Below, piece after piece: positions 1-64,000 of a DNA stretch of 64,000 nucleotides. The position numbers were made by a program, and so were the translations under genes. This DNA is from Candidatus Poribacteria bacterium (lineage in GTDB: Bacteria > Poribacteria > WGA-4E > JAJDTR01). Below the pieces are notes generated by a model, which did not search any database, was not told the DNA's origin, and worked only from the letters and a program-made list of their open reading frames with translations. The stretch's first letter is position 1; each line of letters starts with the position of its first letter. The stretch covers positions 3,008,001-3,072,000 of the forward strand of contig CBDCTK010000002.1 in NCBI GenBank assembly GCA_965222225.1. The letters are read 5' to 3'.

Positions 1-290
1 AAGAAGAAGGGTGACACATCGCCGTCAACTGGAAATGTAGGTGTCATTGTTTCAAACCATACTGGTTGCTTTTTTAGTGGAATTGTCTCGGGCATGACTT
101 GAATCGTGTCAGGTAAAGCCCGGTTAAAATCATCGTAGAGTTCCAACAGTGTAGCAAAGGCATCTATAGCGTTGTTTAGCGCCTCTTCGATTGAATTACC
201 TTCGGTTATCAGTTCAGGCAGTTCTTTACATGTGACTGTGTAGCCACCTTCTGATTGAGGTGTTAGTGCCACGGTTATTCTATAACTCAC
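1..290 (-). CDS. hicB: HicB-family antitoxin (runs off window start)
   Basis: Manual translation from GTG at 290 (GAGG RBS upstream): MSYRITVALTPQSEGGYTVTCKELPELITEGNSIEEALNNAIDAF, the typical HicB N-terminal pattern. Confidence 0.8.
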   Translation of the reverse strand, partial: MSYRITVALTPQSEGGYTVTCKELPELITEGNSIEEALNNAIDAFATLLELYDDFNRALPDTIQVMPETIPLKKQPVWFETMTPTFPVDGDVSPFF

Positions 291-311
291 TGTAATACCT
301 CGCCTCCCAGT

Positions 312-485
312 TATACCATTTCTCTATACTTGCAGTGCATTAATAGGGTCAATGAGTCCTTCCAATGCGGGGCAAGATGCCCCGCCTACCGCTTTTGGTG
401 TGCAGGGCAATGGTTGGGATCGGTTTTTTCATAATCGTATAATTGAAAACATAATTACGCACTCTCATTCAAGCGATATGGTATT
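312..485. mobile_element. ~175 bp MITE-like element with internal REP hairpin (copy 1)
   Basis: Ends TATACCA...TGGTATT; alignable along its length with 44796-44970; contains GCGGGGCAAGATGCCCCGCCTAC. Confidence 0.65.
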
Positions 486-1300
486 AGTAAGTTTTCTTGT
501 AACTGTTTAGTCTATTGATTTCTAGCGGGAAAGCATGGCAATTGGTTGAGAAACCAAGCGTGAATGGTTTAACGAATGTTCGCCTTATTATTGCAAAGGC
601 GCGCCTAGTGCTATTGGCTACTGAACCATTTATCGGAGATATTCACATGCCGCTCCGCTGGAGCGGAAGAAACCGATATCTCTTGGCTACAAACATGGCA
701 CTCCGCTGGAGTGCAAGACGTAATCAACCCTTAGATACAAAAGCCCAACTCTGTTGCAAGGGTTTCGCGTCAGCAGAGCGCTATCTAAACCATGCGGGGA
801 TTTGACTATCCGCCACCTGCTATTACTAAACACCTACGTTTTCTTAGTTCTTCGGGAATACATCCTTTACTTTAGTCTCCGTAAATCGTCGTAATTTTCT
901 CAAGGTTGTTAAAACCGGTGTCAAATCAAGCATTCATTTCTGCTTTAGTGGCGAGTTGCTTTAAATCCTGTTTTGTCGGAATATTTAACAAAATTGAGAG
1001 CCCCTATACCAAATACCAAGCATTGTGATAATCAGTGATATTGTTTGCCACCAACTTTGCCTTTCGAGAGTAACTGCTCCGTGGATTGAGGTGGTTTCCC
1101 ACTGTACCAGCACATTATATCAGAAGTTGGAGTTAGTATCAAGGAGAACTCGAAATGGCTCAGGGGAACGCAGATCTGCGTTCCCTACGGGGTTACTCGC
1201 TAACGTTGCCGCGAAGATTTGCCGCCGGGAGGGGTCGGCGTTGGGTTTCGCTGGGCTCAACCTACGGGTTGGTGTACCGGAGTATGCCTACTACTGACAA

Positions 1301-1552
1301 CTATTCGATCGCTCGGATGCTTGCGACTTGGGGGGCGTGGCGTGGAAGTCGGCGGTCGCGGAAGCGGGGTTCGGGCACATAGCCGGAGTAGTCCGAAATC
1401 CCGCCGTGCGTCAAGGAATAGACTGCGACGTTCGTCATGAATCTGTAGACGCCGGGAGAGTAATGGACACCAAAGCCGGGTATGCTGACGCTGCGCATCG
1501 CGCACAGATAGTCTCGACGGCTAATTAGAACGGACAACCTGTCGCCAACCAA
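1301..1552 (-). pseudogene. C-terminal fragment resembling DUF4159 proteins
   Basis: GDRLSVLISRRDYLCAM...FMTNVAVYSLTHGG resembles the DUF4159 C-terminus; no N-terminal part, flanked by repeats. Confidence 0.4.
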
Positions 1553-1724
1553 AAAACGCGCGGCGTTCCACCTAGTTCCGATGCTCGATCGCGCTCAGAA
1601 TCTCACGAAGCATAGTGAAACCCAACGGAGACGCGATTCAGGAAACGTGAGTGTTGGGTTTCGCTCTCTCCACCCATTCGGTCGCTTGATTCCTACAATC
1701 AGATACGTTCCCCACTGGATTCAA

Positions 1725-3590
1725 CTACGAATCAAGTTGAGCTTTGTAGTCGATGGCTTTGCCGAGAAGATAGATGAGTTCGTCAACCTGCTCGTTGTCG
1801 AACTCCGGATAGACGCCTTTGACAACGCGACGAACTTCCTCCAAACTTCCGTCCTTTGCCCAGTAGCTCTCCCGCAGGATTTCGGCGAATTCTGCCACGG
1901 CTGCCGTGAGACGAAACGGCGCCGACGCCGTCTCAAACGACTCATGCAGTTGCGACAGGAGGATGTCTTCTCCAATTTCGGTGACTTTATGGCTGTCGGG
2001 ATCGGCGTAGCGAATCGAGGCGGTCGCGATTTTTCCGGATGCCCCTTCGCGCAACTTTACCTCATACAGCGCGGTCACGCAGTGACCCGAGCCGATTTCC
2101 CCGGCGTCAACGGTGTCATCGCGGAATTGGTGGTTTTCGAGGAAACGATTCTCATAGCCGAGCAGACGGGATCGGCTGACAACCTCCGGATTGAAATCGA
2201 CTTGAATTTTCGCGTCTTTGGCGATGACCTGCAGCGTGCCCGTCAGATCTTCTACAAAGATGCGCCTCGCCTCGCTAAGGGTGTCAACGTAGGCGTAGTT
2301 CCCGTTCCCGGCGTTCGCGAGTTTCTCCATGAGGATGTCGTTGTAGTTTCCCATCCCAAATCCGACGGTTGACAGCGTGATTCCGCGTTTAACGTGGGCG
2401 CGTATCTCCTTCAGGATTTCTTCCGGACCGGTTCGCCCGACATTGGCGACACCGTCCGAGCAGAGTATCACGCGATTGATGCGATCGACCTCGGCGTTGC
2501 GCCAAGCGAGGTCGTATCCGATGCGCAATCCTTCTTCAGCATTGGTCGATCCGTCCGGATATAGGGAATCAATGGCCGCCAGGATCTCGGCGCGTCGGTT
2601 TACTCCCGTATGCGGCAGCATCAGCCTTCCCCGCGAGCCGTAGACGACGATGCCCACTTTGTCGGTGGGTCGAAGTTGATCGACAAGCAGCCTTAACGCC
2701 CTCTTCACCAGCCCCAATCGGTTTTCCCGCTCCATTGAGCCGGACACGTCAACCACAAAGGTCAACGCCGCGTCTTTTCGGTCTTCGTCGGGTATCACGC
2801 GGCCCTTCAATCCGATTCTTAGCAGATGGGTACGCTTGCTATCGGCGAATATTGACGGCGCGCCTTCAAGGTGGATGGCGAATGCGCCCTCGGTCGGGGC
2901 GGCATAATCGTATTTGAAGGCATTGACGAACTCCTCGACGCGCACGGCTTCCGACGGGGGCAGATGCCCCTCCGTCAAGTAGCTGCGGGTAACCGAATAC
3001 GACGCCGTATCGACATCCATCGCGAACGTCGAAAGATGTTCGTCCTCCGTATCAAGGAAGGGATTGACGCCGGCGCTCTTGAAATACATATCGGGATAGG
3101 CGGCGGCGTTTGGCGGTTTGAGTTGGGGAGCTGTTCGATAGGCGGCTGTATCCGCAACGGCTGATAAGTGTGTCTTCGCGGCTACTTTTGTAGATGCCGG
3201 AGTGTTCTTAGGACTATGGTTGGAAGAAGATGGAACCACCATATGTCTACTTATCTGCGATGGATGAGCGTCTGATGCTTCTATGCGCGCCACCTTTGAG
3301 GAAAACTCTAACACGGACGTTGGCTGGTAATTGGAAACCGCCCGCATTGCAAGTGGAGGTCTGCGTTCCCCGTGCGGCGATGGCTGCGTTCCAATTGCCG
3401 AAACCCTGCCCGCCATGGCAGGTTTCCGCATTTTTTGTTTCGGGGGAGCCTGTTCCGACAAAAATGCAACAGTGATCGTATCATCCGGCTGTGGAGTTTT
3501 CGTCACCCAATAGGCGCCAATAAGCAACACGGCAGCGGTGTGTATCATCAACGAAGCCATTAACGCGCCCGACAGTTTCTTGAATTTCAT
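1725..3590 (-). CDS. YfbK-like von Willebrand factor A domain protein, N-terminally anchored
   Basis: STFAMDVDTASY, VRVEEFVNAF, MIDAS DVSGSM, SDGVANVG, RLLGYENR and DAGEIGSGH motifs; hydrophobic N-terminus. Confidence 0.9.
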   Translation of the reverse strand: MKFKKLSGALMASLMIHTAAVLLIGAYWVTKTPQPDDTITVAFLSEQAPPKQKMRKPAMAGRVSAIGTQPSPHGERRPPLAMRAVSNYQPTSVLEFSSKVARIEASDAHPSQISRHMVVPSSSNHSPKNTPASTKVAAKTHLSAVADTAAYRTAPQLKPPNAAAYPDMYFKSAGVNPFLDTEDEHLSTFAMDVDTASYSVTRSYLTEGHLPPSEAVRVEEFVNAFKYDYAAPTEGAFAIHLEGAPSIFADSKRTHLLRIGLKGRVIPDEDRKDAALTFVVDVSGSMERENRLGLVKRALRLLVDQLRPTDKVGIVVYGSRGRLMLPHTGVNRRAEILAAIDSLYPDGSTNAEEGLRIGYDLAWRNAEVDRINRVILCSDGVANVGRTGPEEILKEIRAHVKRGITLSTVGFGMGNYNDILMEKLANAGNGNYAYVDTLSEARRIFVEDLTGTLQVIAKDAKIQVDFNPEVVSRSRLLGYENRFLENHQFRDDTVDAGEIGSGHCVTALYEVKLREGASGKIATASIRYADPDSHKVTEIGEDILLSQLHESFETASAPFRLTAAVAEFAEILRESYWAKDGSLEEVRRVVKGVYPEFDNEQVDELIYLLGKAIDYKAQLDS

Positions 3591-3687
3591 GATGTGTCCT
3601 CCGATATTTGGATAGGAAGGATGGAAGTGTGGAAGGTTGGAAGATTCCTTTCCACGGCAGTTTTAATTAGGTTTAGTTAAAGCGAAG

Positions 3688-3703
3688 AGCAAGTAATGTG
3701 CCA
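3688..3703 (-). promoter_or_regulatory. sigma-54 (-24/-12) promoter for the vWA gene
   Basis: Minus strand TGGCACATTACTTGCT (GG-N10-GC), ~100 bp upstream of the start. Confidence 0.8.
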
Positions 3704-4140
3704 TCAGCATCAGTGCGATTGTATGGCGATCTCGTGGCTTGAGTGCACCAGATTGGTCAAGGCTGGTGTTTGTATTGCCCTGCTTTGTGCAAAAGGCGGG
3801 ATTGTTGTTCAGATGTAGTGTAGGGTATCAAGCGAGTGAATAGATCAAGGGAACGATCAACTGAGTGGACAACGAAGGCGATAGAAGATCCCATAGTGAC
3901 CGCGATAGTAAATCCCGTGCGATAGGAATTTCGCTTCTTGCAGGGTGGCTTGATCCCAACCTACGGGCTATCGCGCTCCTTATTCAGTCGCTTGATCGGT
4001 TTCGGGAAGGGTTGAATCTTATTGATTGTCGTTGGAATCGGATTCAAAATATGATACGATGGCTTTATGTTTGCTGCGGGTGCATCAAGGTGGCGGCGAT
4101 GCCATAGTTCGGCAGGCTAAACGACATGAGGAGGGTTAAC

Positions 4141-4950
4141 ATGAGTGAACATCTTATCTCATCAAAGGAGATGGCGCAGTTTGTGGCTTCCGGCTACCTG
4201 AAGTTCGAGGAGATGGTGCCGAAAGATTTGTCCGACGCATGCCTTGAGGACATGAAAAACCACCGCGGTTATCTCGAGGTTGGTACCCCGTTCGAGGAGA
4301 CTTGGCCCAAGGGCACGCCGCTCGGCGATGTGTTCCGTTTGCCGCAGGTCAAAGGGCTGATCCATTCGTTGGTCGGTCCGAATCCGGTCTATGATCATCA
4401 CGCGGTGCATCTGCAGCGGGCGAACAGTATGAAGGGACCGGACACGCACCAGGACTCGGTCATCGACTTTCGCGAGAACTATTTCGACATCCAGTTGTCG
4501 TTCTTCGCGCACGACACGCCCGACGAGATGGGCGGTACGTTCCTGATTCCGGGATCGCATTTCCGAAATGTTCGCACGGGGGAGATTCGCGGCTACCATC
4601 AGATCTCCGGCAAAATCTGGGCGACGTGCCCGGCGGGGACGATGTATGTCTGGAACACGCGAGTCTGGCACGGCGGGCGCAGCAACTATACCGATAAAGA
4701 TCGCTACATGTACAAGCTGCGGCTCAACCCGTCGCAACCTCAGGTGCGCAATTTCGATACATCGGATATCGACGACCCGAAGATAGGAAGCATTCTTTCG
4801 AAGGGGCACGGCTGGGAAGGCAACGACATGCGGTATGAGTTGATGAAGCGCGTCCAGCTGTGGCGGTATGTTTCTGATCAGCCGGAGTACGATATCGGCG
4901 AGCGTTTCATGCGCAGGATTGAGTACCAGCCGCAAAGGATGTCGGCTTAA
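4141..4950 (+). CDS. Phytanoyl-CoA dioxygenase (PhyH) family Fe/2OG oxygenase
   Basis: HQD motif, GGTFLIPGSH, distal WHG..R..N; GAGGAGG RBS before ATG 4141. Confidence 0.9.
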   Translation: MSEHLISSKEMAQFVASGYLKFEEMVPKDLSDACLEDMKNHRGYLEVGTPFEETWPKGTPLGDVFRLPQVKGLIHSLVGPNPVYDHHAVHLQRANSMKGPDTHQDSVIDFRENYFDIQLSFFAHDTPDEMGGTFLIPGSHFRNVRTGEIRGYHQISGKIWATCPAGTMYVWNTRVWHGGRSNYTDKDRYMYKLRLNPSQPQVRNFDTSDIDDPKIGSILSKGHGWEGNDMRYELMKRVQLWRYVSDQPEYDIGERFMRRIEYQPQRMSA

Positions 4951-5230
4951 ATCGAGAGAAGATAAGAAAATCGGCGATTTGATGATTGGAGATTATGGGC
5001 GATGAAGTGTTGGGGTTCGCTTGAATTGCGGCGTTTTCGGGCAGAATGGAACATCGGACATTTTCTTGCCGTGCGTGAATTCTCTTGGACTTCCGCTCAA
5101 CCCAACCTCTACGGTCTGACATATTCAAAGGCTGGTGGGCAGTGCCCACCCTACAGGGAGAGGATTAGTGCAAAAAGGCGAAGTGGTGATTTGATGATTG
5201 GAGATTCTGCCAACCTCGTGCCTAGAGATC

Positions 5231-7762
5231 CTATTTGTTGACGAGCATTCTGCGGGTGGTGGTGAAATCGTCTGCGGTGAGGGTGCAAAAGTAGATGCCG
5301 GTGGCGACGGGTTCGCCGTATTGATTGCGCCCGTCCCAATACGCTGCACGGCCTCGGCTCTGATATAGGCCTGCGGGCTGGTAGCCAATCTCCAGTGCTT
5401 GCACCGTCCCTCCGTGCACGTCATGAATCGTCAAGGTGACATCCGCCGGCACCTGCAACTGATAGGGTATCCATGTCTCCGGATTGAACGGATTGGGGTA
5501 ATTTGGCAACAGGGCTGTCTCGGTCGGAATGTATGTCTGCCGCGTCAGCGCCGTCAACAGTCGTTCAAGCGTAATGATTCCTCGCTGCACGGTTGGATCT
5601 GCCGTCTCCAGTTGCTTAGCGTCATTCAGCCACTTCTTCACATCCTCGGCCGTGAGGGCTCCACGTCCACCCGCGTGGCTGGAAGGGGCGGCGGCGTCTC
5701 CCAACGCATCGGCGACCAGTTCCAAATCCTTGAGGTTTGCAACCCCATCTCCGTTGACATCCGCACCATCTTGCCTCAATTTCCCGAAATGCGAGGCGAC
5801 CAACACCAAGTCCAGGATGTTCGTGATTCCATCGCGGTTGACATCGGTCACACCGAATTCACCTGGGTTTGTGTAAGGAGTCGTGTCCCAAAACAGGATT
5901 GTTCCATCCAAACTTCCGCTGGCAAGCCCAATTCCATCCGGGTGAAACGCTACACTCGTAACCTCAGACGTATGACCCTTGAACGTACCCAGCAGATCGC
6001 CCGTAGCAGCATCCCACAGGCGGACAGTATCATCACTCCCTCCACTTGCCAGCGTCACCCCATCCGGACTGAAGGAGACGCTCTCGATCCAATGCGTATG
6101 TCCCTTAAGCGTCCGTACTAGCACATCTCTATTCGCATCCCACAGACGAACCGTACGGTCACGACTCCCGCTGGCAAGCTTCAAGCCATCCGGGCTAAAT
6201 GCGAGACTAGTGATGTTGGATGAGTGTCCTTGAAGCGTGCGCCTGCGCGCACCCGTGGCGGCATCCCATAGATGGATGGCACCGTCGTAGCTCCCACTGG
6301 CTAGCGTCACGCCATCGGGCGAATAGGTCACGGACAATACCACGCCCGTGTTTTCGTCAATTAATCGCACTTGCTCGCCGGTGGCTACATCCCACAAACG
6401 AATGGTACTGTCCCAACCTGCACTGGCGAGGGTCAAACCGTTCGGACTGTACGCCACATCGGTAACCCAAAGCGAGTGTCCCCCAAGCGTTCGTCGCCCG
6501 CCGGTGAGGGCATCCCAGAGATGGAGGCTGCCGTCTCTACTCCCACTGGCAAACGTCAAGCCGTCGGGACTGTACGCCACGCTAATGACTTCCTTCTCAC
6601 CCGCTTGAAGCGTTCGCACCTGCGCACCCGCAGTCGTATCCCATAGACGGATAGCGCTGTCCCAACTCCCGCTGACGAGCCTTTTCCCGTCCGGACTGTA
6701 CGCAATGCTATTGATCCAGGAGGAATGCGCGTTGATTGAGCGCGCCAACTCACCCGTAGTTATATCCCATAGGCGGATGGAATGGTCCCAACTCACACTA
6801 ACAAGCGTTTTTCCGTCCGGGCTGACCGCAATCTTCGGGTTAAACGAAAGATCTCTCCTGCTGGTAGAGGTAACCTCATCAAACGTTAACTTTTGGCCAC
6901 CGGTATCCGGATCCCACAGCCTGACCGTACCGAACCAGCCGCCACTCGCAAGTGTCTTTCCGTCCGGGCTGTATGTAAGGCTATTGACCCAATCCCTGGC
7001 CACATCAAGCGTGCGGATGTGTTCGCCGGTGAGGGCATCCCACAAGCGGATGCCACCATCCCAGCTCCCGCTGGCAAGCGTTTTCCCGTCCGGGCTGTAC
7101 GTTACGCTGCTTACCTCCCACGTATGCCCCTCCTCAAGCGTCTGTACCTGTGCACCCGTATCCACGTCCCACAGACGTACCTCGCTCGAACTCCCGCTTG
7201 CAAGCGTGTCTCCGTCGGGGCTAAACGCGACGGTAGGGACCATCCATGTATGGCCTTCAAGCGCCCGTATGTGCTCACCAGTAACCACATTCCACAGGTG
7301 AAGGTTGCCACTCCAACCTCCGGCTGCAAGGGTTAAACCATCCGGGCTGAACGCCAAGCTAAAGGCGGGACTCGTATGCCCCTCAAGTGTCCTCTTGTGC
7401 GCTCCCGTCCCCACATCCCACAGATGGATGGTTTTGTCCCCACTCCCAGTCGCAAGCGTCAAGCCATTCGGACTGAATTCCATACTGTCGATCCAAGCCG
7501 TGTGTCCGTTGAGCAGGGCACTCTCTTGAAAATTCGTTGTGTCATAGAGCCAAATCCCCAGGCTACTCGCAACCGCGAGGCGCGCGCCATCCGGGGAGTA
7601 GGCGACGGGACCGGTCAGTGAGCCTTTACCTAGCCGCATAGAGGCGCCTTCGGGCAACTTCCGTTGCGGGGAGTCTTGGGCGACGGCGTTGAGTGAAAAT
7701 AGGATGGAAAGGAATAGAAGGCAGGGCTTGAACGAAAGCGTGTTTTTCACCAACATCGTCAT
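5231..7762 (-). CDS. Secreted WD40-repeat protein with dockerin-like EF-hands and C-terminal FlgD-Ig/T9SS-like domain
   Basis: Signal peptide; about 14 FSPDG..LASGS.D..LWD repeats; DVNRDGITNILDL and DVNGDGVANLKDL; NYPNPFNPETWIPYQL tail. Confidence 0.92.
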   Translation of the reverse strand: MTMLVKNTLSFKPCLLFLSILFSLNAVAQDSPQRKLPEGASMRLGKGSLTGPVAYSPDGARLAVASSLGIWLYDTTNFQESALLNGHTAWIDSMEFSPNGLTLATGSGDKTIHLWDVGTGAHKRTLEGHTSPAFSLAFSPDGLTLAAGGWSGNLHLWNVVTGEHIRALEGHTWMVPTVAFSPDGDTLASGSSSEVRLWDVDTGAQVQTLEEGHTWEVSSVTYSPDGKTLASGSWDGGIRLWDALTGEHIRTLDVARDWVNSLTYSPDGKTLASGGWFGTVRLWDPDTGGQKLTFDEVTSTSRRDLSFNPKIAVSPDGKTLVSVSWDHSIRLWDITTGELARSINAHSSWINSIAYSPDGKRLVSGSWDSAIRLWDTTAGAQVRTLQAGEKEVISVAYSPDGLTFASGSRDGSLHLWDALTGGRRTLGGHSLWVTDVAYSPNGLTLASAGWDSTIRLWDVATGEQVRLIDENTGVVLSVTYSPDGVTLASGSYDGAIHLWDAATGARRRTLQGHSSNITSLAFSPDGLKLASGSRDRTVRLWDANRDVLVRTLKGHTHWIESVSFSPDGVTLASGGSDDTVRLWDAATGDLLGTFKGHTSEVTSVAFHPDGIGLASGSLDGTILFWDTTPYTNPGEFGVTDVNRDGITNILDLVLVASHFGKLRQDGADVNGDGVANLKDLELVADALGDAAAPSSHAGGRGALTAEDVKKWLNDAKQLETADPTVQRGIITLERLLTALTRQTYIPTETALLPNYPNPFNPETWIPYQLQVPADVTLTIHDVHGGTVQALEIGYQPAGLYQSRGRAAYWDGRNQYGEPVATGIYFCTLTADDFTTTRRMLVNK

Positions 7763-8236
7763 TCTCCTTTAGGAAGCGTCGCTCCAACAAGTGAATTTGT
7801 CAGTTTCGAGCGGCAAAACGAATGATTTTGAACGTCTTTTCAAGTAGTTTTGCGCCCAATTTTGATGGATGAAAGTGTATGCTTCGACCAAAGTGCAACA
7901 TCTGTGCCAATGGGAAACCTGATTCATACTGCTCTCGGTGATGGGTTTTTTGGTTCAGGTGCACGGAATAGGTCAAGGAATTGGGTTCGCGTTGCCCTGC
8001 ACGGTGCAGAAGTAGGGGGATTTGGGCGCGATCCCGGAGCGTTGCTTGCGGCAGAGGTCGCGACCGGGAGATCGCTCCTACAAAAATCAACACCTCAGGA
8101 TTCACTATCGCCTTCCTTATCCAGTCAGTTGATCATTCGCTATTCGCTCAGAATTCGCTCAGATGATCCTTATTCAGTCGCTTGAGAAGATCCCTATCGC
8201 GCTCCTTATTCAGTCGCTTGATCGCTTTGATTGCCG

Positions 8237-8265
8237 TTGACATCAAATTCAATGTATGGTACGAT
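8237..8265 (+). promoter_or_regulatory. sigma-70-type promoter
   Basis: TTGACA-17 bp-TACGAT upstream of the 8378 ORF. Confidence 0.6.
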
Positions 8266-8377
8266 GATTTTGCGGGTTGACGACGGCGCACCAGAGACAC
8301 GCTGCCGCTTTCACGGTCGGCTGTGGCGTTCCCACGTAAGCCGCAATGTCCAGACGATTTCCAAGGAGAGGAACTAT

Positions 8378-8674
8378 ATGCCGAAGGTTCAGGATATCTT
8401 AGTGTTTTTCCAAGCAAGTCCCGGGCTCGATATTACCCCCTCCGCGTGGTCGCGGTACGAGGCTTCCAAGGGCACGGGGATTAAGAATCTTGTTGAGGAG
8501 ACGGAACCCCCATACAAAAACGCGTTGGCTGCGATGCGCGACGGATGGCAGGTCATCCAGATGAGCGAGATGAAGCATCGCACCGCCGCCGACGGATATG
8601 AACTTGGACCGCTGCCGTATCAGACGGTGTTGTCGCGGTTCTGTGAATTACAAGACAAGGAGGAAGGTTCATAA
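8378..8674 (+). CDS. Small hypothetical protein translationally coupled to PhyH
   Basis: AAGGAG RBS, ATG 8378; stop overlaps next start (TAATG). Confidence 0.75.
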   Translation: MPKVQDILVFFQASPGLDITPSAWSRYEASKGTGIKNLVEETEPPYKNALAAMRDGWQVIQMSEMKHRTAADGYELGPLPYQTVLSRFCELQDKEEGS

Positions 8675-9482
8675 TGAACGAGCATCTCATCTCATCAAAG
8701 GAAATGGCGCAGTTTGTGGCTGCCGGCTATCTGAAGTTCGAAGAGATGGTGCCGAAAGATTTGTCTGACGCATGTCTGGAGGACATGAAAAACCACCGCG
8801 GTTATCTTGAGGTGGGCACCCCGTTCGAGGAGACGTGGCCCACGGGTTCGCCACTCGGCGACGTGTTCCGGTTGCCGCAGGTCAAAGGGCTGATCCATTC
8901 GTTGGTCGGTCCAAATCCGCTTTATGACCACCACGCGGTGCATCTGCTGCGAGCGAACAAGATGACGGGACCTAACATGCACCAGGACTCGGTCATCGAT
9001 TTCCGTGAGAACTATTTCGACATCCAGTTGTCGTTCTTCCCGCACGACACGCCCGACGAGATGGGGGGACGTTCCTGATTCCGGGATCGCATTTCCGAAA
9101 CGTGCGCACGTTCGAGGTCAAATGCTACCAACAGGTGACCGGCAAAATTTGGGCGACGTGCCCCGCGGGGACGATGTATGTCTGGAACACGCGGGTTTGG
9201 CACGGCGCGCGCAGCAACTATACCGATCAGGATCGGTACATGTATAAGTTGCGGCTCAACCCGTCGCAACCCCAGGTTCGGAATTTCGATACATCGGATA
9301 TCGACGACCCGAAGATTGGAAGCATTCTCTCGAAGGGGCACGGCTGGGAAGGCAACGACATGCGATATGAGATCATGAAGCGCGTCCAGATGTGGCGGTA
9401 TGTCTCCGATCAGCCGGATTTCGATATCGGCGAGCGATTCATGCGTAGGATTGAGTACCAGCCGCAGCGGATGTCGGCGTAA
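8674..9482 (+). pseudogene. PhyH-family dioxygenase, close paralog of 4141-4950, frameshifted at a G run near 9063-9068
   Basis: ORFs 8674-9078 and 9102-9482 together match the paralog; ATGGGGGGACG is one base short of ATG GGN GGN ACG. Confidence 0.85.
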
Positions 9483-9678
9483 GACAGTGGATAGTGGATC
9501 TCTATGGGAACTCTATCAAGATCTTCTATCGCCTTCGTTAGCCACTCAGTTGATCATTCGCTATTCGGTCCATTGATCGATAGAGATCCCTTCAACTGAC
9601 TGAATGGTTTTCTCGCTAAGAATGTATGATATAGGACTTACGCATGTTGGACTCTCAAAGCGAATACGAGTTCCGGAA

Positions 9679-9710
9679 GAAACCGAGTTTTCAAGAAAAA
9701 ACTCGGTTTC
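9679..9710. repeat. GAAACCGAGTTTT...AAAAACTCGGTTTC palindrome family
   Basis: Copies at 9679-9710, 15328-15359, 42438-42469; degenerate copies near 41457, 47570, 57967. Confidence 0.8.
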
Positions 9711-9764
9711 AATATGCTTTGATAGACATTAAATACTTTGAGAATGAACCACTGAACAAGGGGG

Positions 9765-11321
9765 GTGGTAGAAATCTCTCATAAAGAAATGCATCCCGGT
9801 AAACAGACCTTTATCGATGATTTCTTCATTGAATCAATGGTCGGCGCGCATCGCGTGCTTAACCCCGCGGAAAAGCTGACCGTCGACGAACCGTTGAACA
9901 TAATTACCCCGGGCCAACCGTGGGAGAGCGATGACGTCGAGGGCACCGTCGTGTGCGACGAAGTCAATCAGGTGTTACGGATTTACTACCACGGCGTGGA
10001 CTCGCGCGTATGCGTTCTGGAGTCGAAAGACGGAATACACTGGGAACGTCCGAACCTGGGCTTGGTCGAGTTTGACGGTTCCAAAGCCAACAACATCACG
10101 AACTGTCCATCCCATATAGGCGCCATCCTGTGCGATCCGCATGAAACCGACGAAGCGTATCGTTGGAAGCGGATTGAATTTACACCCCAAGGGGTTGGGG
10201 CCGACGGCGAGCGGGTGTGGTGCGCTTACTACTCGCACGACGGATACGATTGGAAACCCTATCCGGCGGGTACGCATAGCAATCAGACGCAGCTCTTCGC
10301 CTTCGGTTCACGGCGAGAGACCTTCGGGGGCGCAATTGATCCCGACGCGCCCTATGTGTGGTATTCGCAGCGGGGATCGAACCGACGGACCCGCGTTCTG
10401 GGCCGCCGCGACAGCCAAAATTACCTCAACTGGTCGGGGCTGCAAACGGTGATTGAGCAGGATCTGGACGACCCAATCGGTACGGAGTTCTACGGCGCCG
10501 GGTTTGACGCGTCGAACCGGACGGATGGCGGCTTGCATATCATCATGCTGAACACCTTCTTGACGGATATAACGGAACCTTACGCTATCGAGGATCCGGA
10601 GAATTACTGGGGTAAGGAGAAGGGACCCGACGTAATACCGGCGCGGATTGACGGGTTCGTGGACACACAGTTGGCGGCGAGCCGCGACACCGTGGCGTGG
10701 AAACGCTACCGCGAACCGTTTATCCCGCGCGGAAAACCCGGCGCATGGGATTGGGGAATGCTCTATGGCGGCGGGCCCATACCGCACGATGGAAAAATTC
10801 TGTTTTTCTACGACGGTTATGCCGAGACCCACAACGGTCGTTCGCCGAGACCCTATGTAAAGCGGTATTCGGAGGGAGTGCCAAAAGGAAAGGGACTTGC
10901 TTCCCTACGCCTTGACGGGTACGTCAGCGTGGAAGCGGTTTCCTACGCGCCCGGCATTTTGACCACGCACCGCTTCCGCCAAGAGTCGGGCGGTACGATC
11001 GGTGTGAATGTCGACGCTTCCGCGGGCGAGTTGCGGTACGAAGTCTTGGAGGACACGGGCGATCCTATCCCCGGCTTTACCGCTGCCGATTGCGACCCCA
11101 TTCGCACGGACACCGTAAACGGGGTGTTGTCGTGGAACGGCGTTTCCGGTTGGCCGGGCTTGAGCGAGGAGCGGCAGGGAAGGTATCCCAACTTGCAGAA
11201 GGAGGAGTTCTACATCAAGCTGCGGTTCTATATTTCTCCCGGCACCAAACTCTACTCGCTGACGCTAGACCCTCCCGAAGTCACCGTTTGGGGCGTCAAG
11301 GTGAAGGGGAGGATTGATTGA
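9765..11321 (+). CDS. Five-bladed beta-propeller glycoside-hydrolase-like protein
   Basis: S.DG..W Asp-box-like motifs, WERPNLGLVEFDGSKANN, LRLDGY followed by a C-terminal beta-sandwich. Confidence 0.7.
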   Translation: MVEISHKEMHPGKQTFIDDFFIESMVGAHRVLNPAEKLTVDEPLNIITPGQPWESDDVEGTVVCDEVNQVLRIYYHGVDSRVCVLESKDGIHWERPNLGLVEFDGSKANNITNCPSHIGAILCDPHETDEAYRWKRIEFTPQGVGADGERVWCAYYSHDGYDWKPYPAGTHSNQTQLFAFGSRRETFGGAIDPDAPYVWYSQRGSNRRTRVLGRRDSQNYLNWSGLQTVIEQDLDDPIGTEFYGAGFDASNRTDGGLHIIMLNTFLTDITEPYAIEDPENYWGKEKGPDVIPARIDGFVDTQLAASRDTVAWKRYREPFIPRGKPGAWDWGMLYGGGPIPHDGKILFFYDGYAETHNGRSPRPYVKRYSEGVPKGKGLASLRLDGYVSVEAVSYAPGILTTHRFRQESGGTIGVNVDASAGELRYEVLEDTGDPIPGFTAADCDPIRTDTVNGVLSWNGVSGWPGLSEERQGRYPNLQKEEFYIKLRFYISPGTKLYSLTLDPPEVTVWGVKVKGRID

Positions 11322-12118
11322 TCATGCAGGATCAAGCCACGTTGGTTTCCGACGAGGTGGGGGCGGAGATTGAGCCGTACCTGATACAACTGAGGCAGGA
11401 GGGGTGGTGCGTGATCGAAGGTGTCATCCCCGAATCCGAAATCGACTCCGTGCGTGAATATGTCGAGGCGTCCAGCGAGAAGGCGGTCGAAGCGTACACC
11501 AACCACACCATAAGCGTAATTGCCAACCTGCCGGCTTTCGCTCCCTACCTCGCCGATGCGCGGGTGTTGGGAATCGCCAGGACGATGTTCAATCACCCGC
11601 ATGTGCGAATCGCTCAAACCGAATTGAAGACTATCGCGCCGCACAACGGCGACGCGCTTACCCGCACTTACCATTCCGACTGGCCTCACGATATCCGAGA
11701 TTTATCGAAATCCGGGCATATCCACCAACCGTTCCCCGACATTGTGATGGCGGTTATCACGCTGTGGATGCTCTCGCCGTTTACGGAGGAGAACGGCGGC
11801 ACGTGGATTGTGCCGCGAAGCCATCGGGACACGCGAAACCCGCGGGGGAACGACGGCATCGATCAGAACAAACCGATTCCGAACGAAATGCAGGTGACGG
11901 GCAGCGCCGGCAGCGTGCTGATGACGGATAGCCGCATTTGGCATACCGCCACGTCGAATCTGAGCGAGGAGCCGCGGACGGCGGTGCTGGCGCGCTATAT
12001 ACCTTGGTGGGTCAGTGTGGAGATGGGGAAGCGTAATCGGGCGACGGTGCCGGCGGAGGTGTTTGCCACTTTCCCAGAGGATGTGAAGCCGTTGTATCGG
12101 CATCGGGTGACGGAGTAG
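11318..12118 (+). CDS. PhyH-family dioxygenase
   Basis: HSDWPH, ENGGTWIVPRSH, DSRIWH..SN...PR motifs. Confidence 0.88.
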   Translation: MIMQDQATLVSDEVGAEIEPYLIQLRQEGWCVIEGVIPESEIDSVREYVEASSEKAVEAYTNHTISVIANLPAFAPYLADARVLGIARTMFNHPHVRIAQTELKTIAPHNGDALTRTYHSDWPHDIRDLSKSGHIHQPFPDIVMAVITLWMLSPFTEENGGTWIVPRSHRDTRNPRGNDGIDQNKPIPNEMQVTGSAGSVLMTDSRIWHTATSNLSEEPRTAVLARYIPWWVSVEMGKRNRATVPAEVFATFPEDVKPLYRHRVTE

Positions 12119-12276
12119 TGGTTATTGTCTGAATGAGATCTCTATCAAGATCTTCTATCGCCTTCGTTAGCCACTCAGTTGATCGGATTTTAGGGATCTC
12201 TACGCACTCGCTATTCACTCGCTTGAGGGGATTACTATCGCACTCCTTATCCAGTCGCTTGATCCCAATCTACGGG

Positions 12277-14232
12277 TTACTGCGTAAGACCTAATTCGGA
12301 TAAGGCGCTGGGGCTGAAGCCACCGCGGATAAGCGCATCCCAACTATGGACCGGTGAGGCTTTGAGTATCTTCATGAGGTGCGCCCGCAGGTCTTGGATG
12401 AGCAGCGACGCGGCCTCACCCGGAGGCTGTAGATTGGCGAGGCGGGTCAATGCGTCGGAAGCGAACCCGACACAGACGGCGTTCTGATCGTCTTGCACGA
12501 CGGCTTTCAGCGCACGTATCGTCGGCTCGAGTGCATCACCCATAATCGCAGCGCCGTGTGAGCAGAGCATGGCGAGGGACCACAGGACGTTTTCACGGAC
12601 TGCGGAACGTACCAGCTCAAAACGCTCATAATCGGATTGTATTGGGCCGCCCTCACACACATCGCATTCCTCCGTCGGGCGTGCAAACTTGATGCCCGGA
12701 TTTTGCGCCCGGTTCATACACAGCCGATTCTCCTCGCGCTCCAAGCTCACCGCCAGCGCCTCAAGGCAAGCGGGAATCAGTGATTTGCCGATGCCCGCAG
12801 CGATGGCGCGGCGCCCCAAACACCCCAAACTTCCAGCGGCAACGGAACGGACATAGACCGACGGATCGTCCTCCAGACAGGTTACAACAGTTTTCAAAAC
12901 CTCATCGTTGAGCGGGCTGGCATCGCCCAGACCGAATACACCCGCCTTCCGAACCCATTTGAGCGGCGATGTTGCCGCCTCAAGAAGGACGCCTGTAGCG
13001 TCAGATCCAACAGCAACCAGCCCGTATGTAGCGGCTCGCCTTACGCTCTCCCGCTCGTCATACAAGGCATCGGCAAGCAGCTTTATAGCCAGCTTGTTGT
13101 CACCAATGGAAGCAAGTTTGTACGCGGCTCCGATTCGCGCGGGCTCCGCTTCGTCGTGTTTGGAGTAAAGCTGCTCGGATAATCGGGATGCCTCTTTTTC
13201 CCGATTTTCAGCCGTCAAGGCGGCGGCATCAGATCGCGGCGGAGGCGACTGACCGGTGCGCAGCCAGTGATAATGATGCTGCCAGACCAGCGTTATGTCA
13301 TCGCCGGCTTGAGCCATATCGGTGCGGGTCAGCGGATCCACGCCGAGCCGCGTCCAATCGACTTCGGGCGGCGAGTCGTTCCTACAGCTAGAGGTAGGCT
13401 CGGTGGTGCGGTACAGCCAGAAGCGCCACATGAAGCGCGGTTTATCGTTCCACGCACGCCAATCGTCGCGCCTGTGATTCGCTCGATGAAAGATGTTGTG
13501 AGAACACAGAATGACGGTGCCGGCGCGAAGCGGAGCCACTTCGAACTGCCGTACAAGGGGCCAATTTAGGTCGGCAAGCGCTTGTTTTATCCGGATGTCG
13601 TGCGCCGTGCGGCGGTGGATGATGTCGTCTTCGTCGTACAGGGAGTCGGGGCCACTGACAGGTTGCTTTCCCATGTTTTCGATTATGTAGTTAAAATCGA
13701 GATGGTCCGACCCCGCGAAATTGTCCTGATTCTCTTCGTGATTGAGCGTCCAGTAGTGTGAATAGGGGGCGATTGCCGTTGGTCCCATGTCTTCAGTAAC
13801 CGACTGCGGGTAGTACAGTATCTCAATTTGCACGGCGTGGTGGTGGCGCTGTTTTCTGCCGTTCGCGGGGCTGTTGTCGTCCTTGTGCCAAATCTGATCC
13901 CTGCCGTTACTGGCTATGGACACGGCGGTAAACGGAACGATCGCCCAGTTCTCGCCGACGAGTTGGTTGCACGCGCCGACGACGCCGGGTGCGTTGATTA
14001 CCTTCAATACTTCGGGAACTTGGGAAAGCGCGGCTCGATTCGGGGGTTCGGTTACCCGTTTTTGGCGCTCATAGATTCGGTCGTGGATGTGGAGCGGAAT
14101 CCCGAGGCCTTCCGGCGCGAGGACAACCAGCCCTCTGCTGGCGAAGTCTTGAATCAGTCGATCGGGAGTGGTGTATGCCAGTGGATTTGAGTCAGGGGGA
14201 TAAGATGAATCGGCTGTTTTATCGTTGCTCAA
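12277..14232 (-). CDS. PhyH-family dioxygenase fused to HEAT repeats
   Basis: WHKD, MGPTAIAPYSH, FHRA in the N-half; repeated VRRAA/VRKAG/VRSVAA helices in the C-half. Confidence 0.8.
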   Translation of the reverse strand: MSNDKTADSSYPPDSNPLAYTTPDRLIQDFASRGLVVLAPEGLGIPLHIHDRIYERQKRVTEPPNRAALSQVPEVLKVINAPGVVGACNQLVGENWAIVPFTAVSIASNGRDQIWHKDDNSPANGRKQRHHHAVQIEILYYPQSVTEDMGPTAIAPYSHYWTLNHEENQDNFAGSDHLDFNYIIENMGKQPVSGPDSLYDEDDIIHRRTAHDIRIKQALADLNWPLVRQFEVAPLRAGTVILCSHNIFHRANHRRDDWRAWNDKPRFMWRFWLYRTTEPTSSCRNDSPPEVDWTRLGVDPLTRTDMAQAGDDITLVWQHHYHWLRTGQSPPPRSDAAALTAENREKEASRLSEQLYSKHDEAEPARIGAAYKLASIGDNKLAIKLLADALYDERESVRRAATYGLVAVGSDATGVLLEAATSPLKWVRKAGVFGLGDASPLNDEVLKTVVTCLEDDPSVYVRSVAAGSLGCLGRRAIAAGIGKSLIPACLEALAVSLEREENRLCMNRAQNPGIKFARPTEECDVCEGGPIQSDYERFELVRSAVRENVLWSLAMLCSHGAAIMGDALEPTIRALKAVVQDDQNAVCVGFASDALTRLANLQPPGEAASLLIQDLRAHLMKILKASPVHSWDALIRGGFSPSALSELGLTQ

Positions 14233-15437
14233 TGGGTTTGTCCTTCGTTTTTGTGCGGGTTACGGCATAAGGAGTATGCCTACTACATTCAGTCGGTTGA
14301 GGGATTTACTATCGCACTCGCTATCCGCTCGCTCGATCCTTTTTGTTTCATGTGCCAAGCAACGGCGAAGATACCGCTAGGCTTGCCGATTTTACCACTG
14401 TTTTCGGTTCCTTGATATCTGATGTACATTTTTGTTTTGAAGCCCAGCCCCACAGATTGAGAAGAAGTGGTTCCGGAGCAAGCCGAGTCTTCCTTACGCC
14501 GAGGGTTCAGTTTGGTTGTTTCTTTTGGTAGACAGTATAGCACGCTCGGGCACAAGGAGCAAGAACGGGAGGAAGCAGTGGTCAGTGACCAGTGACTGGC
14601 GATCAGTGAAGAAGGTGGGCTGATGGGAATGGAGGAAGGATAGAAGGGCGGAAGAGTGGAAGGATGGAAGAAAATCAGTGGTCAGTGGCGAGAGGGGAAG
14701 TGCGGGTAACTGTCTGAATGGGATCTCTATCGGGATTTGCTATCGCGCTCATTATTCATTCGCTTGATCGGATTAAGGGATTTCTATCGCACTATAGTCA
14801 TTTGCATTTATATTTACACCTACTGCGGTATACAGGCAAGTGAACGACTAGTCGGACGCGAGATGAAAAGAACGGAAATGTTCGATTTACGACTGAAGAT
14901 TGTTACAACAAACCCACTGTAGGAGATCAAGCGAACGAATAGTGAGTGCGATAGAGATCTTCTCGAGGTCGCGACTTCTTATCGCGAGCAGAGCTCGCTC
15001 CTACAGGAGACGCACAATAAAGGGATTTCTATCGCACTCGTTATCCACTCGTTTGAGGGATTTCTATCGCGTTCGCTATTCACTCACTTGATCGCTCATT
15101 ATTCAGTCGCTTGATCGGTCGCATGGTAGTTCAATCCAATCTACGTATCATCAGCCAGTGTTTGCGATTCGAGGTGCTTTGTGATACAATTTCGCATTGC
15201 GGAAAGCGGGTAGTCGGGAGTTGGAGAGGATTCCTATGGGAGCTCTACCCAAACATTATCCATTCGCTTGATTGTCATCGCACCGTACAGACTCCTACAA
15301 CACTCAACTATTGGCGTTTGGAAGGGAGAAACCGAGTTTTGAGGAAAAAACTCGGTTTCGTCGAGATCGGGAAAGCGAAATTAGTCCCGAATCTGTCCAC
15401 AAGAAAACACTTCCGCGGTTCACAATACCATGTTTTT

Positions 15438-18400
15438 ATGAAATACGTCTTAACTCACCGTCCACCATTGATTGCTCGTCTTCTCCTATGGGCGCTCCTT
15501 CTCGTCCAGCTCCCGTGGATCGCGAGCGCGTCCGATCCGGCTGGGGAGTTCGATCCACAAACTAAAATCACCGAAATCAAGTTCTTCATTGACGGAAAAC
15601 TGCTTGAAGAATCGCCGCGCTTGAAACAGTTGCGGCAAATTTGCGAGATTTCAGCCGGCGAGCCGTTTTCTGCTTACGCCGTTAGCCGAAGCATCAAAGC
15701 AATCTACGCCACGGGCGAGTTTTCCCAAGTTGAAGTCATCAGGCAAAAGGTTTCCGGCGGGGTTGTCTTGAAATTCCAGCTAACCGAAAAGATCCTTATC
15801 AAGCGTATTAAGTTCACGGGAATCCGCTTGGCGGACGAGATGATTCGCAAGGTCATGAAATCTCGCGAGGGCGGCGAATACGTCAAGGAGGTAGCGCAGG
15901 GCGATAGACAACGTATACAAGACCTCTACCAAGACCAAGGGTATTTTCGAGCTCAGGTGCGCTTTTCCGCGCCTACACCTTCACAGATTAAGGGGTCGGT
16001 CACGTTGACTTATGTCGTGAAAGAGGGGAATCAGTCGATAATTCGAGAAATAGAGTTCAGCGGAAATTTCTCGCTGCCTGCCAAGCAGCTAAAACGAGCG
16101 CTAAAAAGCAAGGTGGGGGAACCGTACGACAAAGGGCAAGTGGAACGCGACAGCCAGAGCTTGATGGCACTCTATCGGCGCGAAGGATTTTTGAGCGTCC
16201 GCATTCGCCCGGAGCCGCGCACGGAAGCTGTTGAGCTATTCCTCACCTTCAACATCGTCGAAGGGAAGAAGGTCACCGTAAAGGGTATCAACGACGACGA
16301 ACTGCTTAAACGGATGGGTTTGTTCAAGCAGGATAGTTACTCTCATGCGATTCTTGAAGGCAACAAAGCACAGATCCGGCAGTTCTATCGTCAGAAGGGA
16401 TACTATGCCCCCAACGTCGCCTATCGGATTGAAAAGGACACGGAGCACGAGGTGGTTATCCAGTTCGATATTGATTTGGGTTTGGCGCCGCGGATTGGTC
16501 AAATCACTTTCGAAGGGAACAACGAATTTCAGAGCGCGGCTCTACTCGAAACGATGAAGACTCAGCCTCGCAGCCGGTGGACACTCCCCGGACTGAGATT
16601 GTTCTTTTCCAAAGGCATCTTCGATTCGCTCGTGTTCGAGACAGATATCCGCGCGTTGGAACTGCTGTATCGAAAGGCGGGGTATCCCGACGTGCAGGTG
16701 GATGTCCGGGAAGAGATTGACGCGGAGAACCAGCGCCTCAACCTGCATATCGTCGTCAACGAAGGGAAACAGCAGGTCATTCGGCAGGTTACAGTGGCAG
16801 GGAACCGAATATTCAAAACAGAGGAGTTACTGTCCCAGCTCGATGCCGCACCGGGCAAGCCCTACAGCAAGAAGGGCATCGTTGTCGACGACCACTATAA
16901 GCTGCTGTCGCTCTACGATCAGGAGGGTTACATCTATGCCAGTGTAAAACCGGAATATAACGCGCATCTGTTCCGAACCAACTTACAGCGCCCAGACGAC
17001 TGGGAGAATCTTGAGAATCGATTGCCGAGACAAGTATCCATCCGTGCACCGGAGGGTTTCCGCAAGTTGCTTGAAGGGGAATCGATTGGGGATCGGGAAG
17101 CCGCCAAGCATCCCCTACGCTTGTCTCCGAATGTGTTCATTGAAAAACAGGAGCGCGGCTGGCTGATGACCGATCAAGACGCCGAACGCAGCTATATCGT
17201 CGAAAGGGATGGGGACACGCTTAATGTCTACGAGATTGGTCTGCTAAGATACAATATTACCGAAGGAGAGCGGGTTTCATTCGGGGAGTTTAGTTTTTCC
17301 GGAGGCCCGGATACGGGATTCCTCGGCGACAATCGGTCCCTATCTTCCGGAGGAGAAATCGGTGATTTGGCAGTCTCCGATCCTTCGAGGGACACCACGC
17401 TCGGGATTCGGGAGCATGTGTTACGGCGGGAATTCGAAAGTCTAGGTTTGCGTGAAGGCGCCGTGTTTAACCCTGATAAGCTCCGCGAAGTGCAACAACG
17501 TCTAGCCAGGCTGGGTATTTTCAGGCACGTTGCGATAGACACCCCGGAGAGGTTTGACGGTAAAGAGGTGCTTGACGTCAATGTGCGTGCCGAGTTGAGA
17601 CAGCCAGGTTCCATCAGCGTTCGGGGCGGCTACAGCCCATCGGAAGGCATTCGGGGCACTCTCGCGGTGCTACATAGCAATTTGTACCAACGGAACATGA
17701 GGGCGGGAGCGAAGCTGAGCGCGGGTACACGAGGCAACCTATATGAACTTACCCTCATCGAGCCTTGGCTCATCGGTCCCGCGATGGGAACGCTGCGGAT
17801 ATTCGAGGATAACTTGGAGGAACAGGACAATACACGGGCGCGGGGCGCCACCGCGAATTTGGCGAGGCGGCTAAGTCTTTACAGCAACGTCGCAGTGCAG
17901 TACAAATACCAGGAGTTGCGGCAGCGAATCGAGCCTATGCAGGAGCCGGAATCTTCAAAGCCGGTTTTACCCATGGAGAGGCATACGACCGTTAGCAGCT
18001 TGGGGTTGTCACTTCACCGTGACAACCGGGAACCGTTTCTAAATCCGAGTAACGGCTGGTTGAACGAATTTGCCGTGGAATACGCGGGCGGGTTTATCGG
18101 CGGGGAAACGAGCTTCTTCAAACTTACGGGAGACAATCGATACTATTCGCGGCTTGGGGACCTGGTGCTTGTCAATGCGCTGCGGCTTGGTTATGCGAGA
18201 GGATTACGCTCGAACCGCGAGCGCGAGATTGTCTCCTTCGAGCGATTCCGGGCGGGCGGGTCAACGACGGTTAGAGGGTACAGAGACCGCTCCTTGGGTC
18301 CTCTCGATGACGAATTGTCGAACACCCATCGAGGCGATGTGCTTTTCATTTATAACATCGAGTTGCGGTTTCCTCTATACAATCTCGTCGGAGGAGCGCT

Positions 18401-18584
18401 GTTCTTCGACACCGGGAATGTGTGGGATAACTTCGGCGCAATCGATACTGATCCGTTGCATTCCGCAATCGGAGTGGGGGTGCGGGTCGATACGCCGTTG
18501 GGGCCGCTGCGTTTTGATTACGGCGTTCCCCTTGTCAGTGGCGAATCGCCGCAGATTAATTTCGGGTTGGGGCAGGCGTTTTGA
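15438..18584 (+). CDS. bamA: BamA/Omp85 outer membrane protein assembly factor with extended POTRA region
   Basis: Multiple POTRA units (Y...GY..V...EG), AGGSTTVRGY, TPLGPLRFDYG, terminal GQAF; the ORF-track extension to 15111 runs through repeats. Confidence 0.85.
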   Translation: MKYVLTHRPPLIARLLLWALLLVQLPWIASASDPAGEFDPQTKITEIKFFIDGKLLEESPRLKQLRQICEISAGEPFSAYAVSRSIKAIYATGEFSQVEVIRQKVSGGVVLKFQLTEKILIKRIKFTGIRLADEMIRKVMKSREGGEYVKEVAQGDRQRIQDLYQDQGYFRAQVRFSAPTPSQIKGSVTLTYVVKEGNQSIIREIEFSGNFSLPAKQLKRALKSKVGEPYDKGQVERDSQSLMALYRREGFLSVRIRPEPRTEAVELFLTFNIVEGKKVTVKGINDDELLKRMGLFKQDSYSHAILEGNKAQIRQFYRQKGYYAPNVAYRIEKDTEHEVVIQFDIDLGLAPRIGQITFEGNNEFQSAALLETMKTQPRSRWTLPGLRLFFSKGIFDSLVFETDIRALELLYRKAGYPDVQVDVREEIDAENQRLNLHIVVNEGKQQVIRQVTVAGNRIFKTEELLSQLDAAPGKPYSKKGIVVDDHYKLLSLYDQEGYIYASVKPEYNAHLFRTNLQRPDDWENLENRLPRQVSIRAPEGFRKLLEGESIGDREAAKHPLRLSPNVFIEKQERGWLMTDQDAERSYIVERDGDTLNVYEIGLLRYNITEGERVSFGEFSFSGGPDTGFLGDNRSLSSGGEIGDLAVSDPSRDTTLGIREHVLRREFESLGLREGAVFNPDKLREVQQRLARLGIFRHVAIDTPERFDGKEVLDVNVRAELRQPGSISVRGGYSPSEGIRGTLAVLHSNLYQRNMRAGAKLSAGTRGNLYELTLIEPWLIGPAMGTLRIFEDNLEEQDNTRARGATANLARRLSLYSNVAVQYKYQELRQRIEPMQEPESSKPVLPMERHTTVSSLGLSLHRDNREPFLNPSNGWLNEFAVEYAGGFIGGETSFFKLTGDNRYYSRLGDLVLVNALRLGYARGLRSNREREIVSFERFRAGGSTTVRGYRDRSLGPLDDELSNTHRGDVLFIYNIELRFPLYNLVGGALFFDTGNVWDNFGAIDTDPLHSAIGVGVRVDTPLGPLRFDYGVPLVSGESPQINFGLGQAF

Positions 18585-18716
18585 GGCTGTTTATGCCTAA
18601 GCGGGTATTGCTGAAAATGGGATTGGTTGAGGCAGATTTGAGACCTGTAGCGGAATTCCTGGGCTTGAATTGCCAGATACGGGGCGGAGCGCTGCGGCGA
18701 GTAAACCATTCTGCGG

Positions 18717-19898
18717 ATGGAATCCAAGGAAGGAGAAAACTCGGTGACCGATGTTATTGAAGATTTGAAGCAGGCGTTTACCATTGAGATGTCCGTGCCC
18801 TTTGTCGATGGATTCTCGATCGATTTGATTCAAGTAGCGATTTTCATCGTAATCTTCGGTGGGTTCTTAGTTCTGGGAGGATTGCTGCAGCGCCAATTAC
18901 GTCGACTTTTGATGTACTTACAGGTGAGGGAAGTTCGGCAGGAACGGGTGCTTTGGGTCGTATATATTTTCGTGGGTTTGGTAGGCTTCATCGCTGCCCT
19001 CAATGCGTTCGGTGCGCCACGAGATTTAATGAGAAGGTTGCTTAGTTATTCGATTCCTATTGGTCAAACCCGCTTGAGTGTAACCGATATTGCGCTGGCT
19101 ATCACCGTCGTAGGGGCTTCGGCTCTCTTTGCAAGGTATTTGAAGGTGGTGCTGCGTGACAAGGTGTTACCGGCATTCCAACTTCCGGTAAACGCAGAGT
19201 TTCTCTTTCTCCGGTTTACACAACTCATTGTGATCGCGTTCGGAGTTCTCGTCGCGGTTAATCTGATAGGATTCAACATGAGCAGCGTGCTAGTCGCGCT
19301 CGGCGGACTTTCAATCGGAATAGGCTTTGGCTTGCAGAACATTGCGTCGAATTTCGTTTCGGGAGTCATTCTGGTATTTGAACGCCCGATAAAGATTGGC
19401 GATAGGGTTACGGTTGAGGGCACCTACGGTGTCGTCAAAGCTATTAACATGCGATCGACCGTGGTAGCCACGCCTGAAGATATCGACATCATCATCCCCA
19501 ATTCCAAGTTTATCTCTGAAACTGTTACCAATATAACCCACGATAATACACGTACGCGAATAAAGGTTCCCGTTGGAGTATCGTACGAATCTGATGATGA
19601 CTTGGTAAAAATGTTATTGGTAGAGGTTGCCAATTCTCATCCGGAGACAATTAAGGAGATAAATCCTGATTTACCGGACGTTGTGCCGCCATTCGTACGT
19701 TTTATACGGTTTGGCGATTCATCGCTGGATTTTGAACTACTGGCGTGGATTCCCAATGTGATGCGCCGCCTTGAGATTATAAGTGACCTGCATTTTATGA
19801 TCCGCAAGAAGTTCAGGGAACACGGGATTGTGATTGCGTTTCCACAACGGGACGTTCATCTCTATCCCGCCACGGAAGTGCAGCCGAAGGAGAGCTGA
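18717..19898 (+). CDS. MscS-family mechanosensitive channel
   Basis: IGIGFGLQNIASNFVSG, ERPIKIGD, IPNS, FGDSSLDFEL, IAFPQRDVH. Confidence 0.92.
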   Translation: MESKEGENSVTDVIEDLKQAFTIEMSVPFVDGFSIDLIQVAIFIVIFGGFLVLGGLLQRQLRRLLMYLQVREVRQERVLWVVYIFVGLVGFIAALNAFGAPRDLMRRLLSYSIPIGQTRLSVTDIALAITVVGASALFARYLKVVLRDKVLPAFQLPVNAEFLFLRFTQLIVIAFGVLVAVNLIGFNMSSVLVALGGLSIGIGFGLQNIASNFVSGVILVFERPIKIGDRVTVEGTYGVVKAINMRSTVVATPEDIDIIIPNSKFISETVTNITHDNTRTRIKVPVGVSYESDDDLVKMLLVEVANSHPETIKEINPDLPDVVPPFVRFIRFGDSSLDFELLAWIPNVMRRLEIISDLHFMIRKKFREHGIVIAFPQRDVHLYPATEVQPKES

Positions 19899-20237
19899 AA
19901 CCTGTGGGGTTGTATGGCATCGCGGAAGCATTTCCGGGCATTATTGAATTATGGCAAACGGAAAGCGAGTAATCAAAACGTCGTACACACGCCAAGGTAA
20001 AGACTGCGCCTGAACGATGCCAAAATGGCACGTTTGTGTAAAATTCGCCTGCCAAGTTTCAGCTTGTCATGTTTTCGAGTGAATTGAGAGGAGGGAAGAA
20101 GGATGTTGAATACCGCCAATGCTTCGGTCAGGACTAGCCATATTCCAAAGTTTAATGGCGTATTGACGGTACATGCCAGATCTCCTGAAGGACGTGTGGT
20201 ATTGGAAAATGGCGTGTAGTGGTTATCGTTACCGTTT

Positions 20238-20253
20238 TGGCATATGATTTGCT
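20238..20253 (+). promoter_or_regulatory. sigma-54 promoter for hsp20
   Basis: TGGCATATGATTTGCT (GG-N10-GC), ~65 bp before the AGGAGG RBS and ATG. Confidence 0.75.
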
Positions 20254-20319
20254 AATACAGGGACAGTTGTAAAATTACACCAAAAAATCTGCCACTTACA
20301 TCTTAAGGAGGAAAACAAA

Positions 20320-20772
20320 ATGATTAGCTTAACCACATGGAACCCTTTACAGGACATCTTTTCTACCCGCAGGCAACCGGATCGAATCTTCAATAACTTC
20401 TTTGGCAATCAGAGTTATGCGCGTTCGGCGACGGACACTACCTGGTCGCCGCCGGTTGATGTCGTGGATGCCGATGATCACGTTGAATTCCATGCCGAAA
20501 TGCCTGGATTGTCAGACGACGACGTAAAGGTGTCAGTCACTGAAAATGTATTGACCATAAAGGGCGAGAAGAAAACCGAGTCTGAAGACAAAAATGCCGG
20601 GTATCGCCTTTCCGAGCGAAGCTATGGTCGGTTCCAGCGCTCGTTTACGCTTCCCAGAAACCTCGTCACCGAGAAAATTGATGCCAAGTTCAAGAACGGC
20701 GTACTTTCAATCTCAGTGCCGAAGGTGAAGAAGGAAGCCGCGAAGGAGATTCCGATCAAAGCCGAGAAATAA
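20320..20772 (+). CDS. Hsp20/alpha-crystallin small heat shock protein
   Basis: WSPPVDV, EMPGL, ERSYGRFQRSFTLP, FKNGVLSISVPK, IPI tail. Confidence 0.95.
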   Translation: MISLTTWNPLQDIFSTRRQPDRIFNNFFGNQSYARSATDTTWSPPVDVVDADDHVEFHAEMPGLSDDDVKVSVTENVLTIKGEKKTESEDKNAGYRLSERSYGRFQRSFTLPRNLVTEKIDAKFKNGVLSISVPKVKKEAAKEIPIKAEK

Positions 20773-21101
20773 GCATGTGTCTCACAGCGTTAACCAAGCG
20801 CCTTATCGCTATAGTCAATTCAACTGAAAATTATACATATAGGATTTACGCAGTTTGGTTTAGAGTGGCGATCAAGGGAGCGAATAGCGAAGGTGATAGT
20901 CTTTGCGTTCGCTGGCAACCGTGCGAAGGAAGCGGCATAGCTATAGCGCGCCCTATCCGATCGCGTGATCGTTCCATATCGCGGAGTAGAGCGAAAGCAT
21001 GCTTGAATTTGGATGGAATGGACGGAAAATCGAGGTGTTTTTCTATTGTCCCTTATCATCGCTAGTCTACGCGCGCCCCTGCATTTCAAGTAATTGAGCG
21101 T

Positions 21102-22001
21102 CTATCGTGTTTTTATATTGCCCCACAGTGTAGTTATCATACCGTGAGAGCCGACAGCGAGTGAGCCACCGGGTACGAGGTGGTAGCCGTTTTCGGAGGA
21201 ATCGCGGTATATCGTCGCGCCGGGGCCCTCGGCGAAGCGCCAGAGCGCTATGGTGCTGTCGTCACGTCGAAAGTGGCGGGGCGGGCGGCTTTGTTCCCTA
21301 TTTCGTCCGTACCGCAATCCGCGGGATACGTGTACTTCGTCGATGTAACCCTCCATGTTCTCAAAGAGATGCCCCCACTCACCCGAGGGCATCTGGATAT
21401 ACATAAACCCTCCGACCAAGAATGGCGTGTCTACACGCGCGATTGCGTCGGCAGTGCCGGAGGTTGCAAACAATCGCTTGTCGAAAAACCAATTGTTTCT
21501 AAATTCGGTTGCCGGATGTATCCAACTGCGGCGTGGAAAAACGTCGCGTTCGATTCGGCGGCGGGCGATACCCCATGCGCGCCGGCGCGGGTCATCATGC
21601 TGTAACTCTCTCCGGAACTCCACCCAGACCGTGCCGTTCGGCCAGTCCATATCCCCATCATTTGTGCGCACCCGCCCTTTGAGAGTGAAAAAATAGCTGC
21701 CCGGTTTGCCGAGTACGAACCAGTAGGCCCCCTCCTCGCCATCGTGATCGCCGGGATGATTATCGAAGTAGACCCATGCCTCGATAGTTAGACCGTCCGG
21801 TTCGAAATCGTCGAACACACCCGGGTAATCGGCGTAGAGATAGCCGCTTGGCTTTGCCTCGAAAACATCGGGCGGGATATGGTAGGGCACAGCATGCGCG
21901 TAACTGGCGAACCACATTATACTTATTAAATAAACTTTTAGACCCCGTTTGAATAATAGGCGCGAATGGCACTTTTTGGCATTTGAGAAGGAATTTGTCA
22001 T
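21102..22001 (-). CDS. Secreted LamG-like jellyroll protein with C-terminal AV...T.WG.IK tail
   Basis: LTIEAWV, GYIDEVHVS, TIALWRFAEG..DSSENG; likely start ATG 22001. Confidence 0.75.
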   Translation of the reverse strand: MTNSFSNAKKCHSRLLFKRGLKVYLISIMWFASYAHAVPYHIPPDVFEAKPSGYLYADYPGVFDDFEPDGLTIEAWVYFDNHPGDHDGEEGAYWFVLGKPGSYFFTLKGRVRTNDGDMDWPNGTVWVEFRRELQHDDPRRRAWGIARRRIERDVFPRRSWIHPATEFRNNWFFDKRLFATSGTADAIARVDTPFLVGGFMYIQMPSGEWGHLFENMEGYIDEVHVSRGLRYGRNREQSRPPRHFRRDDSTIALWRFAEGPGATIYRDSSENGYHLVPGGSLAVGSHGMITTLWGNIKTR

Positions 22002-22012
22002 GTTTTTGCCTT
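21941..22012. mobile_element. Partial IS5-type MITE overlapping the 5' end of the LamG gene
   Basis: GACCCCGTTTGAATAATAGG...GCATTTGAGAAGGA...CATGTTT aligns with 22943-23013. Confidence 0.65.
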
Positions 22013-22091
22013 TTGAACGGTTTCGGGGCAAATGGTTCTATTTCTTTAGGCTAATGTAACACAAAATTTTAGATTGATAACTTGAGAGTAT

Positions 22092-22394
22092 TCACACAAA
22101 GATAGATAAGGCAACCTGCTGATACCGACGGAAGACCTCTGGGTCGCTCAAAGCAGTCCATAACTTCATGGCATTGTCCACCATCTCAAGTTTCTTGGAT
22201 ACTATTTTGGTACGGCGTGTGAATCGTCCAAGATGATGGCGTGTATTGCTGTTATCACGTTCGACTGTCGCTGTCCCTGATTTCCCGATGTGATGACGCT
22301 CCGCAGGAAGTACTTTGGCAAACGCTTCCCAATTGTCAGTGTAATACTGGCAATCGCTTAGGCGTTTTTTGCGGGAACAGAGACAAGGCAGCAA
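22092..22394 (-). pseudogene. IS1-family transposase C-terminal fragment
   Basis: YYTDNW.AF...H..GK..T..VER.N...RH.L.RF.R.T...SK pattern; N-terminus missing. Confidence 0.8.
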
Positions 22395-22571
22395 GTGTGG
22401 ACGCGGGGCGCGTGCATTGGACCGCCTTGAGCGTTCGCTTAGTCGTTTGGGTGGTCATGGTAGTCAAAGGAAATAGCCGGAGATCGGCGGTGCAGTTTCC
22501 ACGGTGATCGGAAAAGTTGTGAAGCTGTGCCGGCAGCGCGGGTATGTGTAGAGTTATCGGACATTATTTGG

Positions 22572-23117
22572 TTAAAACTTGTGCGACACCCACCTCAGGA
22601 CTTTCCCGCCGGAATGCCAATCCACCGCTACATGTACCAGACCGTCGGTGCGCGGTGCCTCCACCTCAAGAAACAACGTGGTAGCGTCGTCCATGTACCA
22701 TTTATGTATAAGCCACTGCGCATTTGGCTGGTTCGTCACACGAATGTTGCAGGGCGGCTCGTCAAACATTATCACAATTACCGTATGACCTAGCGGAATA
22801 CGGCCGGTGGGCGGATATACCCCCTGCATATTAGCGATCGGCATACCCAAGCAGCGTTCGGCGTCCGTAACTTCTTTAGCCGGCTCGGATTCGCTGCAAC
22901 CCAAGCTGGCTAAAGTAGCGAGAACGATGAGCCCAGCCTTAAGAACCTGTTTGAAAAATAGGTGCCAATGGCACTTTTGGGCATTTGAGAAGGACTTTTT
23001 CATGTTTCTGCCTTGACTGGTTGTACACCTTCTGCCCCTCTGGGGCTTGAAAAAAGCTGGTACAGGGATTGCGAAGAGAAACCGACTTTTCAAACAAGCT
23101 CTTACACTTTCAGGCAC
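22572..23117 (-). CDS. Hypothetical lipoprotein with in-frame MITE in its signal region
   Basis: Lipobox LASLGC; possible starts GTG 23117 or ATG 23003. Confidence 0.65.
   Translation of the reverse strand: MPESVRACLKSRFLFAIPVPAFFKPQRGRRCTTSQGRNMKKSFSNAQKCHWHLFFKQVLKAGLIVLATLASLGCSESEPAKEVTDAERCLGMPIANMQGVYPPTGRIPLGHTVIVIMFDEPPCNIRVTNQPNAQWLIHKWYMDDATTLFLEVEAPRTDGLVHVAVDWHSGGKVLRWVSHKF
22943..23101. mobile_element. 159 bp IS5-type MITE
   Basis: Terminal inverted repeats GAACCTGTTTGAAAA / TTTTCAAACAAGCTC resemble the ends of the IS5 at 29789-30737. Confidence 0.8.
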
Positions 23118-23187
23118 GGATACTGTAACTATGGCGTTCTCTCATCAGAACCTATTGCCATCAGGATAATTGCGTTAGAGGAACTAC

Positions 23188-23203
23188 AGCAAGTTATGTG
23201 CCA
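23188..23203 (-). promoter_or_regulatory. sigma-54 promoter for the lipoprotein gene
   Basis: Minus strand TGGCACATAACTTGCT, one base different from the 3688-3703 site. Confidence 0.8.
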
Positions 23204-23652
23204 CTATCTATTACGCGCCAAAATTTCAGCTCATCATATGTGGTTGTCCCAATCCCTAGGTTGCCCTGACTCGGCACCATCCCACAACTTGCATCAAACT
23301 GGCCCCCGATATGTCATGGTGTTTCGCGGTTTCGTATCCAACAAGTGAACGCCAATGTTCATTTTTTGTGCAAGAGGGGCAGTGGCAGTTCTCGCAAACT
23401 GTGCCTGTGTCCTACAATTCTGGTAGAGCACCAGTGCTGTCCCACCCTCCTGTTGGTAATACCATTTCTTAAAATGATAGGGCATCAATGATGTGATTTT
23501 CGGAGAAAAGCTATCGCCCCGGGATTTCTATCGCACTCGTTATCCACTCGTTTGATCGCTATTCGCTCAGTTGATTCCACGCTGGGGCTTTGGTGTAGGG
23601 TGGCTTGGTGTTGCTATACACCTGTCCCGCCGTTCTGGTACTCTCAAAGGCT

Positions 23653-23673
23653 GGTGCGCAGTGCGCACCCTAC
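23653..23673 (+). repeat. GTAG-type REP hairpin family GGTG(C/G)GCAGTGC(G/C)CACCCTAC
   Basis: Copies at 5134-5154, 23653-23673, ~41409, 47362-47382, 47534-47554, 50747-50767, 58023-58043. Confidence 0.85.
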
Positions 23674-23722
23674 AAGAAATGGTGGGCGATGCCCGCCCTA
23701 CAAATGTACAAAGTCGAGCTTA

Positions 23723-23783
23723 GAGCTTGTTTGAAAAAAGGTGACAAAGCTATTCTTGGTACAATGACTTTTCAAACAGGTTC
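23723..23783. mobile_element. 61 bp IS5-type MITE with TTA target duplication
   Basis: TTA-GAGCTTGTTTGAAAA...TTTTCAAACAGGTTC-TTA. Confidence 0.8.
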
Positions 23784-23788
23784 TTAAT

Positions 23789-26062
23789 CTAGTCGACCGA
23801 GATTCGTTCGCTTGAATGCACGAAAAGCACCTCATTGGCTCCGACGTAAGATTGCAGCGCTTGAACTGCCAAATCGGATTCAAGATCGTCCATAGTCAAA
23901 CCGGCGAGAACCAAGTCTGCTTGTGAAGAGCGCTGCGATACCTCTTCTTCTAACGCCTCCCGGCTGTTGCAGGACACGAAGGTCACGTTCTGTCTGGAGA
24001 TGGGAAGCCGCCCTTCCTTCATGAATTTCGCCAGTCGGTCCTCTTCGCTGCCCGTGGGCCCCGGGTCAAAACAGCCAAAGAGCTGGATGTCCGCGCGTTT
24101 CCACTCCGGATGTCCAACGATGATGTAGGCGAACAGCAACATCATCGGTGCGTTCGACAAGTTGTCTTCGGTCACCCAGACATGAATCGTCGACCGGTAG
24201 CCGAAGCGGTAATTGGTCGACCGCAAGACGAGTACGTTGAACATCAGGCTTGCGGCAAGACGCGCACCTTGGCTAATCTCGTTTATCTCGTCAGGTTTCT
24301 CTTCGTCGAACTCGAGCAAAACGCAATTGTTCGGCAAGCCGGAAATCCCGGGCGTCTGCAGGCATTGCGCCATAGCTTGTGTGTACGACGGACTTATGAG
24401 AGAGTCTACAAATATCCCCGCTCGACTCAACTCGCTGCGTTGCACCAAGCTGTCCACGCGGATGCGCGCCTCAATCTCGTCAAGGTAGGAATAATCACCT
24501 TGGAAAAACTGGATAAAATGACCGAATCCATGCCGATGGCAGATCCAACGAAGCAGATCGAAATGCCCGAGCCGACGCTCGCCGAAGCGCGTTAGCGCCA
24601 CAATAGAGGGACGCCAGCCGCTTTCGGACAGATTGGCTCGGCTTTTTTGCAGGATAATCTGTAGGCGACGTGTTAGCTGAAACATAGATCCTTGGAAAAT
24701 CGCGCTCAAACCCCGTTGCTCGCGTCGAGTGCGCCGCAGTCCGAAGTAGGTTGCCACCATTAGAAAAATGGAGATGAAGGAGTACAGCATACTCATCTGA
24801 ATCATCATGATTGCGCACATCACGGCGCCCGCCAGCGACACGTACCAACGCGAATGAAACGTCGGGCGATAGGATGGATTCCCCGCAAAATACTCAAGGA
24901 AGGAGACCACACAAAGAGCGCCGTAGGTTACCATGAAGAACATGCTGAGAATCTGCGCAATAAAGTCGATACTGCCAACCGCCACGAATACAATCGCAAT
25001 TATGCCCGACACACAGGTCGCGTAAACCGGCTCCTGCGTCTTGCCCCACCCTTTCTCCAGCAGACGATTTACCTTAGGAATAGGCAGCACATTGTCGCGG
25101 GCGAGCGCTTGCAGCGTTCTGGGCGCCACCAAAAGGGAACCGAGCGCCGAGGATAGAGCGGCAGCGCCCAATCCGATGTATATTGCAGGCCCCCACAGCG
25201 CGATGTCCGCCATGATGAACTGGTCCGCGGCTAGCGCCTCCGGACTGGCGCTCTGCGCCAGTTTAATAACCACCAGCACATATATCACCATGCCTGCAAG
25301 CGTCGCCCCGATGGTGCCAAGTGGTATACTGCGCCTGGGGTTCTTCAAATCGCCGGATAACCCAAGTCCGGCTATCATGCCCGTGAACGCCGGAAAACAG
25401 GTGGCGAAAACCATTCCGAAGCTGTCACCATCATCAATACGCGCAGTGATGTTTAACCCGTCCGGCTGTATCGATTCATTGCCTCCACCGAGCAAGAAAA
25501 GAGTTATTGACACTGCCAGGATGGCGGCAACGCCCCACAGCGCCCGCACGCCCAAGTCGGCTCCCTTTGTCAACATCAGCGCAATGAGCAGCGCTGTGCA
25601 AGGAACACTCAACCAGCGGGGATCAGGATTCAACATGTAAGTAGAGGGAACCCACTCATACACCGGCTTGAAGGCTTCCGCGAACGCGACCATATAAAAG
25701 GCGATCGAGATTGCCTGAGATAGATAAAGTGCGATCCCAATCGATCCCCCGATACTCGTGCCGAAGGACCTGCTGACTATGTAATACGCGCCGCCGCCCG
25801 CCACGCGGCGGTTGGTTGCAATCTCGGAAACCGCCAGCACCGTCGGAATCGTCACAAGATGTCCAAGTAGGATTATCATGAGGCTGCCCCAAAGCCCAAC
25901 ATGTGCGACGGCGTAACCGAATCGCAAGAACAGAATTGCGCCCAGTATGGTGCTGACGGATGCGAGAAAGACCGGCGCCGTCCCAAAACCGTGACCTGAT
26001 TGGGAATGTGCGGAAACACCAGGTGGTTCTGTCCCGGATTGGTTTCCTGCTTTTGAGAACAT
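23789..26062 (-). CDS. APC-superfamily permease, cation-chloride cotransporter (SLC12-like) type
   Basis: ILGAILFLR, GGGAYYIVSRSFG, FPAFTG..AG...SGDLKNP..SIP.GT, APRTLQALARD, WRP cytoplasmic domain. Confidence 0.88.
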   Translation of the reverse strand: MFSKAGNQSGTEPPGVSAHSQSGHGFGTAPVFLASVSTILGAILFLRFGYAVAHVGLWGSLMIILLGHLVTIPTVLAVSEIATNRRVAGGGAYYIVSRSFGTSIGGSIGIALYLSQAISIAFYMVAFAEAFKPVYEWVPSTYMLNPDPRWLSVPCTALLIALMLTKGADLGVRALWGVAAILAVSITLFLLGGGNESIQPDGLNITARIDDGDSFGMVFATCFPAFTGMIAGLGLSGDLKNPRRSIPLGTIGATLAGMVIYVLVVIKLAQSASPEALAADQFIMADIALWGPAIYIGLGAAALSSALGSLLVAPRTLQALARDNVLPIPKVNRLLEKGWGKTQEPVYATCVSGIIAIVFVAVGSIDFIAQILSMFFMVTYGALCVVSFLEYFAGNPSYRPTFHSRWYVSLAGAVMCAIMMIQMSMLYSFISIFLMVATYFGLRRTRREQRGLSAIFQGSMFQLTRRLQIILQKSRANLSESGWRPSIVALTRFGERRLGHFDLLRWICHRHGFGHFIQFFQGDYSYLDEIEARIRVDSLVQRSELSRAGIFVDSLISPSYTQAMAQCLQTPGISGLPNNCVLLEFDEEKPDEINEISQGARLAASLMFNVLVLRSTNYRFGYRSTIHVWVTEDNLSNAPMMLLFAYIIVGHPEWKRADIQLFGCFDPGPTGSEEDRLAKFMKEGRLPISRQNVTFVSCNSREALEEEVSQRSSQADLVLAGLTMDDLESDLAVQALQSYVGANEVLFVHSSERISVD

Positions 26063-26200
26063 GCTAGATTCTCCCTTGGATTTCAAGTATTTGAAGGTGT
26101 GGGATACTACAAAAGATATAGCTCGATGGGATTTGTGCAGCCTCCCCGCAACATAGAGCCGGTGGTCAGTCGAGGCGCCACCGGCAGTTTGATTCGCTGC

Positions 26201-27118
26201 TTAGTTAGATTGAATCTCGTCGGACATCGGTGGTAAGGAAGCGGTATTGGAAAGTCTATATTCTATAGCGGCGTGAGGGTAAGCAAAGCCAATTCGAGGG
26301 TTATTGGAAAATTCCTCCATTACCTTGGCAACGATACGAGTCGAAATCCTCTGTCGATCTACGGCAATCGATCGGTAGCGCAGACGCATCATGATTCCCG
26401 AGTCGAAGAATTCGGCGCGCACCTCCGGCTCTAGACCGGTATCTTGGATAATCTCCGACGTCACCTCTCTGGCGCAGGAAATCAGTGTCTGCTCGGCGAG
26501 TTTATAATCCGAATCGTAGGAGAGGCGCACCGGCACCTCGTCCAAGATGTATTTTGCCTCTTCGGACACGGCGTAATTGATTACCAACTGGTCGAAGAGT
26601 ATCGCATTAGGGATAAGTATGCCCCGATTGGACGATTCTTCGCCACCTATTGTGCCTCCGACTTCGCCCAGAAGAATGTGGGTGGGAGAGATTTCCAGAA
26701 CATCGCCCCTTACGCCTTGAATGATAATGCGGTCACCAATCATGAAAGGGCGCTTTATCATTACCATCAACCAAGCCGCCACGCCAGTGACCGGACGCTG
26801 CAGCGACCAACCCAGAATCATGCTGATAAAAGCAACGGTTAAGCCCATGGTGGCAAGAGAACCCGATAGACTCACAATGACGAAAACAATGCCTACCAGC
26901 ATGAACGAATATCGCCACATCGACAAGAATTGCCGTACCTGCGCTTCGGCGCGATTCTGCCTTTGCATCGCGGAGACAATCAGGCCCTTAGACACCTTAA
27001 AGACGATCAGCAATCCCACCAAAATCAGTATTGCATAGATGAAACCAATTAGCGCCTCTCCCAGTACCGAGGCCAATGATTCGTTAAATTCCGTCCACAA
27101 ATTGTTCAATAACTTCAT
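26201..27118 (-). CDS. MscS-family mechanosensitive channel
   Basis: LGWSLQRP, RPFMIGDRI, IPN, FAYPH motifs; three N-terminal TM segments. Confidence 0.88.
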   Translation of the reverse strand: MKLLNNLWTEFNESLASVLGEALIGFIYAILILVGLLIVFKVSKGLIVSAMQRQNRAEAQVRQFLSMWRYSFMLVGIVFVIVSLSGSLATMGLTVAFISMILGWSLQRPVTGVAAWLMVMIKRPFMIGDRIIIQGVRGDVLEISPTHILLGEVGGTIGGEESSNRGILIPNAILFDQLVINYAVSEEAKYILDEVPVRLSYDSDYKLAEQTLISCAREVTSEIIQDTGLEPEVRAEFFDSGIMMRLRYRSIAVDRQRISTRIVAKVMEEFSNNPRIGFAYPHAAIEYRLSNTASLPPMSDEIQSN

Positions 27119-27434
27119 TTTTTCCTCCCGAGTATCCTTCTGTTATAGTCATTTACATTCATATTTCCACATATTGTCGATTGTATGTTAACCCAAGTTG
27201 CCAGTAGTAGGCATACTCCGCATGCCGTGCCTCTTGAGTAAGTAGGGAACGCAGATCTGCGTTCCCTACAATCTGAAGTACGTAAGTCCTAAGTCATTTA
27301 CATTCATGTTCCAACATTATGTGTAATTCTTAGGTCGACTTTGTACATTTGAGCGAGACGACAAAAACCAAGCTCGTTGATTAAACCGAAATAATCTCTG
27401 CTAGAACCACGACACGCGATTGTGCCTGTTTCGT

Positions 27435-27997
27435 CTAGATGTCTTCTCTTCTCACATCGTTAATCACACGCAGAAAAACAGGCGCAAAGAATTCCCTTTG
27501 TTTCTGAATTAGCTGAGCGACATCCACGCTCTTGAAGGCAGCGGATTTCCCTTTCACATGGATTGTTCCCAACTCAAATCCGTTATTACTTATACTATCT
27601 TGCTTGATAAAGTGAATTGCCCCCGATTTTCCGCCGACGTGATGTGACGGACGTCCAATTGCCTGGTTACGGCATTTCCGAATCTTTGCCGGCCATGGGT
27701 CATCGGGAAATCTTATTTCGACCGTTCTGGCGAAGAGTGTGACCGCATCCTGTTGCATCACCAAGGCTTGCAGCGTGCCGTAAATGTGCATGTATTTGCT
27801 TCCGACATCCAAATCATTTATGTCTGCCGTCAAATAGGTTTCCACGCAACGATCCGTATCCCTAATCACATCTAAACAGTAGTACAAAATCTGGTTTTTA
27901 TGGGATTTCTGAAGATGTGCCTGAAAATAGCGGGGGACTTGCCGATTCTACCGAGTATATATCGTACTTGATTGGTAAGAGGTTCTAGCTTTCCCAT
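27435..27997 (-). pseudogene. Hypothetical protein, frameshifted near 27895-27900, possibly HEPN-like
   Basis: AGGAG RBS plus ATG 27997 frame joins ORF 27435-27887 if one A is added to an A run; IR..RNQAIGRP resembles a degenerate R-x4-6-H motif. Confidence 0.5.
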
Positions 27998-28369
27998 CCC
28001 AATCTCCTATACGCAATTGCGACGTAGGACGTAGCTAGTGACTTTACTGTGTTTCTCATGTATTTATTATCGCCCGCACTATATTTTCGAAGAGTTCATT
28101 TCCAATCTACAAGGGCGAGCCAAGTCTACAAGACATCAATGAAGCGCACGATGCCTAAAACCACTTCTCTTTGGTTCCGTGGAGGATACACTATAACACT
28201 TCTACACCAGATTTTCAACGATTAGCCTTTCTGTAGTTCGGTTTGTCACCAAACTATTCGATTATCAAATCAACGGCGATTCAAGGGAGATTAAGCGAGT
28301 GGATATGAGTAGGATTTTCTATCGCCTTCGCTACCAAGATTTCTATGGCGTGGGATTCACTATCGCACT

Positions 28370-28408
28370 GGGATTTCTATCGCCCTCGTTATTCGCTCGG
28401 TTGATCCC
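28370..28408 (+). repeat. Representative of an abundant 37-39 bp element GGGATYTCTATCGCNCTCNTTATYCRNTCGNTTGATCCC
   Basis: Full copies e.g. 12228-12266, 23521-23557, 28370-28408, 47761-47800, 55819-55855; dozens of nested or partial copies. Confidence 0.9.
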
Positions 28409-28516
28409 TCACTAGATTTCAGAATCCCTTTCCTGCCCCAGTTGTCGCTCGTCACTCGTCGTTCATCACCTCCACGAGGACGCTTCCAACGCGGCAGTCC
28501 AATTCGGAAAAATCAT

Positions 28517-28546
28517 TTGACAATCCACAAATGGAGCATGTATAAT
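28517..28546 (+). promoter_or_regulatory. sigma-70 promoter of tRNA operon
   Basis: TTGACA-18 bp-TATAAT, 14 bp before tRNA-Thr. Confidence 0.8.
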
Positions 28547-28560
28547 TCACCGCTGCATGT

Positions 28561-28635
28561 GCTGGTGTGGCTCAATGGTAGAGCAGGTGATTTGTAATCA
28601 CCAGGTTGGAGGTTCGATTCCTCTCGCCAGCTCCA
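28561..28635 (+). tRNA. tRNA-Thr(TGT)
   Basis: Cloverleaf GCTGGTG/CGCCAGC, anticodon loop TTTGTAA, GTTCGA, encoded CCA. Confidence 0.96.
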
Positions 28636-28647
28636 TACCCACAGCAC

Positions 28648-28730
28648 GGGGAGGTACTCAAGCGGTCAACGAGGGCAGACTGTAAATCTGTTGGCTATTG
28701 CCTACGGAGGTTCGAATCCTCCCCTCCCCA
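28648..28730 (+). tRNA. tRNA-Tyr(GTA)
   Basis: GGGGAGG/CCTCCCC stem, CTGTAAA loop, long variable arm. Confidence 0.96.
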
Positions 28731-28758
28731 TCCTTCCTCCATTCATACTCGACAGCGT

Positions 28759-28831
28759 GCGGGAGTAGCTCAGTTGGTAGAGCATTGGCCTTCCAAGCCG
28801 ATTGTCGCGGGTTCAAGTCCCGTCTCCCGCT
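28759..28831 (+). tRNA. tRNA-Gly(TCC)
   Basis: GCGGGAG/CTCCCGC stem, CTTCCAA loop. Confidence 0.96.
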
Positions 28832-28928
28832 TCGCCGCGCAACTACTCGGATCCTAGGTTCCGAGTCAAGATTAATCTCCTAGAAGTGGTCACAAAGCTG
28901 TCGTTAGGTGTATAACAAACAACTCGTC

Positions 28929-29019
28929 GGAGAGATGCAGGAGTTGGTTGAACTGGCATGATTGGAAATCATGTGTGCAGGCAACTGTACCGTGGGTTCG
29001 AATCCCACTCTCTCCGCCA
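28929..29019 (+). tRNA. tRNA-Ser(GGA)
   Basis: GGAGAGA/TCTCTCC stem, TTGGAAA loop, long variable arm, GCCA end. Confidence 0.96.
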
Positions 29020-29373
29020 AATTTCACTTTCAGAAGAATTGGAAGGTTGCGCCTCGCGGCGAAGCCGCTCGGCGCGCCATTTTGCCGAGAGAACAAAAGG
29101 ATTTTTCAAACTGATTGCGAGCGTGCGCTCGCCAATGCGGGGGTTCGAACCAATCTTTTTCAGGAAATCCCGACATTGCTCGGGATTTCCTCGCAAAGCG
29201 ATATTTTCGGCTTGGTTGGCCTCTTTTATGAATCGGATCAAACGTTCGAACCGATTATCGCTCTTTCGCTCAAAAGCGGCTAATTTTTCGCGAAGTTCCT
29301 TTTTGCGATTGATGAGCTTATGTTTCTTGTTGGCGTATTCCTCTTGCGAAATCTGATTATCCAATACCATCAC
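28969..29373 (-). pseudogene. C-terminal remnant of a large serine recombinase reading into the tRNA-Ser 3' end
   Basis: ISQEEY..KK..L coiled coil, FLKKIGSN, ends WRREWDSNPR (antisense of tRNA T arm); catalytic domain absent. Confidence 0.65.
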
Positions 29374-29452
29374 GAATCAGAACCCAACCATTGAGACGCT
29401 CACCAAAATTGCGCAAGTGTTTGATGTGAGCGTTGATGATTTACTGCAATAA
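29372..29452 (+). pseudogene. XRE-type HTH C-terminal fragment
   Basis: NQNPTIETLTKIAQVFDVSVDDLLQ*. Confidence 0.7.
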
Positions 29453-29454
29453 TT

Positions 29455-29545
29455 ATGGTGAAAAATGATTACAAAAACTGGAGCAAAGACGACCTCGTAA
29501 AAGAGATTGATCGCCTGCGAAAGCGTAAGAAATACGGGCTTGTCA
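29455..29545 (+). pseudogene. N-terminal fragment resembling a type III R-M (Mod) methyltransferase
   Basis: MVKNDYKNWSKDDLVKEIDRLRKRKKYGLV, truncated at the KKYGLV(W) motif. Confidence 0.5.
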
Positions 29546-29788
29546 AGGAAGTACGCAGAAAGGCGCGAAGAATTAATGGGTTGGAATCATTTGCCAGACA
29601 CGGACTTCATTGATAAAGTCCAGAAGTTTGAGAAAGAGAGAAAAGACGAAAATCCTATCTTCGTATACACAATCGGTACGAAGAAGAATCGCACTCGCTT
29701 TGAGAAGGTTAAAGGTTGGGTCTTGGCAAACATCAAATTAGATTCTCTGTATACCTGCGGAATCAATTCAGAAATCAATTCTCACTTA

Positions 29789-30737
29789 GAGCCTGTTTGA
29801 AAAGTCCCAAACCGTCTTAGAAAAGGGCTATTTTGGGATAAATGCCTTGAGAGCCTATTTGAAAAAGAAAAAAGTTATCTGAACGGTTGATGTTTACGTT
29901 TACTCATTGGAGCAGTTAAATCTGAACCAGTGAAAGGAGTAAACATGAACCGCAAGCGTTATCCCAGTGATTTGACCGATGCACAATGGGAGAAACTGTC
30001 CTCGTTGCTGCCAGCCCCTCAACCCTTAGGCAGACCTCTAAAATGGGAGATGTGCTTAATCATCAATGCTATCTTTTATGTCGTCAAGTCTGGTTGCCAG
30101 TGGCGAATGCTACTCCATGATATGCCACCGTGGCAAACTGTCTATTACCATTTCAGAAAGTGGCAAGCCGATGACACATGGCTCTTGATTCATCAGGCAC
30201 TTCGCGAACAAACACGTTGTGATGATCGCAAACAACCATCGCCGACAGCAGCTATCATTGAGAGCCAATCCGTTAAGATGACGGAACTGGCGGAGACGAG
30301 CGGATTTGATGGTCACAAGAGGGTCAAAGGACGCAAACGCCATCTGGTAACGGATACGACGGGTATTCCATTGATGGTTAAAGTCACTGATGCCAATGTC
30401 AGTGACAATCAGATAGCTATTGATTTACTAACAGAGGTGTTTAACTGGTACATAACAATTCAGTTGGTGTGCGCCGATGCCGCCTATCGCGGAGAATTAG
30501 AAGACTGGTTATATTTCGCTCATCAGTGTCAACTGGAGATTGCATCTACACTAGGGCAGCAGGGGTTTGAAGTTGTCCCGTTACGATGGATTGTCGAGCG
30601 CACATTTTCTTGGCTTGGTTGGTTTCGCCGATTGACTTTGGATTATGAACGCTATCCTAAGACTGCTGAAACTATGGTGTACATCGCCTCCATCTACTTG
30701 ATGCGAAACCGAATCAAATGACTTTTCAAGCAGGCTC
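29789..30737 (+). mobile_element. IS5-family insertion sequence
   Basis: TIRs GAGCCTGTTTGAAAAGTC / GACTTTTCAAGCAGGCTC, TA on both flanks. Confidence 0.9.
29945..30721 (+). CDS. IS5-family transposase
   Basis: YPSDLTDAQW, GCQWR.L..D.PPW.TVY, GRKRH, ADAAY, RWIVERTF.W; first catalytic D appears as E (IIESQS). Confidence 0.9.
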   Translation: MNRKRYPSDLTDAQWEKLSSLLPAPQPLGRPLKWEMCLIINAIFYVVKSGCQWRMLLHDMPPWQTVYYHFRKWQADDTWLLIHQALREQTRCDDRKQPSPTAAIIESQSVKMTELAETSGFDGHKRVKGRKRHLVTDTTGIPLMVKVTDANVSDNQIAIDLLTEVFNWYITIQLVCADAAYRGELEDWLYFAHQCQLEIASTLGQQGFEVVPLRWIVERTFSWLGWFRRLTLDYERYPKTAETMVYIASIYLMRNRIK

Positions 30738-32068
30738 TAAGGAGTAAATATGTCGGAAAAATCACATTACAATCGGGGCTCAGAATGGAGAAAATGGGAT
30801 TTGCAAATTCAGCCGATTAAGGATGCGTGGTTTTGTGATTTGGAAAACAAATGTGTTGAGATAAAAAATGCAACAGAAGAATATCTCAGAGTAGCTGTTG
30901 AAAAAGAAATCTCAGTTGTAGCAGTTACAGATCACAACTGCGGTTTAGCAATTGATGCGGCTTTAGAGATCATAGAGGCGGATATTCTTGATATAACGGT
31001 ATTGCCCGGCGTAGAGATTGATGTTCAAGTTGGATACCAGCTTATTGTTATTATCAATCCGACTTATAAGAAAAAAATTCAAAAGCAAACATGGAAAGAA
31101 ACAATTGAACACTTTTTGAATCATGTTTGTGAATTATCATCTCCTGTGATCAACGAACAAGGGCAAGCAGAATCAATCAACGGAGACATCCATAAAGTTT
31201 TAGAGAAAATTTGCAATGAAGACATTGGCTTACCTTTATTTGCTCATTGTCAGAGTGACAAAGGTTTATTCAATAAAACAAAAGGTGCAATAAGAAGAAA
31301 ATACTTCACAAATTCTCTAGAGGGTAAATACTATTTTGTTCTTGATCATAAATCTGATGCGAATATTACGAAAACGAAAGAAACTATAGAGCATTGGAGT
31401 GTTGATGTAAATAAATTTGCTTACATAAGAACTTCGGACGCTCATCAAGCTTCTGCCGTTGGCGATAGATTTTCATGGATCAAGGCAGACCCGACATACA
31501 ACGGACTAAAACAAATTATTTACGAACCAGTCGAAAGAGTCAACAATCAGGCAGATAATCCATCTTTTGAATACAACAAGCCATATTTTACACAAGTTGA
31601 TATTGAAGCCAAAACAGCAATTTTCGACGAGGACAAAGATCAGGTTTATTTCTGTAAAAAAACACTACCACTTAACAAAAATCTAGTAGCGATGATTGGC
31701 GGTAGAGGAACAGGTAAAAGTATGCTTGTCGATTATTGGGCGAGCATTTTTACAAATAATGTCCCTAATGGACGATATTCTTCGGATGGTAATTTTTCTG
31801 TAGAATATGCCAAAGATAATATAATGGAACCAACAACGGAAACATACAACGGTGATAACACAAACTATCTTGATTTTATTTACATTCCACAAACTCAACT
31901 AAAAGAGATATCAAGCAAAGAAAGGATCGAACAAGAAGTTAAGAAATTGCTGGATTTGGAAATTTGTATTTTTCACAAGACTTAAATGATGAAATACAGA
32001 ATGTGCTTGAAAACATAGACAAACTACAAAATTGGTTTGTGGAGGAAGATGAAGAAGGATGTCAACTT

Positions 32069-33112
32069 TAGGAGTTACGCAGTTGGCTGAAGCGTATAAA
32101 GAGGTTGTGCCAAATAAGCCCGTACCGCATCTCTGACAATAGAGAGTTTTGCATCAAACCAACTGATACCGGTATGATAGCAATAGTGCTCAATTCTCAG
32201 AAAGGCTCTCAGCGCTAAACCGATATGATTTCTTTGAGTGCGAGCAGAGCGCACTTGTGCGCGTTCAATGCCAACAAATTGCTTAATCCCGCGATGATAT
32301 TCTTCTATTGTCCAAGACCATTCGGCATATTTGAGACGCGTCAATTCGTCCATCTGTAAATCATTCGTTGCCCAATATTCAATGTCACCTTCTGGAGTGT
32401 CAACCTTAAATACTCGAATCAATCCATAGCCTTTGAGATGGACAATTGTACCTGTTGATTCACTCGGAAGCGTACTCACCGGACGGTTACCGGAATAATC
32501 TTTACTGACAAGTCGGTTGGCAGCTAGACGAGTAAGCCACTTCCAACCATGACCTCGCACCGCTTTTAGATTCTTTAGACTGGCATACCAACTATCAAAA
32601 CACACACATTCAGGAGCAAAACCGCGTGTTTTCGCTTCTTCAAGCATGGCGCGGAAATGCTCATTCTTCGTCAAGCCGTCTTTGGCTTTATCATAGATTC
32701 GATAATCACACGGAATATGTCTATCGCCATCCGTCCAGAGCAAAGTGACCAAGTTAATCCCATTCACAACTCGGTGGTGTTTCCCTGACCAGTGTTTTGT
32801 CACGAGTTCAATCTTTTGTGAATAAGGTTTATCCAGAGTCGAGTCATCTATAACTAAAATTCCGGATTCTAATTTCACCTGATTTCTCGATTCTTGCCAC
32901 AGTTTGCCAGTATCGGGTTCCTCTCGATGCAAGAGCCGTGTTATCGAATCGTGAGCCGGAGGATTATCAGCTTGGGGTTGAACTTTTTCCGATTCAAGAC
33001 AACTGTAACTTTTCTGAGCGGCTACCAAGAAATCAATATAGTCAGTGTCAGTATATTTAGGGGGATTCATACTCAAATTATAACCTATTTTCACTCAACT
33101 GCGTAACTCCTA
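32069..33112 (-). mobile_element. IS701-family insertion sequence with 5 bp TSD AACTT
   Basis: TIR TAGGAGTTACGCAGTTG at both ends; AACTT at 32064-32068 and 33113-33117. Confidence 0.92.
32075..33094 (-). CDS. IS701-family transposase
   Basis: IDDSTLDKPY, FDSWY, WTIEEYHRGIKQ DDE motifs. Confidence 0.92.
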   Translation of the reverse strand: MKIGYNLSMNPPKYTDTDYIDFLVAAQKSYSCLESEKVQPQADNPPAHDSITRLLHREEPDTGKLWQESRNQVKLESGILVIDDSTLDKPYSQKIELVTKHWSGKHHRVVNGINLVTLLWTDGDRHIPCDYRIYDKAKDGLTKNEHFRAMLEEAKTRGFAPECVCFDSWYASLKNLKAVRGHGWKWLTRLAANRLVSKDYSGNRPVSTLPSESTGTIVHLKGYGLIRVFKVDTPEGDIEYWATNDLQMDELTRLKYAEWSWTIEEYHRGIKQFVGIERAQVRSARTQRNHIGLALRAFLRIEHYCYHTGISWFDAKLSIVRDAVRAYLAQPLYTLQPTA

Positions 33113-34867
33113 AACTTAATCAAAAAAGTTATGTTGCGTCACTGCGCACAGAGAGTGAAAAATTGTTGAACAGCATTACAACAAAAAATAACAAAGAAAA
33201 ACTTGAAAAATACACGGAAAATATTGGCGCCATACAGGATCTTAAGAATAACATCGAATATCTTGACGGGCTAAAGCAACAACTCCAGCAAACACAGGAA
33301 GAATTGAATCAGGGAATTGCTGAAATGAACGCAAGACTTCCTAAAAAAGATGGCTATAAAGATCTCGAAAAAGTAGATTTCAAGGTACAGCTAGATACTA
33401 TTTCTGAAAACAAGAAGACCGCAGAAACTCAAAAACAAACAAAGCAGGGTGAGAATGAAAAAATAAAGAAGGATTTTGAAGAAGAGGGCTTCACCGGTGA
33501 TCTATCCAGTCTTTTGAAAAATGCAGGCACATATCAATCCCAGATCAATTGGGCAGATAAACAACTGAAAGTAATTTCAAAAAAAGAGACGGAACTGTCT
33601 AAAGAGTTAAAAAAGAGAGATGAGCTGTCAACTAAGATTAAAACCGAGTACGAAAACCAAAAAGAAAAAATAGATCGAGCCTGGAAAAATATTCTAGAGA
33701 AACATGAGGGAGAGCATAAAGGTTTAATTGAAGAGATTTTACTTAGAGGAGGCAAAACATCCGTTGAAGGACAGATAGTTTTTGATGAAGGAATATTTTA
33801 CGAAAAAATATTGGAAATTGTTGACGGACGAAGCTACAAAAATGTTGCCGCTCTTAAAAGTCGATTGAAGATTTCAAACTTTGAAGACTGGATTAAATTT
33901 GTAAATGAAGACTTGAAAGAAATGATTGATGGCAAAGAATCCGATAGGTTTGACGGAATTAAAGATATAATTTTTGGAATTAAAAAACGCGGAGAGTATT
34001 TGAAAACATTACCAGAAATTTCATACGATGGACGAAGATTGAATCGTTTATCTGTAGGACAGAGAGGAACGGTTTTTTTGTGCTTAAAGCTTGCAACAGA
34101 TGCTTTTTCCAAGCCGATTATTTTTGATCAACCAGAAGATGACCTCGACAATAAATTCATCGTAAGTGAATTGATTGATATATTTAGAGAGCTGAAAAAA
34201 TATCGGCAAATAATTATTGTGACGCACAATGCAAACTTGGTTGTTAATGCCGATGCGGAACAAGTAATCATTGCAAGTAATTCTGATGAAGAATTGACCT
34301 ATGAATCCGGCTCTTTGGAGAACGAGACAATAATTGACGGTGTTTGCGAAATTTTGGAAGGTGGTGAAGAAGCATTTGAGAAACGAAAACACAAATACCA
34401 TTTTGCCTAACTAAAGGGAGTTCCACCTTGCGCGCGCACGGGAAGGTTGGGGCAAGCGCAATACGATTTGCCACCTCTCTCGCCGAAGCCACAGAGTGAA
34501 CACGAAGCAAGCACCGAGCAGGCATCGCAAACGGATGTGAGCGGACGCTCAAATTACCACCAAACGCGAGAGGAAGCGCCTCGGCCCGACGCGAACGACG
34601 GAAAAAGGGCGACTCTATGCCACCACAAATTCTATGCTTTACTTACTAGCCCTTTGGGCGGAGTGAAGCGGCAGAGCAAACCAAAAATTTCCTCTCCTCT
34701 TTCCGCCTTGCGGCCGGGGGTCTGGGGGGAACCGCACAAAAAATTGAAAGGAAAATTTTTTGGTTTGCCACGTGGAGCGCGCCCGAGGCGCGCAGTGTCA
34801 GTTGTTTTGTTCAAAATGGGTTTGCGCAAAGGTTAATATTTCACCGCCTTTAATATGCAGTAACGCC

Positions 34868-35143
34868 TTGGCTATGCTAAGTGGGGAGGTAGCGGTGCCC
34901 TGAACCTGCAAACCGCTTTAGCAGGACTGAAATCCTATTGAGCGGCGGATTACTTTTGGGGTCTGACCCAAGTAAGTGGTGTTGAAGATTGGGTCCTGAG
35001 CAACTCGAGCTTATCAAACTCCGTCAGGTCTGGAAGGAAGCAGCGGTAGATAGGTCTTCGAGTGTGACGCAGGGTAGCCTCATCGGAGCTAACTGCTCGG
35101 GTAACGCTTGGGAGGATCCGTCAACCTTTAGGTGCATAGCCAA
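34868..35143 (+). ncRNA. ffs: Large (Alu-domain) bacterial SRP RNA
   Basis: GGGGAGGTAGCGGTGCCCTG Alu start, TCAGGTCTGGAAGGAAGCAGC helix 8, terminal pairing TTGGCTATGC/GCATAGCCAA, upstream of dnaX. Confidence 0.92.
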
Positions 35144-35283
35144 GATTTTCGGGTGGGGTTGTGATTTGGGGATTCAGTATTGGCGTGGAGGAAGAAACTC
35201 GGTTTCGGCGTCAACGGCTCCACCCGAAATGAATTTCCAAACCGGCTCTAACATTCGTTCCAGCCCATGCCGAGAGAGAAGCC

Positions 35284-37080
35284 ATGTCCTATGAGGTTAT
35301 CGCGCAGAAATGGCGTCCCCAGTCCTTTCACCAAGTGATGGGGCAGGAGCACGTCATCAAAACGCTGCAAAACCAGATTCGCTTGAATCGAATCGGTCAT
35401 GCCTATCTCTTCTGGGGTCCGAGAGGCACCGGCAAAACGACGGTGGCTCGTCTTTTCGCAAAGACCGTAAATTGCGCAAAGCGCGATTCAGACGCGGAAT
35501 CCAACCCCGACAATCCGGTCGAACCCTGCAACGAATGCGAGTTATGCGCAGAGATTACGCAGGGCAGATCTTTTGATGTCATCGAGCTGGACGCCGCCTC
35601 CAACCGAGGGATTGATCCCATCCGCGAGTTGCGTGAGAACACAAAGCTCGTCCCCGCCGCGTGCTCCTTCAAAATCTACATTATCGATGAAGCGCACATG
35701 CTTACGCAGGAGGCGTTTAACGCTCTCCTGAAGACGCTTGAAGAACCGCCGCCCCACGTAATCTTCATCCTCGCGACCACCGAACACCACAAGATCCCCA
35801 AAACAATCGTATCTCGATGTCAAGACTTTGATTTCCGCTACATGGAGTTGAGTCAGATTATCGGTCGGCTCAAGTTAATCTCTGCCGAAGAAGAAATCGA
35901 TGTCGATGATCAGGCGTTGTCTTTGATTGCGCGTCAGTCGGAAGGCTGCCTGCGGGACGCCGAGAATGCGCTTGAGCGAATTATCTCGGCGACGGGCAAA
36001 ACGCTCAGTGTCGAAACGGTGAATCAGATTTTGGGGCTTGGTTCACGCCCGCTAATCAATAAACTCGTGAACGCGATATTGGACTGCAATCTGCCGGATT
36101 CCGTGAAAGTTCTCGCCAGTTTGACCAACCAAGGTGTGGATCTCACTCAGTGTCTCCATCAACTTATCGCCTACTTCAGGAATTTGCGACTTCTCGCGAT
36201 TAACACGGATATGGCGGATTTGATTCAGGGCTCGCAATCGGATGTACAGGGATTGAAGGAGAGAGTGGCTGACATTTCCGTGGAGCGCTTGTCGAGGATT
36301 ATTAAGATTTTGATGCGGGCAAACAGCGAAATCAAGCAGTACGGCTACGCTCAGATTCAGCTTGAATCGAGCCTTGTCGAGATTAACTCGATTCGTGAGG
36401 GTATCCAACTCAGCGAGGTTTTGAAAAGGCTGGGGGAAATAGAAAACAGGATTGACCGCCGTCAAAACGATTCGACTCCAGTTCAGACGGATTTCTCGCC
36501 TTCAAACACAGGGGGATCGACGAAGCCACCGATTGACCCGTTGCCGACCGGACCACGAAAGCTGATTGCCGAAACTCCGCCACCCAAAACCGATACGGTT
36601 CCGGCTACTTCCAATGCCGCATCCTCGAACGCCGCTGGCGAGGCGGATTCTGGAACAGCGGGGGAAGGCAGCCGGGCCGTAACTCGGAATTCCGCTGAAA
36701 TCAAACAGATTTGGGAGAAGGCATTGGAGACTTGGAGAACGGGTCAAAAGGTATTGTACGGATTTCTCAAGGACGCCACTCTTTCAACGAATGAAGAGGG
36801 AGGCATGGAAATAGCCTGCGCCCCTCTCCAGATCGCGATCTTGGAACGGAACAGGAAGAAGATTGTAGGGACTCTCGAATCTTTGATTGGGCATCGCGTC
36901 GAGGTCGGTTTTGTGCCGGGGCGCAACACCACCGAGACAAATAGAACCCAATCGACGAAGGATGATGGAGAACGAACACCGACGCCGCTTGCCCTGCAAC
37001 GCGAAGCGCAGCAGGATCCGCAACTTTCGCCGGTGCTTGAGCTTTTTGACGCGAAGATTCTGAAAATCGATTTGAAGTAA
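35284..37080 (+). CDS. dnaX: DNA polymerase III gamma/tau
   Basis: KWRPQSF, GPRGTGKT, DAASNRG, IIDEAHML, LKTLEEPP, SRC. Confidence 0.97.
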   Translation: MSYEVIAQKWRPQSFHQVMGQEHVIKTLQNQIRLNRIGHAYLFWGPRGTGKTTVARLFAKTVNCAKRDSDAESNPDNPVEPCNECELCAEITQGRSFDVIELDAASNRGIDPIRELRENTKLVPAACSFKIYIIDEAHMLTQEAFNALLKTLEEPPPHVIFILATTEHHKIPKTIVSRCQDFDFRYMELSQIIGRLKLISAEEEIDVDDQALSLIARQSEGCLRDAENALERIISATGKTLSVETVNQILGLGSRPLINKLVNAILDCNLPDSVKVLASLTNQGVDLTQCLHQLIAYFRNLRLLAINTDMADLIQGSQSDVQGLKERVADISVERLSRIIKILMRANSEIKQYGYAQIQLESSLVEINSIREGIQLSEVLKRLGEIENRIDRRQNDSTPVQTDFSPSNTGGSTKPPIDPLPTGPRKLIAETPPPKTDTVPATSNAASSNAAGEADSGTAGEGSRAVTRNSAEIKQIWEKALETWRTGQKVLYGFLKDATLSTNEEGGMEIACAPLQIAILERNRKKIVGTLESLIGHRVEVGFVPGRNTTETNRTQSTKDDGERTPTPLALQREAQQDPQLSPVLELFDAKILKIDLK

Positions 37081-37151
37081 TACTTAATTCTATGGAAGGA
37101 GACGCGGTGCGCTTTCCCGAACACATCGGAGCGTAGTCGCCACTATTTTTT

Positions 37152-37460
37152 ATGAAGATTAACAACTTGGTAAAACAGGCGCAGCAGATGCAACAGCGCA
37201 TGATAGAACTTCAAGAGGAGCTTGCCAATCAAACGGTAGAAGCGACCGTTGGCGGGGGTATGGTAACTGCCGTCGCCAACGGTCAGCAGGAGTTGATATC
37301 ACTGGATATTTCTCCCGAAGTCGTAGATCCGGATGATGTTGAAATGTTGGAGGATCTTATCGTTGCCGCCGTCAATGAGGCACGCCAACGAGCGCACGAA
37401 CTGATGGCGCAGGAGATGGATAAACTCACCGGCGGCGTTAAACTCCCCGGACTACCGTAG
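37152..37460 (+). CDS. ybaB: YbaB/EbfC nucleoid-associated protein
   Basis: [28 protein letters not shown]; synteny with dnaX and recR. Confidence 0.96.
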
Positions 37461-37484
37461 CGCTAACTATTCTCGTCTACCTAA

Positions 37485-38090
37485 ATGCATTATCATCCGA
37501 AACCGCTGGCAGACTTAATACGCGAACTGCAAAAGTTGCCGTCAGTTGGGCCAAAAACGGCGCAACGGCTGGCATTCTACATGTTAAAAGCGCCTTCGGA
37601 AGACACCGCGCGGCTCGCGACGGCTATTTCCGAGGTAAAGACTCGTCTTTTCAGTTGCGGCATTTGCGGCAATATCACAGATTGCGAGCCTTGCCATATA
37701 TGCGCCAATCCGGAACGGGATCACCAAGTCATTTGCGTCATTGAGGAACCCGACGATCTATTGGCAATAGAACGAACCAATGGATACAAGGGCGTGTACC
37801 ACGTGTTAATGGGAGTTATTTCCCCGTTGGACGGCGTAGGTCCAAAGGATCTTCAAATCGGTTCACTGCTTGAGCGCATTGAAAGCCAAAACATCAAGGA
37901 AGTGATCCTCGCGACGAATTACACGACCGAAGGGCAGGCGACATCGCTGTATTTGACCAAGCGCCTGTCGAATTTTGAATTGGCAATCACCCGAATCTCG
38001 TACGGAATTCCCGTTGGCGGCGATCTTGAATACATCGACGAATTAACGCTCGCCAAGGCACTTGAGGGACGACGTAGGATAGATGTTTGA
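37485..38090 (+). CDS. recR: Recombination protein RecR
   Basis: LPSVGPKTAQRLA, C4 zinc finger, Toprim domain, GIPVGGDLEYID. Confidence 0.97.
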   Translation: MHYHPKPLADLIRELQKLPSVGPKTAQRLAFYMLKAPSEDTARLATAISEVKTRLFSCGICGNITDCEPCHICANPERDHQVICVIEEPDDLLAIERTNGYKGVYHVLMGVISPLDGVGPKDLQIGSLLERIESQNIKEVILATNYTTEGQATSLYLTKRLSNFELAITRISYGIPVGGDLEYIDELTLAKALEGRRRIDV

Positions 38091-38291
38091 CGGGCATTGC
38101 GGGACACAAGGAGTAGCGCTTGGGTTGCATAGCGCAGTGGATTTGTCAATCCACTGCGAGCGGCGGTTGACTCAGATTGTCTCGGTTAGCGGTGTTTTGT
38201 GTTAGCGTGTCGGACTAGAGGTCCGAACTGCCGACGATACGGCTTTCAATCCGTCCTTAACTGATACAGGGAGTTTCTCAAAGTAATCACG

Positions 38292-40184
38292 ATGAACACT
38301 TACCAGAAATCTTATGATGTCATCGTCGTCGGCGCGGGGCATGCCGGGTGTGAAGCGGCGCTCGCCGCCGCCCGAATGGGTTGTGAGACGCTGATTGTCA
38401 CTATCAATCCCGATACTATCGCGAAGATGTCCTGCAACCCGGCTATCGGCGGGCTTGCAAAGGGACACCTTGTCAAGGAGATCGACGCGCTCGGCGGGGA
38501 GATGGCTAAAAATATCGATAAGACAGGTATCCAATTTCGCCGCCTGAATACAAAGAAGGGACCTGCCGTGCGTTCAAGCCGCGCTCAAGCAGACAAGAAA
38601 GCGTATCAGGATGAAATGAAGCGCGTCCTTGAGAGCCAGCCGCATCTTGATATCAAACAGGTTTTGGTCGATGAGCTGCTAACCAAAGACGGCACGTGTA
38701 TCGGCATACTCAGTCAAACCAGAACCGCCTATCTTGGCAAAACAGTCATCCTCACTACGGGCACTTTCCTTAAGGGATTAATCCACCTCGGTGACGTGTC
38801 TTACAGCGCGGGAAGGGCGGGTGAATCGTCGGCAGAAAAGTTGTCGGAGAGTTTCCTGAGTCTCGGTTTTGAGATTGGTCGGCTCAAAACGGGAACGCCG
38901 CCACGGGTAAAAGCCCAAACGGTGAACTTCGATGTGATGGAGATTCAACCGGGAGATCGGCATCCACTACCGTTTTCGTTCTCAACCGAGAAGATTACCC
39001 AGCAGCAGATGCCGTGCCATCTAACCTATACGAATGAAAAAACGCATGAGATTATTAGAAACAACTTGCATCGATCGGCAATGTACAGCGGGCGGATTAA
39101 GGGTATAGGGCCGCGCTATTGCCCGTCGATTGAGGACAAAGTGGTGCGGTTTGCCGACAAAGACCGCCATCAGGTTTTCGTGGAGCCGGAAGGAAGAGAT
39201 ACCGACGAGATATACCTTAACGGCATCTCCGCATGCCTCCCCGAAGATGTGCAGGTCGATATGGTGCACAGTATTCGAGGCTTGGAAGATGCCGAGATTG
39301 TCCGGTTCGGATACGCTGTCGAATACGATTTCGCGCCCGCAACCCAACTTCAACCGACGCTCGAGACGAAGCGCGTCGAGAACCTGTATTTCGCCGGACA
39401 ACTGAATGGCACTACCGGCTACGAGGAAGCGGCGGCGCAGGGGCTAATGGCAGGGATTAACGCGGCGTTGAAGGTACGCGGCGATGGACCGCTGGTTCTC
39501 GACAGGTCCCAAGCGTATACCGGTGTGCTGATTGATGACTTGGTCACGATGGACATCCGTGAACCCTACCGCGTGTTTACGTCTCGGGCGGAGTACCGCT
39601 TGGAATTGCGCGAGGATAATGCGGATCTGCGCTTGACAGAGATTGGCAGCCAACTCGGGTTGGTGGACGACGAAGCCTATCAGCGTTTCCAAACCAAGCG
39701 TGAACTCATCAAAGAAGAGCTTGCACGCCTGAGCCAAACGATTGTCAAGCCGACTCCCGACACGCTAGCGCGATTGGAGGAGGCAGGCATCATGCAATTC
39801 GACAAACCGACATCGTTGATGGATTTATTGAAACGCCCCGAGATCGGATATCGACAGATTAAACAGCTCTCACCACCGCCTCGCGAGTTACCCGGCGCCG
39901 TCGAGGAGCAATCCGAGATTCAGATTAAGTATGAAGGGTACATTCGGCGTCAAGTGGTTCAAATCGGGCAATTCAAGAAGTTGGAGAATTTCCGTATCCC
40001 GGATGATTTTGACTATGAAAACGCTCGCGGCTTGAAGACCGAAGCTCAAGAGAAACTCGCAAAGATTCGTCCGACATCGGTTGGTCAGGCATCGCGGATC
40101 CCGGGCGTGACCCCTGCGGACATTTCAATCTTGATGGTCTTGATTCATCAGAAAAACCGGGGTGAGTTACGGGCTGCCAGTTAA
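38292..40184 (+). CDS. mnmG: tRNA uridine 5-carboxymethylaminomethyl modification enzyme
   Basis: GAGHAG, MSCNPAIGG, RLKTGTPPR, GPRYCPSIEDK, FTSRAEYRL. Confidence 0.98.
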   Translation: MNTYQKSYDVIVVGAGHAGCEAALAAARMGCETLIVTINPDTIAKMSCNPAIGGLAKGHLVKEIDALGGEMAKNIDKTGIQFRRLNTKKGPAVRSSRAQADKKAYQDEMKRVLESQPHLDIKQVLVDELLTKDGTCIGILSQTRTAYLGKTVILTTGTFLKGLIHLGDVSYSAGRAGESSAEKLSESFLSLGFEIGRLKTGTPPRVKAQTVNFDVMEIQPGDRHPLPFSFSTEKITQQQMPCHLTYTNEKTHEIIRNNLHRSAMYSGRIKGIGPRYCPSIEDKVVRFADKDRHQVFVEPEGRDTDEIYLNGISACLPEDVQVDMVHSIRGLEDAEIVRFGYAVEYDFAPATQLQPTLETKRVENLYFAGQLNGTTGYEEAAAQGLMAGINAALKVRGDGPLVLDRSQAYTGVLIDDLVTMDIREPYRVFTSRAEYRLELREDNADLRLTEIGSQLGLVDDEAYQRFQTKRELIKEELARLSQTIVKPTPDTLARLEEAGIMQFDKPTSLMDLLKRPEIGYRQIKQLSPPPRELPGAVEEQSEIQIKYEGYIRRQVVQIGQFKKLENFRIPDDFDYENARGLKTEAQEKLAKIRPTSVGQASRIPGVTPADISILMVLIHQKNRGELRAAS

Positions 40185-40519
40185 AGGTCAGGTAGAATCC
40201 GAGATCTTTGAATCGAAGGTGGAATCGCCTCGTTGGATCGGTAGTTGATGAGTATCTTCGTGTAAACATTCCGTCTTATGGCGGAAGGGTTTTTGCCATC
40301 TGTTATAGAATTTGCGAAGCGTCAAGGGGTTGCGATGCGGAGGAAATCACTATCAGGATCTACTATCGCACTCCTTGTCCAGTCGTTTGATCGCTCCTTA
40401 TTCAGTCGCTTGATCCTACAGCGAGCACCAAGAGGTCGCGATTCGGAGATCGCTCCTACCGGCAACTTCTTTAGAGAATTGCTATCGCGTTCCCTAACCG
40501 GTCACTTGATTGTTTAACT

Positions 40520-41230
40520 GTGCAAGTCCCAATCACTAAACACTTACGCCGGTTGAATCAAGACGCATTTCGACACCTTTTGAAACAGACTTTTCTTCAA
40601 CACGGTTTGCCGCTAACTCATAACCAGCAAGACCAATTCATCACCTACTGGCGGGAGTTGCAGCGATGGAATTCGCGGGTGAATCTCACATCCATTCGTG
40701 ATGACCGCGACATTGTCTTGAAGCATTTTCTTGATTCCGTGGGAGTCCTTAAACACTTTCCGATTGAAGCGGGCGATTCTGTGGTTGACATCGGATCCGG
40801 TGCGGGGTTTCCCGGTCTTCCGCTGAAAATCTACGCCCCCGACATCAAGTTGACGCTCGTCGAATCTTCATCAAAGAAGGCTAGTTTCCTCCAGTTCTTG
40901 ATGCCTCAACTGAACGTCACATCGGAGCAGGCAGATGTTAGCATAGTCGCTCAACGCGCCGAAGCGTTTGCAAAGCGGCGCGAAAACCTTGGCGCTTACG
41001 ATTGGGTTTTAACCCGTTATGTCGCATCATTAGCGGATTCTGCCGCGTATTGTTTGCCGTTGTTAAAGCGCAACGGAACGTGGATTGCCTATAAATCGCG
41101 CGAGGTGGAAGCTGAAATCCGCGAAGCCGGTTCTCAGTTTCGAGCCTTTGGGGGTGAGGTGGGGTGTGTTGTGGATAGCCGGATTTCGGAGTTGAATCGC
41201 GCCTATGTCGCAATACAGGGCTGTTCGTAA
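40520..41230 (+). CDS. rsmG: 16S rRNA m7G527 methyltransferase
   Basis: WN..VNLT, KHFLDS, DIGSGAGFPG; follows mnmG. Confidence 0.95.
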   Translation: MQVPITKHLRRLNQDAFRHLLKQTFLQHGLPLTHNQQDQFITYWRELQRWNSRVNLTSIRDDRDIVLKHFLDSVGVLKHFPIEAGDSVVDIGSGAGFPGLPLKIYAPDIKLTLVESSSKKASFLQFLMPQLNVTSEQADVSIVAQRAEAFAKRRENLGAYDWVLTRYVASLADSAAYCLPLLKRNGTWIAYKSREVEAEIREAGSQFRAFGGEVGCVVDSRISELNRAYVAIQGCS

Positions 41231-41532
41231 ATGCCCGAGGATTTGCGCGGGATTTTCTACCGCCTTGGAATCTCTATCGCACTCATTATTCATTCGCTTG
41301 ATCGCTGTCCGAGAGCGGGAGTTAAAGATAGAGCTCTCTGATAGCGAAGGCGATAGCAAATCCTATGTGTTATCCGCTCGCTTGATCGCCGTTGGCGCTT
41401 TCAAAGGCTGGTGCGCAGTGCGCACCCTGCAGAAAACCACAGAATTGTGCAAGAAATAAACTGAGTTTTGAAGAAAAAAAGATCCCTATCGCAGTCATTT
41501 TCCATTCCTTTGATCGGTTTCGGGAGGATAGT

Positions 41533-42225
41533 ATGACACATCGCGTTTTTATCTGTTTCTGTATTCTGAGTTTAGGTATAGTCGGGTGCCTTCCCGGAAC
41601 ATTGGAGAAGACTGTGGAGGTGGAGGTAACGCCAACGGCACCGGCCAAGCCACCCGGAATTGCGGAACTTCATCTGTCGCTGGCGAAAGGGGCTTACCCG
41701 GCGGACGAGCCGATTCCACTTCGGATGACCGTGCGGGCTGGGAAATTTGACCTGCTTATGCCGGCGGTATCCGTCGAAGGGGAGGGTGCGTTCGGAGGGT
41801 TAATCATCACGGATGCGGCGGGAAAAGCAATCACGCCGAAATCGCCGATTTCGGCGAAGGGCCACATAAAAAACCTGTTGCACGATGGAAAGGCGGTAGA
41901 TTGTATTCATGGCGTCGATCTGAAATCCAGAGCGGATACGGTTGCGGCGCTGGAGGATTTGCGGGCGCATTACAACCTTGCCCCGGGGGATTACACGCTC
42001 CAAGTCTTCATGAATTTGCAGGTTTATCGGGAATCTCTGCAAGATCAATCGCCGCAGGTCGTCGAGATGGAGAAGGACATCTTGGCAATCCAGCGGAGTA
42101 GGCATTCTGGTGAAGCTAAGCAGGAAGCGATCAGCCGCTTGCGGGAGGACATCGCCGCCATTCAGCGCGAACAGGAGGAGGTTTATGACAAGATTTATCT
42201 TCCCCTAGACTCTTTGCGCGGCTAG
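41533..42225 (+). CDS. Hypothetical lipoprotein (possibly truncated by premature TAG)
   Basis: GGAGG RBS, lipobox IVGC; in-frame ADLESNVVSLKIG follows the TAG. Confidence 0.75.
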   Translation: MTHRVFICFCILSLGIVGCLPGTLEKTVEVEVTPTAPAKPPGIAELHLSLAKGAYPADEPIPLRMTVRAGKFDLLMPAVSVEGEGAFGGLIITDAAGKAITPKSPISAKGHIKNLLHDGKAVDCIHGVDLKSRADTVAALEDLRAHYNLAPGDYTLQVFMNLQVYRESLQDQSPQVVEMEKDILAIQRSRHSGEAKQEAISRLREDIAAIQREQEEVYDKIYLPLDSLRG

Positions 42226-42493
42226 GCAGATCTCGAATCTAATGTCGTTTCGTTGAAGATTGGGTGATTTGTTGCAGGGGAGTGTTGGGTTTCACTCGGA
42301 TTTCGGAGGCATGAAGCATAACGAGGGCCTCAAATGCAATCCAGATTCTTGGTTTTTTCGTGAGTTTCCGTTCAACCCAACCTACATGCTGTACATAACG
42401 CAGTGGATTTGGCAATCCAAGCCGAGCGCAAAATAGAGAAACCGAGTTTTCAAGAAAAAACTCGGTTTCGAGGCAACCAAGGAGAACTAAGCA

Positions 42494-43924
42494 ATGATAA
42501 TTCATAACGGCGGTCCCAATCTGAGTTTGGGGGAGGTCGTTCTCTTTCCTTTCGATGACTACAGCCTCCCATTTCAGAGGGGGGTTCGATTGCAGTTAAT
42601 TCCGAATAAAGGCGACCAAATCGTCGTGCCGTTTGGGCCTCCCGGCGCACCGGATAGTACAGGCATGAACTACTACGGCGCGGTCTGCAGAGTCGGCGAT
42701 GAACTGTGGATGTGGTATCTGGGGGGCAGCCAGGTGTGTTTTGCAAAGAGCACGGACGGCTACAACTGGAAACGTCCGTGCCTCAGGCTAATTTCTCATA
42801 ATGGCAGCACGCAGAACAATCTGGTGGATTTGGGCGGCGCAGCGTACAAGGTGGTGGCGTGTGTCGTGCTTTATGAACCCGAGGATCCCGATCCTAATCG
42901 CCGATTCAAGATGGTTTACGAGACGCATCGCAGAAACCCGTCACACGGCGGTCGCGCGGAGTTCAACGTTGCCGTTAGCGCGGATGGCATCCGCTGGACG
43001 GAACGCCCGGTCAATCCCCAGTATGTGTCCTGTGAAATGAGTGGTTTCATCAAGTTCAACGGGTGTTATTATGTCTCGGCGCAGAGCGGCGGCGGACATT
43101 TTCCGCGGCCTGAACGAAAGCTGGAAACTTTCGTTTCTTACGATTTCGAGAACTGGGTTGAAGCGGATTGCATGGGATTGCTGCGTGGCAACGTCCCGCC
43201 TCGACCGATGGTTGACGGGTCGCACGCCGGGGAGCAGATTCACCTCGGCGCGGGATTGTGGAACCGGGAGAACGTGATTATCGGCATCTACGGTCAATGG
43301 CACGGGCATCCGACGAACGATAGGAGTTTAATCTCCATGGATCTCGGGCTGGTGGTTAGCAACGACGCGCTGCACTACCGGGAACCGATACCCGATTTTC
43401 GCATCGTTCCGGCGTCGGAAAATAGCGCTGATCGGCTGTTCGGCGCTTTGATGCAGGGACAGGGATTCGAGAACATCAACGGCGAAACGCTGTTCTGGTA
43501 CGCGCCTTGGGGCGGTTGCAACGGCATTCGGGTGGCGAAGTGGGAACAGGATCGGCTGGGTTACTTTGAAGCCTTCTTGGGCATGAAGATGAATTCGCTG
43601 CAGGAATCGCACTTCGTCTCGGCACCGATAGATTTGGAGGGTAAACCGGCGCAGGTGGAGATTAACGTTGATGGTCTATCTGAGTACGCCGAGATTAGCG
43701 TGGAGATTCTGACGGAGCGATTCGAGGCGATTCCGGGATTTGGGCGAGACGACTGCACGGGGCCAAAGGAATCCGGGCTGCGGCAGTTGGTGACATGGGG
43801 GAACCGCGAAAGCCTTGAGAATATTGACGGCAAAGTGCGCGTGCGGGTGAATTTCGGCGGGATTCGTCCCGAGGATGTGAAGATTCACGCGATATATGTG
43901 AGTGAGCAAGGAAACGGACAGTGA
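42494..43924 (+). CDS. Beta-propeller glycoside-hydrolase-like protein
   Basis: STDGYNW, SADGIRW, SYDFENW Asp-box-like motifs, DRLGY, C-terminal sandwich. Confidence 0.7.
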   Translation: MIIHNGGPNLSLGEVVLFPFDDYSLPFQRGVRLQLIPNKGDQIVVPFGPPGAPDSTGMNYYGAVCRVGDELWMWYLGGSQVCFAKSTDGYNWKRPCLRLISHNGSTQNNLVDLGGAAYKVVACVVLYEPEDPDPNRRFKMVYETHRRNPSHGGRAEFNVAVSADGIRWTERPVNPQYVSCEMSGFIKFNGCYYVSAQSGGGHFPRPERKLETFVSYDFENWVEADCMGLLRGNVPPRPMVDGSHAGEQIHLGAGLWNRENVIIGIYGQWHGHPTNDRSLISMDLGLVVSNDALHYREPIPDFRIVPASENSADRLFGALMQGQGFENINGETLFWYAPWGGCNGIRVAKWEQDRLGYFEAFLGMKMNSLQESHFVSAPIDLEGKPAQVEINVDGLSEYAEISVEILTERFEAIPGFGRDDCTGPKESGLRQLVTWGNRESLENIDGKVRVRVNFGGIRPEDVKIHAIYVSEQGNGQ

Positions 43925-43957
43925 GCGCGATAGTAGATTGGAGAAGTTTAACTCAAG

Positions 43958-44776
43958 ATGAGACTTCTAGAATTGAAACCACTCTCTGACATCTACGCAC
44001 AAGAAGAAGATTTCACGGCAGATTTGGCTGAAAATCTCTCTGTTCTTGGACTCGGCGATTTTGAAGACGTGGAGACGGAGGTTTATGTCGGTCCTCGCAA
44101 AGCGGATATTATCGCCACAGGAGAGGATGGCGTACTCGTAGTCGAAAACCAATTCGGTAAGGCAGATTGGGATCACTGGGGCAGACTTGAATGCTACGCT
44201 CGATTGAGCGATGCTACGGTAGCAGCGCTGGTAGCTGAAGACTTCGAGGAACTGATGATTGAAACATGCAGGCTACGAAATCAGGTAGATACCATGACTG
44301 AATGGCACCTATTTCAATTAATAGCTAACACCTGCGATAAACTACATTTCATTCGTTTATACACGTCGCTATCCGCGTCCTCCAACAATTCGCCGCCAAA
44401 TGAATATACCGAATTTTGGGCGCCGATTCGATCAGACAGAAGCACGCCATTTGCCGGCTCCTCTTTGAACCGGACACAACTCACGAAGCGCATTAGGGGA
44501 GTGGAATTAACCTTAACGGTCCTTAGAATGAGGTCCGATATTCGGCTGCGTTTTCGCCGTAACCACCCTAGGGCTCAGGAAGTACGCGAGGAAATCGCGA
44601 ATCTCTTTCCTGATCGTGAACCTGAGGATGAATCTAACGACAATTTCGTCATACTTTATTTTCGCAATGTGGCTGAGGGAATAAGCAATCGGTCCGCCTG
44701 GCCCCAAATACAAGAGACACTAGTCAGCATGGGCACCGAAATCTATAATCTGCTGACTCGTCTTCTGAACGGATAG
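43958..44776 (+). CDS. PD-(D/E)xK nuclease-like protein (NucS-like N-terminus, DUF4268-like C-terminus)
   Basis: E..FT..L..NL, ADI, VENQ...D.DH.G.L..YA; FW motif in the C-half. Confidence 0.65.
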   Translation: MRLLELKPLSDIYAQEEDFTADLAENLSVLGLGDFEDVETEVYVGPRKADIIATGEDGVLVVENQFGKADWDHWGRLECYARLSDATVAALVAEDFEELMIETCRLRNQVDTMTEWHLFQLIANTCDKLHFIRLYTSLSASSNNSPPNEYTEFWAPIRSDRSTPFAGSSLNRTQLTKRIRGVELTLTVLRMRSDIRLRFRRNHPRAQEVREEIANLFPDREPEDESNDNFVILYFRNVAEGISNRSAWPQIQETLVSMGTEIYNLLTRLLNG

Positions 44777-44795
44777 CTCGTGAGCCAATGAATGG

Positions 44796-44970
44796 TAATC
44801 CCAATTCCCTATATTTGCAGTGCATTAATGGCGTCAATCAAGTCTCTCCAAAGCGGGGCAAGATGCCCCGCCTACGGGGTTAGGTGTGAAGGGGAACAGT
44901 TAGTATGGGTCGTGTCAAAATAGTATAATGCAAACTACTACGCGCTCTATTATTCAAACGACATGGTATA
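44796..44970. mobile_element. ~175 bp MITE-like element (copy 2)
   Basis: Aligns with 312-485 including the central REP hairpin; ends TGGTATA. Confidence 0.65.
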
Positions 44971-45023
44971 AACAGCCACGGTAACCGAACGAGATTGTTC
45001 AAACAACCACAGGTGAGGTTGAA

Positions 45024-45998
45024 ATGAGTCTAACGAAAGAGGAAGTCAATCAGTTTGAACAAGAAGGATGGGTTATGAAGCGCAAGGTGTTCTCTCGCGG
45101 GGATATGGAGCCCATCCGGGACGCCCTGACCGAGATTGTGCACCGAGAAGCCTTGGCGTTGAAGGAGAAGGGGATGCTCAATGAGATTTACGAGGATCAA
45201 CCCTTCGAAACCCGCCTAACTCATATTCGGTACGCCAACGCCGATGCCTGTCGAGTCATTTATAAAAGCATCATGGGAAAGGCTGGCGGAGGCTTTAGCG
45301 GCGAGTCGATGTTCCACTTCGTGAGGCACCGCCCGCTGCTTTCCTGTATCGAGAGCCTTCTGGGACCCGACATCATCGGCTCTGCAATCTATCGCGTCCG
45401 TCCAAAGATTCCGGAGTGGGCGCATGGGGAGGTGCCTTGGCATCAGGATTCGGGTTACTTCATGCCGCATTGCGACAAATATCTCATATTGACGTGTTGG
45501 ATTCCTCTGGTGGATGCCCCGCTCGAAAACGGCTGTCTTTTCGTGTTGCCCAGGTCGCATAAGAGAGGGGTCATACGGCATTATACCGGGGGGCACTCGG
45601 GCTATCTTGAGGTGCCGGGAGATTTACTGGGTCAGGTTAAACCGATACCGGTTGAGATGGAGGCGGGGAGCGTGCTTTTCTTGACGAGCGTGACTCCGCA
45701 CGCCTCTTTCGAAAACCACAGCGGAACCGTGCGATGGAGTCTGGATCTCAGGTATCAGAGCATGGAGGCGCCGAACAATGTGGATGAGGAGCCGGAGACT
45801 TATACGCGCGAGCGAGAGCCGGTGACGATGGCTTGCCTTCCGACCGAAGCGGATTTTGTAGTCCGAGACACGAAGAACCCGCACCGCGAGGTGGCTACGC
45901 CGGAGCAGTTTCACCAGATTCGAGAGAAGTACGAAAACGCACATCCCTATTACCCGGGTCGTGGGTGGACGCCGATGTCGGAGCGATCAACCGAGTGA
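45024..45998 (+). CDS. PhyH-family dioxygenase (tandem copy 1)
   Basis: PWHQDSGY, ENGCL.VLP.SH, TPHAS..N....RWS.D.RY. Confidence 0.92.
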   Translation: MSLTKEEVNQFEQEGWVMKRKVFSRGDMEPIRDALTEIVHREALALKEKGMLNEIYEDQPFETRLTHIRYANADACRVIYKSIMGKAGGGFSGESMFHFVRHRPLLSCIESLLGPDIIGSAIYRVRPKIPEWAHGEVPWHQDSGYFMPHCDKYLILTCWIPLVDAPLENGCLFVLPRSHKRGVIRHYTGGHSGYLEVPGDLLGQVKPIPVEMEAGSVLFLTSVTPHASFENHSGTVRWSLDLRYQSMEAPNNVDEEPETYTREREPVTMACLPTEADFVVRDTKNPHREVATPEQFHQIREKYENAHPYYPGRGWTPMSERSTE

Positions 45999-46120
45999 AA
46001 CTCGCTCCTACAGAAATCACACCGCACGGCTATGGGCATAACACCATTACAAATGGTTCGCTCCAGAGCGGGAATGGATAACCGAACGAGATTGTTCAAG
46101 AGACCATTGGTGAGGTTGAA

Positions 46121-47095
46121 ATGAGTCTAACGAAAGAGGAAGTCCATCAGTTTGAACGGGAAGGGTGGGTTATGAAGCGCAAGGTGTTTTCTCGCGGGGA
46201 TATGGAGCCCATCCAGAAAGGACTGACCGAGATTGTGCACCGAGAAGCCTTGGCTTTGAAAGAGCAGGGGATGCTGGATGAGATTTACGAAGATAAACCC
46301 TTCGAAACCCGCCTAGCCTATATTCGCTACGCCAACCCCGAGGCGTGTCGGGTCATTTATCGAAGCATCATGGGAAAGGCTGGCGGCGGCTTCAGCGGAG
46401 AGGGGATGTTCCACTTCGTGAGGCATCGACCGCTGCTTTCCTGTATCGAAAGCCTTCTGGGACCCGATATCATCGGCGCCTCAATCTATCGCGTCCGTCC
46501 AAAGTTGCCGGAGTGGGCGCACGGCGAGGTGCCTTGGCATCAGGATTCGGGTTACTTCATGCCGCATTGCGACAAATTCCTCATATTGACGTGTTGGATC
46601 CCTCTGGTGGATGCCACGCTCGAAAACGGCTGTCTTTTTGTGCTGCCCGGATTGCATACACGGGGAGTGACACGCCATTATACGGGTGGACACTCGGGCT
46701 ATCTCGAGGTGCCGGGAGATTTACTCGGTCAGGTTAAACCGACATCGGTTGAAATGGAGGCGGGGAGCGTGCTTTTCTTGACGAACCTGACTCCGCACGC
46801 CTCCTTCGAGAACCACAGCGGCGTCGTGCGATGGAGTTTGGATCTCAGGTATCAAAGTATGGAGGCGCCGAACAATGTGGATGAGGAGCCGGAGTCGTAT
46901 ACACTCGAGCGAGAGCCGGTGACGATGGCTTGCGCTCCCACCGAAGCGGATTTTGTAGTCCGAGACACGAAGAACCCGCACCGCGAGGTGGCTACGCCGG
47001 AGCAGTTTCACCAGATTCGAGAGAAGTACGAAAATGCGCGTCCCTATCACCCGGGCCGTGGGTGGACGCCAATGTCGGAGCGGTCAAGCGAGTGA
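46121..47095 (+). CDS. PhyH-family dioxygenase (tandem copy 2)
   Basis: Same length and motifs as 45024-45998. Confidence 0.92.
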   Translation: MSLTKEEVHQFEREGWVMKRKVFSRGDMEPIQKGLTEIVHREALALKEQGMLDEIYEDKPFETRLAYIRYANPEACRVIYRSIMGKAGGGFSGEGMFHFVRHRPLLSCIESLLGPDIIGASIYRVRPKLPEWAHGEVPWHQDSGYFMPHCDKFLILTCWIPLVDATLENGCLFVLPGLHTRGVTRHYTGGHSGYLEVPGDLLGQVKPTSVEMEAGSVLFLTNLTPHASFENHSGVVRWSLDLRYQSMEAPNNVDEEPESYTLEREPVTMACAPTEADFVVRDTKNPHREVATPEQFHQIREKYENARPYHPGRGWTPMSERSSE

Positions 47096-47819
47096 ATAGC
47101 GAGCAATCTCGTTCCTAAATAAAGCAGTCAGTTGGGTTTCGCTACGTTCTTGTGCACAAGCGGGACATTGGAAAACAGGATTCTCTTGAAAATTTGATGA
47201 GATTTGGATGACGACGCTCAACCTAACCTACGAGGCCGACCACTTGTGTGGAGCGGAGTAAGAAGCCTTGTCTCCGCGCAAGGTCGGTGGGGCAAAGGGA
47301 CCTCTATCGCACAGGATTTACTATCGCCCTCCTTATCCAGTCGGTTGATCCTACAAGAAATGGTGGGCAGTGCCCACCCTACAAATGTACTAGCCACGGC
47401 CCCTGTCGCGAGTAAAACTCGCCCCTACAGAAGACACGCGGTCTGGATTTGCCAATCCAGACCGATCAGTTAGGGAGATAGCCGAGCAGAGAAGCGCAGA
47501 GCGAATCCCGATGAATCGGGGCTTACAAAGGCTGGTGCGCAGTGCGCACCCTACGGGATTGGGCAAGAAAGAAACGGAGTTTTCAAGAAAACAAGGATCT
47601 CTATCGTATTCGCCATTCGCTCATTTGATCCTATCTGTTCGGTTGATTGTTCAACCGAACCTACGGACTGTCGCGACCGGGAGATCGCTCCTACAATGAC
47701 CCCATCTGCTGATGGACCTCTATCGCACTTGTTATTCACTCGTTTGAAGGGATTTCTATCGGGATTTACTATCGCCTTCGCTATTCGCTCGGTCGATCCC
47801 ACCCTACAAAAAAGCTTGA

Positions 47820-49367
47820 TTACTTGATTTTTAATTCAAGGAGTTTGACCCGCCGGGAGGTATGCACTAAGTTGTACTTCTCCCAATACTTCTCCAAATC
47901 CTTGTCCTTATTGTCCCCAGGATCGTGCCATATCAGGACGTAATCGGCATTTTCCTTATCTTCCTTGGAGGGATGAGATGCCCAGTTCACCGGGAAGTAG
48001 GAGAATCTCGCCTCATAGTTGTCGAGGTAAACAACGTCTTTCGCCGCCAATGCGTAGTAGCAGGGGGAATGGTGAAACGGGTTGACGTATTTCACATCTC
48101 CCAAGGGTTCGGACAAGCCGGAACCATCGCCGAGGACGAAGGTGGAGTGCGGCTTGATGAGTTTGGTCGCCGCTACTTGCTCGGAAATCTCGGGTTGAAG
48201 GACAGCGTACTCGTAGTAGTATCTGCCGATGTGTATCAGGGACAGGATTACCAGAGCCGCGCCGAAAATGTACCGCAACGACTTATGGAAAGCGGCAAAC
48301 CAAGCTGCTAAAAAGAGGAAGACATAGATGTAAATCCTTTCGTTGACCCAACTTCCGCCCGATTGGTTGCTCGGCGACTTGAAAAACATCACGGCGAAGA
48401 TTATGGCTAACAGCAGGAACACGTCTCGCTCCGTGAACCACTGCCGTTTCCAGATTCGATGCACGATTGTCGCAAGCGCCGCAACCATGAGCACTCCCAG
48501 TATGATTCGCGTAACGCCAATATGCCAGTCCGTGTATGAAACAAGGATGAGCATGTTCCAAAAGTAGTTCGTCAACCATTCCATCTCCGGCACCGATTCA
48601 TCGAACGGCTGGCGCGTACGGAGAAAGAAGACCAACCCAAGGATGTACGCCAACAGCATGTAGCCGCCGTATGCCCCCAGCGGTGCGAGTTGTGAGCGAA
48701 TTGCCCGCCATACGGTTGGGGCGGAGAAGCCTCCCTTCTCTAGTCCCCGCAGGTTTTTGATCGCCCCCGAGACGAAGTCGAATAGCGCGATTAACGCCAG
48801 TGCCGCCAAGAGCAGGGCGTAGGAGCCGAAATGGGTCACGTAGGTGAGAACCAACAGGACATTGAGGACGACGATTTGACGAACGTGGATGTCGTGCCTG
48901 TGTTTCCACCAATAGCCCAGTGTGAACAGGGCGAGGGAGACACTTAGCGCGAAGTTGTAAAACCCCATGTGGAGCAGATTGTGGTGGGAAAAAATGAACC
49001 CGACGAGGCTGAATAGCACATGTCGCCGATCTATCGCGCCCAGCAGGTAGCATAGCGACAACGGCAGCAACGCAACGGTCACGGTGAGGAATATCTTCTC
49101 CGCAATCGTCGGGGGCACAATGTACATCAGCGCCGTCATCGAAGCGTGCGATGTCCAGTTCGGGAAGAGCCTGAGGTTTAGCCTGTAAGCCTCGCGTATT
49201 TCATGATTGTCGGTATCATGATAGTCCCTCAATACCTTTGCGTTGTAGACGTGGGCGGGGCCGTCCTGCGTGGGAAAATAGGGGAAGATCCAAATCGGAG
49301 CCACGTGTATCACGAGCAGCGCAATGAATAGGTTTTTCCACGTACAGTACTGAAGCAGTCGGTTCAT
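47820..49367 (-). CDS. Polytopic membrane protein, possibly GT-C-fold glycosyltransferase
   Basis: First-loop PTQDGPAH, MGFYNF, many TM segments, soluble C-terminus. Confidence 0.6.
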   Translation of the reverse strand: MNRLLQYCTWKNLFIALLVIHVAPIWIFPYFPTQDGPAHVYNAKVLRDYHDTDNHEIREAYRLNLRLFPNWTSHASMTALMYIVPPTIAEKIFLTVTVALLPLSLCYLLGAIDRRHVLFSLVGFIFSHHNLLHMGFYNFALSVSLALFTLGYWWKHRHDIHVRQIVVLNVLLVLTYVTHFGSYALLLAALALIALFDFVSGAIKNLRGLEKGGFSAPTVWRAIRSQLAPLGAYGGYMLLAYILGLVFFLRTRQPFDESVPEMEWLTNYFWNMLILVSYTDWHIGVTRIILGVLMVAALATIVHRIWKRQWFTERDVFLLLAIIFAVMFFKSPSNQSGGSWVNERIYIYVFLFLAAWFAAFHKSLRYIFGAALVILSLIHIGRYYYEYAVLQPEISEQVAATKLIKPHSTFVLGDGSGLSEPLGDVKYVNPFHHSPCYYALAAKDVVYLDNYEARFSYFPVNWASHPSKEDKENADYVLIWHDPGDNKDKDLEKYWEKYNLVHTSRRVKLLELKIK

Positions 49368-49610
49368 GGTTTTTTACTTTCAGTGCTCGCACGTCGTGCA
49401 TGTGTCATTAAAGCGGGTAGTCGTGCCGCGCTTTGGAGCCTCATTGAATAACAGTTGGCAAAGTCATTCTCGGGCATTTGCGATGAGCAGGTTTCTATCG
49501 CGGTCACTATCCGTTCCCTTGATCGTTATCCACTCGCTTGATTCTACTGAATCGCGACCGGGAGGTCGCTCCTACCAAGCCCATCATTAAGGGCGCAACT
49601 TAGCCGCGTT

Positions 49611-50435
49611 TTAATGAGCGGTTTTCAGCGCCCCCCAACTCGTTGCGAGTTTTTCATCGGGCTGGACAGCCAAGCCGGACCAGGCTTTGATGTTTTGCAT
49701 TAGTTCATTTTCCGTCAGCGCCTTGTCGTAGACACGAAAAAGGGCGAAAGATCCGTTGAAGTTGCGATTTTTCTCGCCGGGAGAGAAGGAGCCGATTGTG
49801 ATTACCCTCAGCGGAATCTTTTTGTCAAAGTCGACGCCCGGCTGCTTGCTGACCTCTCTACCGTTCTGGTATACCAAAATCTCCTTCTTGTCCTCGCCGG
49901 TAAGCGCTATCCAGTTCCACACGCCCTCCTCAAGTCTGACGTTTGAGGCGATCGACATATCTGCGCCTCCCTGATAAATGCCGATTCCGAGTGTGTCCCC
50001 GTCTTTAAGACCCAACCGAAAACCCTGACGCCCCTCCGGCAACGTGTTGATGCCAGCGAGTTGATGCTCTTCACGGAACAGGTCGCCGTTGCGCCGCACG
50101 AGGAACTCAATCGTCCAGTCTTCAAGCCCGAGTGGAGAAGCGAAGGCTTTGGTTCCGTACATTTCGGCGCTTTTCCGGGCGGTGTAATACTTCGTCTTGC
50201 GCTCGTTAATGCCGATATCCGGGATTTTGATGGGTCCCTCTTCGAGTGCGGGCTGGAGTGCCATAGGCGGTATCGCGCCGCCATCTCCGGCGAGGTTTGT
50301 CCAGGCGTCGGGGTGTGTGGGGTTGTCGCGGGCGTCGAGGTAGAGCACGGCGCCGGGGACGATATCGGCGAGCACCGCAGTGCATAGCGTTGCCAAGAAG
50401 AACGCTGCGCCGAGGATTGACATCACTGTTCTCAT
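49611..50435 (-). CDS. Secreted LamG-like jellyroll protein with AV.P..KLAT.WG.LK tail
   Basis: Signal peptide from ATG 50435; LYLDA, WTIEF, YQNG, FNGSFA.FRVYDKALT. Confidence 0.82.
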   Translation of the reverse strand: MRTVMSILGAAFFLATLCTAVLADIVPGAVLYLDARDNPTHPDAWTNLAGDGGAIPPMALQPALEEGPIKIPDIGINERKTKYYTARKSAEMYGTKAFASPLGLEDWTIEFLVRRNGDLFREEHQLAGINTLPEGRQGFRLGLKDGDTLGIGIYQGGADMSIASNVRLEEGVWNWIALTGEDKKEILVYQNGREVSKQPGVDFDKKIPLRVITIGSFSPGEKNRNFNGSFALFRVYDKALTENELMQNIKAWSGLAVQPDEKLATSWGALKTAH

Positions 50436-50549
50436 TTTGTTTCCCTCCGTGATTTCTTTTGTGCGTTCAGGTGTCGGGGACGTGAATATCAACAAGGAAG
50501 CGTCAGCAACGGTGCGTTTGATTTAGCGATGCTGTTCTCAAGCCGGGCT

Positions 50550-50592
50550 ATTGTACTACTTTTCACCGTTCTTGTCTATCGGTTTCGGTTGG
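50550..50592 (-). promoter_or_regulatory. sigma-70-type promoter cassette (copy 1)
   Basis: Minus strand TAGACA-17 bp-TACAAT; near-identical to 57814-57856. Confidence 0.65.
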
Positions 50593-51534
50593 GGCGGGGG
50601 TAGGATGGAAAGGAGTGAACAGTGATCTGTGGTCAGTGAGGAAAGGTCGCAAATTGTCTGAATGAGATTTCTATAGGACTCACTGCGGAATCTACTATCG
50701 CCCTCACTATTCGTTCAGCTGATCCCTTCCGGGGCATCTGGAGGCTGGTGCGCAGTGCGCACCCTACAAGATGACAATTCAGAATTGTACGTTTGTACAA
50801 AGTCGAGCTAAGTGTTTGCCTCGTCTCTGTCAGCTATCTGAATCTTAATTCGTTGGGGTTTGGGCTCCTCGGGATTTTCAATAAGTAACTGTATTCCATT
50901 TTTTTCATTTGAACTTAAGAGCTGTTCAAAGTTCATTATGCGAATGCCTAAATCTCTTAATTGACTACGAGTCTTGAGAATATCTCCATCCTCTGTCACA
51001 AATATATCTCTGCCTGCCAAGTAATGAGCGTGGATGTGGTCGAAATCTAGATATTGTGGCAGATTCTTCCCGGTCTTTTTAAAACTGTCAATAATGGACT
51101 CAGCCACGATAAGAAACTCGGCACTCCCCGGTTTGTCAAACTCTGGATTAAGGAGGAATCGATTGCTTTTGCTGTCGAAGCAATTTCGCATAATCGAAGG
51201 GATCTTTCTTATAAAGCTATCTGTGAGAAACCGCTCATCTGATGGGTTGAGTGACAAATCATCTCGAATTCGTTGCGTAACTGCTAAATCCACGGGGCAT
51301 TCTCCCGAAGTTTCCAGGGGTCTAATATTTTTCCACGCTTCATATTGATAACCTCATTGGTATCTAATGTTATTGATGGCAGATGATAAATGCAATCTAC
51401 TTTCACTACATCTGCCTCCGCATGATACATCAACACATTTAGTGTACTGGAAGTGGGGAAGACTAGTGTTAAACGAACCTCGGGCAAATCAGGTTGTGCC
51501 AGTTGAGCAGATTGTTCGCCTATAGTTCGTATAT

Positions 51535-52508
51535 AACCAATGGTGCTAGTTTGAAATTTGGAGGTTAATAAGCATAACATTCCCTTTTGGCTTTGCTTTA
51601 ACGCGAAAGGTATCAGGGCATGAGACGATTTCCTCGATTCTACCGTTAATTTGAGTATCGGTAGCTATCAAATAACGGGAGGAAATCTAGACTCATGACC
51701 ATAGTAGATTTTATCACAGAACTGTTTTGTTGTGTTGATGATAAACTCTCACAGCACGGTAAAAACCATAAGCATAGCCATGCCAAACTTTATCCGTCTG
51801 AAGTGGTTACCATTGCCATGCTCTTTGCGCTCAAGGGTGTGGGTAATCGAGCCTCCTATCGCTGGATAGCGAACAATTTCAAATCCTTATTTCCGAAGTT
51901 ACCCGAGCGTACCCGATTGTTCCGCTTATTCGACGGGCATCAACATCTCATTGACGTTTTTATGGCGAATCCTTCGCTTATCGGTGGAATTGACACGTAC
52001 GGTATTGAATTGATTCACCCGCGCCGAGAAGGGCGCTCTAAACGTCAAATCGGACGCAAAGGCATTTCCAACCAACGATGGATTGTAGGTGGAAAACTTT
52101 GCTTGCTACACAATCATCTCGGACTGATTGTCAACTGGGACTGCGACACTGCCAATGTACATGATGGGAGTGCCTTCCAACATCTCGTTGATGGGGTCAG
52201 TGACCAGATGGTTGTTTTTGCCGATGTAAATTTCGCCAAAGCGGATTGGTTCCCTTCCAACTTGCGTCTGTGCCGACGTGGCGAGTGGAATTCTCGGATG
52301 CTGGTAGAAACGATTTTGTCCATGTTGACGCTAGTGTGCCATTTTAAGAAAGTCATGCACCGTCGTTGGAGTTACTTCAAAACGCGAGTCGGCTTTACAA
52401 TGGCTTTGGTCAATCTCTTGGTACAGTGGAATGGATTGTCGATTGACGACGATGGCTTTGTGCCTCTGTCAATAGCTCAATTCAGTCTCTAAACTAGCAC
52501 CAAAGGTT
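51535..52508 (+). mobile_element. IS982-like insertion sequence
   Basis: TIRs AACCAATGGTGCTAGTTT / AAACTAGCACCAAAGGTT, ATAT on both flanks. Confidence 0.82.
51695..52492 (+). CDS. DDE transposase (IS982-like)
   Basis: LYPSEVVT, IDT, G.KL.L, ANVHD, AD, R.LVET pattern. Confidence 0.8.
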   Translation: MTIVDFITELFCCVDDKLSQHGKNHKHSHAKLYPSEVVTIAMLFALKGVGNRASYRWIANNFKSLFPKLPERTRLFRLFDGHQHLIDVFMANPSLIGGIDTYGIELIHPRREGRSKRQIGRKGISNQRWIVGGKLCLLHNHLGLIVNWDCDTANVHDGSAFQHLVDGVSDQMVVFADVNFAKADWFPSNLRLCRRGEWNSRMLVETILSMLTLVCHFKKVMHRRWSYFKTRVGFTMALVNLLVQWNGLSIDDDGFVPLSIAQFSL

Positions 52509-53690
52509 ATATACACGTCCCGTACCTCTGTCACAGTTTTAATCACAAAGTCATCGCAGTCCGCATTTATCCTGTCGATTTCCTCCTTTGGAACGTAAGC
52601 AATTCCATTCAGTTGATTATTCTTGTCTTTACGATCTATCCTGATTCTCTCTATTAACTCACTTTTCGCTATTGGCTGGTTGACATGATTTTCCAGTGCA
52701 GAAGAAAGCTGCCCAATTAGGCGGTTTTGCCATTGATGGTGGTATTCCTTCCAACTTTTGGATTCAGTAGACATATTGCCAAAGAAGATTTCAACATTCA
52801 CGTTTTTTAGTTCTTTGACCTGCACTGCCGTAAGTTGGGGTGCCTGATTCTCCAAGTCTCTGAGTGCATTGTCGCATGCTTCCTTGAGTCGGGCGTTAGA
52901 TTCAGTGAATTCCTTTTTCAAACCTCTTAGAAACGACGTTGCTAATTCGTCCATTGGAATGTCCTTTTCATTCTTATTCGTCGATTGAAGATTTTCACTA
53001 AGTTCTGTAGGTAGTTCATCGCCAGCAGATCATTGAGACGAGCATAAATAGGTGTGCTCACATATTCAAATCGGGCAAATCAACCATTTCTGTTTTGAAT
53101 GAGGGGGGCAACCCCGCCCCTACGATTGAGGGGGAGTTTGCTCTCAATGAAATCGCGACATGCACCAGGAGCCGTAGGGGTTGGGTCTCCCAACCCGTTG
53201 GGTACCTTCCTCGTTTTACGCACCCGCCTAACATAAATTTCGACAGAACCTAGTAAGACATCCACGGCTGTCAGTCGTCCAAAAATCGGCAATTCTACAG
53301 CTTGACGATTGATCTGATGTTTACGGCTGGCTGATAGACAACTTGTTGAATTCTTTGTAACCACAGGTAGAACCTGTGACATTGAACAGATAGTGTTGCC
53401 GAGAAAAGGAATAGGTGGTAACTTGGATAATTATACCACCAAGAGCATTCTGAAGTTTGGAAAAAGATAATGACAAAGCGTTGTCAGTCAGATTGGTAGA
53501 GAAAACTGGGATGGAAGAGTGGAAGTTCACGTCCATGCCAACTAATACGATGGTGCGTTCCGGATTTGGCAATCCAGTCCGAGGGGTCAGAGGGCGCGTC
53601 GGGTAGCAATCACGGGAGACGGCACAGGGGCCGTCTCCTACGTTAACGGTGGTGACTATTGTATGTATCTGTTGGGTAGCTCAGAGGGCA

Positions 53691-55301
53691 TTAGGCGTCT
53701 CCGTTGACTTCGCCTTTCGCTATCATCGCTTGCCACCTTTTGGACTTCCGCATCGCTTCCTGTTCGGAAATCTCGGGCTCCGGAATGGGTCGGGCGGCTT
53801 CGCGGGACAAGTCTCCCCGATTACTGGCGGCGTTCGGTCTCGCGTACCAATACGTGGTGGCGGCGTAACCAACGTTGCATGATTCGTGATGCTGGACTTC
53901 CATATCCATCTGGAGTCGTCGATTGAATGGAATGGCGTCCAATGAGCGCGTCCGGGTTTGCGTATTCTGCCCGAAGGTAACCTTCTGACCACAGCGCACC
54001 TGCGCGTGGAACGGCTTCTGATACAGGTCGGTACTTGCCCCGCCATAGGCGTAGCCGTAGTAGTCCTCTGTGCCGGTGCCGAAATGGGAAGGGAAGTCCT
54101 CTCCATCAACCCATATCTTCTCATCGCCTTCCCCCCACCAGTCTACCTCCGGGTTCATGACGGCTAACGCATCGCCCACGTAGACCGCTTGCCCATCAAT
54201 TGTAATATAATTCCAATCACTGCACGGTAGAGTCGGAATCGGACATTGCTGGCGCCAGTTGGCGTGGAAGTACATCGAACGGTCATCCCAATCCCACGCG
54301 CCCACGTGGGCTACGAGTTGTAGTTTTACGAGATCCTGGTGGAGGTTGCTTACCGTTAGCCGCGCGGATTTTTCGTAAGGCATGATCCACCTGCAGATCG
54401 TCCTCCCGTCGTCTCGAACCGTCCGATACCAGCCTTGGTAAGGATTTAGTCCGACGCCGTTGCCGTAGAAATCTCCGACGGGGCACCAGATTGTCCTCTC
54501 GCCATCACACTCCATCTGCAAAACCGTTGAGCGAAGGGCTTGCTCAAAATTGAGCGCAAGAACCCGGATTTGGAGCGCTCGCACTGCCGCGGGGCCCAGC
54601 GATAGTGGAACGGAGACCGATTCTCCCGGTTTAATTGTAGTGTCGGCGTTCGCAGTTTTCCTTCCGCAAAAGGAGATCGGTGCCGCCAGGTGTTCTCCCA
54701 CGTGCCGGACAGTTTCCTTTGCCGCCTCAAATTCACCCATGGTGAATGAGCGCACCCGAGTCCCTTCTTTATACGCGCGGAAGTTGATATGGTAGTAGAA
54801 AGGTTTTTTATCCACGGTGACCTTGCACGATTTGGCGTATGGGATGGGCAGATATAGGTTTCCCGCCCGAACGCTAATGTAAGCAAACGGCGGACCGATA
54901 AAGTCCACCCCGGTGATCAGGTCAATCATCCTCGCCTCAATGGCGGGTTTTTCCTTCCCATCCAGATAGAAACGGATGATTTGGCCCTCATCAACGTCGG
55001 GCGCCCACATCCGCACGACACAACCCGGTCCCCGATGATCCATCAATACCCATTCGTCGCGCCCCTCGATTTTCTCGGTATAGAGAAAATGCCCCGAATC
55101 CCCGCCGGCGAACCAGCCGTCCGGGTCGGTCGGGATAATCGATCGCCGGTTATAACTGCTGAACTGATGGCAGAGGTATGCCGGACGCGGCAACCGAGGT
55201 AGCAGGTCACGATTTATCATCTCGTTCAGAAGTGATTCAAGCGTGACCGAATCGGGAATTGAGGAGGTTAAGAGATTGGTGAGTTGGTATGTGGCAATCA
55301 T
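53691..55301 (-). CDS. DUF2961/GH172-like glycoside hydrolase
   Basis: GPGCVVRMW, RFYLDG, P.GDFYG, WWGEGDEKIWVDGE.FPS.FGTGTEDYYG. Confidence 0.85.
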   Translation of the reverse strand: MIATYQLTNLLTSSIPDSVTLESLLNEMINRDLLPRLPRPAYLCHQFSSYNRRSIIPTDPDGWFAGGDSGHFLYTEKIEGRDEWVLMDHRGPGCVVRMWAPDVDEGQIIRFYLDGKEKPAIEARMIDLITGVDFIGPPFAYISVRAGNLYLPIPYAKSCKVTVDKKPFYYHINFRAYKEGTRVRSFTMGEFEAAKETVRHVGEHLAAPISFCGRKTANADTTIKPGESVSVPLSLGPAAVRALQIRVLALNFEQALRSTVLQMECDGERTIWCPVGDFYGNGVGLNPYQGWYRTVRDDGRTICRWIMPYEKSARLTVSNLHQDLVKLQLVAHVGAWDWDDRSMYFHANWRQQCPIPTLPCSDWNYITIDGQAVYVGDALAVMNPEVDWWGEGDEKIWVDGEDFPSHFGTGTEDYYGYAYGGASTDLYQKPFHAQVRCGQKVTFGQNTQTRTRSLDAIPFNRRLQMDMEVQHHESCNVGYAATTYWYARPNAASNRGDLSREAARPIPEPEISEQEAMRKSKRWQAMIAKGEVNGDA

Positions 55302-55942
55302 TTCGGGTACCCTTTCACTCGACGGGGTTTGAACGACATTGATTTCAGCGCATGTTTAGTATTAGCCGGGCAATTTGTCGACGCAACATAGTATACCAAG
55401 AGATTCTGATTTATGGAAAAAGATAATGATGCGGTATAGGACTTGCGCTGTTTGGTTTGTAGGAGCGCGTTTTGCTCGCGATTTCAGAACTTTGTCGCGA
55501 CCGGGAGATTGCTCCTACAAGAACCTTTATCTGTGGGGACTCCATCTTCGACCTGATGAGTGCAGTTTTTCTGTAGGGTGCGATCAACCGACTGATTAAG
55601 GAGGGCGATAGCACCCTAAAGAACTGTTGATGGTCTGGAGTTGGTAATCCAGACCGAGTAGGAAAGGATACGACAAGCAGATGGATTGTTGGGTTTCACT
55701 TGAGTTTCGGCTTTTTGGGGAAGAATGAAACGTCGAATGCCTCCTTTCGGCGTGCATGATTTCTCATGGATTTCCGTTCAACCCAACCTACAGAATTTGT
55801 TTCGTCGCGATTCGGTGAGGGATCTCTATCGCACTCGTTATCCACTCGCTTGATCGCTCCTACCATCGCCATCAGGGATTTCTGTCGCATTCATCATTCA
55901 TTCGCTTGATCCCTGTTCTCACCCTACAAAACTCCCGTAGCC

Positions 55943-56150
55943 TCAATACGCGGCTTCAAGAATGCTGACAACGTCGGGGTGATTGCGGCGGCGCGCCTAT
56001 GCCAGCGGCGTCGCCCACTCAAAGTGGGCATCCAGCGGGGCGCCTTCGCCGAGCAGGTATTCGACCATCTCGGTCTGACCTGTCCGAGCCGCCCATCCGA
56101 TCGGCGTACTGCTGTACTCTTGGTCCGAACTGTCCAGACGTGCGCAGCGG
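55943..56150 (-). pseudogene. Ankyrin-repeat C-terminal remnant with internal TAG
   Basis: Manual frame ARLDSSDQEYSSTPIGWAARTGQTEMVEYLLGEGAPLDAHFEWATPLA*ARRRNHPDVVSILEAAY*. Confidence 0.75.
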
Positions 56151-56658
56151 CGGGCGGGGGAAAGGCAGGCAGGGGAACACGGGACGGCACAGAGGCCGTC
56201 CCCTACAAATTGTCGGTGTGTTGGGTTGAAAAGAGAAGGGGGTTATCGGTACAAGGAGTGGTGAGTGGAGTGTGAGGAAGGATGAGAGTACGGAAGGGAG
56301 AAAGGGGAGAGGCAGTGGTCAGTGGGGAAGGGAGGGGTTGGTCGGAAATTGTCTGAATCGCGGATTAAACGGATTTCGCCGATTTCGCGGAATAGGAGAT
56401 GGTACGTGTGGACAGCGATGAAGTTGGGTTTCACTGTGTTCAAACAGACTTTAGTCGTCATGTCTTAGATTGGAAAGCGAATTGAGACCGATCTCAACCG
56501 TGAGGGTCATAATGACACACGTCAAGGAACTCCTGGAAAATCAAGGGATTTGAACTATAACGACGACAATGGTAATGATTAGCGGAATCTTGTGTAACGT
56601 TCTACTCGTTGCGGACCTCCCAATGCACTCCTGCGTCAGTTAACGGTGTGGGCGTTCA

Positions 56659-57711
56659 CTATTCCAATGACTGGAGCAATCGAAGGGCCTTTTGAATACG
56701 GTCTCGCAGTACCCGGTTCCCGGCGCGCTTCGCGAATCTCAAAGCAGTTCGGAGATCTCGCTTCGCGGCTGAGACGCGAAATAGAACTGCCTTGGAAATC
56801 CCTCTCTGAAGATATGCTTCGGCGTAATCGGGCTTTAGTCGGATGGCAATGTCATAATCAGAGATGGCGGCAAAGTGTTGGCCTAATTCAGCCCTACATA
56901 TCCCTCGCAAAACATAAGTTGTCGCAGCATTGGGGTCAAGGTCAATGGCGTCTGTGAACTCCCGAATCGCCCCCGCATAATCCCCTGACATTCTCTTTTC
57001 ATAACCTCTTATCATACAGCCAATGTAAGAGACAGCCGTGTTTCCATGCGATAACGGCTTTGCCTTTCCCGATTGACCTAGCAACGTTTTGAGCGCATTC
57101 GATGGCACCGCGAAGTTCAGAAGTATACCGTCGAGCGGGTGGTACATTGACTACGACACTCCAATCACCCTTCCCTTGCGGTTGAGCACAGGGCCTCCAC
57201 TGCTACCGCGGGAAATCGGAGCAGTCATCTGAAGACGTTCTTTTTTCGTGGTGCCATCGCGTCGACCGCTGATAATACCGTACGAGAATGTGCCTTCAAA
57301 GCCCAGCGGGTTGCCCGCCACGTAAACCGTTTCTCCGATTTGAACTGCGTCACTGTCGCCGAGGGGAAGCGGCGCGACACCTTTCACCGTCACCTTGAGG
57401 AGTGCGAGGTCGTTCGACTCATCTCGTGCCGTCACGCCTTCGATAGGGTATGCGAGTTTTGTATTGACTAACTTTGCACTGCCCTTAGCTGCACCTTCAA
57501 TGACGTGGAAATTCGTAGCGATGAGGTTCTCTCGGACGAAAAATCCACTACCGTGTCCGAGTGTGACGCCGTTTTCGTCCTGCACCTCCAATGAGACAGT
57601 CGCGGCTAACGCTTTTTTGGCAAGCTGGGGGACAGACTGGGCTGAAGCGTAATTAAGGGCGGAGAGCAGAAAGATGAGCAAAAGTGTGATTAGCTTGGTT
57701 TGATGGTTCAT
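56659..57711 (-). pseudogene. Secreted trypsin-like serine protease plus TPR protein, split by an in-frame TAG at 57151-57153
   Basis: GSGF, TNFHV, DLALL, GSSGGP; VIGVS*SMYHPLDGILLNFAVPSN continues in frame into TPR repeats. Confidence 0.85.
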
Positions 57712-57813
57712 CTAACACGCTCCTTGCGTCAGAATGTGTGGGGTTGTTGAGGGAACAGAATAACCTGGCTTCTGTTGTTTTTCGAGTTCGCGGTGTGTTT
57801 CTCTAACCATTTC

Positions 57814-57856
57814 ATTTTACTACTTTTCGCCGTTTTTGTCTATTGGTTTCGTTTGG
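57814..57856 (-). promoter_or_regulatory. sigma-70-type promoter cassette (copy 2)
   Basis: Minus strand TAGACA-17 bp-TAAAAT; near-identical to 50550-50592. Confidence 0.65.
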
Positions 57857-58132
57857 CATCAAGGTGGTTGTTTAAACCGGCGATTTGGGGAGCTCTATCG
57901 CACTGAGGTTTTTATTGCGCTCACTACTCATTCGCTTGATCCCACTCCGGGGCTTTGCACGCGCGATAGAGTTCCTTTTCAAAAAATAACTCGGTTTTGA
58001 CTCGGGAGGGTTCGCAAAGGCTGGTGCGCAGTGCGCACCCTACAACACTGGTTAATTGGAGGAGGGTCAAGATTTGGCAGTCCAGACCGAGCGGGGAAAG
58101 AAGGGTGCGCCGAATTTTTGGTTTGAAGCGAA

Positions 58133-58161
58133 TTGACATCAATTTGTGTCTATGATAAAAT
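58133..58161 (+). promoter_or_regulatory. sigma-70-type promoter
   Basis: TTGACA-17 bp-TAAAAT upstream of the 58252 gene cluster. Confidence 0.7.
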
Positions 58162-58251
58162 CACCGGGCTTGTGGCGACATGACGGATTAACCAAATCGG
58201 GGAAAATCCCCATCATCACTGACTTAAAATACCCTCCACGGAGAAATCGGA

Positions 58252-59646
58252 ATGCCTCTTAACCGCCGTAAATACCTCGTGCTGGATTCGCGCATCATCG
58301 ACGCCACCGAAGATTTGGCGCTGCGGGTCGGAACTGCGACCAAGCACCCCGCCAATCCCCTTTTCGGTGAGGACAAACCTTGGGAGCTGCGTTACGACAA
58401 CCTGTATCCCAACGCTATTTTCGACGAGGCGGACCAACTTTTCAAATGTTGGTATAACCCCTTCATCGTGGATACGGCGACAGCGGGTACGCCGCCGGAC
58501 CAACGGGGGTCGATCGCCTACACGAAGGTGAAAAACCAGCGCCGGGAGATGGGGCTTTGCTACGCCGCGTCGAAAGACGGGATTTCTTGGGAGAAACCGA
58601 ATCTGGGGCTGATTGAGTATGAGGGAAGCAGGGAGAATAACCTCGTGACCCGCGGCTCGCACGGTCCCGGCGCCCTCAAAGACAGACACGACAGCGATCC
58701 TGCGAGGCGTTACAAAATGCTTTACGCATCGGACGTGCCTGCGGCACGGCACGGGCTGAGCGTCAAGTTTTCATCGGACGGGGTCGCGTGGGGCGATCAG
58801 ATTTTGGTGGAAAACAAGAGCGCCGCGCGCGGTGATTCGCATCACACGTGGATGTGGGCTCCGGATATAGGGAAGTATGTCTCGTGCTCGCGCCCATTGG
58901 CTTGGGCGGAACGGAGAGCGGGAAACCAAGATGTGCCGCTGCGTCCCATATCGCGGACGGATTCGGAAGATTTTATCCATTGGTCCGATGCGCAGATTGT
59001 GCTCGACCCTTTGGAGAATGACCGGCAGTATTACGTGATGCCCATCTGTCACCATGCCGACCTTTACTTGGGCTTTTTGATGATCTTCAATGCCGAGACT
59101 GATCGGGTGCACTGCGAACTTACATGGAGCCCGGACACGTGGGAATGGCACCTCATTGACCCCGGCACGCCGCTCATCAACGCATCGGACGAAAAGGGCG
59201 ATTACGATTGGGGCTGCGTTTATGCCAGCGTTCCCATCTTTTTGCAGGATGAGATTCGGATTTACTACGGGGCAAGCGACGACACGCATTACGGTTGGCG
59301 GAAGGGGTATCTCGCGTTGGCGACTGTACGACCGGACGGTCTCGCGGGGTTGCAACCCGCCACGTCGAACGTAGCGGGCAACGTGACAACCAAACCGGTC
59401 GTGTGCACGGGGCGGCGGTTGCGTATCAGCGCCGATGCGGCGGGCGGCTCGGTGCGCGCGGCGATACTCGACTCGGAGGGACGGACGCTTGACGAGAGCC
59501 AGCCGTTAACGGGTGATGTAACTGACGCGGTAGTCAGTTGGGTATCCGGGGGTGATTTGTCCGCGTACCAAGGCGAGGCGGTACGACTGAGGTTTACGTT
59601 GGAGGATGCCAAGCTTTATGCGTTCGGATTTGATGGTGAGGGTTGA
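58252..59646 (+). CDS. Beta-propeller glycoside-hydrolase-like protein
   Basis: KHPANPL...KPWE, SKDGISWEKPNLG, SEDFIHW, RPDG, C-terminal sandwich. Confidence 0.75.
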   Translation: MPLNRRKYLVLDSRIIDATEDLALRVGTATKHPANPLFGEDKPWELRYDNLYPNAIFDEADQLFKCWYNPFIVDTATAGTPPDQRGSIAYTKVKNQRREMGLCYAASKDGISWEKPNLGLIEYEGSRENNLVTRGSHGPGALKDRHDSDPARRYKMLYASDVPAARHGLSVKFSSDGVAWGDQILVENKSAARGDSHHTWMWAPDIGKYVSCSRPLAWAERRAGNQDVPLRPISRTDSEDFIHWSDAQIVLDPLENDRQYYVMPICHHADLYLGFLMIFNAETDRVHCELTWSPDTWEWHLIDPGTPLINASDEKGDYDWGCVYASVPIFLQDEIRIYYGASDDTHYGWRKGYLALATVRPDGLAGLQPATSNVAGNVTTKPVVCTGRRLRISADAAGGSVRAAILDSEGRTLDESQPLTGDVTDAVVSWVSGGDLSAYQGEAVRLRFTLEDAKLYAFGFDGEG

Positions 59647-59753
59647 GTGCGTGGGAGACGGAATCTTTTGGATGAAGTGTTGGGTTTCACGGTGTCCAAC
59701 CCAACCTACGCACTGTTATTTAAGCGAAATGGTAACATCGGGAGCAACAACTG

Positions 59754-61418
59754 ATGACGGATAGCCCCGAAAGGAAAAGCCTGACGGAAGCGCTTGATCT
59801 TCAGCGGAAGACAGAGGACATCGTGTCGGGGAAGCGACGGGTTGACGAGCGGTATCCCTACATACCTCCGGATTACAACATCCCCTTCCTTCACATCGGG
59901 ACGGAGAAGCAGTTGTTTCTCGATAATTTCATCCTTGATCGCTTTGAAAGGGTGGAGCGCGTCTTTCCCAAACCGGATCGGCCAGAGCAGCCGATTATCG
60001 ATCCGATGGAATTGCCGTGGGAACGCAATGCCCCCAAGGGGTACTTCAGCCACTGGGCTTTCGTTGTCGCGGTGCTGCACGATCCGGATGACGGGAAGTT
60101 CAAGCTGTGGTACATCAGGGATTTTGAAGAGGTGTACGACAAGCGGATGTTGTGCTACGCCGAAACGACCGCCCCGCTGCATTGGGAAAAGCCGTTGAGC
60201 GAGAAATGCGTCCCCTTTAACGAGCACAAAGCCACCAACATCGTGCAACTTAACTCCGGCGAGCACATCGCGTTGGCGCTGAATTGTGATCAGAGCGACA
60301 AGTCGCGCAAGTATCTCATGAACCTGAGAAACAGCTTTCTCGTCTCGCCCGACGGTTTGCAGTGGAGGTCGGTCAGCGAGGGCACGCCTTATCGGAAACA
60401 CCACTATCAGCGCCCCATCTGGGATGAGTCGATTCAGAAGTGGATCTCTTACAGCCAGTATTCGCACCACTGGAATATTTTGCACCGCAAGCGCCAGATC
60501 GGACGGCAGGAAAGCGCGGACTTCATTAACTGGTCGCCCAAGCGGGTGGTGGTCTCCGTGGATTTCGACCCGAACCTCACGCCCAACCTCGAATTTCACG
60601 ATATGTCCGTTCGTAAAATCGGCGGTCAATACATCGGGATCGCGACGGAGTTCTTGGCGGAAGGCATCCCCAGCGTCCACGATTTTTCGGGACGGCATAT
60701 TCCGGAGTATGACGGCGATTGCACCTACAACCATTGGGAACAAGCTTACGCTCACTTCGGGCTGTACGCCAGCCGTGACGGGATTCATTGGCGGCGGGTG
60801 GGCGATCCGGGGCCGTGGGCTGCGCATGGGGCGCCCGGTCACTATGATTACGGCTTTTTTGCGGACAGCGTGGCGGGTGAGTTGCTACACGATGGCAAGA
60901 CGTATGTCATCCATGATACGCGCCCGCAGAAACAGCGGCTATCGAAGAGAAAACCTAACGCACTGAAGACGGCAGAATTCCTGCAGCACGAACGGAATCA
61001 AGCGGCGTTGGTCGACGCCTTGGGCACCTACCCGCGGCTGCGCTCGAATGCTATAACCGCGCTCATCTTGCGGGAGGACGGTTGGGCGGAACTCAAGCCA
61101 ACCTATGAACAGGGGAGCGTTTTCACACGGCAGTTTGTCTTTGAAGGCGACGCGCTCAAGGTCAATGCCGAGGCATATGGCGGATACCTGAAGGTTGACG
61201 CGCTCGACCCGCAATTCAAGCCGTACGAAGGTTTTTCGGCGGCGGAGTGTGATGCGGTTTGCTCGGATAATCCCAAGCAAATTTGGCACACGGTACGCTG
61301 GCGCGGAAATCCGGATGTTCGCGCACTGTGGAACAAACCGGTGCGACTGCGATTTCACCTGCATCAGGCGAGTCTTTACGCTTTCCAGTTCGAGGAGACC
61401 GCCACAGTAAAAAGGTAA
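59754..61418 (+). CDS. Beta-propeller glycoside-hydrolase-like protein
   Basis: KQLFLD, SPDGLQW, SADFINW, SRDGIHW, LREDGW. Confidence 0.72.
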   Translation: MTDSPERKSLTEALDLQRKTEDIVSGKRRVDERYPYIPPDYNIPFLHIGTEKQLFLDNFILDRFERVERVFPKPDRPEQPIIDPMELPWERNAPKGYFSHWAFVVAVLHDPDDGKFKLWYIRDFEEVYDKRMLCYAETTAPLHWEKPLSEKCVPFNEHKATNIVQLNSGEHIALALNCDQSDKSRKYLMNLRNSFLVSPDGLQWRSVSEGTPYRKHHYQRPIWDESIQKWISYSQYSHHWNILHRKRQIGRQESADFINWSPKRVVVSVDFDPNLTPNLEFHDMSVRKIGGQYIGIATEFLAEGIPSVHDFSGRHIPEYDGDCTYNHWEQAYAHFGLYASRDGIHWRRVGDPGPWAAHGAPGHYDYGFFADSVAGELLHDGKTYVIHDTRPQKQRLSKRKPNALKTAEFLQHERNQAALVDALGTYPRLRSNAITALILREDGWAELKPTYEQGSVFTRQFVFEGDALKVNAEAYGGYLKVDALDPQFKPYEGFSAAECDAVCSDNPKQIWHTVRWRGNPDVRALWNKPVRLRFHLHQASLYAFQFEETATVKR

Positions 61419-61423
61419 GAAAT

Positions 61424-62338
61424 ATGGCAGGTCTCGAGTCGCCCATTGATTGGGCGGCCATTCCACATCCCCCGTTCCTTCGCGGCGATGCATACGTGGC
61501 GAACCGCGATCCGGCGGGACACTACCACGAGGGGCTGTTTCGCGTGTTCCATACGCGGGTGCATGCCGAATCGGACGGGATTTACCACTCCTTCACTGCG
61601 GTGACGGAAAGCCGGGATCTCGTCAACTGGAGCGAAGCGACGCTACTGACGCCGAAGGATCGCCGACTCAACTATTCGAGTCCGGGGAACGTGATTCGTT
61701 ACGGCGGCGAATGGGTGCTCTGCTTACAGACGTACCCGATGCGCGGCGACAGCTTTGGCGATGATACCGCGCGGATTTTCCTGATGCGCAGCGATGATTT
61801 GGCACATTGGAGCGAACCGGAGTTGATACCCGTCAAGGGGCCCGATGTTCCCGAAGCGGAGATGGGGCGCATGATTGACCCGTATCTATTGGAAGACAAA
61901 GACATACCGGGGAGATGGTGGTGCTTTTACAAACAGAACGGCGCGAGTATGTCGTACACGGACGACTTCAAGACGTGGACGTACGTGGGACGAATCGATT
62001 GCGGCGAGAATGTCTGCGCGTTGGTCGAGGACGACGAGTATGTCTTGTTTCACTCGCCGCGCAACGGTGTCGGGATCAAACGCTCGAAAGACATGGGCCA
62101 TTGGAGAGATGTCGGGCATCTAACCTTCGGGCAAGCAGAATGGGACTGGGCGGAAGGGCGGTTGACGGCGGGGCATGTCTTGGATTTGCGGCACCTGCCG
62201 GAGATAGGAAAGTGTGTCATGTTTTTCCACGGCTCCGTCTCTCGCGAGATTCAACCGAAGGAGACACACGGCAACGCCTCGCTCGCGCTGGCTTGGAGTG
62301 ACGATCTCGTGCATTGGGATTGGCCGGGGAAGTCGTGA
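61424..62338 (+). CDS. GH43/GH32-like five-bladed beta-propeller protein
   Basis: RDP, SRDLVNW, SDDLAHW, IDP, GEN, SDDLVHW; start ATG 61424. Confidence 0.72.
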   Translation: MAGLESPIDWAAIPHPPFLRGDAYVANRDPAGHYHEGLFRVFHTRVHAESDGIYHSFTAVTESRDLVNWSEATLLTPKDRRLNYSSPGNVIRYGGEWVLCLQTYPMRGDSFGDDTARIFLMRSDDLAHWSEPELIPVKGPDVPEAEMGRMIDPYLLEDKDIPGRWWCFYKQNGASMSYTDDFKTWTYVGRIDCGENVCALVEDDEYVLFHSPRNGVGIKRSKDMGHWRDVGHLTFGQAEWDWAEGRLTAGHVLDLRHLPEIGKCVMFFHGSVSREIQPKETHGNASLALAWSDDLVHWDWPGKS

Positions 62339-62539
62339 GATTAATAGCGTCAACCAAGTTTTTCCAAGGCGGGGCAAGGGGACTTCTATCGCACGCGCTA
62401 TGCGCTTGCTTGATCCCCGCCTACCGGCTTTGGGTAATGGTTGCTATCGGTCTATTCATAGAAGTATAATTGCAAAAAACATTTTACGCAATACTGTTCA
62501 AACGAAATGGCATAACAACAAGAAGAGAGGGATTACAGT

Positions 62540-63661
62540 ATGAAGTTTCAGGTTGGGGTGATTGGCGCGACCGGGTTCATCGGGTCGGCGTACAGACAGG
62601 AGATACGCGAAGCAAAACAGGACGCGACAATCGTCGCGCTGTGCGCTCGAAACCGTGAGCGGCTGGAGGCGGCAGCAGAGGAGGATAGTTGCGATTTTAT
62701 CACGGATGATTGGCGTCAGGTCGTTGATCATCCGGATGTCAATTTCGTCATCGTGGCGACTCCGGACGCGCTGCACTATGACGCGGTGATGGCGAGCGCA
62801 AAGAACGGGAAGCACATGTTCTGCGACAAGCCGATAGGCATGAACGTAACCGAGGCGTACGAGATGCGGCAGGCGTACCGCGAGGCGGGATTGTCCCATT
62901 TCGTGCCGTTCTGGGCGCGGTGTGAGCCGCTGTTCCTACGAGGCAAGGAGATTGTCGATGCGGGAACGTTGGGCGACATCCGAGCGATTATCTACCGCTG
63001 GCAGAACCCGCGTCCGGCGGCGATGCCGTTCACGTGGCGGGACGATGCCACGCTGTCGGCGGCGGGGAGCATCGCGGATGTCGGATCGCACGCCTACGAC
63101 GCGGTGCGCTGGCTCACGGGCACGGAGGCGAAGCGCGTACTGGCTCATGCGGATACCATCACGCCTCCCAAGCCGGACTTGGGTACCGTCTACCTCAACG
63201 ATGCCATTGAATGGGGCGGATCGCACACGAAGGCGGACAGCGAGAAACAGCGCAAGGGGACAGCGTTCGACTATGCCGCCATCGCGTGGGAGTTCCAGAG
63301 CGGCGCTGTCGGCTCTATCGTGCTCTCTCACGCTCCGATCTTGCGCAAGGGACTCGCGCCCGAGGTGGAACTTCACGGCACGGATGCATCATTGGCGATT
63401 GACCGGGTGCATAGCAGGGTTTCGGTGCTGCACTCTGGAGAGGATGTCCCTGAAGTTGAGGAGATTCATCCCTCGAGTCCGGGCAATCGGTTTGAGAACT
63501 TTGTGTTCCCATCGTTGGAGCGGGAGCTGGCGGGCGAGGCGTCTAATCACCCGAGTTTGAATGACGGGTGGCGGGTGCAGATTTTCACGCATTCCGCGGT
63601 GCTTTCGGCACGTCAGGGGGTGTGGGTCGAGTTGGCGGATCAGGATGCGGAGGCAAAGTAA
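62540..63661 (+). CDS. Gfo/Idh/MocA oxidoreductase
   Basis: GATGFIG Rossmann motif, ATPD..H, CDKP, GSIADVGSH. Confidence 0.92.
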   Translation: MKFQVGVIGATGFIGSAYRQEIREAKQDATIVALCARNRERLEAAAEEDSCDFITDDWRQVVDHPDVNFVIVATPDALHYDAVMASAKNGKHMFCDKPIGMNVTEAYEMRQAYREAGLSHFVPFWARCEPLFLRGKEIVDAGTLGDIRAIIYRWQNPRPAAMPFTWRDDATLSAAGSIADVGSHAYDAVRWLTGTEAKRVLAHADTITPPKPDLGTVYLNDAIEWGGSHTKADSEKQRKGTAFDYAAIAWEFQSGAVGSIVLSHAPILRKGLAPEVELHGTDASLAIDRVHSRVSVLHSGEDVPEVEEIHPSSPGNRFENFVFPSLERELAGEASNHPSLNDGWRVQIFTHSAVLSARQGVWVELADQDAEAK

Positions 63662-63768
63662 ATTGCGCTACCACAATCCTGCTGTAGGGTGCTTTCAAAG
63701 GCCGGTGGGATCCCTATCAGGATTTTCTATTGTCTTTTCACAATTTAACAGAAATAGGAGAACCTTTC

Positions 63769-64000
63769 ATGAAAATATTGTGTTATTTGACGATGATGCT
63801 GCTTTGCGGCTCTGTCGCTATGGCAGAGGAAACTTTCTTTTCCGCGTTAGAGAGCAAAGCAGAAGTTGAAAAAGAAGGTGGCACCGTTGATGGCGGGAGT
63901 TTCAAGCCCAGTAAATTTGGAAACGGCTTTGTCAGCGAGGAAGTTGGCGATGTCATTCACTTCCCGGTGGAAGACCGATTCGTTAATCTTGATGAAGGCA
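63769..64000 (+). CDS. Secreted protein, probably LamG-like (runs off window end)
   Basis: AGGAG RBS; MKILCYLTMMLLCGSVAMAEE signal; F.P.KFGNG motif. Confidence 0.65.
   Translation, partial: MKILCYLTMMLLCGSVAMAEETFFSALESKAEVEKEGGTVDGGSFKPSKFGNGFVSEEVGDVIHFPVEDRFVNLDEG

Follow-up and report, generated by a model that had tools for sequence, protein, structure and literature searches.

Why should nearly the same few dozen letters recur in spacer after spacer of a bacterial chromosome, mostly facing one way? We examined a 64,000-nucleotide stretch (the window) of the 5.7-Mb genome of a sponge-symbiont Poribacteria (G000), in which the original prediction had seen a minimal non-autonomous mobile element. 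The repeat is 36–39 bases long, forms a hairpin and occupies about a thousand intergenic sites in this genome. Taking the evidence as a whole, we consider it, with a probability of roughly 0.8, to be a tiny mobile element, non-coding and non-autonomous, that would be moved by a trans-acting enzyme in replication. It would be among the smallest mobile DNA elements seen, with similar ones in cyanobacteria.

A short repeat with a covarying hairpin

The 5′ half of the element, GGGATYTCTATCGC, occurs 21 times in the window with up to two mismatches, compared with 1.02 occurrences expected (0/100 shuffles reached 21), and nhmmer, run with a profile of 296 genome copies, returned 1150 genome matches at E<0.01, bearing out the predicted abundance. 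These matches account for 0.69% of the bases of contig C2 and for 3.2% of those outside ORFs. Crude ORF calls place 1096 of 1147 between genes. Copies form 642 separate clusters genome-wide, and their number per 100 kb differs greatly along the genome, between 0 and 74 copies. Rfam gave no match to the element.

The inserted unit comprises 35–36 nt (positions 1–36), GGGATYT(N)CTATCGC-NNTCNN-TATYC-NNTCNN-TTGA(T), with a 5′ module of 7 or 8 nt; the final two letters of the 39-mer are target sequence and are free to vary in other genomes. The sequence also shows two GATC/GATY sites at a distance of 31 nt from each other. There are internal direct repeats (CTATCGC vs TTGATCGC), and 23-nt units of hairpin plus TTGATC recur in tandem, the 23-nt anchor spacing being seen 115 times. 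Positions outside the stems are nearly fixed (291–296 of the 296 genome copies), whereas the stems vary.

This variation follows a rule. The interior had been called non-palindromic, with only ~5 bp of inverted ends, and that description does not hold, because four covarying pairs form a hairpin around TC/TC. On the purine-rich (R) strand it reads NNGANN-GRATA-NNGANN, with invariant tandem G.A mismatches. The top four mutual-information pairs in the 296 copies are exactly 19:27, 16:30, 15:31 and 20:26, and all four show Watson-Crick covariation around the invariant TC/TC (G.A/A.G when read on the opposite strand). Other Poribacteria genomes supplied 101 distinct copies, in which pairing is seen in 98.2% of cells (12–50% in slid controls) and double changes in 155 cells, compared with 25.8 in shuffles (0/500 reached 155). 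Fully paired stems number 34 distinct forms. The conserved R-strand fold thus consists of an ATC/GAT foot, an AA/GC internal loop, two covarying pairs, the tandem G.A/A.G, two further covarying pairs and a GRATA loop. G.T wobble is tolerated on the R strand only: these 101 copies contain 58 G-U cells on that strand, and the other strand in G000 has 133 A:C pairs vs about 12 G:T. Alone, the hairpin is weak, with a mean energy of −0.95 kcal/mol for the R strand as RNA and a positive energy with DNA parameters. As RNA, this R-strand hairpin is the minimum-energy fold found most often, in 150 of the 240 inner hairpins.

Copies and nests in the window

The profile matched the window 42 times at E<1 (36 +, 6 −) and 33 times at E<0.01 (29 +, 4 −), so that the predicted + strand bias, irrespective of flanking genes, was recovered. 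All 17 predicted clusters from 3826–4000 to 62380–62420 hold at least one match, and the further site listed near 63707 consists of stacked 5′ fragments (GGGATCCCTATC, AGGATTTTCTATTG; 63701..63730, +, from the sequence) without an nhmmer match. That the element sits in almost every intergenic region was an overstatement: with genes called crudely as ORFs, a copy is present in 16 of the 26 gaps of at least 150 nt and in 0 of the 10 gaps of 40–149 nt. Below, copies are on the + strand unless marked, and are given with model positions and nhmmer E values.

A first set of copies comprises 3968..3997 (positions 8–37, E=1.5e-06), 8105..8134 (8–37, E=4.1e-04), 14309..14339 (8–38, with the 8-nt form of the 5′ module, E=1.5e-06), 40363..40394 in the gidA-gidB spacer (8–39, E=2.9e-06), 47714..47747 (2–35, cut at TTGA, E=5.0e-06), 49492..49525 (5–38, E=1.1e-07) and a full copy at 55875..55913 (E=4.4e-08). 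The copy at 3968 was duplicated along with its neighbouring gene and is 97% identical to that at 8194–8228 (cf. 8189–8225). Another, at 41481..41516 (3–38, E=1.5e-06), overlaps a crude ORF start. Diverged copies lie at 40477..40510 (3–36, E=1.9e-04), spanned by contigs of 4/4 public runs, and at 47595..47631 (2–38, E=1.3e-06). An orphan 5′ fragment at 14777..14793 (1–17, E=0.093), a weak 3′ fragment at 15254..15272 (18–36, E=0.39) and a 3′ fragment at 41369..41389 (19–39, E=0.063) complete this set. The − strand matches are 3854..3886 (6–38, E=3.9e-05), 14925..14959 (3–37, E=1.6e-10), a 3′ part at 20868..20892 (15–39, E=2.6e-03), a weak copy at a gene end, 43907..43933 (8–34, E=0.025), a weak fragment at 47084..47103 (16–35, E=0.03) and 55580..55611 (8–39, E=3.4e-05).

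Other copies interrupt one another, as had been noticed. A 3′ fragment at 8167..8185 (17–35, E=0.99) is broken at TTGA by the copy at 8189..8225 (3–39, E=2.0e-08), which lies within its GA^TC; the empty form, TGA^TCGCTTTG, is present elsewhere in the genome. The copy at 12193..12226 (1–35, E=4.3e-06) is likewise interrupted at TTGA by a full copy, 12228..12266 (E=1.1e-09), that leads on to ...CTAC. At 15022..15056 (1–35, E=1.4e-09) a copy is cut at TTGA, a full copy follows at its GA^TC (15057..15095, E=1.7e-10), and after TTGATC comes an extra hairpin unit (15093..15116, 14–37, E=1.4e-03). Full copies nested in older ones occur at 23521..23559 (E=1.7e-11), followed by the 3′ remainder of the outer copy (23556..23575, 17–36, E=0.29), at 28370..28408 (E=1.2e-10), preceded by the outer 5′ fragment (28351..28369, about 1–17, by sequence alignment), and at 41267..41305 (E=5.3e-11), behind the 5′ fragment 41249–41266. 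A diverged copy at 57913..57943 (9–39, E=5.9e-04) is nested after the 5′ fragment of an interrupted copy (57888..57904, 1–17, E=0.46), and the copy at 9525..9555 (7–37, E=9.8e-04) follows stacked 5′ fragments.

The remaining copies sit in or beside other repeats. Insertion after TGTCTGAAT, also predicted, is seen in the sequence: the copy at 12154..12184 (7–37, E=5.6e-04) lies within a TGTCTGAAT...GGATT repeat, that at 50695..50726 (8–39, E=1.8e-04) is downstream of TGTCTGAAT (~50656), and at 14720..14732 a 13-nt 5′ fragment after TGTCTGAAT (GGGATCTCTATCG, from the sequence) abuts the copy at 14740..14769 (8–37, E=1.5e-07), whose TTGA is followed by TCGGATTAA, the remainder of the target repeat. 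Adjacency to the CTAC of REP hairpins recurs at 40392..40416 (an extra hairpin unit, 14–38, E=4.2e-03), at 47321..47351 (8–38, E=5.3e-06, running into CTAC behind a 5′ fragment GGGACCTCTATCGCAC at 47297..47312 found by pattern matches), at 47769..47800 (8–39, E=3.5e-05, then ACCCTAC) and at 49523..49542 (a 3′ fragment, 17–36, E=0.098). Two full copies lie inside REP hairpins: 55819..55857 (E=3.3e-12), at GA^TC in GTCGCGATTCGGxGA^TCGCTCCTAC, of which an empty form was also found, and 62379..62417 (E=1.7e-06), within GGCGGGGCAAG...CCCCGCCTAC, with a related empty REP at 376–383 and 44862–44869 of the window.

Insertion, mobility and replication polarity

Set against uninterrupted copies of the target repeats, filled sites are longer by a net 34 to 36 nt; the insert lies directly 5′ of a C, and no target-site duplication is made. 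The usual site is N^TC (GA^TC, AA^TC, AC^TC). Insertion is precise at the 3′ junction, TTGAT|C, but imprecise at the 5′ junction, where the module has 7 or 8 nt and 1–2 target nt are lost. As the original prediction proposed, the element mostly enters other repeats: GTAG/CTAC-tagged REPs, in their loops and stems, the TGTCTGAATCGGATTAA repeat, the repeat TGTCTGAA^TCGGATTAA, and the TC dinucleotides of older copies. In nests the two halves of the split copy match (end of 5′ fragment | start of 3′ fragment: 11|14, n=29; 12|14, n=13; 16|18, n=22; 23|25, n=16; 17|20, n=8), while cross combinations number 2–4. Identical nested composites recur at loci with differing flanks, showing that the composites themselves were copied. 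A test of arm complementarity across nests was weakly significant because one subfamily dominates.

Occupancy differs between congeneric species (~88% identity, and 99% at a single locus), the comparison being of species rather than strains; contigs of public runs break at repeats. Among 10 congeners compared, only G000 has copies in the gidA-gidB spacer (absent from the 9 others), and REP loops provide clean empty/filled pairs between species. One coding site exists in three states, empty in the relatives G001, G003, G005 and G009, 36 nt longer in G002 and 72 nt longer, with a nested insertion, in G000, and the ORF stays open. A TamB-like ORF of G000 carries a 72-nt in-frame insertion that is absent in 5/5 relatives, with the flanks of the empty site in G005 98–99% identical to those of the filled one. 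Some copies occupy the same site in two species (G001 20186, G002 53277), so not all are young. Together with the matching split halves and recurring composites, these empty and filled sites support the view that the element is, or recently was, mobile.

Its distribution is narrow. All 8/8 genomes of the host genus are positive (545–1216 pattern matches each), as are 4/4 of one genus of another family (~200 each), and a sister genus has 3 copies. Three other genera gave 0 copies in 32, 45 and 13/14 genomes, and most genera of the order are without the element.

Orientation was predicted to be tied to replication direction, and it does correlate with GC skew in two genomes. In G000, 775 copies agree with the sign of the 50-kb skew and 372 do not; in 100-kb bins Spearman rho is 0.56 with skew (p=1e-5) but 0.09 with gene strand, and a runs test on orientation gives z=−8.5. 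The polarity is replicated in G002 (184 vs 92, rho 0.43, p=0.007). About two-thirds of all copies, and up to 95% of those within domains, have their pyrimidine-rich strand on the G-rich (leading) strand, and 95% of copy pairs within 200 nt share an orientation. The copies between ++ genes number 183 + and 272 −, and those between −− genes 147 + and 165 −. REPs show the same polarity (REP1 114 vs 47, REP2 46 vs 20). Of 1003 copies, 262 have a CTAC at most 18 nt downstream, compared with 80 that have one upstream and with 4.6% of random non-ORF positions, which agrees with the predicted placement just before REP CTAC and means that the R strand is co-oriented with the GTAG strand of REPs. Copies 0.1–30 kb apart share a stem 2–4 times oftener than random pairs, and such local spread may be a partial source of the regional bias.

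Candidate movers and related systems

We propose that the element would be recognised and moved as a single strand, during replication, by a structure-specific enzyme acting in trans. Our best guess, though less likely than not even within this explanation, is an HUH Y1 nuclease-ligase of the RAYT or IS200-like kind. No fitting enzyme was found; the distributions of RAYT and reverse transcriptase disagree with that of the element. The prediction that the window holds no cognate enzyme stood: its three DDE transposases have unrelated terminal repeats, including the ends of the IS4/IS5 transposons. A RAYT-like gene lies 8 kb past the window end, but its distribution differs from that of the element. 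The best RAYT-like gene was rejected as cognate, having 80–85% identical orthologues in copy-free genera and no match in 2/4 second-genus genomes, and so was a second Y1 protein, present in 2/7 congeners only.

IS200/IS605 elements resemble ours in hairpin recognition, in a short target without duplication and in a strand bias tied to replication (PMC6006769). They differ in having a hairpin at each end and a 4–5 nt target, whereas this element has one central hairpin and a target of ~2 nt. For IS608 the folding, active strand is on the lagging-strand template (PMC6006769); the folding R strand here is on the C-rich strand, opposite to that paradigm.

It is also possible, although we think it somewhat unlikely, that the repeat is a REP of atypical form, which belongs to the REP/RAYT system, is moved by one of the genome's RAYTs and partly hitch-hikes in GTAG-tagged REPs. 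REP/REPIN elements with RAYT (TnpA-REP) transposases (PMC2817692, PMC3116915, PMC6006769) are intergenic hairpin repeats of 20–40 nt in hundreds of copies, without MITE-type terminal inverted repeats or target duplication, and the size, location and number of our copies fit that range. The element is embedded in REPs, with the same inserted copy at no fewer than 9 REP loci, is co-oriented with them and has the same skew polarity. The genome has Y1 HUH genes; Y1_Tnp matched in 13/13 element-bearing genomes searched and in none of the sister genus with 3 copies. Inverted copies bracket both the best RAYT-like gene (at −165 and +441 to +556 nt) and a Y1 fragment, but at the local density of 52 per 100 kb copies beside the RAYT gene are expected by chance. 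REPs carry a GT[AG]G foot tag, whereas here the R strand begins GATCAA, with ATAG 3′ of the hairpin, and the very short stem has 2+2 pairs around mismatches instead of 7–20 pairs. In place of the inverted doublets of REPINs we find single, co-oriented copies, and RAYT fails to track the element. GTAG-less TnpA-Y1 classes with atypical, weak hairpins have been described (PMC6006769).

MITEs such as Correia/NEMIS, or Nezha of cyanobacteria, are at least 100 bp long, derive from DDE transposons, and have terminal inverted repeats and target-site duplications. They are similarly non-autonomous, intergenic and multi-copy, but the 5-nt 'inverted ends' of our element are partly target, no duplication is made, and the window's IS4/IS5 ends are unrelated to it. 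A review of MITEs is PMC10969869.

By description, the closest known kind appears to be the small dispersed repeats (SDRs). SDR1–8 of Nostoc punctiforme and relatives were reportedly described by Elhai et al. 2008 (Genome Res 18:1484), where the hairpins of SDR4–6 are said to be backed by compensatory changes and SDR1 and SDR4 to sit inside other repeats and their own copies. Both kinds are tiny, non-coding, highly dispersed and confined to a single clade, with a compensatory-change hairpin and nesting in repeats and own copies, and to our knowledge no enzyme is known for SDRs either. The hosts differ (cyanobacteria as opposed to Poribacteria), as does the unit (21–27 nt in SDRs, 35–39 nt here), and unlike SDRs this element has an invariant tandem G.A stem and a clear GC-skew polarity, common to the genome's REPs.

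RNA-mediated retro-mobility has reportedly been proposed for cyanobacterial SDRs. Applied here, a hairpin RNA of the R strand would be recognised by a reverse transcriptase/integrase and its cDNA inserted, a route we regard as improbable; that a GNRNA-like GRAUA loop on the tandem-G.A stem would be the recognised feature is equally doubtful. Consistent with this route are the R-strand wobble and RNA fold, a mild excess of R strands in the mRNA sense between co-oriented genes (419 vs 348), and one exact and one sloppy junction, with an extra nucleotide and small target losses, which recalls target-primed reverse transcription. However, G.T wobble is tolerated in single-stranded DNA too, orientation tracks GC skew and not gene strand, and neither a 5′-truncation gradient nor an A-tail was seen. 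RVT_1, rejected as cognate, is in 3/9 congeners and weak in G000 (6e-6), yet all congeners have hundreds of copies.

The Elhai et al. 2008 SDR study is cited in PMC3116915, and SDR5 inserts at a GATC-centred site (PMC4390886). This would be common to SDR5 and the present element, whose insertion point in xGA^TCGC can be placed only to within 2 nt, a range that includes G^ATC.

The alternative offered originally, a fixed protein-binding or RNA signal, was not supported, because positions are not conserved between species and orientation is independent of gene strand. We consider it very unlikely that the repeat was kept for its function, whether as a nucleoid-protein site, a replication-polar site or a motif in RNA, and spread only secondarily. 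The conserved non-stem positions, the paired GATC/GATY sites and a polarity with the replication strand like that of other polar motifs fit such a signal, but the uneven density, the absence from most genera of the order, the Rfam result and the copies that are nested, truncated or in frame inside genes do not.

Finally, a non-mobile origin, in which short internal repeats (TATC/GATC, NNTCNN) give rise to slippage, segmental duplication or unequal recombination, agrees with the direct repeats, the tandem 23-nt units, the copy duplicated with its gene and the likeness of copies 0.1–30 kb apart, but is extremely improbable. The separate clusters and the insertions in many different repeat families speak against it, and precise insertions in unrelated single-copy coding sequence largely refute it, as do the arrays themselves. 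These are not tandem duplications, since copies separated by less than 100 nt resemble each other no more than random pairs do (all eight variable stem letters common in 3/249 pairs, vs 0.018 expected).

Abundance and fold of the element

The abundant repeat described in the original prediction is real. Its 5′ half (≤2 mismatches) matched 21 times in the window against 1.02 expected, and a repeat search of the window grouped together 28 copies of its core. A strict regular expression found 300 copies in the whole genome (5.70 Mb in two contigs, 50% G+C), 296 of them exactly 39 nt long, and a profile built from those 296 gave 1150 matches genome-wide at E<0.01 (509 + and 638 − on contig C2, three on C1). 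With crude ORF calls, 1096/1147 matches are intergenic, the remaining 51 mostly touch the end of an ORF, and the element amounts to 0.69% of C2 and 3.2% of non-ORF bases, so that about 3% of the non-coding DNA in these symbiont genomes is element. The 42 profile matches in the window (E<1; 36 +, 6 −) cover every cluster first listed. The claim that almost every intergenic region holds a copy was too strong, since copies fill 16 of the 26 gaps of ≥150 nt and none of the 10 smaller gaps. Along C2, density is very uneven, from 0 to 74 copies per 100 kb.

Short-read assemblies are broken by element copies. When four public runs were compared with window 40001-60000, all contigs were short and ended in repeats; the joints listed in these contigs connect repeats kilobases apart, and contigs of the RNA run may contain DNA. 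The copy at 40477-40510 was spanned by contigs of all four runs. Behind position 40532, all four carried 12 extra nt, one more CACTA-type tandem unit. A further hairpin repeat, GAAACCGAGTTTT-loop-AAAACTCGGTTTC, lies at 9675-9710, 15324-15359 and 42434-42469; in each of the four runs, the bin with the last of these far exceeded all others in summed contig depth, which makes this repeat very abundant in those metagenomes. The 126-nt periodic DNA repeats at 5231-7762 belong to an 843-aa WD40-repeat protein (12 stretches scored).

On the pyrimidine-rich (Y) strand, the unit reads GGGATYT-CTATCGC-NN-TC-NN-TATYC-NN-TC-NN-TTGATC-(C/G)C. The non-N letters are 93–100% conserved, including positions that the regular expression left unconstrained, and the eight N positions are highly variable yet covary: among 741 column pairs in this genome's copies, the four with the highest mutual information were 19:27, 16:30, 15:31 and 20:26. 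We checked this covariation in 101 distinct copies from other Poribacteria genomes, aligned on the purine-rich complement (R strand) to the structure ...(((..((..((.....))..))..))).......... In these foreign copies, 98.2% of cells were paired, compared with 12–50% when the structure was slid along the alignment, and 155 cells were double-changed, compared with 25.8 in shuffles (0/500 shuffles reached 155).

The non-Watson-Crick exceptions were one-sided, with 58 G-U cells on the R strand of the foreign copies and, on the Y strand of this genome's own copies, 133 A:C against about 12 G:T. In addition, the invariant opposed TC/TC of the Y strand is a tandem G.A/A.G on the R strand. One-sided G-U tolerance and tandem G.A together place the functional fold on the purine-rich strand. 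There it reads GATCAA-NNGANN-GRATA-NNGANN-GCGATAGARATCCC, with an ATC/GAT foot and a stem of 3 + 2 + 2 pairs split by AA/GC and GA/GA internal loops. Modeled as RNA, the inner hairpin has a mean energy of −0.95 kcal/mol on the R strand and +2.8 on the Y strand; being barely stable, it is neither supported nor opposed by folding energy alone, and covariation carries the argument. That the hairpin is this weak in isolation points to recognition by a protein and away from unaided folding. Fully paired stems come in 34 different forms, and linkage between outer and inner pairs is partial (0.81 of about 2.6 bits); thus, the family is old and many-master, without a recent single-source burst.

Insertion site and evidence of movement

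Measured against uninterrupted members of the target repeats, each insertion adds a net 34-36 nt without target duplication (36 or 72 nt in coding sequence). The 3′ junction is constant, TTGAT^C (^ marks the junction), and position 37 is C in 901/1003 copies; positions 38-39 vary freely in other genomes, and the final 2-3 nt of what had been described as an inverted end are target sequence. Typical targets have the form N^TC (GA^TC, AA^TC, AC^TC). Examples are a REP hairpin, GTCGCGATTCGGAGA^TCGCTCCTAC, at window 55819, another repeat, TGTCTGAA^TCGGATTAA, and the element's own TC, at positions 17-18 and 24-25 and in the terminal GATC. At the 5′ end the junction is looser: the 5′ module measures 7 nt (493 copies) or 8 nt (215 copies), and 1-2 target nt are often lost. 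CTAC, the complement of the GTAG tag of REPs, lies ≤18 nt downstream of 262/1003 copies and upstream of 80 (4.6% at random non-ORF positions). This downstream excess of CTAC means that the element's R strand and the GTAG strand of invaded REPs point the same way.

The element is abundant and was active until recently. Congeneric species, about 87–90% identical in their genes, do not carry the same repeats in their spacers. The spacer between gidA and gidB, for example, ranges from 88 to 839 nt across 10 genomes and holds element copies only in the genome studied here. Copies stand at differing places and orientations along 80-kb syntenic stretches of five relatives, and a few are common to two species. 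Empty and filled states of the same site, a comparison that the original prediction called for between strains, were found between species, in REP loops and in two ORFs. The clean pairs at REPs show insertion into the loops of REP-like hairpins. At one codon site of a 530-aa ORF, four congeners (G001, G003, G005 and G009) are empty, a fifth (G002) has a 36-nt copy, and in our genome that same copy is itself interrupted after position 16 by a second one (+72 nt, frame open), giving a dated series of empty, +36 and +72 at one coding site. In-frame copies add 12-24 residues to proteins. A TamB-like 2418-aa ORF of our genome holds a full copy within a 72-nt in-frame insertion that is missing from 5/5 relatives, including G005, whose flanks are 98–99% identical; this insertion is a recent event. 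The surrounding segment (C2:2921090-2921490, L218) is 98–99% identical to G005 and 74–83% to four other congeners, suggesting that the segment was recently exchanged or descends from a very recent common ancestor.

Copies also interrupt one another at preferred points. In the anchored junction table, the upstream fragment ended and the downstream fragment started at positions 11 and 14 (n = 29), 12 and 14 (n = 13), 16 and 18 (n = 22), 23 and 25 (n = 16), and 17 and 20 (n = 8), with cross-combinations numbering 2-4; jump-alignment (Viterbi) to the 39-nt model was too noisy (7083 jumps) to be more than a pointer. Arms split by a nested copy were fully paired in 13/25, 3/11 and 7/18 cases against shuffle means of 9.8, 0.9 and 3.5, a weak result because one subfamily dominates. 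Slippage, in which neighbouring units would be copies of each other, is excluded as the source of the arrays, since all eight variable letters are alike in 3/249 pairs <100 nt apart (0.018 expected). Identical composites (an outer copy with its nested copy, or a REP with a copy) recur at loci with different flanks, and thus composites are copied as units. Gene duplication has also carried the element: among four PhyH-family dioxygenase paralogues in the window (4126-4950, 11318-12118, 45024-45998 and 46121-47095), two segment pairs are 89% identical in DNA, and one duplication took an element copy along.

Orientation relative to replication

A tie between orientation and replication direction had been offered as a possibility, with a plot against GC skew as the check, and polarity does follow skew. 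Orientation is independent of the flanking genes (183 + and 272 − copies between ++ genes, 147 + and 165 − between −− genes); relative to the sign of 50-kb GC skew, 775 copies are concordant and 372 discordant. In 100-kb bins, orientation correlated with skew at rho 0.56 (p=1e-5) and with gene strand at rho 0.09. When the orientation counts were split by context, skew had an odds ratio of about 2.3, and a smaller effect of about 1.4 favoured the R strand in mRNA sense. The bias is seen in CTAC-adjacent copies (180 vs 82) as well as in the remainder (487 vs 254), and it was repeated in a second species (184 vs 92 in 64 sampled 20-kb stretches; rho 0.43, p=0.007). The skew of the chromosome is patchy, and within patches the orientation bias reaches 1:36, 1:34 and 45:7. 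Two copies share orientation with a frequency of 0.95 when within 200 nt, about 0.66 at distances up to 30 kb and 0.5 at more than 300 kb (runs test, z=−8.5).

The REPs of this genome are biased likewise (REP1 family, 114 vs 47; REP2 family, 46 vs 20; generic tagged hairpins, 219 vs 100), their CTAC strand being on the G-rich strand in 114/161, 46/66 and 219/319 cases, respectively. They are polar, unlike the inverted doublets typical of REPINs; GTAG/CTAC-tagged examples in the window are at 47529-47556, 47669-47695 and 55493-55517. More genes lie on the G-rich strand than on the other (1226 vs 713), which identifies the former as the leading strand. In about 67% of copies, therefore, the element has its Y strand on the leading strand and its folding R strand on the C-rich, lagging one.

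GC skew along C2 changes sign at least 8 times in 100-kb bins, implying either numerous asymmetric inversions or an atypical replication layout. A co-oriented block at window 34872-41230 comprises SRP RNA, dnaX, ybaB, recR, mnmG (gidA) and rsmG (gidB); the 100-kb bin around it has a skew of +0.057, the second-highest among the genome's 100-kb bins.

Distribution, related repeats and candidate enzymes

Counted by its core pattern with ≤1 mismatch (the reversed-pattern control gave 0 everywhere), the element has 545-1216 matches in each of 8 genomes of its own genus, 3 in the sister genus and about 200 in each of the 4 genomes from a genus in another family. It was absent from three further genera (32, 45 and 13/14 genomes) and from the other classes sampled. 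When one genome per GTDB species was scanned, at least 114 loci were found, and all the matches listed were titled Candidatus Poribacteria; plasmids and viral contigs gave no match. Rfam at gathering threshold recognized only SRP RNA and 4 tRNAs in the window, leaving the element unmatched, and gave 0 matches at E≤1 in region 14200-15200. The tRNAs lie at 28561-29016. Literature searches combining Poribacteria with repeats returned nothing relevant. The element is an SDR- or REP-like miniature mobile hairpin that, as far as these searches reach, is not in print for this phylum.

Small dispersed repeats (SDRs) of Nostoc are said to be tiny, clade-restricted, hairpin-bearing and nested. Their hairpins reportedly show compensatory changes, and they reportedly nest in themselves and in other repeats; the element does both. 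SDRs are also said to be 21-27 nt long, whereas the inserted unit here is 35-36 nt (39 nt as first written). To our knowledge, no enzyme has ever been tied to cyanobacterial SDRs. Insertion in a GATC-centred word is described for SDR5/HIP1 in PMC4390886. Judged by these features, Nostoc SDRs appear to be the nearest described kind.

The pattern of IS200/IS605 is followed in part only. Like those elements, this one has a fixed short target (TTGAT^C, N^TC) and makes no duplication. Under the IS608 rule, as given in PMC6006769, the active strand is on the lagging-strand template; the element has a strand bias, but its folding R strand is on the opposite strand. That paper describes REPs as having a GT[AG]G tag, 0-2 nt away on the 5′ side of the hairpin foot, and a basal stem of 7-20 fully paired nt. 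The element, in contrast, has no GTAG tag (R strand, GATCAA-hairpin-GCGATAGA; Y strand, GGGATYTCTATCGC-hairpin-TTGATC), and its interrupted stem has only 3 + 2 + 2 pairs. Unlike the inverted doublets of REPINs or BIMEs, 94.7% of its pairs within 200 nt are co-oriented, and unlike MITEs it has no IS-derived ends and leaves no target duplication at empty/filled sites. A CRISPR repeat (no regular spacing), an integron attC site (no cassette context or R′/R″ boxes) and a DNA uptake sequence (a fixed word, unlike this structured, covarying element) were dropped.

The best-supported mechanism, we infer, is that a trans-acting, structure-specific single-strand nuclease-ligase works on the element at the replication fork. 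An HUH Y1 enzyme would be the leading candidate for moving it, because insertion makes no target duplication, the recognised feature is a hairpin, and the element is co-oriented with REPs and has the same polarity. A bolder reading, to which we give roughly a one-in-five chance, is that this may be an undescribed class of near-minimal replicator: one 17-nt hairpin with its tandem G.A platform and about 18 flanking nt would suffice in cis. Copying would take place as single-stranded DNA on the fork's Okazaki-fragment side, and an enzyme other than a classical RAYT (REP-associated Y1 HUH transposase) or a reverse transcriptase would ligate the unit 5′ of C, with REPs under the same polarity rule. 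If so, Poribacteria would be a natural system for the writing of hairpin repeats into the lagging strand. The long-standing question of how the smallest bacterial repeats (REPs, SDRs) move becomes testable through fold, junctions, polarity and distribution. The handles are four covarying pairs with the invariant G.A, an exact 3′ junction, and a polarity common with GTAG REPs in two species.

The patchy distribution across genera makes phylogenetic profiling for the enzyme feasible. The genome holds 5 Y1 HUH matches, the best being a 157-aa IS200-like, RAYT-type ORF (C2:3080258-3080728; L153:455-928, −), 8 kb past the window end, bracketed by inverted element copies and REPs in a region of high element density. 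However, the RAYT-like protein occurs in 76/121 genomes, of genera with and without the element; orthologues at 80–85% identity extend across genera of the order, including element-free ones, and two genomes carrying about 200 copies had no match. The distribution of the RAYT-like gene does not match that of the element. The Y1_Tnp domain (25/31 relatives, element-free genera included), a second Y1 protein (3/121 genomes, 2/7 congeners) and RVT_1 (8/31 relatives, 3/9 congeners) likewise fail to track the element.

The window itself has three IS4/IS5-family DDE transposase genes (29785-30741, 32064-33117 and 51695-52492), and clear terminal inverted repeats were seen for two of them (22 nt and 28 nt). 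These ends are unrelated to the element, which rejects the DDE transposases as its movers and agrees with the earlier statement that the window encodes no cognate enzyme. The 22-nt end (...GAGCCTGTTTGAAAAGT...) also occurs beside REPs elsewhere in the genome, an occurrence that suggests derived MITEs.
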